Shown here in pieces: positions 1 to 64,000 of a DNA stretch of 64,000 nt. Made by a program: the position numbers and the translations under genes. Below the pieces are notes generated by a model. That model saw only the letters and a program-made list of their open reading frames with translations, was not told where the DNA came from and ran no database searches. The first letter of the stretch is position 1; each line of letters starts with the position of its first letter. Origin of the DNA: Camelus dromedarius (taxonomy: Eukaryota); contig NC_087469.1 in NCBI RefSeq assembly GCF_036321535.1, positions 13,392,001 through 13,456,000 of the forward strand, in the 5' to 3' direction.

Positions 1-293
1 AACGCATCATCACATACGATAGACAGCCAGATGTGAGGTCTTCTATGAAAACTGCGTGGTCTTCAAGCAATTTTCATACCACCAGGATTAGATACTAGAT
101 GGCTCTTTGAGGTACACTGTCGGCAGCTTCCTTTACATCTGCTTTCTTTAGAAATTTTTGATAATTAAAATCCAAGCTATATTTGCCCAGAATTTTTTTA
201 GTATAACTAAAGTTTTAAGGCCCATTTAAACAGGACTGGAAGACTTTAAACAGCAGCGTCACCATCTCTTTCCCTGGTTGCTGAATTTTTAAG

Positions 294-376
294 TGAAGCT
301 CCCCTAGAGTCAGCGCATCACTTGGTGGCCTGCATTGTCACAGAGAAAGTGCATGTGTCCCAGCATGGGGCTCCTG
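294..376 (+). CDS. VWA5A: Probable internal coding exon of VWA5A (EAPLESAHHLVACIVTEKVHVSQHGAP)
   Basis: Acceptor tttttAG at 292-293, open frame, ends in phase 1 before a weak GTTGGA donor (377). G+TC joins in frame to the 507 exon. The ending QHGAP-V-FEDNHL resembles human QHSPG-FGENHL as I recall it. Confidence 0.55.
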
Positions 377-506
377 GTTGGATCTGCTTAATGCTGAGCT
401 CTCGCTACACCCTGTCTCTGAATTCAGACCTGTCTGTCTCAGGTATGCTAAGGGGCCAGTAGCTCCATGTTTTCTGTCCTCTCTCTCTTTTTTTCCTCCC
501 CTAAAG

Positions 507-637
507 TCTTTGAAGATAATCACCTTGTGCAGCTGATTTCCCTCCAAAAGGCAGATGGTTCCTGGGATCTGAATGAAGGTCTGGCCTTGGTCCTGGGTAT
601 GAAGCTGGAAGATATACAGGCTGCACTCCCCCTCAAG
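507..637 (+). CDS. VWA5A: VWA5A coding exon (FEDNHLVQLISLQKADGSWDLNEGLALVLGMKLEDIQAALPLK)
   Basis: Polypyrimidine tract plus AG at 505-506 and AAG|GTGAGA donor at 638. Peptide matches the recalled human VWA5A C-terminal region ENHLVQLIYHQNANGSWDLNEDLAKILGM. Confidence 0.93.
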
Positions 638-919
638 GTGAGATTCTAAGAAGAAAAAGGAGTATGTGTATTTTTGAGGGGTTGGGGTCAGTAATGAGAA
701 CTGGGGTGAATCATGACTCACCTGAGGAAGGAAAATATACAAGGCCATAGACTAATTTCTAATAAAAAGAGGTTGAAGGTTTTCCTGGCTATGCTGGAGC
801 AGAGAATTAATGGTTGGTAGGAGTCGATGGTTTAGAGCTGATGGATGACAAAGGGAAAGCAAAGATCCTCTCTGACGTCTATTCCATTCCCTGCCAGTCA
901 TCTTAGTTGTAATTACCGA

Positions 920-1115
920 TACTGACTGAGCAGTTACTCTGTGCCAGGCCCTGTGCTGTGCACTTAACATTTGTGATCTTATTTATTCACCACAGCAATT
1001 AAATATGGTAAATCCTGCTCATGCTGTTGTTAGAAATGTGATGCTGTCTCTGAGTTGACTCAGTCAGTGGCAGAGCTGGACTCAATTCTAGGACTTTGTT
1101 TTCAGAACCCACGTT
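920..1115 (-). mobile_element. MIR SINE fragment in a VWA5A intron
   Basis: ttactctgtgccaggccctgtgct...agtggcagagctggactcaattctagg matches the reverse-complement MIR consensus. Confidence 0.75.
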
Positions 1116-1389
1116 TTTGCTCCTCTTTATACTAAAGGGAGTGGTCCGGGAATGAACAAAATTTCACCGCAGGCAGGACAGGTGACGTATCAGTAGGAAT
1201 GACCTAGTTATTTCAAATGTGTTCAAGTATGCTGATGAGGACAGGTTACATCCAGGAATTTCAAGGTAACTTACTGAATCTTCTAATTGAGAAACTGTTA
1301 AATATGAGACACGTGACAGTAGCCTGAAGGACCAGTGTCCTTCTGAATTTTCAATGAACTTAAGATAGCCTATAACTGGGCCACCTCGT

Positions 1390-1690
1390 CCAGCATCCAT
1401 CAGTCACACGTGGCTTGTGAGCACTTAAAATGTGACCAATTCAAATGAGGAATTACATTTTTCATTGAACTGAGGTGTGCTGTAGTTGTGAAATGCAAAC
1501 TGATTTCAAAGACAACATAAAAATGTAAACTATTTATCAGTAATTATTTTTATATTGATTATATGTTCAAATAATATTTTGAGTATACCAGAGTAAACAC
1601 ATTAGTAAAATCATTTTATATTTTTGTGTGTGGCTGCTAGGGCCTTTAAAATCATGTATGTGTCTAGCATTATATTTCTATTGAAAAATA
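1390..1690. mobile_element. hAT-Charlie non-autonomous DNA transposon (MER3/MER33-like)
   Basis: cacacgtggcttgtgagcacttaaaatgtg..., tgaggtgtgctgtagttgtgaaatgc...gatttcaaagac and terminal cattatatttctattg. Confidence 0.75.
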
Positions 1691-1769
1691 TTACTGTGGA
1701 ATACATAATGAAAAGGCTAATTTATAAATCAGTAGAAGAAGCTATGAGGATCATGAAGTTCTAAGTCGG

Positions 1770-2250
1770 TTTCACCGAGAACAAGACCTGTCAGACTAAC
1801 ACGTCCCTCTCTGACGTGGTAACTGAGCCGATAAATCAAGGGGATGAGGAGTCCTGGGGTATCTGAATGTCAACAAGGAACTTAAATTTTTTAATGATGA
1901 CTTTATGGACTGAGTACAAACCAGTTGAAAACCTTTAACACTGAATAATGAATTTACTCATACTTGAAACATTTTAAACTCACCAGTCTCTGAATTCTCT
2001 GAAAGTCCATATTTTCAACGAAGATGGAGACCAGTGGTTTCCTATTTGTATACAACAAAACAAGGAGAACAGAGTATTAAGACAAGACGATCAGGATCCC
2101 AAGATACTCTGCTGATTCTAAATTCTCAACTGCATAACTTAAGAGCTGTTGTACGTGAAAATCAGAGATTTTAGGTGACCACAAACAAGGTGAATCAGCA
2201 CATCTGAAATGTGATTAGGGGAAGGCAACCTGATTGGCAGAAAAGCTATC
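1770..2250 (+). mobile_element. Degenerate CR1/L3 LINE fragment
   Basis: gacctgtcagactaac...ggtaactgagccgataaatcaagggga...gtatctgaatgtcaacaagg resembles the L3 RT region. Confidence 0.5.
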
Positions 2251-3098
2251 TGTATTAGGTATTGGGGGGGTAGTCATAGGATTTTGTAAGCACGTGTACC
2301 CCCAGATGTGTCCATTTAAGGAAATACATTTTAAAAATCACTGTGATGTTTGTTTCTAGTCTAGGAGAACAAGCATGGTTGAATCTTAACTCTTTTGACA
2401 TAAGTAGTCCTCTTAAGAATTAAGGGAGCTGAGAATTTTGGTCTGAAATGAGGCAACTCAGAATGGACATAATAGCTGTTTCCAAGTATGAAGAATCATG
2501 ATATAAAAGAGGAATTTCTCTTGATCTGCTGGCTCTAAAAACTGCAGTTGGGAGCCACGGGTGAAACCTCCTGAGACTTTTCTGTTCTGTAGCTGAGACT
2601 TTCTGTTGAACAATATGACTCAAGTCAGAATATGACATTTGCTAGAAGGCTGACTTTGGGCAGATCACTTCACTTTTGTGTAAATGTTTTCTCTCTTACA
2701 AATGTGGTTATTGGTAATTCTTCATTTTTTTGTTTGTTTTGCTGAGGGTTCAAATGAAAAAAACAGGAAGATACTTTATAAAAGATAAAGCAACCATGCA
2801 CACGTTTCTTACATCACTGCTGAGTAATCTTTGCTGTGGGGTTTCAAGCACTGTCTTGGTGGTCTCACTGGATTTAACACTTAAGGTCGTTCTATCCTGA
2901 GAGTCAGTGGATGGCTGCCCTAAGGTCCAGGACCTGGCACCGCGCCTTGCAAGCAGTAGCTGAGGTAGAGAGACCAGGTGGTCCCGTTCGGTAGCTCTCT
3001 GGGGCATGTACATGAGAGGGGAGTGGAGCTTTGTGCAGCTCCTGGAGGGCCTTCCTGCCAACCTGGGGGCCTCAGGGAGGTCTCTGTCTGTTGTACAG

Positions 3099-3225
3099 AA
3101 TGCAGATTCCTCCAGCTGGGCCACAGTCCTGGCCGTGCTCTGGCTGCACGCCAATGGTAAGCCCATGAAGTGTGAGTGGGAGCTTCTGGAGAGGAAAGCT
3201 GTAGCCTGGATCCACCTCCATGCAG
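3099..3225 (+). CDS. VWA5A: VWA5A penultimate coding exon (NADSSSWATVLAVLWLHANGKPMKCEWELLERKAVAWIHLHA)
   Basis: Acceptor tgtacAG at 3097-3098 in phase 0 (matches the previous exon) and CAG|GTAGGA donor at 3226. Matches recalled human DSSGWATILAVIWLHSNGKDLKCEWELLERKAVAW. Confidence 0.95.
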
Positions 3226-3733
3226 GTAGGAACACAGTCCTAAGACTCCATCTCCTTCCCTTCTTAGGAGGCTAGTCATCACCCCAGGCCCTGAGCCTCC
3301 AGACCTGACAGAGGGTCCTTATTGCCCCCTCCCCGAGCCATCCTGGTTCAGACCCTTTCTAGTCTCCCAGCTAGTTCTCTGCTTGGATGAGGGTACAGTC
3401 TGAAATGGGGGGTGTAGAGGAGGTGAGTGAAGAGGGAAAGGGACATGGTGGGGAGTGTGGACTGGGAGGAGGACACAAAGCGGCATGTACTCTCCGCGTC
3501 GTCTCAGTCCTGCACGGAGTGTAAGACTGGACCTGGAGCACCTGCTCCTCTGGGGCTTACTGTCTCACTGCTGCTGGGTATTTCTGGGGCCAGAATAGAA
3601 AAGGGGACTGGGCAGTAGAAAAAAGAAAAGGCAGGGGTATTGAAGAAAGATAAGCAGGGCTAAGGGGAGGTTTCGGGGAGACCGGGAGAAGAGCGGTCTC
3701 TCAGCCCAAATTCTTGTTTTCACCTCATACCAG

Positions 3734-3813
3734 GCTCTGCCAGGCAGGTGCTCGTGCAAGCTGCCATCACTTTCCTGAAGTCTCCTGTGGATCCTGCTGT
3801 CTTTGCCCTCTGA
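3734..3813 (+). CDS. VWA5A: VWA5A last coding exon (GSARQVLVQAAITFLKSPVDPAVFAL*)
   Basis: Acceptor ataccAG at 3732-3733, phase 1 consistent, TGA at 3811-3813. Matches the recalled human terminus GSTMPSVVKAAITFLKSSVDPAIFAF. This exon is not represented in the supplied ORF track. Confidence 0.93.
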
Positions 3814-4889
3814 GGACACCGTCCAGAAAAACAAGTGCCTCTCCTCTGCTACTGTCCTCCCATTACCCTCTCTTCTGCTGCGGTTTTTGTATTTTGCACC
3901 TGTCCTGTTGGTTTCTTGTCATAAAAGCAGTGGGTGCCCAGCGCACCTTACCTCTCTGTTCCAGGTTCCACTGGGATGAGAGCTTCCTTTTTGCAGCATG
4001 TGTGCTCAGCCAAGTGTCTCCTTTTCTTGGAGGAGCTCAAAGCATTCGCAGGCAGTAATGTTCCTCCTTGGTTTTCTAGAATGACAACATGAAAAGCAGG
4101 TGACGTGGACTCCAGACTCAAGGTTGCAGCCTTGATGTTCAGGGAATGCCTGGATGAGAGAATTCTCTGCATTTTATTTGTCTGTTTATTTTTGTTCTTA
4201 TATACTTATCAGGACGAGACTGGTGAGCTACACAGTTTTCTATTTTTAGATAGGAGGGGAGGTAGAAAGCCAACTTCAGGGTCAGTATCACCTTACGATC
4301 ACAAGGGGTCCACTGTGAGGGTCAGCACAGTTGGGGGCCTTCCTGACTGATTCTTCGTGGGCTTTGCTGGCCTGGGCTACACGCCTTTCCTCCCACGGCC
4401 TAAGGGACTTGGGTTGAATTAAACCTGATGGAGACAGTTTTTCCTTAATCATTAAACGTCTTAGTAAGAAGGCAATAATGGACTCCTGAGTCCGAGCCTG
4501 AGCCCATGAGGCTTCTACGTCAGGATTGACCTTGCATAAAAAAGGAAAAAGCAGACTGAATGGCAGTTTTGCCTGAGGCCTAAACTGAGACTACTCAGCC
4601 CAGGAGGAAGGAGCTCCCCGTGTTCCTGACGCTTAAGTCCCACATACTCTGAGTGGAAATGGCCCTGTTTGCTCATTGTCCCCTAAAATACTGCTGTATC
4701 GGTGTTAACATGGCCCTCTCTGCAGTGCACCTGGTTGTATCTGGTCTCTTACGGATTTACCGATTGAACCTGTGCTGGTTTTATCACCCCTTGTTTTCCC
4801 TCCCAACTTGTCTGACGCCTCCACTGTTCACACGGTGTCCTCTCCCCGTACCTTCTGTGGGAGCCTGATTCCATCTTATGTGAGGCAAG

Positions 4890-5010
4890 TAAAGGGCTCG
4901 GGTCAGAAAAACACAGTTGGAATCCTGACCACTTATTTAAATAGGTGATAAAGGGCGGACGATGTAACCCTCATGACCTTAGTATCCCCACCTGTAAAAA
5001 GGGGTTAAAT
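4890..5010 (+). mobile_element. MIR fragment
   Basis: gaatcctgaccacttat...accttagtatccccacctgtaaaaagggg resembles the MIR core. Confidence 0.55.
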
Positions 5011-5194
5011 TAGAATTCTGTTCTCTTTCCTCTTGAATAATCTAGAATCTGGAGCAGGACCTCCGTGTCTGTTCACTAAGGTAGAGGAGGTCCTGGAGCT
5101 GCGTTCTGTTAAGCTGGGGAGTGAAGTGGCATTAGGAAGAGTTGCCTGACTTGCACAGTGGAGCCTGATCTCCCAAGACTTTCTTCCAGGTTTA

Positions 5195-5350
5195 CTTAGG
5201 ACTGAGCGCGACCTACGGAACAGGGCTGTGGCATCCCCTGGAAGCTTGTTGGAAATGCAGACTTTTAGGCAACCCCAAGAACTACAGCATCAAAGTCTGC
5301 ATTTGACAAGTCTCCAGGTGACTTGAGTGCACATTAAACTTCGAGAAATG
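5195..5350. mobile_element. MER5A hAT-Charlie element
   Basis: gcatcccctggaagcttgttggaaatgcagac...gacaagtctccaggtgacttgagtgcacattaaacttcgagaa. Confidence 0.8.
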
Positions 5351-6174
5351 AGGGCTTAGTCTTTTCATACCCAGCCCCGTGTCCAAGTCTGCCATCTAGA
5401 TCGTCCCTAACGATGCAATGACGGAAGAGACACTTCCTAAGGACCATGAAACTTGGCACAAAATGATGGCTCTTTACATTCATCATGCAGAGCAACTGTT
5501 AATACATTTATCGCTCATCTCCCCTTTCCCCCAGCGTCCAGACTAGGCTAGGGCTTAGGGACTTCTAAAGCAAAAGACATAACAAAGAACGGTCTTACTT
5601 CTGTCTTCTTTAAAATGCAGGATCAACTAGTTTTAAAGTAGCATGGTTTTATTTTCCCATTTGAGCTCTCGTGCTGTAAAATGTTGTACCAACTATAAAA
5701 TCCTCAGATCTAAACAAGTGTCGGTCTTCATAATCAACAAATATGTTTTGGCTCATTCACTGAAGGCCACGTTAAAGGCTGGCACTTCATGTTTTAGGAA
5801 AATGTAAAGCACCATCTGTACTTTTTGGAACTGGTGCTCTGGGCATGAAGCCCAGGAGAGAAGCTGCTCTCGGCTCCCATTGGTTGTCCTCACCCTGTCT
5901 CCTGGCTGCTGCAGACTTGGCCACAAGAAGGATGGCAGATAACACACATTGCCTCAAGGCCCTCCCACGCAGACTGAGCCCACTGCCTTCAGCGCAGGGT
6001 ACCCTGTTCTACACAGACTTGTTAATGAAACTCATTGCCTACTTCCCCCAGTTCCAACACCGTCATGCTGGGGGTCATGTGCTGTTTCCTTCCCATCTCA
6101 GCCACTGCTTCCTTAAAAACAGTCCATCTGCTTGAAGCATCTGATTGACAGGAAAAACAAAAACTCCGTGCAAC

Positions 6175-6880
6175 GCCCTATCTATTGGTTTTCCTTTCAG
6201 TTCTACCAGTTTTTGCCTCACATATTTTGATGTTCTCTTGTTAGGTGCATATACATTTAGGACTGTATCTTCTTGGAGAATTGATGACACTTACCATTAT
6301 GTAATGGTCACCTTCATCCTTGATGATTTTGTGATCTTAAATCTGCTTTGTCTAGAATGAATACAGTTACTCCAGCTTTCCTTTGATTAGTGTTAGCATG
6401 ATATTTAGCTTTCTGCATTCCTTTACTTTTAACCTATTCAAGTCTTTATAATTAAATTGGGTTTCTTGTAGATTACATATACTTGGGTCTTTCTGTAAAA
6501 TCTATTTTGATCATCTTTAAAGTTTAGTTGGTGTTTTTATAACCATTCATATCTGATTATTGATATCACTGGATTAATAACTACCATGTTTGTTTCCTAT
6601 TTGTTACCTTTGTTTTAAAAAATTTTCCCTGATTTTGCTTTTGTTTTAATTAAATATTTTATGTGATTTCATTTTATCTCTGCTCTTAACTTATCAATTA
6701 TATTTCTTTATGTGTATATATATATATATATATTAGTTGTTGCCCTAGAATTTGTGATATATATTTAAAACTAATCATTAAGTCCACCTTCAAATAACAC
6801 TATCCCACGTTACATGTAGTTCAGGTAACTTATAACAGTTTTCCTAATCCTTCCATCCTGTTCATTATGGCATTCCACTT
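6175..6880 (-). mobile_element. Old L1 (L1M-type) fragment including the ORF2 endonuclease region
   Basis: The minus-strand ORF 6075-6290 encodes ILQEDTVLNVYAPNKRTSKYVRQKLVELKG, the L1 endonuclease NIYAPN motif. A (TA)n run is embedded at about 6713-6733. Confidence 0.85.
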
Positions 6881-6989
6881 GTTGAAGGAAACAAACAAAA
6901 GCAAGTTAAAAAGATACTATGAAAGGTGGCGGTAAGAGCTCTAACGAAAGTCAAGTTAGGAAAAGTGAGATGTCATATGGCATTGGTGG

Positions 6990-8070
6990 AGGGCTTTAAA
7001 TCTCAAAACGGTATTTATGAAAGGCCTTATGTAATTTGAATTGACTAAATGTAAAGAAATTAACCACACTGATATCTGGGAAAAGGCAGAAGAAATAGCA
7101 AGTGCAGAATCCGGGGCAGTGAAGTGTTCAGGGTACTAAATAACCAGGCAGGAGGCCAGTGCTACTTAACCAGTGACAGACATTGATGAAAGATTTTATC
7201 AGAAAGGAGCAAGGGGCCAGATCATGTAGTGTCTTACAGGTCAGCATAAGAACTTTTGGTTTTGATAACCCTAAAATATTACGAGCAGAGAGGCACCATG
7301 ACATGATTCACTTACATTTTAAAAGAATTTTTCTCACCTCACTGAAGATGATAAACTGTCAAGTTACAGCAAGAAAGATGCATGAATATTGTTGCCATAA
7401 GTGCAAACAGTGGGATAGTGCAAAGTGATTTCATTCTGGATGTATTCTGAAGGTAGAGCTCGTAGGATTGGCAGGCAGATGGACTGCATTTAGAGTGGAG
7501 GAAAAGGAGAGGATAGAAAGATGACTTCAAGATATTTCATCTGAGCAGCTGGAAGATTTGAGTTTTCACTTACTAAGATAAAGATGGCTGTGGGAGGAGA
7601 AACTTGGAAGGGAAAATCAGGAGTTCCTCTCTGGTTGCTGTCAGTTTGAGATGCTCACTAGACATCTAGGTGGAGATGAAAGACGCTGGATACATGAGTC
7701 TAGAATTCAGGGGAAAAGTCTGGGCTAGAAGTATAAATGCGTGCGTGTAGATGGGAGTTAGCACTGTGAGAACGGGTGAGAGCAGGGCGGGAATGGATAC
7801 ATACATAAAAAGCTTAGAAGCTGAACCCTAGGGCAGTCCAGCATTTAGAGGTCGGAGCAATGATGAAGTGAGATGGAAAGATAGATCCAAGAAAAAGTAT
7901 GTATCTGGGAGCCAAATATAATAAGTAGTGAAAAAAAAAAGAACAGAGTAAACTACTTCAATATATGGTTTGGCTATATGAGAATAGAAGATGAATGAGA
8001 ATTGACCACTGGATGTGCCAACATGGGATTTGTTGGTGACCTGAGAGAGTTGTTTTGGTGGAGAAGTTTG
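6990..8070 (-). mobile_element. L2 LINE
   Basis: Purine-rich L2 antisense signature: ggggccagatcatgtagtgtcttacagg, gtttgagatgctcactagacatctaggtggagatg, gagaattgaccactggat. Confidence 0.85.
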
Positions 8071-8194
8071 CTGTGGGTTACGTGGAGACGTTAATTAAAA
8101 AGCAGATTGGTAAAGAGTGTTAGTATGTAACAACTATTTTGCTCTTGGACTCTTCCAGAAAACACATCGGTGCTCCCTCTGAGATACTGGAAGG

Positions 8195-8335
8195 CTGATT
8201 CATTATTCACACATCTAACAAATTGTTATTGCACACTTTTCTGTACAGTGAATCATGCTGGGTGTTCAAAATACAGTGGTTAACTGCAAAGATGTGATCC
8301 CAGCTTTCAGGGAAATTATTTGTTGGACTTCTGAG
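8195..8335 (-). mobile_element. L2 3' end
   Basis: attcattattcacacatctaacaaattgttattgcacac...tgctgggtgttcaaaatacagtggttaa. Confidence 0.6.
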
Positions 8336-9676
8336 CAGGATTGTAATGTAATGCTAGAAATGGGTATTTACCCTACCCACTCCAATTGTGAAGAGAAAGC
8401 TTCAAAGAGAAAATTATATATGAATTAGAACATAAGTTATTAAAGGAATAGGAGGCAAACATTCCAAGCAAATGTGGAAAGATGAGCAATGTCATGAAGG
8501 TGTGAAACACTGTGAAGACTTTTGGGAACCACAAGTAGTTTGAAATGCCATGAATTCATAGTAAAAATGACAGTGATAAAAAGTCAGAAAACTAAAGGAC
8601 AGAGCTCTATTCTTTTTCCAATTTTAGTTACTGCAGAAATATTTTAAAATAAATTTTGAACTCAGGTTCATTATAATCATCTATTAATAAGTAGATATTA
8701 TAGATTATTTTAATTACTATTTGTCAAATCCCATGTCAGTATAATATATCTTATTTTTATATATTTCCAATAAAAACCAATTGATACAGTAACAAATATA
8801 GTCATTATTAATTGTATAGCTTTCCAGAAGTACATTCTTTCAAAGGTGAATTTACCACTTAGTCAAGTGGAGTAAAACAGAGCAAGCCAGACCTGGTGAT
8901 GGTTCTATCATATTTTTGGTACTGACTCTGGCAGATTTCCAAACTCTCCTGCCCTCTCCTTCTACTGCTGGATCTCTTGGAGCTATCTTTGTAGACCCAG
9001 CCCTGTCTCAGCTTTGAGGACCGCCGCTGCCCTTTGGAAGAAAGCATTTAAGCAGCTGAGCCTCAAAACAGCTTTTCCTAGACCTTAATTTCAGTTCCTT
9101 TCCTTTTATGTTGCTCTCTCCTTGTGTCTGACATTAGGACCTTATTACCCTTGTTGTCTGAGCTCAAATCCCAAACAGGGTCACCTGGTCTTCCTGGACT
9201 GGGGTTCTACTTACTCTTTTCAATCCTCCTTTCTGGGGTCTTACATCCTGTCCTGGATCCAAGTCCAAGTCCAGAGGATGTATAGATATATCTCTGTTTT
9301 ATACACACACACACACACACAGTTACATGTCTCTACATATATGTGTTTTTGTTTTTGTTTTTTGGTACGTATGCTCTACTGCATCTTCTTGAATATCTGT
9401 TACTTACTAAAAGTTTTACTCTTCCTGAACCTTGACCTACTTGTCTGCTTGTGCCATGGAAATTGGATACCACAGTTTGCTTGACAGACTGAGCTACATC
9501 TCAAACCCTCTAGACTGGTGATCTCCCTGCCAGTGCCTGGTCTGCTCCCTCAGATACAGTGGCTGTTCCAGTACTACAGCCTGCTGTGGTTACCTGAACC
9601 AGATCCCAGCAGTTTAGAGTCTTTGACACTGGGGACCACATAGAAGAGTGAGGAGTCCCTTAAGAATTGGTGACAC

Positions 9677-10286
9677 TCCTGGGCATATATCCAGAGGGAA
9701 TCCTAATTCAAAAAGACACCTGCACACCAATGTTCATAGCAGCACTATTTACAATAGCCAAGACATGGAAACAACCTAAATGTCAATTGACAGATGACTG
9801 GATGAAGAAATTGTGGTATATTTATACAATGGAATACTACTTAGCCATGAAAATGATAAAATAATGCCATTTGCAGCAACATGGATGGCCCCGGAGAATG
9901 TCATTCTAAGTGAAGTAAGCCAGAAAGAGAAAGAAAAATACCATATGATATCACTCATATGTGGAATCTAAAAAAAAAAAAAATGAACTTATATATAAAA
10001 CAGAAACAGACTCACAGACATAGAATACAGACGTGTGGTTGCCAGGGGGGAGGGGGGTGGGAAGGGATAAAACTGGGAGTTCAAGATTTGCAGATACTGA
10101 CTGGTATATATAAAATAGATAAACAAGTTTATACTGTACAGCACAGGGAAATATATTCAATATCTTGTAGTAGCTTATGGTGAAAATATGAAAATGAATA
10201 TATGTATATTCATGTATGACTGAAGAATTGTGCTGTACACCAGAAATTGACACATTATAAAATGACTAGCTCAATAAAAAAAAAAA
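9677..10286 (+). mobile_element. Young 5'-truncated camelid-type L1 with polyA tail and target-site duplication
   Basis: ORF2 C-terminus (LLGIYPE...KDTCTPMFIAALFTIAKTWKQPKC), 3'UTR, AATAAA at 10273 and polyA. Flanks are AAGAATTGGTGACAC (9662-9676) and AAGAATTGTTGGTGACAC (10285-10302), with a TT|AAGA endonuclease site. Confidence 0.95.
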
Positions 10287-11179
10287 GAATTGTTGGTGAC
10301 ACCAAGTCACTAAAGTTTCTAGGGATTCAAGTGCCTGATATTTGTCATTCCCATCTCTCCCCAATAAAAATGCAGAAAATGTAAGTTTCATTCCTATACT
10401 ACTTTTAACTTCTCCACTAAGTGGGTCAAACCTCTTTCACAGAAACCATTAAATTCTTAGGAGGCACAGGAAAGCAACTGAGCACTTTCCCACCAGGAAG
10501 AAAAAAGAAAGAAAAAGAAAGGCAGGAGAATAATAGCTTAAGAAATTTATCACCTAGTAAGTAGCCATCATCCTACTCTTCCATTTTGATTCACAGTCCA
10601 GTTTTTCCCTACTGAGTTTTTGCAGATGAAAGAAGAAACTTTCATTTAGCCATTCACCCTAGACCCCAGCCCTGCCAACAAACTGGAAAGCACCTGTCAC
10701 TGGACCAAGAATGCCTAGATATAGCCCTGCTATTTATAATCAGAAAGTTCTGCTGAATGATTAGTTGAGAAACCAGCTGTTGCTAGTATATGCCAGTAAC
10801 TTAGTTGAATTTCTGGAGTAGAGGAAAAAGGAGACAGACTGTTTCTCTGATTAAAACAAGAATGATCCAAATATAAGGCAAAATTTCCTACAAGTAGACC
10901 ATAGCAAGAGAGCTCCTTTGAGAAATACCTGTGGAACTTCCTGGGACTCAATCCCTGTGAAACAAGACATAACACTGAACAAGTCTCTCTGTCTCTCATT
11001 ATAGTTTAAGGCCATACTCTTGTCAGAGAATACACGATTAAAACGGTAAGGGCTACAAGGGTATACACAAGACTCCTTCAAAACTCTAAAATGAATCTAT
11101 TAATAATCCTCCTCTTAACACAGGGACAGCCGCCTTCTGTACGGGGTCATTTTGGGAAGCAGTGAGGATGTGCGGGAAG

Positions 11180-11625
11180 AGAATTAAGCCTGGGGATGCC
11201 TGGGCTCTTCTGCTGTCTAACATTTAGAAAGTCACAATTGCCCTGAGTTCAGTATCTGTATTTGTATAATGGGATTAATAAAAGCCCCCTTACATAGTTC
11301 TTGAGAGAATTAATTTAAAAACCACAAAAGTGCACTGAAAAACTCGACTAGCCACAAATGTAAGGTGATATTAGTTATGAATGGGTATTTGAAAATCAGA
11401 ATTAGTTACAAGCTTATTTTTCTTTGTAACTCAAAAGGAAGGATCCTATCATCCTGGGTCCACTAACCAACCCTATTACCTTGGTTAAGTCGCTTAAACT
11501 CTTTGAGGCTAAATTTTCTACTAGAAATGGGGGAAATAATGCTGCCTGCCTGATAGATTTCTAGGGAGAATTGAAAGAGCTAATACATGTGGAGCACTCA
11601 GTATGTAGCAAATGCACAATAAAAG
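11180..11625 (+). mobile_element. Two MIR fragments (about 11180-11340 and 11440-11625)
   Basis: cagtatctgtatttgtataatgggattaata... and accttggttaagtcgcttaaactctttgaggc...aaatggggaaataatgctgcc. Confidence 0.7.
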
Positions 11626-11919
11626 ATTGTTACTAAAACTGTGGTCTGCTCAGGAAGACATCCCAGCAGGCCACTCTCACCTTGTGAAACACTGTCTAAG
11701 TAGCACCTGGACTCCCTCCATGATCTGTGTTCCTCCTCTTTTAAAACGTTTCCCAACAGTCTTGCTATTGCAATAGTTACTGTCATAACTACTGTGGTTA
11801 TATCCGTCACTTCTTTTGCACAGGGGTTAGCAGAATTAGCATCGTTAAAGTTACACTTTTATTGTGTTAGGTATCATTGAAAAGTTTTACAGTATAAATA
11901 AAGTCAAATAATTTCAAAG

Positions 11920-12200
11920 TTAGGAAGAACTTTAACTGAAGTTATTCATTCAAATTGAAAATATCCTTAATGGCACCCCTGAAAGATGGTTCTTTTTACA
12001 CTTTCTTGGGTATTTCCAGACAAGGAGATAACTACCTCATAAGGTTGCTTATTTCATCCATGTACATTTTCTAATAATTAAACTTTCTTTCTATGTTGAA
12101 AATAAATCTCTTTCTACCAGATCTGCCCAGGATTCTTGAGTAACCACGTGGAACAGTGCATATGAAGTCTGTTTAGCAGCCCTGCAAACGTTTGAAAAAT
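11920..12200 (-). mobile_element. CR1/L3 3' fragment
   Basis: ccagacaaggagataactacctcataaggttgc...tatgttgaaataaatctc...cagccctgcaaacgtttgaa follows the antisense L3 pattern. Confidence 0.6.
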
Positions 12201-12312
12201 CACATTATATCTCTGTTTCTCTTTGGATGCAAAACTCAGATTTCTAGAATCCATAGCATAGAGCTTAAAAGCACTGGCTTTAAAATTACAGTCTCAGTTC
12301 ACTCATTTTCTA

Positions 12313-12458
12313 TTTGCTTATTATTTTTTTTTTTTTTTGGAGGCTGGAGTAATTAGGTTTATTTGCTTATTTACTTTTTAAAATAGAGGTACTGGGGATT
12401 GAACCCAGGACCTTATGCATGCTAGGCATGCACTCTACCCCTGAGCTATACCCTCCCC
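12313..12458 (-). mobile_element. Camelid tRNA-derived SINE (Vic-1 type) inserted into a MIR
   Basis: Reverse strand reads GGGGAGGGTATAGCTCAGGGGTAGAGTGCATGC...GGTTCAATCCCCAGTACC...AAATAAACCTAATTAC...polyA, with A and B boxes. TSD cagttcactcattttcta (12295-12312) / cagctcactcactttcta (12458-12475). MIR sequence lies on both sides (12250-12600). Confidence 0.9.
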
Positions 12459-12619
12459 AGCTCACTCACTTTCTAATTGTGTATATAATATTCAAGTTTT
12501 TAATCTGCTTTTCAGGGTCTTTTTTTTTTTTTTGTCAAATAATATCACCTACTTTATAAGGTTTCATTTGGAGATTAAATATAATAAATTTTAAAAGTTA
12601 GCATACCACTAAAATACCT

Positions 12620-14560
12620 AAAAATGCCCTAAGGAGGCAAAAGACCTGTACTCTGAAAACTATAAGATGCTGATGAAAGAAACTGAAGATAACACAAACA
12701 GAAAGAAATACCATGTTCTTGGACTGAAAGATTGTTAAAATAATCATAGTACCCAAGGCAATCTACACATTCAGTACAAACTATATCAAATTACTAATGG
12801 CATTTTTCACAGAACTGGAATGAGTAATTTTAAAATTTATATGGGAACACAAAAGACCCCAAATAGCCAAAACTATCTTGAGAAAGAAGAATGGAGCTGG
12901 AGGAATCATGCTCCCTGACTTCAGACTATACTACAAAGTCACACTAATCAAAACAGTATGGTACTGGCACAAAAACAAGCACATAGATCAACAGAACGGG
13001 ATAGAGAGTCCAGAAATAAAGTCATGCACTTATGGTCAACTAATCTACAACAAAGGAGAGAAGAATATATGATGGAGAAAAGACAGTCTCTTCAATAAGT
13101 TTGCTGGGAAAACTGGACAGCTACATGTAAAAGAATGAAATTAGAACATTCTCTAACACCATATACAAAAATAAACTCGAACTGAAGAACTAAATGTAAG
13201 GCCAGATACTATAAAACTTCTAGAGGAAAACATAGGCAGAAAACTCTGACATAAATTGCAGCAATATTTTTTTGATCTGTCTCTTAGAGTAGTGGATAAA
13301 AGCAAAAATAAACAAATGAGATCTAATTAAACTTAAAAGTTTTTGCACAGCAAAGGAAACCATAAGAAAAACCAAAAGACAGTCTACTGAATGGGAGAAA
13401 ATATTTGTATACAATAGGACTGTCAAGGGATTAATTTCCAAAGTATACAAACAGCTTATACAGGTCAATATCAAAGAAACAAACCAATCAAAAAATGGGC
13501 AGAAGACCTAAATAGACATTTCTCCAAAGAAAACATACAGAAGGAGGACAGGCACATGAAAAGACACACAATATCACTAATTATTAAGGAAATGCAAATC
13601 AAAACTACAATGTGGTATCACCTGACGTTGGTCAAAATGGCCATTATAAAAAAAAAATAATTAGAATATGAAATGAATATATGTATACATATGCATGACC
13701 TGTACATTGTGCTGTACACCAGATACTGACACACTATAACTGATGGTACTTCAATTTTAAAAATNNNNNNNNNNNNNNNNNNNNNNNNNNNNNNNNNNNN
13801 NNNNNNNNNNNNNNNNNNNNNNNNNNNNNNNNNNNNNNNNNNNNNNNNNNNNNNNNNNNNNNNNNNNNNNNNNNNNNNNNNNNNNNNNNNNNNNNNNNNN
13901 NNNNNNNNNNNNNNNNNNNNNNNNNNNNNNNNNNNNNNNNAGGTGAAAATTTTAAACCAAAAAGACACACGCACCCCCATGTTCACAGCAGCACTACTTA
14001 CAATAGCCAAGACATGAAAGCAACCTAAGTGTCCATCAATAGATGACTGGATAATGAAGCTATGATACACACACACACAAATATACACAATGGAATATTA
14101 CTCAACTGTAAAAAAGAATGAAATAATTTGCAGCAACATGGATGGATCTAGAGACTATCATACTAAGTGATGTAAGTCAGGCAGAGAAAGACAAATATAA
14201 TGTGTTATAATTTATATGTGGATTCTAAAAAAATATACAAATGAACTTATTTACAAAACAAAAATAGACTTACATACTTAAAACAAATTTATGATTACCA
14301 AAGGGGAAGGGGGGAGGGCTAAATTATGAGCTTGGGATTAACAGATACACACTACCATATATAAGACAGACAAACAACAAGGACCTGTTGTAGAGCACAG
14401 GGAACTATATTCAATATCTTGTAATAACCTATAATGGAAAAGAATATGAAAAAGAATCTATCCACATGTCTATATAGATGCAGATATGCATAATTGAATC
14501 ACTTTGCTGTACGCCGGGAACTAACAGAACATTGTAAATCAACCACACTTAAATAAAAAA
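12620..14560 (+). mobile_element. Older artiodactyl L1 (ORF2 3' part plus 3'UTR), interrupted by a nested L1 tip and an assembly gap
   Basis: [32 protein letters not shown] (ORF2). The 3'UTR resumes after the gap and ends with AATAAA and an A-rich tail near 14533-14545. Confidence 0.92.
13765..13940. other. Assembly gap (176 N)
   Basis: Run of N inside L1 sequence. Confidence 1.
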
Positions 14561-14779
14561 ATTTTTTTAAATTTTAAGTTAGTGTGTGGTAAATGTTTAC
14601 TATGAATTGTTAACCTCATATTAGCTACTTAGTCAATCATTTTTCTTATGAGAAGGTTGACAGCCAACCCCTTTCTTTATACCAGTCACCCTCCTATGGA
14701 TGTATATTTTTCTTTAGGAGTATTGACCTGAAGGACACGTAACGATAGAGATTCACAAATAAAAACTAACTGATTAGGT

Positions 14780-15226
14780 TTCTATTTGGAATAGTGATAG
14801 GATATGGATAATTACAAAAGCAACAGACAAATGACATCACAAGCAAAAGACTGAGGGTGTGTAAGGCAACCAAAAAAATGGGAGAGCATTGCAGGTGATC
14901 CAAGGTTATAATTGGAGTGCGTTCTGCCACGCAGATAACGGAGGAACATAGACATTTCCCTCTTTAAGGCGTCCCTTTCTGCTGATCTCGCTGCTGTTGT
15001 TTCACAGCTGGATGTGAATATGACTAATTGCCCCCTCAGAGCTCTCACTGAGCCCCACGCAGGGCTTTCAGGGACCTGAATAAACTTCCAAGGACGTAAT
15101 CCAGGAAGAGGGAGTGTGTACAGGTCTCTTGACTGCACAAGCCCTTTGAGACTCAATTCTTTATAAGTAGGGGAATTAGAGCTCCTGTGGCTGGAGCACT
15201 CCGTGCTCTGCTCAGAAACAGTAAGC
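14780..15226 (+). promoter_or_regulatory. Candidate promoter and first non-coding exon of the OR10D1-like gene
   Basis: Homeodomain-type TAATTR sites (ataattac, ataattgg, ctaattgc), an O/E-type TTTCAGGGA at about 15066, a TATA-like TTATAAG at about 15160 and an ACA|GTAAGC donor at 15221. The acceptor ctttctcacAG lies 2 nt before ATG 17289. Confidence 0.45.
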
Positions 15227-15987
15227 CAGGCAAGGTCTTGTTCTAACACAGGAGAGCCTGAACGTGTTCTCAGATGGACTGTGTGTGTTCAAACTGCTGC
15301 CCGGCTCTCCCTGTTAGCCTCTGCCGCCCACACACCGGGGGCCTCACACAGGGACCTTCCTGGTGCTTGGGGCTTCTTTTTCCTGAAATGGACTGAAAAA
15401 TCAAACAGTATTATAGAATCAGAGATTATCACTGTGTCTGATCATAGGCAAGGACCAAAGACCTGTTACTTTGCTGACCAAGAAGAGGTGACGCAGAGCT
15501 CACAGGACTCTGCATTCTCAGACGCACTGTTCAGGTACGGCCGGAATCAGTAACAAGAAGCAGGCTGTCAGCAGCGTTTCTCCCCCAGAGCAGCGTGGTT
15601 TTCCCCTTTGCTGTCTTCACTTTTGCCCAAATCTGGGGTGTATGTGAGTGACCCGTTTTGACTCGGTCATCCTCTTTTGTCATGTTTTTTAGTGGCCCCT
15701 GCCACACTTCATGATTGGAAGCCTCACATTGAATGTGGCTCTAGGACGTGAAAGCTCCTGTATTGGAGTTGATACTAAGGGATGGTGTCGAAGGGATGGG
15801 AAAAGCCTGTTGTCTCTTCTCTAAAACTAAATGATACACCAACTAGGTGTGCTCTAGAGTCAAGACTGGAAACAAGCAGGAAGAAGGAAGACAAGAAGAC
15901 TTTTCCCACCTTAGTATAAAATGATGATGTGAGCCCACTGCCCAGCAGTGGGACAGGCTGCCTTGGGCAGCACAGTAAACAGAGGGC

Positions 15988-16225
15988 AGAATTTCCTAAT
16001 GGTTAAGGGCACGGACGGTGGACTGAAACAGGTCTGAGTCTTGGCTCTGTCACATACTAGCTTTGTAACCTTGGGGAACTTGCTCCATTTTTCTAAGCTT
16101 CAGTTTTCTGACCAACAGGTGAGAATAATGATAATAGTTTTTTCCTTATAGGTTTATTGAAAAAAAATCATATTTTGTAAGTACTGAGCCCAGTCCTTGG
16201 AACACAGTAAATTTTCATTAAATGG
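15988..16225 (+). mobile_element. Near full-length MIR
   Basis: cctaatggttaagggcacggac...ttggctctgtcacatactagctttgtaaccttgggg...cagttttctgacc...ggaacacagtaa. Confidence 0.85.
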
Positions 16226-17288
16226 TGTATGTGTATTTCTTATTACTGAATGAGTGATGAGAGGAAGAGCCCTGTGCTTCGCAGACACTATACCCTGCTG
16301 TGAATTCTTTAACATCCCTCAGTGGAGCTGTTCTTCAACTTTCTGCCATGTGCGTTAGTGCATTTCTCTTTTTCTCGCAGTAACATGAATTTGATGCTTT
16401 GCTTGCTGTTACTATTTCTTTTGCTTAGTATTTCAGAGTCGCTGTAAGTCCACTTAGAAAAGGTTAAAAGGACCAGAAGAACCAGAGCAGCATCTCCTGA
16501 GAGAGCTGGGGGTATTACAGCTCCCCAGTCTGGAAGGATGTACCCTGAAGAGGATCTGACACAAGTTTCTTTAATAATGTTACTTCATAAAACATTTATT
16601 TGCACATAACTATAGAATAGTAACATTAAAGAAAGTTACTTGAGTACATTTAAGAAACATAAAGGAACACTTTTCATTAGGATTTATGATTTTTGCCAGA
16701 TACTTTCACAGAAATTTCATTAACTTTACCGTGACACCAGGGTATCTCTGTTGTTGGTAAAATAATTATATTTTTCATTTCGTGCAGGATAAAATTATGT
16801 CTATGAAAGATACTGTATAAATTGTCTTTACTATAGCTATTAAGTGGCGAAGCAGGGCTTCAAATCAAGCGTTCTGATTCTAACACAAGTGTTCTGGTAT
16901 CTTTCAGAGGGTACTGCAGAGTGGGAGTTTGCTTCTCAGGGATACAGTGAGAGTTCAAAATATAAGTATGCCTGAAGAGAGTAAATCCATGAATTAAACA
17001 ACTGTAAGAAGGTTTCTAACTTAACATGAGAATGTTTTGAACAGATTCCAAAACTTCTGATCTTGTCACAGAGGGCAGCTCTTTCCGGGAGGTGGACAGA
17101 CTGGCTCTAAAGCAGCCTTTCCTTATTACCTGGGATTTTTATGTAGAGCCTGCCATTCACAAGAAGGTGGTTGTTCCTTGTTAAAAACACAGCCGAAGCA
17201 CTCAATACCGAGAAGCTTAATAATCTGATACTGGCGTTCAGACTTTGGTGTCTCAGGCCCCTCTTCGAGGTCTGACTTTCTCACAGCT

Positions 17289-18245
17289 ATGAGGAATGCC
17301 TCGGTGGTGACCGCGTTTATTCTGCTGGGCATCCCGCACACACACGGCCTGGAGGCCACGCTCTTTGTCCTGTTTCTGTCCTTCTACGTCCTCACGCTTA
17401 TAGGCAACCTGCTCATCCTACTGGCGATTGTCTCCTCCTCTCGGCTTCACACCCCCATGTACTTCTTCCTGTGTAAACTCTCTGTGTGTGACATATTTTT
17501 TCCTTCCGTGAGTTCCCCCAAGATGCTCTTCTACCTCTCAGGGAACAGCCGAGCCGTCTCCTATGCAGGCTGCGTGTCCCAGCTCTTCTTCTACCATTTC
17601 CTGGGCTGCACAGAGTGCTTCCTGTACACGGTGATGGCTTACGACCGCTTTGTGGCTGTATGTCACCCTCTGCGCTACACGATTATCATGAGTCACAGAG
17701 CGTGTGCCATCCTGGCCATGGGGACCTCACTTTTTGGCTGCGTTCAGGCCACCTTTCTAACTACTCTCACCTTCCAGCTGCCCTACTGCGGCCCCAACGA
17801 GGTGGACTATTACTTCTGTGACATCCCAGTGATGCTGAAGCTGGCTTGTGCAGACACCTCGGCCCTGGAGATGGTGGGGCTCATCAGTGTGGGCCTCATG
17901 CCCCTCACCTGCTTCCTCCTCATCCTCACCTCCTACTGTCGCATCGTCTACTCCATCCTGCAGATCCGCTCTGCAGAGGGCCGGCGACGCGCCTTCTCCA
18001 CCTGCAGTGCCCACCTGGCCGCCATCCTGCTGTTCTACATGCCGGTGGTCCTCATCTACCTCAGGCCCACCCCCAGCCCCTGGGTGGATGCAACTGTCCA
18101 GGTCCTGAATAACCTGATCACCCCCATGCTGAACCCCCTGATCTACAGCCTCCGGAATAAGGAGGTGAAATCATTGCTGAGGAGAGTTCTGCGCCCGCTG
18201 GGCTTCCTTCCTGAGCAGCTGTGGAGGTCGGCAGGCGACACCTGA
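17289..18245 (+). CDS. OR10D1: Olfactory receptor, family 10 subfamily D (OR10D1 / mouse Olfr149-like), intact, 318 aa
   Basis: LHTPMYFFL, MAYDRFVAVCHPLRY, AFSTCSAHL and [15 protein letters not shown] motifs. The C-terminal LLFYMPVVLIYLRPTPSPW...GFLPEQL matches my recollection of OR10D1/Olfr149, and it is the first OR after VWA5A. Confidence 0.9.
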   Translation: MRNASVVTAFILLGIPHTHGLEATLFVLFLSFYVLTLIGNLLILLAIVSSSRLHTPMYFFLCKLSVCDIFFPSVSSPKMLFYLSGNSRAVSYAGCVSQLFFYHFLGCTECFLYTVMAYDRFVAVCHPLRYTIIMSHRACAILAMGTSLFGCVQATFLTTLTFQLPYCGPNEVDYYFCDIPVMLKLACADTSALEMVGLISVGLMPLTCFLLILTSYCRIVYSILQIRSAEGRRRAFSTCSAHLAAILLFYMPVVLIYLRPTPSPWVDATVQVLNNLITPMLNPLIYSLRNKEVKSLLRRVLRPLGFLPEQLWRSAGDT

Positions 18246-20896
18246 CCTGCACTTCACAGTTTATAGAACATCTGTGTACGGTTCTCACAAATATTTTTGA
18301 ATCGGAGAGGACAGGTATCATTATGGGTGTCTCCATTTTGCCACGTGGGGACTAAGACGGGAAGAGTTAAAGCGACCTGTTGGAGGACACGCGCGGAGGG
18401 AAGGCTGCAGGGCCGGCTTTCTGACGCTGGGACCCGAGGACGTCCCACGGCTGATGCGGGAAGCGGGGCGCACTCCCCAGCTGCAGTACAGGCGGGCCCT
18501 CGGCTTCTCAGCCCTGTGCTCTTCACCTTCCTGCATCCCCCCTCCCTTTCGTCTTCCCTTCGCCCTGGCGCGTCTTCATCTCAGCCGCAGTGACTGTCTC
18601 CTCCAGGGCCTGCACTGCACAAGCCGTCATTTTACGGGTCTAGGTGCGGTTGGGGAAAGTGGGAGAGGTGGATGCCCAAGGCGACAAGCAGGTCCCTAGA
18701 AAACATGAATACACTGTGCAAAGAGGACTTCAGGCAGGGACCCGAGGCATCTCTCACGAGGGAAGCAGAGGTGCTGGTTACCGTCTCCCCTACAGCCCCG
18801 TCTGTGGGGCTCAGACCTGAAGCAGGCTCCGGCTGTACAAGCGCAGCACGTGGACGGGCCTGGGGGAGGGCCGGTGGGGCAGCCACGGCCGTGACTGCGC
18901 TGTGACGCCGTGCTAGGAACCCGGACCTGGCTCCGCTGTGCGCGGTACAGCCAGGAGGCAATGCTGGGTCCAAGCTGTCATTGTTTCGTATCTTTGGCTT
19001 CTCTGTTCACTGAAAGGGTTTGACTCTGGTCCTCATTCCTACACTTCTTTACTTTTTCGCTGAAATACACTAAGGATGAAGTCTGCTCCTTCAACACAGG
19101 GCACTATTGTCTTCATGACTGAATTCACTGGGAACACAACCACACGTGGGGAATACAGTTGCTGTGAAGATTATTCTAACTGTGATGTAGAGACGGAAGG
19201 ACACTGGAAAGAGGATGATGGAAGAGAAGGGGGTAGAGGCAGAGACCAGTTTCTCCCCTGTCTCTGTACTTCTCAGGATCAGAGAGCAGCCACGGAACCC
19301 GCCAGAGCAGATCAGCAGCACTGCGTGTGCGTCTCCAGGCATGGGGCGGGCTAGCGCTTGCTTCTGGAGCAGAGACAGACTCTTGCCTGGTCACTCCAGC
19401 TCCTAAAAACCCTCTGTGCTGATTCTCCTCTGTTTTTCAGTAAATAAGAACCTAAACAGGAAGGTGAAAATATATCTCAAATGATGTCAAATTTAGTGCA
19501 TCCCAAACCCTTCCTTCTCTAGCCTCTCTGAGTCCATTTGAAGACCTCTTCCCGTTCCTCAATTTCCTGGTTGTAGCTGCTCAGATGGTCAGACTAGAAC
19601 AATTTGTAATAAAAAAAGACGGGACCCAATTCCCTTTCATTTTCACTCATTCAGATGTCATTTGATGAGGAACTCTGTGCTGGGAGCAGGAAATGCAGAG
19701 ATGAAGAAGATGCACTAGCCTACATGAGAGATGTCACAGTCTGCTGGAGAAAAGAAACAGATAAACAACTAGAACATTCCAGGATAAATATTGTGGTCAG
19801 GTGTGAAATAAAACAGAACATGTGGAATATATTTTTATGGGACTGGGGAGGGACCTCACGGAAGGGGTGCTGAACTTCAGGTGTTATTGCTTGTTTTTGG
19901 TTTGAATGAAGTAAAGAATAGGTGAGAAATGCTTTACAGGGAGAAACAACGTGTGTGTGTGCGTGCGCGCGTGCGGTGGGGGGCTGAGCGGTGGTGAGAG
20001 ATAATTCCTTGCATGAGTATCTCTTAACTATTTGTCATCTATGAGTGAATGTCCTTGTAGGAAAACTAAAATTCATCTGACCTGTTTTCAGGGTCCTTCC
20101 TCCAGCTTAGTGCTTTGTTCCCTGGTTGGAGGCCTGTCACAAAGGTGCTGTTTCTCCTTAAACAAACTGACCTCTCTGCCTATCCCGGGGGTTCTAGACA
20201 AGCTGGCAGCTCTCATGTCTTCAGTTAGTGTCTTGAGCTCTCTTTTCACCTAAGCAGGACCCCAGAACGCCAGGCCCAGCCCGGGGTGTGGGGGCCCAGG
20301 CTGATTTTGGTGGTGGAATAAGACTTTTCTGTGTTCTATAATTAAAGGGACACTGTAAGAAGAATTTGGATAGAAAAATGTCAGTGGGAGAAATCCCAAA
20401 TCGGATGACCCATCTAGCAGAGAATTTCATCCACAGGGGCAGAGCAAAGGAAGAGAATCAAAGTCCAGGACCTGGGAGGCCAGAGAAGGACTGCGGGCCA
20501 GAGGACGTTTGGAGAGGAGTGGCTACAGCAGCAGCGGTTCCCGAGACGCTGCATTCAAGCGTGGGCTAGAAAGCGGGTTCCGAGACCTGACCAGGTGGAT
20601 TCTCACTGCTGCTACTCTCTTTGTCACTTGCTCTTCTCTGTCTGGTAATAATAAATAACACCTGTCCACACATCAGTCCAGTTGCCTGCATCCAGTCCTC
20701 ACCCGAGGCCGCACCTCCGTCTAGGGTACTTGCCGCTCCCGCGGTCTGCGTCACCACGCACGTTACCCTTGCACGAACACGGTCTACCGCTGTCTTTCTT
20801 TTCATGAATCTGTAGGTAGCAGGCAGTGGATTTCGGTGCCTTGGGTCCCTAACTTATTGTCACTTTTCCCTCTTTCCAGGATAAAATCTAACTTAT

Positions 20897-21790
20897 ATGG
20901 AGATAAAGAATCACACTTCGGTCAAAGAGTTCACCCTGTCGGGCATCCCACATGCAGAAGGCCAGCAAACTGTGCCCTCTGTTGTGTTCCTCACCTTCCA
21001 CCTCTGCGCTCTGCTAGGAAACCCACTCATCCTGGTGGCTGTGATGTTTGATTCCTGCCTCCACACTCCTATGTGTTTCTTTCTTTGTAACCTCTCTGTG
21101 CTGGATATTGGTGTCTCTGCTGTGAGCACCCCAAAGACGTTCGCCAACCTGCTGGTGAAGAACCGCGTCATCTCCCTGGGGGGCTGCGCGTCCCAGGTCT
21201 TTTGCTGCCACTTCCTGGGCTGCAGTGAGTGCCGGCTCTACACGGTGATGGCCTAGGACTGGTTTGTAGCCATTTGCCACCCACTGCGTTACACCATCAT
21301 CGTGAACCGTCAGGTGTGTGCCGGGATGGCTGCTGGCATCTGGTGTGTGAGCTCTTTTCAAGCCACAATGCTCACTGCACTGACCTTCCACTTGCCATAC
21401 TGTGGGTCTAATGAGATAGACTATTTCTTTTGTGACATCTTTCCTGTTGTCAAATTGGCCTGTGGTGACACCCTCATTATTGAGACAGTGAGCTTCACCA
21501 ACACTAGCCTTCTGCCCACAATGTGTTTCCTCCTCATCCTGACCTCCTATGTCCACATCGTCATCGCCATCCTACAGATGCACACTGCTGAAGGGGGGCA
21601 CAAGGCGGCATCCACCCGTGTTTCCCACCTCTCAGGGGTCACGCTGTTCTTTGGGCCCTGTGCACTCATCTATAGCCAGCCATCTTTGAGCGAGGTTCTG
21701 GTAACCCCAATGCAAATCTTTGGAAATGTCATCACTCCCACACTAAACCCCAACATCTACACTCTGACAAAGATGTCAAGGGAGCCCTGA
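20897..21790 (+). pseudogene. OR family-10 pseudogene
   Basis: Full OR layout in one frame, but MAYDR reads MA*DW (TAG 21254-21256). A 4-nt deletion in LRNK (ctg-ac-aaa-gat-gtc-aag, about 21767) shifts the frame. STC is now STR and PML is PTL. The acceptor ctttccAG at 20878-20879 is retained. Confidence 0.92.
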
Positions 21791-21961
21791 AGAAGCCGGC
21801 TGGGGACCGGCTGTTTCAGAGGCGGTCTCTAGTCCACTTGGGAGTAGAGCTGATTTTTTTCCCTTCCCATTTATGTGTTAATTTGAAAAAAAAAGTATCT
21901 ATGACAGTTGTAAGGTATTTTCTGCCATAGAGACAGGGAAGCAATCCTGATAGAAACCTCT

Positions 21962-22160
21962 GACCTTCAGCAGGCATTTTTCTCTACAGGTCCAGACAGT
22001 AAGTATTTTAGGCTTTGGGGACCATTGATCTCTGCCACAAACACAGAATTCCGGTATGGTAGCACGAAGACAGTCACAGAAAATATGTAAACGAATGAAA
22101 CAAGATGAGGCTTGTTCCAATGAAACGTCAGTTACACAGGCTGCAGGCGGGCTATGCCAT
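21962..22160. mobile_element. MER58A hAT-Charlie element
   Basis: ttttctctacaggtccagacagtaagtattttaggctttgggg...aaatatgtaaacgaatga...cttgttccaatgaaac. Confidence 0.85.
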
Positions 22161-22199
22161 GCAGGGTATAAATTGCTCTGTCACAGATAACGTATTCTA

Positions 22200-23420
22200 G
22201 ATACTAATCTTTTATTGTTAAAATGCACGGCAAATAGTTTTTTACTTTGTGGTTCCTCTCTTTATTAGCTTTAAGGTATTTTTTAATACAATCAATGCCT
22301 TATTTTAACGTGAATGGTTTACCAAATTTTCCCAGTATAATCTCTTTCAGAGTTTTTTGTGTCTTGTTTAGAAGTCATCTATTATCCTTAATTTATGTAT
22401 GTAATTTTTTTACTGTTTTGATTTTCACTTGTAAGCCTTTAATCCATCTGGAATTGACTTTTGTTTGCGATGAGGTAAAAATTCAATTCCTTTCTTTAAA
22501 AAGTATATGAATAGCCAGTTGTCCCAGCGCCATTGATTTAATAGTTCATCACTCTCCCACTGTCCTACAATGCCTCTAATATGCTCTCCTATGATGCCCA
22601 CTCTCTAGGATTCATGTTCTTGTATAATCACTTCCCTTGGATTTAGTGACTTGCTTTTAGTGAATAGAATGTGGCAGAGGTGATGAGATTCCAAAATCAG
22701 GTTATAAAAGACTGGCTTCAATCTTGGGTGTACTGCCCTGTCTTGCTATGTCTTGACTGACTGCCTTGGGAGAAGCCAGCTGTCATGCTGTGAGGCAGAC
22801 CTATGGACAGACCTATGGCTCATCTGCCAAGAGCCATGTGATTAACCTTGGAAGTAAATCTTCCCCAGTCAAGCCTTCAAGAAGATTATAACTCCAGCCA
22901 ACAATTTAACTGCAGCCTCATGAGACTCTGAGCCAGAGCAAACCAGTTAAGCTGTGCCTGCATTACTGACCCACAGAAACTGGAATAATAAATAGTTATT
23001 TTAAACCACTAATGTTTGGAGTAATTTGCTATGCAACAATTGAAACTAGTACATATGATGATCTATATTTTCCATGTCTTTTTTGAGTCTGTTCTAAGTT
23101 GTATCTTTCTAAGATTTTATTCAGTTTATCAGTTTTCAAATTTATTTGAAAATACTTTAATATATCATATAATCTGCTTAGTCCATGTGCTTTTGTCCTA
23201 TTTTCTATTCCTCATGTTGTTTCTATGTGTCATCGCTCTCTTTTTTCCCCACTAATCATCTTTGCAAAGGCATAACTATTTTCTTAGTATTTTCAGAAAG
23301 CCAAAATTTGGCATTGTTGATCCTTTCTCTTTTTATTTTCTCTTGCTCATTAACTTACGCTTTTATCTATTTATTTTTAGTTCTTTGAAAACTATGTGGC
23401 TTTCTGCTACATACAAGATC
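22200..23420 (-). mobile_element. Old L1ME-type fragments split by an MLT1 LTR
   Basis: tttaatccatctggaattgacttttgtttgcgatgagg, ccagttgtcccagcgccatt and ttttcagaaagccaaaatttggc are antisense L1 ORF2. Confidence 0.75.
22575..23053 (+). mobile_element. MaLR solo LTR (MLT1F/G-like)
   Basis: gacttgcttttagtgaatagaatgtggcagaggtgatg...gcagcctcatgagactctgagccagag...tttggagtaatttgctatgcaacaattgaaactagtaca. Confidence 0.88.
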
Positions 23421-23939
23421 AACAATTCTTACATTTCAAACATTAGTTCTCAAGGGACAAAGTTCTTGACTCCCGTTACAGAAGAGAAATTCCAGATGCA
23501 GCAGACATGCTTTGTGCATAGTTGTATGAGTTATTAATAAGAATTTGTTGATTAATACATGGATACAATTCTGGAAAAATCATGTGGAGAACAATTCCTC
23601 GCTCAGGGAAGCCAGCTCTGCCAATTGACAAAATTCCTTGCTGAAGAGTCTGACAATGGAAATTCTATTTCTAAACCAAAACATCATAGTTTGAAATGTA
23701 GAAGAGCTATGGACAAACTGAGGCAAAGTATGTGAAATCAGATGTTAAAAGCCTCAGACTTAACGATTATTATTTCCTATTCTAAAAATAAACCCCAAAA
23801 CCGAGGGAGTAGCTTCTCTATGTCCACGATGATTGAGCTGTACCTCTCACCTTTTCCTGTACTTCCCAAGGTCAGTCACAGAGATAAAAAGCGTAGATAT
23901 GGCTCTGTCTTATTCACATCACAGTCGTGCCACAAGGGG

Positions 23940-24287
23940 GAAAACCACATTGTGTTTCAGCTAGATCATTTACCCACTTCTAATTACTCCCTTTGCTCAA
24001 CAACCCCCTTGAATCAGGACTCATTCAGGAAGGGGATCCCAAGGGCCCCAAGAGCATTTAAATTTCCACATATGAGAAAACAACGTAGCTATCAGTGTCT
24101 TGGAAGAAATCTTTGAGAAGACAAGAGGTACTTTCAGCTTTCTGTCATTTAATCTCAGTTTATTTCACTAAGAAGAGAGACCTTTCCAGATGATGGCAGG
24201 AGATCCCTGACCCTGGCTTAAAGGCAAATATGGATGGATGAGCCCAGAGAGGCAGATAATAAAAGAATCCACTCCCTCCTTGTGAGT
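23940..24287 (+). promoter_or_regulatory. Candidate OR10D3 promoter and first exon
   Basis: TAATTA at about 23981, tandem O/E (EBF) sites TCCCAAGGG (24037-24045) and CCCCAAGAG (24046-24054), an adjacent ATTTAAAT, a GTGAGT donor at 24282, and acceptor cctaccccAG at 25791-25792. Confidence 0.55.
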
Positions 24288-24809
24288 TACAGAAGTGCCA
24301 CCCTCATCTCTTTAATTTCTACTCCTCTTTTCTTCCTCAAGTTTCCAGTGGAGAGGGGAATCTGGAGTCCTTGGTTTACAAATGGTCTCAGAGTCCAGGA
24401 TGAAAAGGACTTGGGGCTACTGGGCACAAGAATAGGACATCGTTTGCTTGGTTTGTTATTCAACTCACCATGTTGGCTTGTCAACTAAAAACTCCTTTCT
24501 TGCTATTGCCCTTTATAACCAGAGATTTGGTCTTAATTCAAAGAGATTAAAAGGTTGGACCCTCTAAGTGAGCCTATACCCTGACACCTTTTGTCCAATT
24601 CTTTGTCATGTGCGACTCCTCTTGATAAAACACCCGGGACAAACTCTGACTATTCAGAGGATGGTGCAAAGAATGAACAGGTATATGATTAAGCTTCTTT
24701 ACAGGGTTGTTTAGGAGTATTAATAGCTGATGGTGTCATATAAGCCCTCGTACAAGACAAAACAACTGAATGATATCCTTTCTTGCCAGTTACTGAGCGA
24801 GTCGCTTCA

Positions 24810-24930
24810 CTGTTTCATTCATCAAATATTTATTAAGGATCTACTCTGTGCCGGGCACCGCTTTCTGCACTGAGGATAGAGAAGTGCACGTGAAAAGGCA
24901 TTTACTCTTCTAGACTTTGTATTTCAGTAT
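24810..24930 (-). mobile_element. L2 3' end
   Basis: ttcattcatcaaatatttattaaggatctactctgtgccgggcacc. Confidence 0.75.
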
Positions 24931-25813
24931 ATGTGTGTGGTGGTGGTGGTGGTGCAGGGGCAGGCAGGCTGGATTTCCATTGCTTACTAAGGAGGAGTGG
25001 GAACATTTTTAGAGATTTGTGACATCAAAAGGAAAAGCATGAATAACACGGGGGTGGGACGGGTGCAAAATCTGACAAGATTAGTAACATCATAGCCCAT
25101 CACAGATGCACATAATGGAAAGACTCATGTTAAAAAATAAAGAAAGAAAGAAGAATTCAGATCCCTAGTTCTGCCACATACAGTGACCTCAATGTAGAAC
25201 TGTGTAGCCTGTCTAATGTCCAGATGTTTTCTTTTCTAAAGAGTTACTGTGTGGATTAAATGAACTGAAATCGTGTTGTGTAGACATTTCAAGTGGTAAT
25301 GTGGTGATTATTTAACCCTACGGCTCACCAAAAAACAGAGATAAGAATAAAATATAATTTTGTCAGCTGTAGCGGTTCACAAATAGAGTGATTCTCAGGT
25401 CACAGTTCGTACCCCCAGAGATATAATGAGCCCCAGCGTGACTGTGAGGCTTCTGATACCCCTCCATTCTGAGGGTGCATATTTGTGGGGGTACCACCCT
25501 TCCTGTTAAAATCCTTGCTCCAACATATTTCTTTTAAAATATTGTTTTAATAAAGGATGTTTGCATTTGGAATCAGCACAGGAAAAATATTTGTTACAGA
25601 AATTATCAAGGTGGCTAAGGTAGCTACATTCCAGTTAAAATGCCCTGAAACTTGGTTCGTAAGTAGTGTTTCCGTAACTCCTAGCCCAAACACTGTCATT
25701 TAAATCACACATCTCATTTCCCAGTGTGTTCACTCCATTGACATCCAGCCGGGACCTCCTTCCCTGTCTCCTGCTCCCTCTTCCTACCCCAGGACTGGGT
25801 CTCTCGGAGGGAG

Positions 25814-26746
25814 ATGGAGAACCGCTCTGCGGTGACTGAGTTCATCCTCCTGGGCATCCCGCACACAGAGGGGCTGGAGCCCGCACTCTTTGTCCTGTTC
25901 TTGCCCTTCTACGCCTGCACCCTGCTGGGAAATGCATCCATTCTCACGGCTGTTCTTTCTTCCACTCGCCTCCACACACCCATGTATTTCTTCCTGGGGA
26001 ACCTGTCTGTGTTTGACATGAGTTTCTCTTCCGTGACCTGTCCTAAAATGCTGCTCTACCTCGTGGGACTGAGCCCGCTCATCTCCTACCAGGACTGTGT
26101 CTCCCAGCTCTTCTTCTTCCACTTTCTTGGCAGCATTGAGTGCTTCTTGTACACCGTGATGGCCTATGACCGCTTCACTGCTGTCTGTTACCCTCTGCGG
26201 TACACAGTCATCATGAACCCTAGAATCTGCGTGGCCCTGGCTGTGGGCACGTGGCTGTTAGGATGTGTCCATTCCGGTATCCTAACCTGGCTGACCTTCA
26301 CCTTGCCGTATTGTGGTCCCAATGAAGTGGATCACTTCTTTTGTGATATCCCAGCACTCTTGCCCTTGGCCTGTGCTGATACATCCCTAGCCCAGAGGGT
26401 GAGCTTCACCAACGTGGGCCTAATATCTCTCGTCTGCTTTCTCCTCATCCTTGTATCCTACATGCGAATCTCCATCTCCATCTTGCGTATTCCATCAACA
26501 GAGGGCCGCCGCCGTGCCTTCTCCACATGCAGTGCCCACCTGATCGCCATCCTCTGTGCCTATGGGCCCATCATTACTGTCTACCTGCAGCCCACCCCCA
26601 ACCCCATGCTGGGAACTGTGGTCCAAATTCTGATGAATCTGGTAGGACCAATGCTGAACCCTTTAATATACACCCTGAGGAATAAGGAAGTAAAATCAGC
26701 CCTGAAAAAAATATTGCACTGGACAAATCACATTCCTGAGATTTAA
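25814..26746 (+). CDS. OR10D3: Olfactory receptor OR10D3 ortholog, intact, 310 aa
   Basis: Closely matches recalled human OR10D3 (LFVLFLPFYACTLLGN...SVTCPKMLLYL...LIAILCAYGPIITVYLQPTPNPMLGTVVQILMNLVGPMLNP). All OR motifs are intact. AATAAA at 27062. Confidence 0.95.
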   Translation: MENRSAVTEFILLGIPHTEGLEPALFVLFLPFYACTLLGNASILTAVLSSTRLHTPMYFFLGNLSVFDMSFSSVTCPKMLLYLVGLSPLISYQDCVSQLFFFHFLGSIECFLYTVMAYDRFTAVCYPLRYTVIMNPRICVALAVGTWLLGCVHSGILTWLTFTLPYCGPNEVDHFFCDIPALLPLACADTSLAQRVSFTNVGLISLVCFLLILVSYMRISISILRIPSTEGRRRAFSTCSAHLIAILCAYGPIITVYLQPTPNPMLGTVVQILMNLVGPMLNPLIYTLRNKEVKSALKKILHWTNHIPEI

Positions 26747-27427
26747 TAAGAACGGATGGATGGGTTGATGACATGGAATTCTTTCTCCCTCAACATGGGA
26801 AATTTTATTCTGGAATCCTTACATGTGGCTTTGCAGTGCATGCTGAATGGTGTGGACCAGTATGTCATAATACTTCATCACTTTGTCTATTTTATTTTCT
26901 TGTGTTACCGAAGTCCCCTCCCCACAGCTTCAAAATAACATCATCTGGGTTGTTGTTATTTCGCTTTCCTTCTATGGAAAACCTCCTGCCACTAAAAGAC
27001 CATTGCACCATTTCTCCCACCTTTCCCAACAATGCGTGAGACCAAGTTTATGAGGAAAGGGAATAAACAGAAGAAAGCAACTTTAAATAACTGATTGGGA
27101 GCATGACAGGACCTTCTCTTTTAATATTAACAGACTAATTGCCAGAGGCAAAATGAAGTGTTCTCTTTTTCCTTCTCAACTGTGTAAAAAAGGGAATAAC
27201 TTAGGATTTGTCAATGGACATGTTCTCCTCTGCACCCCATGATTTTTCTCATCCTTGCTTTCTCTGCCTTAAGGTTCTTAGGCAAATAAGATGAGTTCCA
27301 ACTGTGTAAGGAAAGTGAAAAGCTTTGTGGCTAGTATTCTAGGCTGGATGTTTCCATTTCACTGTCCACTAATAGAGTGGTTATTAATGTGATAAAATGC
27401 ATTTTTATCAGGTCAGATAATTAGACT

Positions 27428-27640
27428 GAGCCAGTGGTTTTCCAAGTATGATTCAAGGAGCCCCAAGGCGCCAGTGAATTTATTCTAAGGCTTCATGTTA
27501 AGTATAGAGAAAATTTCCCTTTTACCTGCTTTACCTGTTGTATTTCTTGGCAAAATTCCACTGGGAAAAGTTGGAAGGCCTCTGGAGTATGTAATCTCCA
27601 TGGCATCCTCCAAGACTAAGGATTTCCTTCTACCCATGAC
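27428..27640. mobile_element. Degenerate hAT-Charlie-like DNA element
   Basis: Starts cagtggttttccaagtatgattcaaggagcccc, the typical CAGTGGTT terminus. Confidence 0.45.
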
Positions 27641-28174
27641 TTTAAAGGTGTTGTTGCCTTTTCTTTAGCACCTGGATCTGAACCTTCAATATGCACTTGA
27701 GCTTGTTAACAGCTCAAGCTATGCTTGTTCATGCTTCAGGGTTCATTTAATTACTTACCAAACAATTCTCCTCTCCTAATAGAAACAATTATAAAGGTGA
27801 TGTTTATTATACTTAGTCTCAGGTAACCTCTTCCCTATTCGATCTACATCAGAGACACCTACTTTGGTTCACAGATGGCTACAAAGCAGCTCTGTGGAAG
27901 GCACTGATTAGATCAGAAACATTACAGAAGGCAAAGGTGGGTTTCACTGGATCCACTGCATTCATTGCCTGGACTTCACATAATTTTACCTCAACCCTTT
28001 GTACCTCTGGCCTAATTAGCGCTGTATTATTACAGTTCCAGCTCGAGTACCTCCTGATTCACTGTGATATAATGCAAGTTCACCTCCACAGTCCCCTCTT
28101 GAGAAACGCTAGATGTGAATCCTAACAGCAAACTATCCTTTGAGAATCTTCTGAAACCCTAGCAGCATCAGGTA

Positions 28175-28315
28175 CAGATCTTCCTTGACTTACAGCGGTG
28201 TTACGTCCTGATAAGCTCATCATAAATTGAAAATACAGTAAGTAAAAAAAAAATGCATTTAGTACGCCTAACCTACTGAACATCATAGCTTAGCCTGGCC
28301 TGCCTAAATGTGCTA
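28175..28315. mobile_element. TcMar-Tigger element end (MER47/Tigger5-like)
   Basis: TA|CAGATCTTCCTTGACTTACAGCGGTGTTACGTCCTGATAAGCTCATC...GCATTTAGTACGCCTAACCTACTGAACATCATAGCTTAGCC. Confidence 0.8.
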
Positions 28316-30920
28316 TAAATGAAGGCACTGGAATCTTTGATTTTATCATCTGAGAAAATGTGCAAAGAGGAGGGAAGACCAAGGATACAAAAAGGAGCAG
28401 GAGCTGGAGAAAAAGCTGACTCCAGTCAAACATCTACCGTATGCCTCCCTCTGTCATTATCCAAATATTCTGGTTTCAAGGTCAAGTCCACTCTCATGTA
28501 GAAAGGAGTGAAGGAAGCTGTAGCCAATTGACTCTAAGTATTACCAGCTCATTGGAAAATTACTTATATTGAGTGATGAATACAACAGCTATTTAAAATG
28601 CCTAATTTGGTGATTTATCAACTCTGGTCTATGGAATAGTCTGAAAGTATGATAAAACTGAAATTTTAATGTTGGCATTGTCTTTCCTTGGAAAGGATGT
28701 ATTTTTTTTTCCTCTGAAACTGTATGTCCTCCTTTCTTCCTTTTTTAATGGTAGCTATAGTTTAGTTATATTTTTAATGTCTTGTCAAAATAAGAAGTAG
28801 GTAACCTTATATGTAGCCTTAATTGAATATTACTGACTAATAAAATCCAAAGCCTGAGAAAAATGGATTCTGTTCAACTTGATGCAATTTACCAGTTTTC
28901 CTTTTAATTTGACTTCTTAGGAAGATCTTATTGGAGACAAACCACAGGTGCAGATTTTGCTAGTTAGTGAACTACGATTCACATTTTAAATTGAACTTTT
29001 GGCATTCAGATTTCCCATGTGCAGCAGAATATTTCTCTAAGCAATGGTAAGTATCCTGGATTCATGGAAAGTTAATAAAATAGAATTCTGGTTTTATGCC
29101 TCACAGCTTTATGTGCTTGGTTAATGTGAAACTGACCCCCTAAGAGATCAATTTCCTTTCTGTGTGAGGAGAAAATTAAGTTTCCAAGACTGCAAAACTG
29201 AAGATCAGAAGTCTAGATTATGATAAATGTGCTAAGGTCACGAATATCAGTCTATGTTGTCCTTTGGAAGAGTTGCTAGGCTTTTCCTGGTGATGTATCA
29301 ATATGTATTTCTGAATTCTGCACTCTTATCCTCATTGTACTGATAAAAAAGTAACTCAAAGACGTTAAAGCTAAGACATATAACTAAGGAAATGGAATAA
29401 TTGGGGTGGAACTGGTTTCCAAACCCAAGTCTCATGATTCTTGGTCCTACTTATGTGCCATTGGCCAGTGTTTCTTAAAATATTCCATTGAAGCGACTCA
29501 AAAGGCTGTGAAGAGAAAATTGTGTAGGATGGGATGAAGTTGGGAGGGAACAGCAGATGATGGAGGCAAGATAGTTATCTTGAAATTATCTGCATCAACC
29601 TTAGAATTTTTCTAAGATTTCGTTTTATATTAAAGGTTATTTGAAAATGTGATTCATGAATATTTTATGTTCTATTCCATAATAAATCCATTTTTAATTT
29701 TTAAATAATTGTTTTCATCCTCAAAATTTCAAGTTATTTCAGACTTTATAAAGATCAATCTTGTTCATTCTCTTGCATCATGAATCTCAGGTCCCATGTG
29801 GATTAATCCTTGTCCAGACAATACAGTTGAAAACCAGTGCTCTACAACTGTGTCATTTCCTCTTAATTTGGTCATTTAAAAAGATAATTGCCTTTTCCCC
29901 TTTCCTTCTCTTGCTTTTCCAGTTTCTTTCTCCATGCAAACTTGTGTCAGAAAACTGCTTGAATGTGTGGGGAAACCCCTTCTCCCCAACACTGAAAACT
30001 GAGTTCAGAACAGCTACGACAATGCAAACAGCAGGCATTTAATGCTATCATGCCAAAAGTCCTAGATCCATTTCTACTGCTTATAACATTGCTCCTATTC
30101 CATTTGTGTCACGGCCTGGCTCCAGCCTTTTGGCCCCTGTTCTCTCTGTGTGGCATTTAGACTCACTCTAAGGACTTGACTCAGACCTGTCTCACTGGAG
30201 ATTATTGCTTTGTGTTCTCCTGAGCAAAATGCTGTGTTCTCCACTAGGTTCCAAGTTGCAAAAGAGCTGTTTTTCTAAAGTCAGCCTCTCCCTATGGCCT
30301 GGTGCAGGGCCAGTCACAGGTGAGTAGTCAAGATAATTTATTGATTTTGATTAGTCAAATGCACATTTTTGTTGCTGTTGTCTGTCTGCTTTGTTTTGTT
30401 TCCTTGTTTTTACAAAATCCGTTTTCTGGGAAGATGTCTGCTGTTCTGGCAACATGTACAGATGGCCATGGCAACATGTTTGGGCATCGGTTTCGCACAC
30501 GTGTAAAACAGAAATGCTTGTCGGATTCAAAACAAGCGAGAGAGTCAGGCTTATGTTCTCAGGTTCTGTGCCCTCCTGCCCCTGCTGCACCTCTGACAAC
30601 AACTCAGCTCTCAATTTTTGAAGCAAAAATGGAGTAATTTCAAAGACTTGTCTAATATTTTTGAGCAGTTAAAGAAATGTATTGCCTTTCAGATCCCTCA
30701 ATTTGTGAATGAGCTGACATTTTCAGTGACCCACTCTCGGTGGATGTAAATAAAGAGCTATGCGGATTTGCTTATGAATTCTAGAAACCCTGCTTGGGTG
30801 GATTTCTTGCGTGTTCCTGATGATCTTTGGGTGTGATTTGACCTTCCTGTCCAGGAAGAACTGACTAGTGGTGGAATCTGGTAGCTCTACTATCAGTTGG
30901 TGGAGAAACTTGTCAGTTGG

Positions 30921-31311
30921 TGTTGTAGGCAGAATAAGGCTTCCCCAAGATGCCCGTGGCCGAATCTCCAAAACCTGTGAACGTGTCAGGTCGCTGACAC
31001 AGGGGAACTAAGACTGCAAATGAATTAGGTTGTTCATCAGCTGACTCTGACATGAGGGAATAACTGAGATGATCTGGGTGAGCCCAGTGTAGTTACAAAG
31101 ATTTCTCTAAGTGGAGGAGGGAGGCAGAGGAGAACCAGAGAAATGAGAGCTGAGAAGGAACTCAGCCCTACCAACACCCTGATTTTAGCGTAGTGACACT
31201 CATTATGGACTTCTAACCTCCAGAACTGTAAAACGATAAATTGCCAATGTTTGAAGCCATTAACTACGTTTGTGGTAATGTTTTTTACAGCAGCAATAGG
31301 AAACTCATACA
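30921..31311 (+). mobile_element. MaLR solo LTR (MLT1C/D-like)
   Basis: tgttgtaggcagaataaggcttccccaagatgcc...ggacttctaacctccagaactgtaaaacgataaatt...gcagcaataggaaactcataca. Confidence 0.9.
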
Positions 31312-32039
31312 GCGGATATGTCTCTGAGCTTCACCGCTGATTCAAAAGCTGTCCTGACTCTCCCCTGCTCGGCTAGGGGAGGCAGACGGCTGGGGCTCTG
31401 AGGGATGGATGCTCTGATAAACTCCTCTGAACCTGTTCGCCTCCAGGGAAGACTGGGATACCAAACTAGGAGTGCACAGGAGGACAAAGGCCCTAGATGC
31501 TCACTGAGAAAGGTCCTAGAGAGACACATGAGTAAACACTCAGCTCTCACCTATCGTAGGGGAGCAACTGTATATCAGTCTTGAGCAGACATCCCTTGGC
31601 CTCACAAAACAAGTATTCTTTTAGTGCCAGAGGTCCAGGGTCTGAGAAATTATGAAGATAACTTTTAACAAAGAATTATCACACCCTCAACATGCTCTGG
31701 AAGATCTCAAGTATTATCTGTTAAAACCAGGGATATTTACTGATTGAAAATCCTCACTTACACTTACAATCACTTACAAAGGATTCATATAATTAAAAAA
31801 AGAAAAACAACAATAATAACATTTGTTAGAACTTAGCATTTAAAGACATATCTATCTTAAACCAATTAAAAAGAGAGGCTTATTCTAAATTTAGGAAAAC
31901 TCATTTTTTGAGGGAAATATCTAAACTCAAAATATATACCAAAATGAGTATCAGATGGATGAAGAGTTAAATAATAAAAACAAGGGCAAACAAAACCCAA
32001 TAATCTAACTGAGAAAGTCCTGCTGTACACCTTTACTCA

Positions 32040-32524
32040 TTCACTAAAGAAGAAAAGGAGCTGCTCTGAAGAGGCAGGGGAGAGGCCAGTATATATGTGA
32101 CTTGGTGAAGGGGTACGTGCCATCCAGCACACATCTCTGTAGAAGGTTACTGCTAATCACAAGGAATAGACATCTCAGCTAATGATTTTAGCACTTTGGA
32201 AGTACTGGAAGGTGCAAAAATCTGGGTTCAGAACAACTCCTCCTGAAATATATTTGACTATCTGAGTAGGGCCCATTCTGCCTGTTTTCCCAAAGCACAG
32301 AATGCCCTATCTTGTTCCTTGTCCTTGAATACCTTTCAGAGTTTACTCTAGGTCGGGGACCACAGTGGCCAATGACTTAATCCTTGTAAAACACCACAGA
32401 AAGCTGCAAATGGCATTATTTTATTATTTTTTATGGCTAAGTAGTATTCCATTGTCTATACTTCAATAAAAATATATTAAAAAAAACCAAAACACCATTG
32501 AAAGCAACATTCTTTTCCTTTACA
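32040..32524 (-). mobile_element. Artiodactyl ERV1-type LTR (5' part) carrying a micro-L1 insertion
   Basis: Reverse strand begins TGTAAAGGAAAAGAATGTTGC. Internal gaaggttactgctaatcacaagg...gattttagcac resembles artiodactyl ERV1 LTRs. Confidence 0.65.
32405..32488. mobile_element. About 85-bp L1 insertion with an inverted 5' piece (twin-priming structure)
   Basis: 32403-32455 is the reverse complement of L1 sequence seen at 9826-9877. 32456-32486 is a sense L1 terminus (ctatacttcAATAAA...polyA). 17-bp TSD at 32388-32404 and 32489-32505. Confidence 0.85.
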
Positions 32525-33329
32525 GAAGTACAGGTTACACTCCTAACAACCGCTACCAAGCTGAGGAAGAAGTATGAGTGGAGGGAAATAAAATGACAAA
32601 AGGCTTTTTAAACTAAGATGAATACCTGATACACTGGCATCAAGCCCTAGAAAGATCCATAAGTTTATATGAAATAATAAGACCTAAGTGGAACTTGTGG
32701 CAGAATAATTGAGGCACCTCAAGAAGGGTTTAAAGTACACTCATAAACTCTGACAAGCAGTTATATTTGGAACCCATGAAAATTAACCATTTGTGGGCAA
32801 CTGACCCACAGTGGTTATGACACGTATGGAACCAGCAGCCACCACTGGAATGTGCTTGTACTCAATACAGCTAAACTGAATGCCTCATTTTAGAGAATGA
32901 TAATCCTTTACAAATTTTCCAAATTTATGATTGTAAACTTAGGTAAAAGAGGAGTAACAAACACACAGCGTACGTTCAAGAGTACATTTAAGATTTATAA
33001 GGGATCTGAGACATATTTACACTAACTTGCATGCCCTGGTCATAAGAATGTTTTCTTATGTTTTGATTCTTAGCAATTCCTGGAGCTGGAGAACTTAGAA
33101 CACCCTTTGAACAATATGTCAGTAATAGAATTTAATCCCTTCCTCTTTTAAGTCTTGGGAAGGCTGGGGTGAGGCTTTGAGCAAAGGACTGGCTACATTG
33201 AGCTGTGTGCCTCCAGGCTGTATTTAAATAGTCTACTTTATACATCAATGGAATGCAAAAATGCAAAAAGATAGATGTCCAAGGTCAGGATGATCCCACT
33301 TGTGACCTATCTCTCCAAACTGAAAGTAG

Positions 33330-33630
33330 TGTAGTAGAGAATAACCTTTGTTTTGTTGGACACCATGACCTAGCCCAAGGGGATGGCTGCAAGAACAAGG
33401 AACACCTGCAGCAAGACGATTACACCAATCAAGCACACCCCCTCCCTTATTTTTTGTATAAAAGGAGCCTGTATTCTGACTAGAGCAGGATGGTTCTCCA
33501 AGACATTAGTCTACCATCCTCTTGGTCTGCCGGCTTTCCAAATAAAGTCGCTATTCCTTGCCCCATCACCTCATCTCCTGATTTACTGGCCTATCGGGCG
33601 GGGAACAGAACGAGTTTAGACTCGGCAACA
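33330..33630 (+). mobile_element. ERV1-type solo LTR
   Basis: TG...CA termini (tgtagtagag...ctcggcaaca), TATAAAA at about 33458, AATAAA at 33541, near-TSD gtag/gtaa. Confidence 0.8.
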
Positions 33631-34419
33631 GTAAGATAGTGGGTGCAGTATAAATGCGAGCCCAGAAGGGTGGAAGAATCAGGAACTCACTTTTGTCCTC
33701 TCCTTGCTTCTGGAGCTTGTGATTCAAAAGAATGAGGCACACAGGCTCTCCTAGCTCTTTAAGTCTTTAGGTCTCCTAGCTCATTCTTATCTGTTCCTGA
33801 TCACTTGAACCTACGCAGAATGGCAAGTACGGTTGCCTTCTCCTTTTGGACACATATTAGCTTTATAGATTTCAGGAATCCTGGCAGTATCTTGGATTTC
33901 TGATGCAGTCTAGTAAGTCTGTAACTGTAGACTTAGAGTGCTCCAGGGTGGACACCAGCCAGGCATGTGTGTTCTGCAATCTGTGTTCTGTTGTCCTCTG
34001 GTGGATAAAGAACATCTCCAGTCTTAGCACAGATTTTAAGGTTTTCCCTGGGTTGAGGAGTCATCTGGATGTTTGTGTTTGAAGGGGCAGTGATAGAGGA
34101 AGAAACTTGTTCTACGAGTGACTGGATAATTTTGAAGAGATGACAAACTCTGCATAAGTGTTTATGTCCAAAGATGTTCATTACCTTATTATTTATAAAA
34201 TAATTTGAAAAAAATTAGAAACAATTGAAATATTGAACAGTGTTCAATATTCATTGGAGATAATTATTTTAAATAATTATGATTATTATAATTGGATTAT
34301 GAGCATTTCTTCTGATGATTTTTTAAACTACAGTGAATACTTGTGATTATTGTTGCAATGTGATAAAAATGTTTTCTTTAAATTATGACTGCTGAATAAA
34401 ATTAAATATTTTTTTAAAA

Positions 34420-34760
34420 TCAGTTTTATCTGCGTATTTTGTGGGGTCTCCTTACGACTGAGAACTGCAAGAATTTCTCAGAATCATGCTAGTCTGCATG
34501 CTAGTCCTCAGCAGTTTGTCAAAATAATTATTTGAGTGTTTACCCCAGCTGATGAAGTTCTGTGATTTCTCCTTCAGGTGAGCAAATCATGAGGGCTGTA
34601 ACTCCCTGGATACACCTGTCTCTCTAGATTTTAGGGTGGCATTTTGCCCTGCAACCTCTATTCTCTGAATGGGTCCAAGGAAAGTCATTAATTTTCAATT
34701 TATCTGGTTTTTTTCTTGTATGGACAGGAATGACAACTCTTAGGTTCTTTACTTGTCTTT
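34420..34760 (-). mobile_element. Old L1M 5'-region fragment
   Basis: ttttgccctgcaacctctattctctgaatgggtccaaggaaagtcattaattttcaattt resembles L1M 5'-end consensus, antisense. Confidence 0.6.
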
Positions 34761-34809
34761 GCTCAAACTATAAGTCAGAATGCAGTTTCTCTTGTTATTT
34801 TTGTTTGTT

Positions 34810-35120
34810 TTATTTTTGGGAGAATTAGAAAAGAATCACTGTATTGCTTTGCCAGGCAAAGGGACCACAAGCAGGCTAGTGCCTCACAGACTGTGAGCCC
34901 CTCAGCATGCGAGTTTTGATACCTGGTATTGGCTAGTTCAACACTGAAAGTAAAGGAGGCATCATCTAGGACATAATTAAGAAGAACATTGTTGTACATT
35001 GATATAGCATCTCTATACAGTTTAGACAGAAACAGGTTAAACATGGCTAGTGATGTGGACTTAACAGAACTTGTGAAAGGAAAAACAGAAATTATATTCA
35101 GATAGGAAGCTGCTTTCAAA
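34810..35120 (-). mobile_element. ERV1 LTR remnant
   Basis: agaaaagaatcactgtattgctttgccaggcaaagggaccacaagcaggctagtgcc resembles the U5 region of an artiodactyl ERV1 LTR, antisense. Confidence 0.55.
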
Positions 35121-36129
35121 GACCTTCTAGAACAGTGTCTGCAGGCTTTAATTTCTAGCCCTTAATCTAATGACTGTCTATTGTCTCAACACTGAGAATA
35201 TTATACACAAGGGAACTAATAAGAGTATTAACGAAGAATGAAAAAAGCAAATTTTAATTGCTCCTACACCCCAAGAGCTCATTCCTGGTGAAAGGAAATC
35301 TTGAGGGAGCCTCCAATAGCTTCCAATATATTTTTAATGCTACCTCTTGTATGTTGAAACCTTAGATGAAAGCATGTCACTTTGGCAAGCGCCTCTGGTA
35401 GAATTATGAGGAAGGGACAATAGGGAATCACGGTTCTTGATTCTTAATATCTACATGAACAACTCAGCAATCGAGACCTGCATTTGAGCCCTAAGTAAAA
35501 GAGAGCCCAGGATTTTCTATCTTGAACAGCCTCTACCATCATCATCAAGACCTACTTCTCTTAGTACTTGGTCTAAAGCATATATATAATCCAGAATAAG
35601 GTTTCCAAGTAAAGGTGAGTATCCGAGTTTTAGAAAGTTTTAGAACTTTTAAATCTCAGATTGTTAAGAGAGTCTAGCCTCCTCACAACATTACGGGAAT
35701 TTCCTGAAGCCAATGGTTACTCATCTTTTGCTGTAACACATATGACGATGGAAAATTATCTTTTTCATAATTCCACCCACACTACTTCCAGACCCATCTA
35801 ATGGTTAGAGATTCTTGACCTTCAAACATGTGTCTCATTGGCCGTAGCTCTGCCCTTTGAGGTAACATACAAAAAAAGGTCTAATTCCAGTTCATGTTAT
35901 TTTGATCCAAATATTCAGGTTTGGTTTTTTTTTTTTGGACAGTTATATTTTGAAAATCGCCATCATAAAATACAGCCCCTAGGACTAAGCATAGTTCACC
36001 GAGTGAGTTTATCTTGTGGGACTATCATTTCCTTTATTTTGGATATTACGTTCTTTTTTTTTTTTTAATGAATTCATTGGCAGTTTTAGGTGTTTTTCTC
36101 TTGATCCAGATCTTTTGAACATGAAGAGC

Positions 36130-36390
36130 TGTGAGGCCAATGCTTCCCGATTTTGAATGTTTTGTAGACCTGGCTTATTTCTACTTCTCCTTCCAGGTTC
36201 AGGCTTCTTTCGAAAGCCTTCATTGATGTCTGTTCTGGTTTAGCACCATGGTCACCATGCTCCTGAAGGACCTGTTCAATCACATGTTTATCACATTGTC
36301 CAGTCCACCCACAACTCCTTTTAGTTTGTAACGTTCTGAAGAGCAGGGATTCTATTTTATTCATCTCTCTATCCTGAGGGTCCACAGCAA
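36130..36390 (+). mobile_element. L2 3' fragment
   Basis: gtaacgttctgaagagcagggattctattttattcatctctctatcc...cacagca. Confidence 0.65.
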
Positions 36391-38039
36391 ACTCTACGCT
36401 TACAGATAGTGAAACTCTTTGTAATATCAGCCCAGATTCACAGGCCTACAACATCTTCTTACCATCATAAAAGTGTTTGTTACTCTCTTTTGTTAACATT
36501 ATCTACGAATTTCATAAAGATTTCTTCTATGGCATCACCCGAGTTATTGACAGAATGTTTTTCAAGATAAGACTGAGTATACAGACCCATGGAATAATAA
36601 CTCAACATTTCTCACTTTATGAGTAATCTTTAGATGTTCCTTGAATTCATGTAACTATGATATATATTGTTCTATATTTTTACCTACCACATGTAACTTT
36701 ATCATGTCCACAGATTATACAAGAAATTCAGCAAATGCTTTCTTGAAATCAAGATAACCTGGGATGATAAAAGTCTTTTACTCTATTAATTTAGTAAACC
36801 TAAAGAAACAAAAATTCTGGGTATAACTTAATGATCCTATGCTGGCTATGAATCATAACACTTCTTTTATAAAACTTTAAAAATTTTTCTTTCTTAAAAT
36901 GTTTTTGGTGTTTTTCTCAGGATTCATTCATCTCTTAGGTAAATCTGACCAAGTTCAGAAAAGACCATTAATGCAGTGTTGGGAATTCTCCACATTTAAG
37001 AATCACAGGCATTCAGGCAGACAGGTGCTGTTACCTGGGCAGAATGGGAAGTAATAGAAACTAAGAGCATGCGCCAGAGTCGGACTTCAGGGGGAGCTGG
37101 TCACATGTAAAGATTAAGAGGCCAACACCTGCAGTCAAACATTACAGACTGGACAAGACATAACGGATCTTCTGTGATGGCCATCAGTACTGAGTGGGCC
37201 AGGTTTGTGAGAGGCCAGGAGTACATGAAAAAACAAGCAGTTGTCCTTTCTAAAGAGTCAGAAATATTGAAGGATACAGCAACTCAGCCTTTTAAATATG
37301 AAATAAGACAAAATTAGGTAAAATTAGTTCAAAGAAATAACTGTGATTCTGGAAAAGATAACTGGGAAACTGCCATTTTGCATTTTTGGATTTACAAAAA
37401 TTGGCAGCAGGTTTGGCTTGAAAATGAGTTGAAATTTTTGCACATTAGACATATTTAAATTTCTCATAGTAATGTATGGAATTGGCCCAGAGTCAAGGAT
37501 GGTTTGTCTCTGCAGGAGATGGAAAACTTACTGATTTTCCGGGCATAAGACAAAAGTCAGTATCACGCAGCAAATTACTGGGCACCTCACTTAAGTCTGC
37601 TGAGTATTTTCTGACACTGATTTCAGGTCTCCTTACTGTATTTACTTTACTTGTTTGTTTGTATTTGTTATTTTTTTCCTCCAATGAAGACACAGAAGAA
37701 ATGTTTTAAATAGAGTCTATGTCTGACTTATGTCTGTAACTGATTAACAATTCATGGTTAAGAACTATATTTTTCTTGTTTATGTATTAGATAAAAAATA
37801 TTATAATTGTAAAAGATAGTTACAATTTTTGAGCACTACAGCTCAACCTGGCACAATTTTGGGGGGAGAAAAAGATCTCATTTGAAGAAAAACCTAATGG
37901 GCATACTTGGCATAAATGAAAAGGCACACATCAGACATAACCTAAATGCGGAAGGCCTAGAGGACAAAGGCAAATTAGCAAGCTGGGGTGGAATGCTTTG
38001 TATGGTCAATATGGTATCACTATCATTTTATTGTTGTTG

Positions 38040-38975
38040 TTTGACTTGTTTTATAACAACTTCATTGAAATGTAACTCACATACCATAAAATTTACCCTT
38101 GGTACGTGAGCAAATCAGCGTTTTCCAGTACATTCACAGAGTTGTACAACCATCACCATGTCCTAATTGTAGAACTTTCATCACTTCCCTCCAGAAAAGC
38201 CCTGTACCCTTCAGCAATCACTTCCCATTCTCCCCTGCCTCCAGCTCCTGGAAGCTTTTAAGCTTCTTTCTCTATGAATTTATCTCTTCAGGACACGTCA
38301 TATACATGGAATCATATAATATGTGGCTTTTCGTGTCTGTTTCCTTCACTTAGCATAACGTTTTCAGGTTCATCCACGATGTGGCATATCTCAATACTTT
38401 ATTACTTTTTAATGCTGAATAATATTCCATTATATGAATATACCACCGTTTGTTTATCCATTCATATTTGATGGACATTTGGATGGTTTTCTCTTTTGAC
38501 TATTATGAATAATATCGCTGCTCTAAACATTCATGTGCAAGTTTTTAGGTGGACATTTGTTTTCAGCTCTTGTGAGTATGTGCCTAGGAGTAAAACTGCT
38601 GGGTCACATGGTAAATTTATGCTTAATGCTTTGAGGGGCTGCTGAACTGGTTTCCTAAGCAGCTGTATCATTTACAGTCCCATCAGCACTGTGTAGGGGT
38701 TCTAATTTCTCCAGATCCTTGCTATCATCTGTCTTTTTGATTATAGCCATCCTCACGTATAGAGGGCATATATCTCATTGTAGTTTTGATTTATAATTCC
38801 CTAATGACTAATGATTTTTGAGCCTCTTTTCAGGTGCTTACTGGTCATTTGCATATCTTATTTGGAAAAATGTCTACTCAAATCCTCTACTCATTTCAAA
38901 ATGTGGCTGTCTGTTATTACTGAGTTGCAAGGGTTTTTGTCAGATATATGGCTTTCAAATATTTTTCCCAAAGAA
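38040..38975 (-). mobile_element. L1MB-type 3' end
   Basis: ttcattgaaatgtaactcacataccataaaatttaccc...cagagttgtacaaccatcacc...tgctgggtcacatggtaa...ttccctaatgactaatgat. Confidence 0.9.
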
Positions 38976-39565
38976 TGAGATTATTTTACTGTGGCTCCAA
39001 TCATTAGTGTGATATTAGAAAAACTCTGAAGCCGGGAGACAAAGTACTACATAAAAGATGAATTTTGGCGTGGGACTTACCAGTTTTCAGCCATGCTTCG
39101 CACACTATAAGCATAAACACCACAGGCAGACATTTCAGTGGCAGAATGGCACCATGCTGTTCACAGAATTTTATATGCAGTTGACAATTTGGGAAAGACG
39201 AAGACTTTTTGTTTTATTTCGTTCATGCTGTGCCAGTTGCATCCTGATCAAACACTGTTCATTGTGTATCCACACATGGATACGATAAGTAACTTGCTGA
39301 CGATTCATCTCTGCAGGATCTTATCTAGACTCTGGTCCAACCAGAATCACTCAACGAATGTTAGTATCACGACTATAATTTTTCTCCAGCTCTTATGTTC
39401 TTTGAATCCAGCATGTGTTTTATACATGCTTTGATTTTAGGATAGTATTTCCAGAAGCTATCAATACTAGCTCAAGTCCTTTATTACTGCTTTTATTTAT
39501 TATGGCTATGTCATTTTTTATCTGTATTATGAGGAAATCAAAAACCACATCTATATTGAAAAACC

Positions 39566-39896
39566 ACAGTCTGAGGTTTAGTTTCCTCATCTATAAAGTG
39601 GGAATAATACACTCATAAGGTTTCTGGGAGGAAATGCCTCAGACTCCACTTATAAAAGGGCCTGGACAGCACATGGCATGCACTGAATAAACAGGACTAG
39701 TTTTCTGATGCACCAATAATCTCTGACGGTGTCTCCTGGATCTCTTTCTTTTGAAGACAGAACAGTCATCACAGTGCGCTGTGCCTGGAATCATCAGCTT
39801 GCTTCCAAACCCTTGCTGCAGCCATAGAAGCATACTCAGGTTCCTTCTGCTTTGGTCTCTTGTGCCTCTTGTGATTGCTTTGGTTCAAAGGTGAGT
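39566..39896 (+). promoter_or_regulatory. Candidate OR8G1 promoter and first exon
   Basis: MIR core 39566-39632 contains an O/E-like TCCCAGAAA (minus strand, 39621-39629). TATAAAA at 39651 and a consensus AAG|GTGAGT donor at 39891. Acceptor candidates are AG 40844-40845 and 40851-40852 after a long pyrimidine tract. Confidence 0.5.
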
Positions 39897-40858
39897 ACAA
39901 AGACACCAAGACAACACACACACTCTTGTTCCGGCCGAAGCATCATGCAAGGCTGACATTCTGCCAGCTGTGGTTTCCCGGAACATAAGCCCAAGGGTCA
40001 TGAACCACATCAGGTCATTCCAAGGACTTAGCACATGGTAAATATTCCATAAGTGTTTTTAGGATGAATGGATTTGGGCTTTTAGTATTTCACACTTCTG
40101 AATTCTCCTCATTAGGAAACTTGCATCCTTCCTGGATGTGGAGTTTAGGCTGAATGATAGACTTATTGTTAGCCATCCAGGTACTTTCCAGACCCACTCT
40201 TTCTGTATATTTGAAAAGGTGCCAGGAGTGGAAGTATTTCACTACAGGCGGTCAGTTGTTGATACACTGTTGTCAGTACTTAACATGAATCTTCCGCCTT
40301 GCATTAATTGCTCTGCACAGTTTCTCTCATATGACAAAAGATATAAAAGATAGAAGGGCAGATATGAGCAGTTAAAATAAGAGATGGAAGGTGAGACTGG
40401 CCTTATTTCATATCGTTGATCCTTTGCTTATTACATGCCTAACTCTGGGCAAATATATCCAACCACAGCAATGTATCAGTTACCTAACATGTAACACAGG
40501 CATGCGAGTATATGCTCTGTAGACAATTTGAGAGGAATACAAACAAATCATGGGAAGTTCTTACAACAATCAAAGTTGACAGAAAAGTTCTTTGGCTGTT
40601 CAGGGACTGGGCAGTACTGAGACCCACTCTTACAGCACAGATCAAAAAAGGCATAGTTCTTTCTGATTTTTAGTTTCATGTCCTATCTTAGATCTCAGGG
40701 TCTTTGAGCACTAACATGGATCAGGAGACAGACAGGGAACGGGAGCTACCTGGGTGAAAACCCTCGATTTTTATGTCACACTTCATTGTAATGGTAGGAC
40801 CATAAATATCTACCTCAAATTTTCCTCTTCTTTTCTTACATAAAGTTCCCAGAGGGAA

Positions 40859-41794
40859 ATGACAGAAGGAAATCATTCCACAGTGACTGAGTTCATCCTC
40901 GCTGGACTAACAGAACAGCCAGAACTCCAGCTGCCCCTCTTCTTCCTTTTCCTGGGAATCTATGTGGTCGCGGTGGTGGGGAACCTGGGCATGATCACAC
41001 TGGTTGGGCTCAGTTCTCACCTGCACACCCCCATGTACTGTTTCCTCAGTAGCTTGTCCTTCATTGATGTCTGTCATTCCACCGTCATTACCCCCAAAAT
41101 GCTGGGGAACTTTGTGACAAAGAAGAATACCATCTCCTACCCTGAATGCATGACCCAGCTCTATTTCTTCCTTGTTTTTGCCGTCTCGGAGTGTTTCATG
41201 CTGGCTGCGATGGCCTATGACCGCTACGTTGCCATCTGTAACCCCTTGCTTTATAACGTCATCATGTCCCATCAGGCCTGTTTCTCTCTGATTTTGGGAG
41301 TGTATATTATAGCCTTGGTGTGTGCATTCTCTCATACAGGCTGCATGCTTAGGGTTCACTTCTGCAAACTTGATGTGATCAACCATTACTTCTGTGATCT
41401 TCTTCCCCTCCTAAAGCTCTCCTGCTCTAGCACCTATGTCAATGAACTACTCATTCTATGTTTTGGAGCCCTTAACATCTTTGTCCCCATCCTGACCATC
41501 CTCAGCTCCTACATCTTCATCATTGCCAGCATCCTCCGCATCCGCTCCAAGGAAGGCAGATCCAAAGCCTTCAGCACGTGCAGCTCCCATATGTTGGCAG
41601 TTGTGATCTTTTTTGGATCTGCTGCATTCATGTACCTGCAGCCATCCTCAGTCAGTTCCATGGACCAAGGGAAAGTGTCCTCTGTGTTTTATACCATTAT
41701 TGTGCCCATGCTGAATCCCCTGATCTATAGCCTTCGGAATAAAGATGTCAATGTTGCCCTAAAGAAAGTGCTAGAAAGAAGAATATTCTTGTGA
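40859..41794 (+). CDS. OR8G1: Olfactory receptor family 8 subfamily G (OR8G1-like), intact, 311 aa
   Basis: [24 protein letters not shown] and [25 protein letters not shown]...[21 protein letters not shown] match recalled human OR8G1. Confidence 0.88.
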
Positions 41795-42879
41795 TCAGAA
41801 ATAATATGAGGATGACTTTTTATTCTACATCATTGTCTATTATATTGTATGAATTGGTGTGTTTAATATATCCATATATTTAGTGGGATTCTATTAACAT
41901 TATTTCTTACTCCTATGGCCTTGGTGCCATTTCTTTGTGGATGTTTCTCTGATAAATATCATTGAGACACAGATTAAAAGAAATTCTAAAGATGACTTGG
42001 ATACATGGACCCACTAGTGCCATCAAAATTATCTCTTTCTCTTTTCTTTCATACAATTGATAAAAACCCTCTATCAATGAAAATATTTTCTAGCAGTGAT
42101 TATCAACCTCCTTTCTTCTACCCAATCAAAAAATAACAAAACCATAGCAACGTGATGACTGTATTCTTTACCTTTTGCACATCTCTACTCTGGAAAAGTC
42201 TCTTTCCCTTCATCTCCTACCGCACACCTTTGTTCTCTGAGTTATTTCCTCTTTTTCCTCCTTAAGAAACATGATTAGACTTTTAAAATCTGAGTTACAG
42301 ACCTACATTTGTTGTTATTGTGCCCAATCAAATATCCTCCTGCTTTGGCATCTATTACTCTAGTTGTAACTGTCTGTTTATTGTCAAAATCCACGCTGGA
42401 CTGTGATCTCCCTCAAGGTAGCCTCCTGTCGTGTGTGGTGCACTGCCATATCTCAGGGTAGCAGAATGCCTGCTACCTAGTAGGTCCTTGATAATTTTCT
42501 TGGTATTTATTTCCCTCTATAAAATATTTATATGAAAACCACTATGTACCCAATTCTGTCTTCCCCCTTTAACTCCTTCAAGAGCTATAAATGGCTTTTT
42601 TGGTTTTAGTTCAAATCAATTAAGTGTAAGTTTGGAGAATTCTTCAAAGATCTGTAAGATAACTAGTAAAATTCTTACTTGTTTCTATACAAGGACTGAG
42701 AAGTACTAATTCTGAATTCCTTCGGTGGCAAATTCCAACACAGATGTGGTAATTTTTGAATATCTGATTTCTTATGTCATTAAAATCTGTTGACACCAGG
42801 AAGTCCCTGAAGCAAGTCTAATTTATTCTTGAATTCAAGTATGCAGCAATAGAGAATCAAAAAAATTTTAAGAAGATTT

Positions 42880-43060
42880 TAAGTCTAATGGGTCAGCATA
42901 GCAAATCACGTGGTAAAGTGAGGCCTGACTTTTTAGATTTAACTCCAAGGACATGATCTATGGAAGAAAAACACTGGTGAGATGGAACTTATTAAAACTG
43001 AAAACTTCTACTCTGTGAATTACACTGTCAGAAGAATGTAAAAAGCTCACATCAGAGGTA
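42880..43060 (+). mobile_element. Old L1 ORF2 fragment
   Basis: actccaaggacatgatctatggaagaaaac...ggaacttattaaaactgaaaacttctactctg. Confidence 0.7.
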
Positions 43061-43850
43061 ATGATTTGATTGTGAGGAAAACAGAATCTTTTTATGTATT
43101 TTTTTTTTTTTTAGAAAAGAGAGAGTGGAACAATCATTCATTATTTTCGCTCTCTTTCCAGCCCTATATTCAAGAAATACTAGTTCCAAGACCAGTAGAG
43201 CAGAGCGGCCAGGCTGCTGTAAACTGCCTTTGCAACCCAGACATGGAACTGTGGTGAGCCTCACTGAATTACTGCGGCTTCTGCACAGACTCAAGGACTA
43301 GCTCCCACCAGAGGGCTCAACTTGTCCCTGGATTTGTCAAATACATAAGCTCTTATCAGGGCTTTAGATTTTTGTCTTCTACTATGGAGCTTCCCTTTAA
43401 ATGGGTGGTAGATTTCATTAATGGGCAAATAAAAATGGGCAGAGGTCTTACTGTGAAAAGAATACTGTACGTTATTACACTAAGAAAGAGAAGTGGGTCA
43501 ACTAAAATACTGCAAACCTAAAAGCTAAGACGTAACTTACAGATATGGATTTGAAACACTCTTTCTAGGTAGCAAGTCTGTTTAGGAAATCAAGTGATTT
43601 AAAAATGTTGCTTCAGTTTTATGATCATAGTAAGAGCATAGAAAAAAGAAAACAAAATAAAGTAGAACAAGTTAATTAAACTGGAGAGAGAGAGAGAGGA
43701 CAGGACAGACCACAAACCTATGTATTAGAAAATGGTAACTTAAAGGCCAGGAACCCAGGACTCTAGTCACTGAAATATTAAAGCCACTGAAAAAAAGTAA
43801 ATAGCACACATTTCCCTTAAAGACTGAAAGATCTTAAGATCTTTAATCTT

Positions 43851-44197
43851 AATGTTGTGTCAAATTCCAGTGTAGAGCACAATTTTCCAGTTATACATGA
43901 ACATATATATATTCATTGTCACATTCCTTTCTCTGTGAGCTACCATAAGATCTTGTGTATATTTCCCTGTGCTATACAGTATAATCCTGTTTATCTATTA
44001 TACAATTTTGAAATCCCGTCTATCCCTTTCCACCCTCCGCCCCCTTGGCAACCGCAAGTCTGTATTCTATGTCTATGAGTCTATTTCTGTTTTGTATTTA
44101 TGCTTTTTTTTTTGTTTTTTTTTTTTAGATTCCACATATAAGCAATCTCATATGGTATTTTTCTTTCTCTTTCTGGCTTACTTCACTTAGAATGACA
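43851..44197 (-). mobile_element. Young camelid-type L1 3'UTR fragment lacking its polyA end
   Basis: aatgttgtgtcaaattccagtgtagagcac...ggcttacttcacttagaatgac is antisense to the same region as 9900-10260. There is no polyT at the left edge. Confidence 0.88.
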
Positions 44198-44239
44198 AGT
44201 TCAGCATAATCTACCACATTATGCATTCATTCCAAATTA

Positions 44240-44800
44240 AAGTATTTAATCAGGGGAAATGAAAACATAAGTTTATAGAAAGATTTGTATATAAAGATTA
44301 ATAGTAGCTTTATTTATAAAAGCCCAATACAAGAAGCAGCAAAAGTGTTGATCAATAGAAGACATTGTGTGGCTTATTATCAAATGTATGCTACTCATTA
44401 AGAAAAGCAATGAACTACTGATATGCCCAGCAACATGGATGAATCTCAGAATAATTATTCTAAGCAGAAGGAGCCAGACACCCACCTGCTAAAAGAGTAC
44501 ATTTATATAATCCCATCTATATAAAATTCTAGAAAAATCAAACTAGCCTATATTGGCAGGAAAGAGATCATTATTTGCCTGGGGACAGATGTGGGGGATT
44601 ACAAAGAGATAGGAATAAAAGTTTGTGCATGATGGGTATGTTTATTGCCTGATTGTGGTAATGGTTTTACATAAGTGTACACATTTATATTTTTATATAC
44701 ACACATATATGTACACAGAGAGATGGACAGATAAGGAATACTAGTGTATTTTTAAATAAACAGATAACTATTTCTATTACATCTCAATAAAGCTCAATAA
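44240..44800 (+). mobile_element. L1MD/ME-type 3' end
   Basis: aatgaactactgatatgcccagcaacatggatgaatctcagaataattattctaagcagaaggagccagacac. Confidence 0.85.
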
Positions 44801-47800
44801 ATTTCAAATAAAAATGTGGTATTGATTAAACAAAAAAATAGACTGGAAGCTATTCACTAAGTACATTTAATCACATGTAATCTGTACCTGATCACTAATT
44901 CAGCTAAGTCTGTCTTTTGTTGCTCTGTTTTAATGCATAAGCCTAGATATAAAAAAACCGTATCAATTACATTACTGGATGTAGAAGATTTTCCAATACT
45001 AATTACACTAAAAATCTCTTGTCAGGGAAGTTCAATTAATTGTTTGCTATTTTCAAACTAAAAGCTTCCATTCATTTCCTAATTTATCCTAATACACTCT
45101 CATTCTGTACTTTCTATTCATATCTAGTTATAACCTATAAAATGTCAGAACAGAAAAACTCCTTCATGATTTATGTTCCTCTAGCTATTTAAAAAGAGAT
45201 AACTCCATAAGTTCACTGTGCTTTCTTCTTTTCGTTACTTTGGAAAAAAGAATTTCTACAGCAATTACCATGATTCCAATATATATTTATAAAGCTATCA
45301 ATTATATATGTAATGTGTATATACATATATATGTATTCTTCCACATATATGAGTATATATGAAAGGAAAACTAACTGTAGACACTCATAGGAGTTTTCTT
45401 CCTCCTACTCACAGCTCTTTCTTATTCTCCATACACCCCAGGGTATCTAATTCTAGTCAGAAAATTCTCTAAAAAGATAAAACTTTTTTACTTTACAAAT
45501 ATTTTAGGTTTTCTTCAACAACAAAAATGATAACAAGGAGACTGAGGCAAAGGGAGGTTAAACACCTTTTTAAATGTTACACGCTTAGAAAAAAACCAGA
45601 GTCAGGATTAGAGCCCAGCCAGGCACACTGACTTCAATCAACTTTCCCTTGACCACGCCAACATAAAACAGTAGCCGCGAATCTCACACAGATGCAACGA
45701 GAGTAGAGAGCAGTGAGTTACGAATTCCACCTTGGGGGCTCTGGGAAGGCTTTGTAGGAAAAGTTACATGAGAGTCAGACCTTTAGTGATGAACAAAATC
45801 TGTCATGGAACAGATGAAACGAAAGAATAAATGAATGTCAGGCAAAGAGAATCTTAGGAAGTCCCTGTCAGTCAGAGGGCAGTGAACACCTCCACGTGGT
45901 CATGCATAAAAGGGAGGAAATAATGGTGGAAAGAAAAGTAGACAGCAGAGTTGAATTTTATAAAGGGCAGGACACCGGGTAAAACTAAGGAGTCTTAACT
46001 GTAGTCTTAGCTGTGGACACAGGGGATCCATTCCAGGAATGACAGGTAAGCTTAGTCTGCACTGACTACAGGGCCAGGCCAGGCATCACACCCGCATCCG
46101 CACTGTATTAGCATAATAGAGACAGCTCTGCTCTCCTGCTCTGCTTCGTGCATCATATGCACTAAACTTTGCGTATGAGCCAGACCAGTCATGCTCAGAG
46201 GCCTCCTCTGCCCCGCAACCTAGCTCCTAGCCCTTTTCTTCCATTTTCTGAGCACATGCAGCAAATATGGTGAAGCTGGAACAAAATAATTCGATCTCTG
46301 GTTTCTCTGTAGTTATTCATTCCACCACATCACAAAATTTTCCAAAACTCTGTTTTATCTCCTGTATGTTACCATGCTGACTGATACACCTCTGGAGTTC
46401 TTGAATTTTCTAAGACTCAGTGCATAAGCCCTGTGCATGCTAATCTGCATATGAGCTGGAAAGTGACAGGGGTAAAGAGGTAAATAAGTTTCAGGAGAAA
46501 CAGGAAATCTTTAGAAAATGACCCTTAGTCTGAGTGAGCAACAGGCCCACAACAACTGCTGGAAGAACTTGCAACAATCTTAGAAGAAGAGAATAAGGGC
46601 CGTTCCACCTTACTGAGTGGGAAACTTCACAGTTAGCAGGATGTGACTGACGCTCACGCACATGAACCATGTGACTGCTGGGCTAATGGTCAGTAAAACA
46701 CTGAGAACCTCATCCTCTGTGCACAGAATCACATGCTCATTATCACTGAGCTTCCTTCAACCACCGAAGTTCTCCAGCTAATGGTCTGACATCCACTCAG
46801 CCACGTATTTTGTGTTCCATCCCAGTGTTAGTAAAATGTTATATCCAGTCACCTGAAACCAACCAACCGCAAATGCTCACCTAGAGGCACCCCTTCTGCT
46901 CAGACTCCAAGACACGACCTTGTGCAAAGTGCCCTGTACTTCTCTCCCGAAACCTCTTCATCTCCTTGCCTGGCTCCTCCTCCTCCCTTCAGTGGAGTCT
47001 TTAAGGAGTCTCTCAACCATATCATTTAAAAAACATTTTTAAAAGAAGATATAAAAATGAAATTGGGATGAGGTATTTGAAGTACTAATTTATGGGGTAA
47101 AAATATATAGTCAGAGAATATTACAAATTATGCTTGTGTGCTTACCTTCCCTGTTTTGTTTACTTAAATGGCACTTTTATAACAAATGGAAATCATCTGA
47201 CCTACTATAGTTCACTCTCCAGATTTAGTGACATCATGTATTCTCTTTGTTTTAGGTCTTTTTACAATATCCTTTTTTTTCCCTTAATGCTGAGTAATAT
47301 TTAGGTAATCCTAGAGTTTGTCTTGTTTCTGATGTGTGACTGGAGTATATTCCAAAATACAAGTATGAATCTGTTCCATATTTTTGGCACCAGGCTTGCC
47401 ATTACCAAGTGAATGGGTTGATAAGCCAGACAAGCTCAGTGTTAAAAGATGAAGATGCTATTACTGGATGAGACCCCTAAAGAGAGCCATCAAGACCCCT
47501 CCTTCTACTTGACTTGCTAATAGCCCCAATAGCTTTTTTAGAATCAGTCATTTATGGTGATGAGAGAGAACTGAACTTGAAGGGAATTTTCAAGGTTATT
47601 TGGATATATAAAGGAAGTTGACTAGTATAAATTATTCATGAAAGGTTGTTTCCTGAAACTGAGCTTAAGATGTATTAATGCCCATACTCATGATGCATAA
47701 ACCATCATGGATTCAATCAAATTTGTTAAGAATATGAAAGCCAGACACACTCATTTCTGTACTTTCTTCATTACCTGATAACTCAAGGTTATTCCAAGCC

Positions 47801-49140
47801 ACTGGAAAGGGGCTCCAGAGATTTAATCTGAGCCATCTGGAAACGAAATAGTCTGACAAAATTGGATGGAAATGTATTAATGAGCAGAAGTCTTCTTCCT
47901 TCAATTTCCTCACATTCTAAGAAGGATTTTGTATGTTAGGTCAGTCATACCAAATTGTAAATCTTTTTTTTTAACATAATGTAACTTCTGTGATCTTTAA
48001 AATGCATAGAAGAATGTACAGTAGAAGAGCTATACAAAATGTATTCCATATAGATCTGAAATACAGATCTACAGATTCTTGAAAGTAACTTGATTACTGC
48101 CTAATTGATATGTGAGACAATATAACTGGTAATACATGCTGCTTTATTAGATCGGCACACTAAGACAAATTATCACGGAACAATGTTGTATTGGGGATTG
48201 TTGGAGATGCTGGTACATTTAAGATCTTATAGATTATGAACAATGTGAAAAGACGGTTTACAAAGGGCAAATACCAGTGTTTGCTGCTAAAGCCTCTTTT
48301 GTTGATGAAGTTAGACATTTACTATTAGAAATGACTTGTTATGATGACAAAATGAGAGGCCTTTAGGAAAGACAGGTATTTTAATAATTAATAAAGGTTT
48401 ATACTTAAATATCTGTGAAACTTTTCCTCCTTTGAATTGTGCAAGACACTACATTTAACTGTTCCCATGACACTGGTTGGAATCATGAGATAACATCTCT
48501 TATGATTTAGCCAGATCAGCCTGTCTCCAGTTTGTTATTTAGGAATGCTCTATAAATAAAAACCAAGTGGAGGAGAACTGTGTGGTATGAGCGTAATATG
48601 ATGCCCCTTCAGAGGTTCAGCTCTTACCCTGAGGAGTATGACACACAAATCTCTACTATCAGCCGCAGTATCTAGAATCCGCCCTAGATCTTCCTCTCCA
48701 AACTCCTGTTGGATGTTTTTTCCATATGTATATCCTGAATCATACAAAATAGTATCCTTCCAGAGTTATATTTAACTCGTCAATCTTGGAGGTATCAGAT
48801 TCCAAGAGCCATGCTTATGTATCTCCACTTTCTTTCATTTTTTTGACTATCGTCTACCACCCACCTTGTGCACACACGCAGTAATACGTGAACACAATTT
48901 TTACATAAATGCTTTTGTGTTAATATAAATACATAGACTTGCAAAGGTAAAACTTCAACTCAACTTAAAAAGTGGGATTTATTTATATAAATGAGATCAC
49001 TTCAGTCCAGTTAGGTGGCAGGGGGGCAAAGTCTGTAAACTTACTGAATATTGGAAATCATATACAGCAAATAAGGGGGCAGGCTGTTATTTCTAGATGA
49101 TGCAAATTTTCATTTATGTTACACCATAAATTGAGGTATG

Positions 49141-49341
49141 CTCTTGGGGACCTTCTTTAGGAAATTTCTCTGTGCTGTGGGACTAATTGACTCAAATATA
49201 ATATGATCTTGAGAGACTCATCTCCCTCTCTGGAGCTCCAATCTACTACCTAAACTTTTCAGAGAATAGTAGACAAAGACAGGAAATGGTTGTGGGGTGG
49301 CCAGGAAGACCTCTCCAAATCTAAAGAATGAATCTGTGAGT
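49141..49341 (+). promoter_or_regulatory. Candidate promoter and first exon of the second OR10D gene
   Basis: O/E-type CCCCAAGAG on the minus strand (49141-49149), CTAATTGA at about 49183, GTGAGT donor at 49336, and acceptor ttctaacAG 2 nt before ATG 50956. Confidence 0.4.
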
Positions 49342-49379
49342 GGTTTTCCATCACAAAGGGGCAACTGATTTCTGTGTTA

Positions 49380-50720
49380 AGTTTTTTGGGAGGCAGTGGA
49401 GGTATAGTGGAAAGAACCTTAAACTTGGAGTCAGAAGATTTGGGTATGACTTGCTCTTCATTTTTCAGTTTTAGAAAAGTTTTTAACTCTCTGAATGTCA
49501 GTGTCCTTTTTTGGAAATTGGGGTTAATTACCATGACCTTACAAGAACTTTGTGAGACTTAAGAGATCATAAAATTATATTATAACAATTAAGCAATTAA
49601 AAAATAACTATTTATAATTACCATTATTTATGAATGAATGTTAGAAAGTCAGAGTTGGTAATTTAGAAGATCTTCCTACTGTTCTTTGTGTGAGACCCTA
49701 CTGTACATCTAACAGATGGAGGAACTTGGGCAATTTGCTTAAACTCCTGTGCCTCAGTTTCCTAATGTGAAGGAGAGTTAACACTACCTGTCTCATAGAG
49801 TCGTGGTAAGGACAAAAGGCACTAATGTACATAAAGCACTCAGTATAGTGTCTGGACATGTTTGTATTAACATAAATCAGGATGTTTGTCACTTTTTTAA
49901 AACTACAGATCATACACAAAAGCATCCCAAAGAGTTTCCATCATTCTAAGGCACTCTTGTTCAGTGGAATTCTGGCCTTCCACATGGCATGTGTCTCTAT
50001 TCTACTGAGATATATTAAGAATGGTATTCAGTTATTACTGTAACTCATATAGCTATATTCATAATTCTTACTGTTATACAAGTGAATAGATTTATCATAT
50101 TTAAATCAAAGCCACCTGTTCACTAGGAGTAATATTTGTTAAGCTTTATTGTGCCTTCTCAGATATATTTGAAAAGACGAACTATGTAATAAAGTCAAAG
50201 AATTTCAGAGGACATTAATGCTGCATGTAGGATAACTCTGCGTGCAAATTAGAAACACAGGGTCATCACATCCCTGAAAGAACAGCATCTTACCCCTACC
50301 TAAAACCTTACAGTAGTGAGAACACAATCCTTCACAGGGAAACTTACCCATGATTTATTTTTCTATACTGAAATTAAAATCTAACTTTTTATTAGTTCCA
50401 CTCTTTTTTACTGGTTATTCACCATAGAAAAGCATGCAGCAAATCTACATAGCACCTGAAGACAAGTGTCATGTCTCTGCTTCTCTAAGCCACATTTCCT
50501 GGGAGCTTTCACAGTAAAAGGGTTAGAAGCTTTAGCTCTGGAGTCAGACTTGAGTTTTAATCTCAGATGAGTTACTTTCTAGCTACGTGATCAAGTTACT
50601 AAAACTCTGTGCTTTTATTTCCTCTTCCACTTAATAAGGTTGTTCTGAGATTTAAATGTAAAAATAAAAGAACATAAAAATAAATTAGCATAGCACTTAC
50701 AATGCTGTCAATATTAGCTG
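49380..50720 (+). mobile_element. Three MIR fragments (about 49380-49620, 49640-49880 and 50510-50720)
   Basis: aacttggagtcagaagatttggg, aaactcctgtgcctcagtttcctaatgtgaa and gctctggagtcagacttgagttttaatctc. Confidence 0.8.
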
Positions 50721-50955
50721 TTATTTTTAATAAACTATTCTCCGATGGGATGATTTAAAGCCACTTTACATCTTTATAATCTTCCTTTGAACGTATTTAG
50801 GTTATTAATGTCGTTTGTCAGGTACACTTGCTAAAAGAACACATAACGTGATAATTAAATAATTGCTTATTATTTATTACATAGCTTCTCAGTTTGACCA
50901 GTGTTCACACCTTGGAGATCTGTGTTCTCTTTTGAAGTCCAATGTTCTAACAGAG

Positions 50956-51888
50956 ATGAGGAATGCCTCGGTGGTGACCGCGTTTATTCTGCTGGGCATC
51001 CCGCACACACACGGCCTGGAGGCCACGCTCTTTGTCCTGTTTCTGTCCTTCTACGTCCTCACGCTTATAGGCAACCTGCTCATCCTACTGGCGATTGTCT
51101 CCTCCTCTCGGCTTCACACCCCCATGTACTTCTTCCTGTGTAAACTCTCTGTGTGTGACATATTTTTTCCTTCCGTGAGTTCCCCCAAGATGCTCTTCTA
51201 CCTCTCAGGGAACAGCCGAGCCGTCTCCTATGCAGGCTGCGTGTCCCAGCTCTTCTTCTACCATTTCCTGGGCTGCACAGAGTGCTTCCTGTACACGGTG
51301 ATGGCTTACGACCGCTTTGTGGCCGTATGTCACCCTCTGCGCTACACGATAATCATGAGTCACAGAGCGTGTGCCATCCTGGCCATGGGGACCTCACTTT
51401 TTGGCTGCGTTCAGGCCACCTTTCTAACTACTCTCACCTTCCAGCTGCCCTACTGCGGCCCCAACGAGGTGGACTATTACTTCTGTGACATCCCAGTGAT
51501 GCTGAAGCTGGCTTGTGCAGACACCTCGGCCCTGGAGATGGTGGGGCTCATCAGTGTGGGCCTCATGCCCCTCACCTGCTTCCTCCTCATCCTCACCTCC
51601 TACTGTCGCATCGTCTACTCCATCCTGCAGATCCGCTCTGCAGAGGGCCGGCGACGCACCTTCTCCACCTGCAGTGCCCACCTCACTGCCATCCTTCTCT
51701 CTTTTATGCCAGTGGTTCTCATCTACCTGCAGCCTACCCCTAACCCCTGGCTTAATGCAACTGTTCAGGTTCTGAATAACCTGGTCACCCCCATGCTGAA
51801 CCCCTTAATCTACAGCCTGAGAAATAAGGAAGTGAAATACTCTCTGAGGAAGCTGCTACAGCACCTGGCCTTCCTTCCTAAGAAGTGA
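50956..51888 (+). CDS. Olfactory receptor, OR10D subfamily (OR10D5/OR10D4-type 3' end, OR10D1-identical 5' part), intact, 310 aa
   Basis: ATG at 50956 follows a splice acceptor, and all OR motifs are present except AFSTC, which reads TFSTC. Codons 1-243 are nearly identical to the 17289 gene; the 3' part is distinct (LLSFMPVVLIYLQPTPNPWLN...LPKK). AATAAA at 52077. Confidence 0.88.
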   Translation: MRNASVVTAFILLGIPHTHGLEATLFVLFLSFYVLTLIGNLLILLAIVSSSRLHTPMYFFLCKLSVCDIFFPSVSSPKMLFYLSGNSRAVSYAGCVSQLFFYHFLGCTECFLYTVMAYDRFVAVCHPLRYTIIMSHRACAILAMGTSLFGCVQATFLTTLTFQLPYCGPNEVDYYFCDIPVMLKLACADTSALEMVGLISVGLMPLTCFLLILTSYCRIVYSILQIRSAEGRRRTFSTCSAHLTAILLSFMPVVLIYLQPTPNPWLNATVQVLNNLVTPMLNPLIYSLRNKEVKYSLRKLLQHLAFLPKK

Positions 51889-52790
51889 TGACATCAGAAG
51901 CTACACTTGAATAGCACCACATTGCTTACAGATGGAATTTGCACAGATATTGTCACTGCTCCCTTTTATAGATGAAGAAGCTAAGATTTGAAGGTATGAA
52001 GTGGATTGCTCAAGGTCACATAACTAATAAATTATCCTACTCAGGAGGAAAAAAATCTCTTCCCAGTTGGCAACAGAATAAAACAAAACAAAACAGAAAC
52101 CTAGACCTTCTGTCCTTCCCTCTTTGTTTTCCTCTCCTCCTCCATCCTCTCCTCATCCCTTCTCCCTTACCCTAGCACTTCCTCATCTTGGCTGGCATGA
52201 TTATATAATGAACCCCTCAAATGCCTGCAGCAGATAAGCTCTCATTTCATGCTCTATGATTTGTTGATAAATGAGAGAATTTCAGCCATGACTTCTGGTG
52301 CCATTCCTTGACTTTTGAAATGAAAAGACTTTGTGTAAAGGAAAAGGACTTTGGGACGAGACCTCAGGTAGGTGTCTTAATGCGTGAATCACAGGTATCA
52401 ATGTGCTCTATCACCCAAAATCTTGTCTGATGGTCTTAAACCTGAAAGCAAGACTTGACTGGGAGCCAAAGCAATGGATGAAAGAGATGAAGAAGGTAGA
52501 CCAGGAAAGTCTGCAAAGGGGTGACTAATTCTGTTGTTTTTCAGTATTAAAAATTTCAGTTTGTCTTTAGAATCACGAAGTACAACCAGGGGTCAATGCA
52601 AAATCTAAGCTGCTATTGTTCTGTGGTTTTAGATACTCTTTTAACCAAAAAGCTGTGACTTTAATGCTGTCCCACTAACTTTCCTTTGTTCTTTTGCCTA
52701 ATGAGCTCAGCCTGAGATATATGCTATTCCAATCCAGACAGAAATTTCAAGGGAAAAAAAAAGACCGTGAAAAGGGGAAGATGAGAAAAC

Positions 52791-52900
52791 GATAGGAAGA
52801 GAGAGGATGGGAAGAGAAAGGGAGGATGGGAAAAGAAAGGGATGATGGGAAGAGAAGGGGGTGATGGGAAAAGAATGGGATGATAGGAAGAGAAGGGCAA
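52791..52900. repeat. Purine-rich minisatellite, 19-nt unit GATGGGAAGAGAAAGGGAT, about 5.5 copies
   Basis: gatgggaagagaaagggag|gatgggaaaagaaagggat|gatgggaagagaagggggt|gatgggaaaagaatgggat|gataggaagagaagggcaa. Confidence 0.85.
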
Positions 52901-53330
52901 GAGGTAGAGGCTATTCTGCAATCTGCTTATTTATTTTCAGGATCAGGGTTTTAGTTGGGGAATCTGCTGCAGTGAACTAGTCACAACATTGTTTTAGGGG
53001 CTTATGTCAGGCTGATAAGACAATGCATGTTTTTGAAGAAAGGAACATTTTTTTCCTGCTCACTTCTCTTAAACTCTGTGCCTTTATTCTCTCTATTAGA
53101 AATGCTCCTTCCTGCTTCTTCATCTGAACAAACTCATCTGTATGATTAAAGACCCAGTTAAAATATCATTATCTGTGTGAAACCTTCCTTATCCTAAGTT
53201 AGCCAGGTTCTCAATTCTTTCTGTTTTGAATCAGACTTTACAAAATCATCACTCCATTGTGCTAGAATAAGTTTTGGCAAAGCATTTTCCAAGAGTAAAA
53301 GTGCAGGAAGTTCAGGAAGGGTCAAGACCG

Positions 53331-53337
53331 AAAAAAA

Positions 53338-53369
<32 letters not shown>

Positions 53370-53379
53370 AAAAAGAAAA
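53331..53379. repeat. PolyA/(GAAAA)n simple repeat
   Basis: Direct reading. Confidence 0.9.
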
Positions 53380-53599
53380 ATCAGTTGCGGACTGGCTGTA
53401 CAGAATTGACAGTTCTTTGTCTGTTAAACAGATGAAGTTCTAAATTTCAGATGAGTTTTCCGGGTGTTTTGTTGTTGTTGTTGTTTATGATGCAGAATCT
53501 CAGAATGCTCGTATCTGTCAGTTATTTCATACTTACCAGTTATCTCCAGAGTCATAAGGGCAGATTCAGATTGATCTTCTGGCCCTTGGAATTTCAGTG

Positions 53600-56500
53600 G
53601 TAGTCACAGCCCTTTATTTTATTGCAAGGACCTCCAATACAATATTGAGTATAACTGATAAAAGTAGGTGTCTTTGCCTTGTCCCTAATTTTCAGGGCAA
53701 CACCTTCAAAATTTCCACATTAAATATGATGCTAGTAGTTGATTTTTCTTAAGTGCCCTTTATTAAACTAAAAAAATTTCCATCTCATTATGATTTACTT
53801 GGTGTCTTTGTCATGAATATCATGATGTGAAAATGTCTTCAATTTTGTTAATCATTTTTTCTACATCTATTGACATGGTTAGATTTCTTTTTCATTTAAT
53901 TTGTTAAGGTAGTGAATATATTGTCTGTTTTCAAATATTTCAAATGTTCAAATGAACATTTCTAGAGTAAACCCACTTGGTCATTGTATATTATACCTTT
54001 TAGATATTGCTGGATTCAATACACTAGTCTTTTGTTGAGGATTTTCACATCTCTATACATATTGTACATTGATCTATAATCTTCTTTTGAAATATCCTGT
54101 CTGGTTTTGGAACAGAGTAATGCTGGTCTCACAAAACTAAGCTGGAAAATGTTCCTTCATCTACTATTTTCTTAAATAGTTATCTTAAGATTTAATATTT
54201 CTTCTTTAAAAGTTTGAAAGTATTCACAGACAAAATCATGTGAGTAGGAGATTTCTTAGGCAGAAGTTTTATAATTACAAATTCAAAATGTTTATGAGAC
54301 TAGGACTATTAAGTTCATCTATTTATTATTATATCTGTAGAGTAAATTCCGTATATTTAAGGAATTGCAGCATATTGTCGATAGCTATTGGTAGATGGTA
54401 GTGTGGAAGACTGGGAGCTGGACTGACCCAAGATCAGCTCAACTTTCTTAAACTTACAGCTTAGTCACCTCAGCTTAACACACTTGGTGGAGTCTAAATA
54501 ACCAACCCTCACTTTGGCTGTGAAATATAGGAAAGATGTCACACGCTCTGGGGAAAAATCAGTTCTTTTATGCAATGTCTGATATGCCTGCCTCATAAAA
54601 AAGTGTGTGTGTGTATGTGCGTGTGTGTCATGAGAAAGGGCAAGAAAATCTTCTATTCAAAGAAAAAGATCACCAAGAATTAACCCAGAGAGAAGCTGTA
54701 TATTAGAACTACCAGAAAAGGATATTCAAATATCTATTATAAATATATTCATGAATTCACAGGAAATACAGGTGAACCAATAAAGAATTCTCAAAAATAC
54801 ACATATATTTATATAACTTCACCTTTACTCGTAGGATTCCTGTCTTCTTTCAATTTTGGAAAATCATCATCAACTATCTTTTCAGATTTAGTACTGTGTA
54901 CCAGATCTTCCCTCCATTCCCTTCTTCTGAAACCGCTATTGGATTAAAAGTGAAGGCTCACAGTCTGTCTTCTCTTTCAGCCGCTTTTTTGTTTTCACAT
55001 CATGCTTTCTCTCTTTGATGCATGGATGAATCCTCAGTACTCATTTTTCTGATTCTTTAATTCCTCAGTGGTAACTTCTAGTTCACTAATTAGATTTTTA
55101 GCTATGTCCAATCTAGATTTATGTCAAATATTAAAAATTTTTTATTTCAATAACTATATTTTTACCTCCAGGTATAATTGGATTTTGTTTCATTTTTTCT
55201 AGTTTTTCATTTTTTAATGGAAGTTTTGTATTTATATATCTTAACAACTGATATGTTTACTTTAAAATCTCATTGAGTATAAATAAACTAAAATGAAATT
55301 CTAAAAGATATCAGTCACCCACAGGAAGTCAAGAGAGTGAACCAGAGAAAAAAGAAACAGGAAGAAAAAAATAATAAAATGGTAGATGTAAGCCCTAACA
55401 TGCCAATAACTGGATTATTATAAATGATTTAACTTACCAATGACCCACTGAATTGCTAAAAACCAACTCTGTCTATAAGAAACTCACTTCAAATAGAGTA
55501 ACATAAATAGGTGAAAGTAAAAGGATGAAAAAATATATACCATGCAAGCATTAACATTGAAACATTAGAAGTGGATATATTAATATCAGATAAAGTACAC
55601 TTCAGAGCAGTAAGGCAAAACCACAACAACATCAAATTAATAAAGTTCATCTAGTCCAGAAAGGAAAAAGCAAAACTTCTTAATGATACATAATTGTCTG
55701 TGAAGAAAAACCATCGAATCTACTCTTATGTCAGAGCTATATAAATACCAGTTGAGTTTAGCGAGATTTTAAGAAACAAGATCAATTTACAAACATTTAT
55801 CATTTTCAATACATTATCAATAAACATTCAAAAATTTAATTTAAAAATACCATTTGCAAAAGCACAAAACATATAACATTCTTAGTGATAAAGCTGGCAA
55901 AATACATGTAAGATCTTTATAAGCAAAACCCATTATTGAGAGAAATTTTTTAAAACTTCTTGAATATCCTGTGTTTCTGAAGCAAAAGACTCATTATTAA
56001 GATGACAGTTTTTCTCAGATTTATTCATAGACTCAATATAATCCCATTCAAAATCCCATCAGGCATTTTGTGAAGATTGGTAAGATATTTCTAGAATTCA
56101 TAAGAAAATACTCAAGTCTCAGAATAGAAAAAACAACTTTGATAATGAAGAATGATGTTGGAAGATGTATACTATAATCTTTAAAACATATTGTGAAGAT
56201 ACAACTAACAAAACAGCATGATTTAGGCATCAAGATAGACAAACAGATCAGTAAAGAAAGACAGAGCGTTCAAAGTAGACCCACACAAAGATGGTCAATT
56301 GATCTCAACAGAGTTAGGCCATCTGATGGTGCTAGAAAAATTGGCCATCATATAGCAAACAAACAAGCAAACATAAACAGAGAGACAAAGAGAAAGAAAA
56401 ACTATAGATATATACAAAACAAACCATGAGTGACTCTCCAAATATGCTGAATTAAAGAAGCTAAGCAAAGAGTCCATACTATATAGTTCTGTTAAGTATA

Positions 56501-56720
56501 AAACTCTTGAAGCAAACCCATCTACAGTGAATGAAAATGGATCCATGGTTGTCTGGGAAGAAGGCTGAGATGGAGGGATTACAAAGTGGAGTGGATATGA
56601 TCATTTTATTAATTTTGGTGATGCTTTTATGGGTAAATATGTCAAATTTACCTAATTACACATTTTAAATGTGCGATTTATTGTATGTCAATCATTCCTC
56701 AACAAAGCTGCTAAAATTTT
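53600..56720. mobile_element. Mosaic of old L1ME-type fragments in both orientations
   Basis: Antisense ORF2 at 53600-54360 (agagtaaacccacttggtcattgtata). Sense ORF2 and 3' pieces at 55260-56720 (ggatatattaatatcagataaagtacacttcagagc; catgagtgactctccaaatatgctgaattaaagaagc). Confidence 0.8.
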
Positions 56721-57099
56721 GACACACAAACGAACAGACAATTCACCATAGTTTATACTGGCTAAAAGTCACATATTTGAAGTGAGGACCGACCTGGATA
56801 AGCGTATGGACATACACTTTCCATAGGCCTGGAATACTCTTAAGAAAATGCCTTGGAGCCCAGGTTATAACTCCTTAAATCACAGGAAGATCAAAGTTCA
56901 CTTATCCTTTTTCTCCACGTGTAATCCACCAAATCGTCTAGATGGCTTAAGGATAAGAAGCTTTTTCCCTGTTTGGAGATGATGGGATGGGTTTGGCTGC
57001 GTTATAGAAAAATTTAAATGCTAAGGACAATTCAGTATTATTTTGTGGTTTTGATAAAACAATTTAATTTTAACATGGTGTCCAAAGTTTTATATTTAT

Positions 57100-57611
57100 T
57101 ATGGAATCATTATTAAACTTCTTAACACTAAGGGGGAAAAAAGGTCGCCATTTGTTTTAAATACTCCAGGGATCAAGAAGAATGCCTCTATATTGCCAAC
57201 AAATAGACACTTTGTAATTGTTTCTTCCCTACAGAGTCCAACAACTGGGATGACAAGCCCCTAAGGGAAACTTGTGCTTCCAATCATCTGCTTCAGGTCC
57301 AAACAGATCCCAATAAAATTGTCCTTCAGTAACAGAGGACTAAGGGTCAGTAGGGTTACTTTCCTTGTTCTGCTTAGTTGGTTTAAGCTAATAACCCTTA
57401 TCAACACTCCTTGAATTCTTATGCAGAATCAACTCCATGATTTTGCGAGACTCAGAAAGATTCTAGGCCATTAGTGTTTGATGATAAAATTATCGTGTGT
57501 GTGCGCGTGCGCACACACACGAGGGTGTACATGCAGGCACTATGTGAGACCAAAGCTAAAACTCATATGAGACCAACAGCACTTTACTGAAGTGGTAATA
57601 TTCAGGTAAGT
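57100..57611 (+). promoter_or_regulatory. Candidate promoter and first exon of the OR8B/8C-like gene
   Basis: O/E-type CTCCAGGGA (57164-57172) and CCCCTAAGGGA (57258-57268), TAATTG at 57215, consensus CAG|GTAAGT donor at 57606, acceptor tgctcacAG at 61558-61559. Confidence 0.45.
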
Positions 57612-59074
57612 CATAAAATTCTATCTACCTTTGATAACATATTGTCATTGAAAGTGAATTTTGAAGACTTAAAAATTCTTATCACCCATGCTCATTATCG
57701 ATAAGACTGAACAGGAAGGCACTGTCTGCTTCATGACAGGTGGGCAAAAAGTGTGCAATGCAGGGAGACCATTTCTCCTTCCACTAGTTCTGCATCTGTT
57801 CCTCTGACCTCATAGTCCTGAGTTTCTTCCCCAAGTCCAGTCATATTAATAATATTCTCATTTATAGTGAACTTGGAAATTTATAGAGCATTCTCACATG
57901 CATCAATAATGTAATATTACAAAGCTTAGTGAAGTTGGGGATTCCTCTTTTACTAAAAGGACAGTGGCATTAACCTACTATCCAGCCTACTAGTATTTTT
58001 TTTTTTTTTGCCTTAGAAGTTTGTCAATAACCTCTTACATGCACATATATATTCCCAAAGTGGGTGAGATTTATCAATGGGTCAACTTATGAATAAAAAC
58101 TCAAGCACCTGACACATAGCCCAATTCAGAAACTGCTATTTTCAGGGTCAGAAATGATGTCCTTCCCCACTTTATGCTTTTCAAACAGTGGATTTACAAA
58201 GTTAATCTTAAAAATGAAATGAATGAATTCCATCATTGTCTCTGACATGTTTATTCACTTATTCCGCATGCTTTTGTCTCTTGGTTGTAATACTAGTGTG
58301 AGAACTTTTATTAAATTAGATACTTCTAACTGACAAATACTAAATGTTTCTTTTTTGAGGCTTAAGCATCCCGATTCTCAAACTTCTTCAAACACCCATT
58401 CTCAGAGACGGAGTCACCCAAACTTCTATTACATCAGGAGATGTTAAAGGCTCTTTGTATCTAATACTTTGTGATAAAAAACAAAGATCAAACTATTTTA
58501 TTCAAGTCATACTCCACACAGGTATGTTTTTACTATTACCTGAAGTGTGTCAAATTTATAACCGCACTGAATTAAATCTTGTCCCAGTTTTGGTACTCCT
58601 CGTGTAGATTTGTCTAAGAGAAGACAGAAATGTAAGGAATGTGAACGCAACCAAAGCAAAGACAAAAAATGAAAGAAAATACAGGAAATTTTGTGTAAAT
58701 ATAGGATACTGTCTGGGGGTGTTGCTTTATTTGAAGATTGAACACTTTAGGAATAGGAGGTGTGCAGAAGTCAATACATAGGTAGAATCTGAAGGAAGAG
58801 AGAAAAGGGAATGAATACGGTTCAGGGTCTCTACGAGGGCCTAGATTCTGTGCCAGATGTTTCCAATTCATTGTAACAGATGCTCTGTTGGACTACTGCT
58901 CTAGATACACAGCAGTAGGGAGTAAAGGTGAAGAGGAATAGAAAAAGAATGGAGAAGAGGCTCTAAAAATCTCAATGTCTAGCTCAATATCTGGTAATAA
59001 TAAAAATGACCAAGCCAAAATTTATGGCTAACTTTTTACATGCCAGGCACTGTTTTAATGTTTGTACACATCAT

Positions 59075-59790
59075 ACCTAGGTGATCTCATCCAGTTCTTG
59101 GTTTTTAGTATCCTATGCGCATTAATTATTCAGAAAACAATGTCCAAGCCAGACCTCTCCTCTGAACTCCAAACACATATAGCCAATCTCCTATTCAGCA
59201 TATCCATTTGATCATATTATAGACATCAAAATTAAAATGTGCAGAACAGAAACACCTCCAAAAACTGCTTCTCCAACACCACCACTGATCCAATCTCAGA
59301 ACAATATCCTGGATGCCATCCCTGCCACTCTTGCTCAGATTTCCTTAGCCAACTTGTAAGCAAATGTCATCCAGACTAGGTTTTTCTCAATAATTTTAAC
59401 ATCTCCATCATTACCAGGCTGACCCCAGCAATCCTCTCTCAATGGAAGCACACTGTGTTTCCTGATTTCATGAATCTACTTCTACACTCCATAATAAACA
59501 TTCATGACAAAGTAACCAAAGCCTGAGAGATCCTTCTAAACATGCATTTGAATGTGTAATACTCCACTTCCTGCAAACTCTCCAACATTGCCCCATCAAA
59601 CCCAAAATTAAGAGTCACAGCTTTTACCAAGTTCTGCATCTGGCGCAGAGCCTCCACTTACCATTGTCTTCCTGGCTCCATCTGGTCCAGCCACACTGGC
59701 CTTCTGGCGTTTCTCCAACATGCCAAGCATGCTCTGTCTCAGAGCCTTTACACCTGACGTTCCCTCTGCACTGAACAAGCTTCTCCCAGA
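59075..59790 (+). mobile_element. L2 LINE
   Basis: ggtgatctcatccagttcttgg...ccagacctctcctctgaactccaaacacatatagcc...ccagccacactggccttc. Confidence 0.88.
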
Positions 59791-59794
59791 GTTT

Positions 59795-60090
59795 TACCTA
59801 GACATAAATGACATATAACATTGTATTAGTTTTAGGTGTACACCATGATGATTTGATATATGCATATATTACAAAATTATTCTTGCACTAAGTTTATTTA
59901 ACACCTGTCACCTCACCTAGTTACAATTTGTTTCTTGTCATGAGAGCCTTTAAAACCTACTCGCTTAGCAACTTTCAAATATATGCTACAGCATTGCTAA
60001 CTATAGTCACCACGTTGTACGTTATACCCTCAGGACTATTATCTTACAACCGAAGGTTTGTGCCTTTTGACACCTTCACCCACTTTGCCA
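59795..60090 (-). mobile_element. L1MA-type (laurasiatherian) 3' end
   Basis: taacattgtattagttttaggtgtacaccatgatgatttgatat...ttagcaactttcaaatatat...actatagtcaccacgttgtac. Confidence 0.85.
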
Positions 60091-60123
60091 GTCTTTATAC
60101 AAACACTGGCAGGGCTGCTCCTC

Positions 60124-60480
60124 TGCTGGTTCACAAACTGGCTCCCATACACAGAGGACAAGGAGAGACTGAGGAAAGAGGCAGACCACCTCCGACTGGT
60201 AGGTGGCAGGTTTAATAAGCTACGAGGCTTGTCTTGAGTGGCCATGTGGCAATAGATCCTCACACTCACCAAAAAGAATCTTGAAAGTTTATATAGGGTC
60301 TTAACAGGGTTCAGTCACATATGCTGTCCAAATGGTCTCCATCACACATTGCTCTCTAAAGGCTGCATCCTTGAAAATGGCTCCCACTGTGGGAATCATG
60401 GGCAGAACATACATTCCAAGGACAGGCAAGGGGGTGAGGGACCTCTGAGTGCCTGGGTGAAGCTTGCAGGTCAACCAGTG
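60124..60480 (-). mobile_element. ERV1-type LTR
   Basis: On the minus strand: TATATAAA, then ATTAAA, then a ...gtttgtgaaccagCA terminus. Confidence 0.65.
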
Positions 60481-61576
60481 GTGCCCTTCTCCCGATGACC
60501 TCCTTCAAGAGTCCCTCACTTCATTCAGGACTCAGCTCACGTGTCACCTCTCTGGAGTGTACTCCTTGACTGCCCTCTCTAATTTCCAACCCCTTTCCTT
60601 ACGCGGCTTTATTTTCTTCAGGTATTTCTCATTGCTTGACTCTAAGTTCTGTATCTATTTCTTTGTTGGTTTACTGACACACCTACATGGTAGAATGTAA
60701 GCGTTATGAGAGTAGCAATTTGTCTTATTGAGTATTGTATTTTTAGCATGTCACTATTTTTACAGAAAAATGTGTGTGAGTGTACATGCACAAATATTTC
60801 CTTTCTGTTTTTCCACCTTAACGGTACTGAAGGGACAACACAGTTCGTGTTTTCCTTGTTTGAGATGGAAGACTGAGGACCTAAGACATGACACTTTCTT
60901 TCCCATTTTTGCAGACCTAACACTAGGGTGAATCTTGCAGAGAAATCCGTTTGAGGGGAGAGCAGGGAGTGTTCAGAATCATTCAGGGGATGGAGTTTCT
61001 CAGTCAGTAGGTTCCCTCTCCTTGGATGGAATGCTCATTCTGCTCATTTATAGCTTTTACTCTGTGACTTTGGCCCCTTTCCTAGACTTTGGTTCCTTCC
61101 CCTCTTTTCTGATTAGAAACAATCTTCTTGGCTTCTACCCCATCAGGAATAATCTGCATCACAGTCAAGCACCAGGCTTTTGGGGTTGCTGCCTCCGGTT
61201 TTACTGGAGAGGGAGGGTCCAGGGGATTGAAGAAACGGTGAAATGAGAGAAGGAAAATTCTGTCCTGGTCCAAACTTCTTTTCCCTACTCCTTTCGGTTT
61301 TTCCAATAGTTACATCTGCACATGGCAGCAGCTTCCTTCACTCCACAGGTCAAATTTTGATGCTTTATGCTACTTAGCTTAGAAAGACTTTAAAAGGGAA
61401 AGTTCATGCCACTCTTTTTCATGTTAACGGTAGAGAAATTCTGTGAGCCCAGGTTGAGCTAGTATCAGTCATTCCCAGCACACACATCACACTGTATGAG
61501 AAAATGTTATGGGAAAGGGAGTTTGTCCTCTGTGTAACCCTTTTCTCCTGTGCTCACAGATGTCCTCAGAGAGAGG

Positions 61577-62500
61577 ATGGCTCCTGGAAATGGCTCTTTC
61601 GTGACTGAATTCATTTTGGTGGGATTAACAGACCAACCAGATCTCCAGCTCCCTCTGTTCTTCCTGTTTCTAGTAATGTATATGGTCACTGTGTTGGGAA
61701 ATTTGGGCTTGATAATCCTAATTGGGCTGAATTCACACCTCCACACCCCCATGTACTTTTTCCTCTTTAATTTGTCCTTCATCGATCTCTGTTATTCTTC
61801 TGTATTCACACCCAAAATGCTGATTAACTTCATATCAAAGAAGAATATTATCTCCCACACGGGGTGCATGACCCAGCTTTACTTTTTCAGTTTTTTTGGT
61901 ATCTCTGAGTGCTATGTGCTGACAGCAATGGCTTATGATCGGTATGTGGCCATCTGTCACCCACTTATGTACAACATTTCCATGTCTCCTAAAGTGTGTT
62001 CCAGCATTATGCTTGGTTCACACCTCCTGGCATCTTCTGGTGCCATGGCTCTCCCTGGATGCATGCTAAGATTGGCTTTCTGTGATGCAAGTACCATCAA
62101 CCACTACTTCTGTGACATTTTCCCTCTGCTCCAGCTCTCCTGCACCAGCACCTATACCCCCGAGCTGGTAGCTTCCATTATAGCCAGAATCGATGTCACT
62201 GTGCCCAGTATCACCATACTTGTCACTTATGGTTTCATCCTCTCCAACATCCTCCATATCAGCTCCAGGTCCAAAGCCTTCAGTACCTGCAGTTCCCATA
62301 TAACTGCTGTTTCTCTCTTCTTTGGAGCAATTGCATTTATGTATCTCAAACCATCTTCTTCTGTGTCTATGGATGAAGGAAAAATCTCTTCTGTCTTTTA
62401 CACCAATACGGTTCCCTTGCTGAACCCCCTAATTTACAGCTTGAGGAACAAAGACGTAAAACTTGCTCCGAGGAAAATCCTGAGTAGGAAAACGTTTTGA
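61577..62500 (+). CDS. Olfactory receptor family 8 (OR8B/OR8C-like), open frame of 307 aa with an in-frame deletion; function uncertain
   Basis: [52 protein letters not shown] and [13 protein letters not shown]|RSKAF lacks the usual x-E-G before RSKAF. Confidence 0.85.
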   Translation: MAPGNGSFVTEFILVGLTDQPDLQLPLFFLFLVMYMVTVLGNLGLIILIGLNSHLHTPMYFFLFNLSFIDLCYSSVFTPKMLINFISKKNIISHTGCMTQLYFFSFFGISECYVLTAMAYDRYVAICHPLMYNISMSPKVCSSIMLGSHLLASSGAMALPGCMLRLAFCDASTINHYFCDIFPLLQLSCTSTYTPELVASIIARIDVTVPSITILVTYGFILSNILHISSRSKAFSTCSSHITAVSLFFGAIAFMYLKPSSSVSMDEGKISSVFYTNTVPLLNPLIYSLRNKDVKLAPRKILSRKTF

Positions 62501-63139
62501 TCAGAAAGCATCTGTGTAGTGCAGCTAGTTACAGGACAGGGAGATTCTGTGTGTTTAATTAAATATTTTACTGACAGCTTTTTAATGCTATTTTTTTCTG
62601 AACATGATTAAGACAATTTGTGCCTTCTCTCAATAACCTATTCCAATTTTTATAGCTGAGACTTCTTTCTAACCACTTGCACAATATCTACTCCATCATT
62701 TTTCCTGCTTAGTAATAAACACCAAATTACAAATACTTTGTCTCCTTTTTTACCATTGTCATTTAGAACTTTTAAAATTTTTATTAGAAAGAGGAAATGG
62801 TCTCCAAACAATCAAATTTGAGACCCTTTATCTAATGAGAGATCAATGATTAAGAGATCAATGAGCTGAGTGAAAGAAAAATGAGCTAGGTAATACTAGA
62901 GCGACACTGTTTTACTGGAGGTGCACTTATTGCTAATAGAAGCATGAATCAGGTACTCTGTTTCTACCCCCATCTTTGCATTCTGTGGGAAGAATATGTC
63001 TCCTTTAAATGCCAGACATTGAAGGTTCCTTTAAGACTACTGACTAGAATCCATTTTGCACCGTAAATATTTTGCATCAAGCTTATTTCAGCAGAGTTTT
63101 CCTTTTGACCTTTGTACAGTGAAACCAGGACATAACAGG

Positions 63140-63250
63140 CCATCAGAAAAGATTCATTCATAGATGGGAAAATGAAGCTCAGAATGGTTAATAACTTACT
63201 TAAAGTCACACAGCTTCATAAAGAAAAGGTTGAGACTGCACTCTTACCCT
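63140..63250 (-). mobile_element. MIR fragment
   Basis: catagatgggaaaatgaagctcagaatggttaataacttacttaaagtcacacagc. Confidence 0.8.
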
Positions 63251-64000
63251 TCCAATTTCTACTCTACTATTCTCTATAGTCTACTTACATCTATTTCATT
63301 ACAGTATATTCTTTTCGGTAAGACTGTAGGATGAGAAAATATTTCAGTGTGAGGTTGACTGTTCTTTGCTGCAGAGTGATATATGAATTTCTCTCATGCT
63401 CTGTGTTACTTTTTGTTTGTGTGTTTAGGCAAAGAGTTTCACAGTACATGTATAATTTAAAGAGAAGTACAGTAATCTGAGATTTACCCTGTTTTGGGTA
63501 TCAAATGTCCTATCAATGACTTATAGGAAAAATGTTTCCTCTGAGATTTGCTAGTTCATAAATTGTCCACACCATCAATAGCATAGCTCTTGGTAAAGGA
63601 AAGAATTTGGGAACACTAGGTCTTGAGGGGAAAGTCTTACAATTTCAACTGTCCTAAAGTAAGGCTTTCTTCTGTATCAGAACTACAACAGTGTGTGAAA
63701 ACTGAACTGTGTTAATTCTCCCTATGAATTATGGGATGTGAATTAAGGGACAGTTATGTGGTCTAAAACAGTCCCTGTCAGTGAGGGGAATTATCCTTTT
63801 GGAACTTGTCTCAGCTATATTCTAAGTAAACAGCTCCCTCTGATGGGGACTTTTCTCTTAGACAATATTTGAATTAATTTAAAAGAAAAAAGAAATTGCT
63901 CTAAGAAATATCCCAAGAAGGCTTTAGTATATTTTTTAAAATCAAGTAAAGATCCTTGATATATAAGTATTGTTTTTAAAACTGCAAAAATATAATAAAT

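Follow-up and report, generated by a model that had tools for sequence, protein, structure and literature searches.

Two OR10D-type olfactory receptor (OR) genes, A and D, lie 33.7 kb apart on the same strand, with A upstream, in the 64,000-nucleotide stretch of dromedary DNA that we analysed (the window). They share an almost identical 5' block, which we explain, with a probability of about 0.92, by non-allelic (interlocus) gene conversion from A to D in stem Old World camels. Ectopic conversion had been proposed by a first-pass annotation of the sequence, and it is supported by conflicting trees, by derived letters common to the two paralogs and by the retention of own flanks at both loci. 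Each gene has a single-exon reading frame of ~310 aa with a 7tm_4 domain and OR motifs, and belongs to the class II ORs, family 10 subfamily D; sources label their relatives 'olfactory receptor 10D1B-like/149'. Three other OR loci (a pseudogene and the genes B and C) are located between them. The features referred to below are, in window coordinates:

17289..18245, + strand: gene A, an intact ORF for a 318-aa OR10D-type olfactory receptor, the donor; Or10d1b/Olfr149 ortholog.
17289..18016, + strand: donor copy of the homogenised block, codons 1-243, extending from the N-terminus as far as the motif RAFSTCSAHL, where TM6 starts.
18017..18245, + strand: gene A's own, unconverted 3' module (TM6-TM7-tail), grouping with the A genes of hippo, Bos and Mustela.
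50806..50955, + strand: gene D's own upstream flank; the tract has its 5' limit at the 3' edge of this flank.
50956..51888, + strand: gene D, an intact 310-aa chimeric OR10D-type receptor, the acceptor.
50956..51683, + strand: converted tract in D at its maximal extent, with 3/728 mismatches to A and shared Camelus-derived letters.
51588..51657, + strand: part of the tract (nt 633-702) where the direction A to D is seen directly, from 16 sites and trees.
51658..51683, + strand: 3' breakpoint interval of the Camelus tract (nt 703-728), an uninformative stretch coding for FSTCSAHL.
51684..51888, + strand: gene D's own, unconverted 3' module (TM6-TM7-tail), forming clades with the D genes of other mammals.

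Gene A lies immediately downstream of VWA5A, the last exons of which are found at 506-637 and 3093-3224. Its exact protein is present in NCBI and clusters with camelid proteins named 'olfactory receptor 10D1B-like/149', and its A-type C-terminal signature is common to Bos, hippo, horse, Pan, aardvark and sloth. Gene D is a member of a second ortholog group spread across eutherians, and its D-type C-terminus recurs in pig, cow, hippo, horse, panda, sloth and elephant. The exact D protein is also encoded in the CamDro3 assembly, and precomputed Pfam matches to 7tm_4 (PF13853) and 7tm_1 (PF00001) exist for it and likewise for its relatives. The upstream flank of D contains the splice-acceptor-like sequence TTCTAACAG (ending CAG) two bases ahead of the ATG.

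The block at 17289-18016 differs from that at 50956-51683 at three of 728 positions, namely 17657/51324 (T/C), 17684/51351 (T/A) and 17991/51658 (G/A). These are base for base the mismatches that the first-pass annotation had listed, and its further description of the block was reproduced in full: the first two, both at third positions, are synonymous, the last replaces Ala by Thr at codon 235 (GCC in A, ACC in D), and two of the three (17657 and 17991) are CpG transitions. Identity starts at the ATG, the two bases directly upstream being CT in A and AG in D, and ends with codon 243, as the next difference falls on nt 729, where codon 244 starts. Over the 202 coding bases after the block, A and D are 77.7% identical, and in codons 244-283 the numbers of AT-ending codons are 4/40 in A vs. 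15/40 in D. Apart from interspersed repeats, blastn found no similarity between the two loci outside 17278-18218 and 50945-51885, that is, none beyond 11 nt upstream of the ATG or past the end of the coding sequence, and the 3-kb flanks gave no match on either side. The unrelated flanking noncoding sequence agrees with the earlier view that the pair is not a simple segmental duplication.

The deficit of differences within the block is highly significant. Only 3 of the 48 differences between A and D fall within the first 728 of the 930 aligned nucleotides (P = 1e-26 under uniform placement), and the deficit persists when the null is the distribution of A-vs.-D differences in hippo, Bos and pig (P = 1e-13 to 4e-18). 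A GENECONV-type check, which the first-pass annotation had recommended, was carried out as a permutation of polymorphic sites, and none of the 100,000 permutations gave an identity run as long as that observed.

Site patterns and phylogenies change sharply along the coding sequence. Nucleotides 1-645 contain 10 sites with a species pattern and none with a gene pattern, and nt 729-930 contain 0 and 41 such sites, respectively (Fisher p = 8e-11). In the maximum likelihood (ML) tree of the 5' segment, A is placed with D inside each of alpaca, Camelus, Mustela and hippo, and a clade of camelid A genes is rejected (AU test, p = 2.4e-8). For the middle segment (nt 646-728), Camelus D is found with the A genes and alpaca D with the D genes of hippo, pig and Mustela, a camelid D clade being rejected at p = 0.0011. 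In the 3' segment, sequences separate by gene, and species grouping is rejected (p = 0.0026). The separate-segment trees advocated in the first-pass annotation are thus in conflict over all three parts (AU p of 2e-8, 0.001 and 0.003). When polarised with six outgroup genes, the derived letters common to both paralogs number six in Camelus (nt 15, 103, 219, 370, 393 and 649) and four or five in alpaca.

The flanks of A and D are unrelated, and each is 94-96% identical to its alpaca ortholog; for the 3-kb upstream flanks of D, identity between dromedary and alpaca is 95.5%. In a comparison of camel, alpaca, hippo, pig and Mustela, the last 150 nt ahead of the ATG cluster according to gene type, and this holds as far as position -1. 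Both loci thus retain their own orthologous flanks on both sides, as expected after a non-reciprocal transfer without crossover. At the 3' end, informative converted sites stop at nt 702 and sites with a gene pattern begin at nt 729; within nt 703-728, the sole difference among camelid A and D genes is a dromedary-specific change of D at nt 703.

Three ways of explaining the block without gene conversion can be weighed against these data. A 728-nt block exceeds the length of short reads, and the 5' part of the gene at 50956 could in principle be a collapsed or mispolished consensus derived from the gene at 17289. Such a misassembly is very unlikely because the chimera recurs in several assemblies, in a short-read contig and in alpaca. 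Five assemblies and one short-read contig give indirect support for the real presence of both copies. The chimeric D, with the same junctions, was found in two independent dromedary assemblies, in Bactrian camel (old and new models) and in a 2013 fragment of C. ferus, and a Logan short-read contig crosses the junction from the A-type SAEGRRRAF to the D-type TAILLSFMP...NPWLNAT. The alpaca has the same architecture, but its tract is shorter, breaks off at another 3' point and has derived letters of its own. In addition, the block has substitutions private to D (nt 703 in dromedary, nt 205 and 653 in Bactrian camel), and 99% of the 31-mers of 49800-52800 are present in 20 sequencing runs from eight studies.

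A single unequal crossover within the coding sequence would yield a hybrid with the 5' part of A and the 3' part of D, but neither this nor a recent partial segmental duplication appears at all probable: D has retained its orthologous upstream sequence, conserved in camel, pig and mustelid, as far as the last base ahead of the ATG, the 3-kb flanks are unrelated between the loci and orthologous between dromedary and alpaca, both genes and the intervening pseudogene, B and C are all present, and an exchange at two homologous points is equivalent to a conversion. The block also encodes conserved receptor motifs, and strong purifying or convergent selection might be invoked to hold the 5' part identical with no transfer at all. 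This reading is already refuted since identity extends to all synonymous sites and the paralogs share lineage-specific synonymous changes: A and D differ at 0/645 nt in CamDro3 (followed by 1/83 in the rest of the block) and at 1/645 in alpaca, whereas camel and alpaca differ from each other at 10-11 sites within the block and the orthologs of other mammals are 10% different over the same region.

The direction of the proposed conversion is evident for a part of the tract. At nt 633-702, 16 sites have A-type letters in Camelus D and D-type letters in the D genes of alpaca, hippo, pig and mink, and at nt 646-728 alpaca D equals hippo D at 10 of the 14 sites diagnostic for hippo A and D. The proposal that A was the donor and D the chimeric acceptor therefore stands directly for these 70 nt, and for nt 1-632, where phylogeny splits the hippo diagnostic sites 16:16, it has indirect support from a GC-bias signature. 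Derived substitutions in the block are 22 W>S to 1 S>W, similar to the 12:1 in the 3' end of A, and both contrast with the 0:4 in the 3' end of D (Fisher p = 3e-4 and 2e-3); control lineages, with ratios from 3:11 to 14:9, are free of such a bias. These counts put numbers on the earlier argument for a GC-rich donor and indirectly support the direction A to D for nt 1-632. The alternative that this part was homogenised from D to A, or by several bidirectional events, with only nt 633-728 representing a Camelus-specific transfer from A to D, we consider unlikely. It would fit the equal matching of the hippo diagnostic sites and the lack of A/D diagnostic residues in aa 1-228 among 30 mammals (apart from a weak F/Y at 175); moreover, the shorter tract of alpaca (to ~nt 632-650) can stand alone, and recurrent concerted evolution predicts several events. 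The W>S bias of the block nevertheless resembles the 3' end of A and not that of D, and the ancestral identity in Camelus is unbroken over nt 1-728, most simply as one tract copied from A to D.

The AT-to-GC excess in camelid A, and in the block copied from it, resembles GC-biased gene conversion, which is usually described for allelic recombination hotspots. Here, the bias fits either an allelic hotspot at A or biased repair in the exchanges between A and D, and the signal could thus partly reflect GC-biased repair during conversion instead of the regime of the A locus.

In the ancestor of Camelus, the two copies of the block matched at 728/728 positions, so the first-pass description of the conversion as recent holds with the refinement that the last camel event predates the split of dromedary and Bactrian camel. 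Of the three present mismatches, two are private to the A haplotype of this assembly and the third is the dromedary-specific change in D. Microconversion from gene B was considered as a source of the private changes of A (nt 369 and 396) and rejected, as B matches the former and not the latter. The pair has undergone more than one conversion event, as alpaca was homogenised independently from nt 1 to ~632-650.

Mustelid, bears and walrus show a similar A-D pattern. For a eutherian-wide test, we typed 125 retrieved proteins by seven C-terminal residues; 44 of these were 'mixed' (extra paralogs of rodents, marsupials and afrotheres), and the test was therefore restricted to 34 clearly typed, hand-picked eutherian proteins, with horse A and two low-quality whale models left out. 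The 5' two thirds of these proteins never sort by gene type. On the tree of the N-terminal part, the A/D label requires 12 changes, the same as a random label, and monophyly of A is rejected (AU test, p = 7e-10); on the tree of the C-terminal part it requires 1 change, which follows partly by construction as the types were set by C-terminal residues, the upstream flanks giving independent support. The 5' two thirds of A and D thus evolve in concert across eutherians and the 3' third forms two separate lineages, a conclusion that is well supported. In hippo, the 'D' gene is 476 kb away from A and oppositely oriented, and positional orthology of D is therefore not uniform across species.

We propose that A and D are OR10D1-group paralogs of ancient origin, with one eutherian ortholog group for each, and that on the Camelus stem, once alpaca and llama had branched off and before dromedary and Bactrian camel separated, DSB repair at D was templated by A. 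D would have been overwritten from the start codon to codon 243 with no crossover, homology probably setting the extent of the tract. Similarity between A and D breaks down 2 nt past the splice-acceptor-like CAG at the 5' end, and at the 3' end the tract would have resolved in the conserved FSTCSAHL stretch, ahead of the segment that is 22% diverged. The start of the tract near this CAG brought cDNA-mediated conversion to mind, but it is not needed because the two exonic bases before the ATG are unconverted, the 3' end is internal to the coding sequence and the loss of homology is a sufficient explanation for the limit. The predicted product joins TM1-TM5 and the third intracellular loop of A to TM6, the third extracellular loop, TM7 and the tail of D; the composition of D, an A-type block followed by a D-type 3' module, agrees with the chimeric receptor envisaged in the first-pass annotation. 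The Camelus transfer would be one episode of a recurrent process, with like episodes in alpaca, mustelid, bears and walrus, and the escape of the 3' third may be due to selection, to a divergence barrier or to both.

Gene conversion between paralogous coding regions, giving mosaic receptors or homogenisation, is known from OR clusters (Sharon et al. 1999, Genomics 61:24, as summarised in the review PMC1995454). As far as that summary goes, the cases share with A and D the nonreciprocal transfer between clustered coding regions. The present pair differs in that the paralogs are very old and eutherian-wide, that three OR loci and 33.7 kb separate them, and that the 5' portion has been homogenised independently in several lineages and the 3' third never. 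No publication on conversion between these two OR10D genes turned up in our literature searches. A close parallel may be the fetal gamma-globin pair HBG1/HBG2, for which conversion was reportedly described by Slightom et al. in 1980. These tandem paralogs are likewise said to combine near-identical 5' parts and divergent 3' parts at a sharp boundary, with repeated independent conversions across lineages. The globin boundary, however, is said to be a simple-sequence tract in an intron of adjacent duplicates with homologous flanks, whereas the limits in A and D are a homology edge at the ATG and a conserved motif in the coding sequence, and no similarity is detectable between the flanks.

The case leaves the known picture of OR evolution unchanged and is a clean, cross-species-verified example of a known process. 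It is dated, the camel event falling between the Camelini/Lamini and the dromedary/Bactrian splits, and it displays direction, both limits and a cotravelling signature of GC bias in a process that recurs over ~100 My. For annotation, whole-gene trees of the pair will mislead by implying lineage-specific duplications in camels, alpaca, mustelids, bears and walrus, and true orthology is reported only by the last 200 nt and the flanks. The pair also provides natural matched chimeras, with identical TM1-TM5 and two conserved alternative TM6-TM7-tail modules, for comparing the contribution of the last two helices to odorant tuning. Tentatively, OR10D1B and its OR10D1B-like partner may form a two-module eutherian system in which TM1-TM5 are repeatedly homogenised and two forms of TM6-TM7-tail have been kept for ~100 My by putative selection against conversions crossing the boundary. 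If so, the genome would keep receptor pairs with the same pocket scaffold and alternative TM6-7.

The window carries six olfactory receptor (OR) loci, all on the + strand, together with the end of VWA5A:

506–637 and 3093–3224, + strand: last coding exons of VWA5A, 95–100% identical to the VWA5A portion of a fusion model from C. ferus
17289–18245, + strand: gene A, 318 aa
20897–21790, + strand: OR pseudogene lying between A and B; its MAYDRF motif is interrupted by an in-frame stop (MA*DWF)
25814–26746, + strand: gene B, 66% identity to A and D
40859–41794, + strand: gene C, OR8-like
50956–51888, + strand: gene D, 310 aa
61574–62500, + strand: gene E, OR8-like

Gene A is therefore the OR that directly follows VWA5A, and this accounts for the VWA5A–OR fusions among camel and hamster gene models. 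The pseudogene shows ∼51% identity to A and D, and its TM6/TM7 motifs are degraded; alpaca and C. ferus annotations list a 297-aa product at the orthologous position. A run of 176 Ns at 13765–13940 is an assembly gap or masked sequence. The exact protein of gene D is encoded in both GCA_036321535.1 and another dromedary assembly, CamDro3.

Protein searches and alignment identified two ortholog groups across eutherians, A-type genes (named Or10d1b/Olfr149 in the sources) with the C-terminus LLFYMP..RPTPSPW.DAT..GFLPEQL and D-type genes with LLSFMP..QPTPNPWLNAT..AFLPEK. Each type is present from aardvark or elephant and sloth to primates, carnivores, and artiodactyls, and the 150-nt flanks that precede the start codon sort by type up to their very last base in five lineages (camel, alpaca, hippo, Bos or pig, and Mustela). 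A and D are thus old paralogs and not recent duplicates. Their 3-kb flanks lack any match, as expected from the earlier description of the flanks as unrelated, and a simple segmental duplication is excluded; blastn searches of 16 kb around each gene found no further A–D similarity beyond the genes except interspersed repeats.

The first-pass annotation had proposed ectopic gene conversion from a 728-nt block with three mismatches, and we recovered its description in full. The block spans 17289–18016 in A and 50956–51683 in D and differs only at 17657/51324 (T/C) and 17684/51351 (T/A), both synonymous third-position changes, and at 17991/51658 (G/A), where codon 235 is Ala (GCC) in A and Thr (ACC) in D; CpG transitions account for two of the three. 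Identity starts at the ATG, directly preceded by CT in A and AG in D, and ends with codon 243, the first base of codon 244 (nt 729, counted from the ATG) being the first difference beyond the block. Among codons 244–283, 4 of 40 end in A or T in A versus 15 of 40 in D. Over nt 729–930 the identity is 77.7%, and only 3 of the 48 A–D differences fall within the first 728 of the 930 nt (P = 1e-26 if differences are placed uniformly; P = 1e-13 to 4e-18 if the null follows how A-versus-D differences are spread along the genes of hippo, Bos, and pig). In a GENECONV-style permutation, one of the checks suggested earlier, the observed run was reached in 0 of 100,000 trials. The pattern is far beyond chance.

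For comparison across species, we fetched A loci from CamDro3, C. ferus, C. bactrianus, alpaca, hippo, Bos mutus, and Mustela lutreola, and D loci from CamDro3, C. bactrianus, alpaca, hippo, pig, and Mustela lutreola. Among dromedary and alpaca A and D genes, nt 1–645 contain 10 sites where the paralogs agree within species and 0 where the same gene agrees across species, versus 0 and 41 such sites in nt 729–930 (Fisher P = 8e-11). In CamDro3, A and D differ at 0/645, 1/83, and 43/202 positions of nt 1–645, 646–728, and 729–930, respectively; the corresponding numbers in alpaca are 1/645, 16/83, and 43/202. Separate trees for nt 1–728 and the remainder had been suggested earlier; maximum likelihood (ML) trees of three segments conflict with each other. 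In the 5′ tree, A and D pair within alpaca (97/92), Camelus (94/91), Mustela (97/96), and hippo (87/92), and a camelid-A clade is rejected (AU, P = 2.4e-8); the middle segment places Camelus D among camelid A genes and groups alpaca D with the D genes of hippo, pig, and Mustela, rejecting a camelid-D clade (P = 0.0011); in the 3′ tree, genes cluster according to type, and Camelus A and D as one clade are rejected (P = 0.0026). Together, the site patterns and the conflicting trees support ectopic gene conversion between A and D.

The middle of the gene also reveals the direction of transfer. At 16 sites within nt 633–702, Camelus D has the camelid A letter and alpaca D a different one. Of the 14 sites in nt 646–728 that are diagnostic for hippo A versus D, 10 have the hippo A letter in camelid A and Camelus D, and 10 have the hippo D letter in alpaca D. 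These A-type letters in Camelus D, with alpaca D grouping with other D genes, make A the donor and D the acceptor, and the A-to-D direction is proven for this 3′ part of the tract (nt 633–702). The claim that A overwrote the entire 5′ part of D is thereby established for that portion. Upstream of it one could argue, though we consider it unlikely, that A-to-D transfer specific to Camelus is confined to the 3′ extension: the hippo diagnostic sites split 16:16 in nt 1–632, and no A/D-diagnostic residue was found in aa 1–228. The substitution spectrum of the block speaks against this. Derived changes are strongly biased from AT to GC in the camelid block (22 versus 1 from GC to AT, scored against at least five of six outgroups) and in the private 3′ end of A (12 versus 1), whereas the private 3′ end of D shows 0 versus 4 (Fisher P = 3e-4 for the block and P = 2e-3 for the A 3′ end, each against the D 3′ end); no such bias was found in control lineages. 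The block therefore carries the signature of the A locus, in support of the earlier GC-based argument for A as donor, and A-to-D transfer is the most likely direction for the whole tract. Local GC peaks at 0.50–0.53 at 18–22 kb, at the A locus and just downstream of the gene, versus 0.36–0.43 around D, and the A locus (17289–18245; GC peak 18001–22000) looks like a recombination or gBGC hotspot.

Polarising the sites where paralogs agree within species with six outgroup genes, we found derived letters common to A and D at nt 15, 103, 219, 370, 393, and 649 in Camelus and at nt 241, 252, 267, 290, and probably 441 in alpaca. The two lineages have therefore each homogenised the block after the split of Old World camels (Camelini) from the alpaca–llama lineage (Lamini), and their tracts end differently, at about nt 632–650 in alpaca versus nt 703–728 in Camelus. 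The mismatches at 17657 and 17684 are private to the A haplotype of the window assembly, the A genes of CamDro3, C. ferus, and Bactrian carrying the letters of D, and that at 51658 is a dromedary-specific change in D (G in Bactrian D); the block was thus identical at 728/728 positions in the Camelus ancestor. The 3′ breakpoint is common to all Camelus and no A/D-shared variants specific to one Camelus species were found. The last camel event falls after the split from alpaca and before that of dromedary and Bactrian; flanks diverge by 4.4–6% (dromedary versus alpaca) and 0.6–1.2% (dromedary versus Bactrian). The conversion called recent is older than it looks, and the gene-conversion interpretation is supported in a refined form: recurrent, older than apparent, and of proven direction in the 3′ part of the tract.

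A chimeric D could also be an assembly artefact, but the same chimera is found in two dromedary assemblies, in the Bactrian assembly under both its old and its new gene models, and in a 2013 C. ferus fragment. The product of a 2.3-kb Logan short-read contig passes from A-type ...SAEGRRRAFSTCSAHL into D-type TAILLSFMP...NPWLNAT, and 99% of the sampled 31-mers of 49800–52800 are present in 20 runs from eight studies. Private substitutions inside the block of D likewise argue against an artefact, as does the alpaca gene, which is built in the same way but has letters and a breakpoint of its own. At the A locus with 3-kb flanks (14289–21245), the window haplotype is 0.7–0.9% from CamDro3, equal to its distance from Bactrian, and upstream of A, CamDro3 and Bactrian are 0.13% apart; this reflects either a deep haplotype or Bactrian introgression at A in one dromedary assembly. 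The divergence between the two dromedary assemblies is 0.07% at the D locus. The A gene of the new C. bactrianus assembly has a unique 3-nt deletion and two adjacent substitutions at coding nt ∼227–231 (SP to W), which may be a genuine indel or a local error of the assembly.

The 5′ tract limit coincides with the end of A–D homology: before the start codon, A-type and D-type sequences can be aligned only weakly over ∼75 nt, and both types retain a conserved sequence of their own. In Camelus, the 3′ limit falls within nt 703–728, coding for the conserved FSTCSAHL motif; a dromedary-specific change at nt 703 is the single difference there among camelid A and D genes, and 22%-diverged sequence follows directly. 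Given established knowledge of gene conversion, this would fit homology-dependent repair, e.g., synthesis-dependent strand annealing or double-Holliday-junction dissolution without crossover, a model in which heteroduplex would be unable to extend into diverged DNA. A single unequal crossover is excluded, as D retains its own upstream flank, and a cDNA template is unnecessary.

The pattern extends beyond camels. In Mustela lutreola, A and D show 5 differences in nt 1–600 and then 6–12 per 60 nt, an independent homogenisation of the same 5′ portion; bear/panda and walrus show this at the protein level. Hippo A and D differ by 5% in their 5′ parts and 18% in the 3′ part; the genes are 476 kb apart in opposite orientation, those of camelids 34–42 kb apart on the same strand. 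Using 34 clearly typed eutherian proteins (17 A and 17 D; horse A and two low-quality whale models left out), the A/D label requires 12 changes on the aa 1–215 tree, equal to shuffled labels, with at least seven forced by well-supported branches. A monophyly is rejected there (AU, P = 7e-10), and in camelids, Mustela, bear/panda, and walrus the paralogs group together. On the aa 244–310 tree the label requires one change, partly by construction, as types were set from C-terminal residues; this typing is independently backed by the flanks.

The gamma-globin genes are the classic 5′-identical, 3′-divergent pair that is repeatedly converted, and camel A and D resemble them in these respects. Our literature search found no paper on conversion in this OR10D pair. 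Mosaic or homogenised ORs from gene conversion are established, according to a review (PMC1995454, citing Sharon et al. 1999), and the camel A/D conversion is a further case of this process. With labels scrambled in the 5′ part and sorted in the 3′ part, the camel event is one episode of a concerted evolution of long standing that is restricted to the 5′ part of the genes, the 3′ third perhaps escaping through selection, a divergence barrier, or both.
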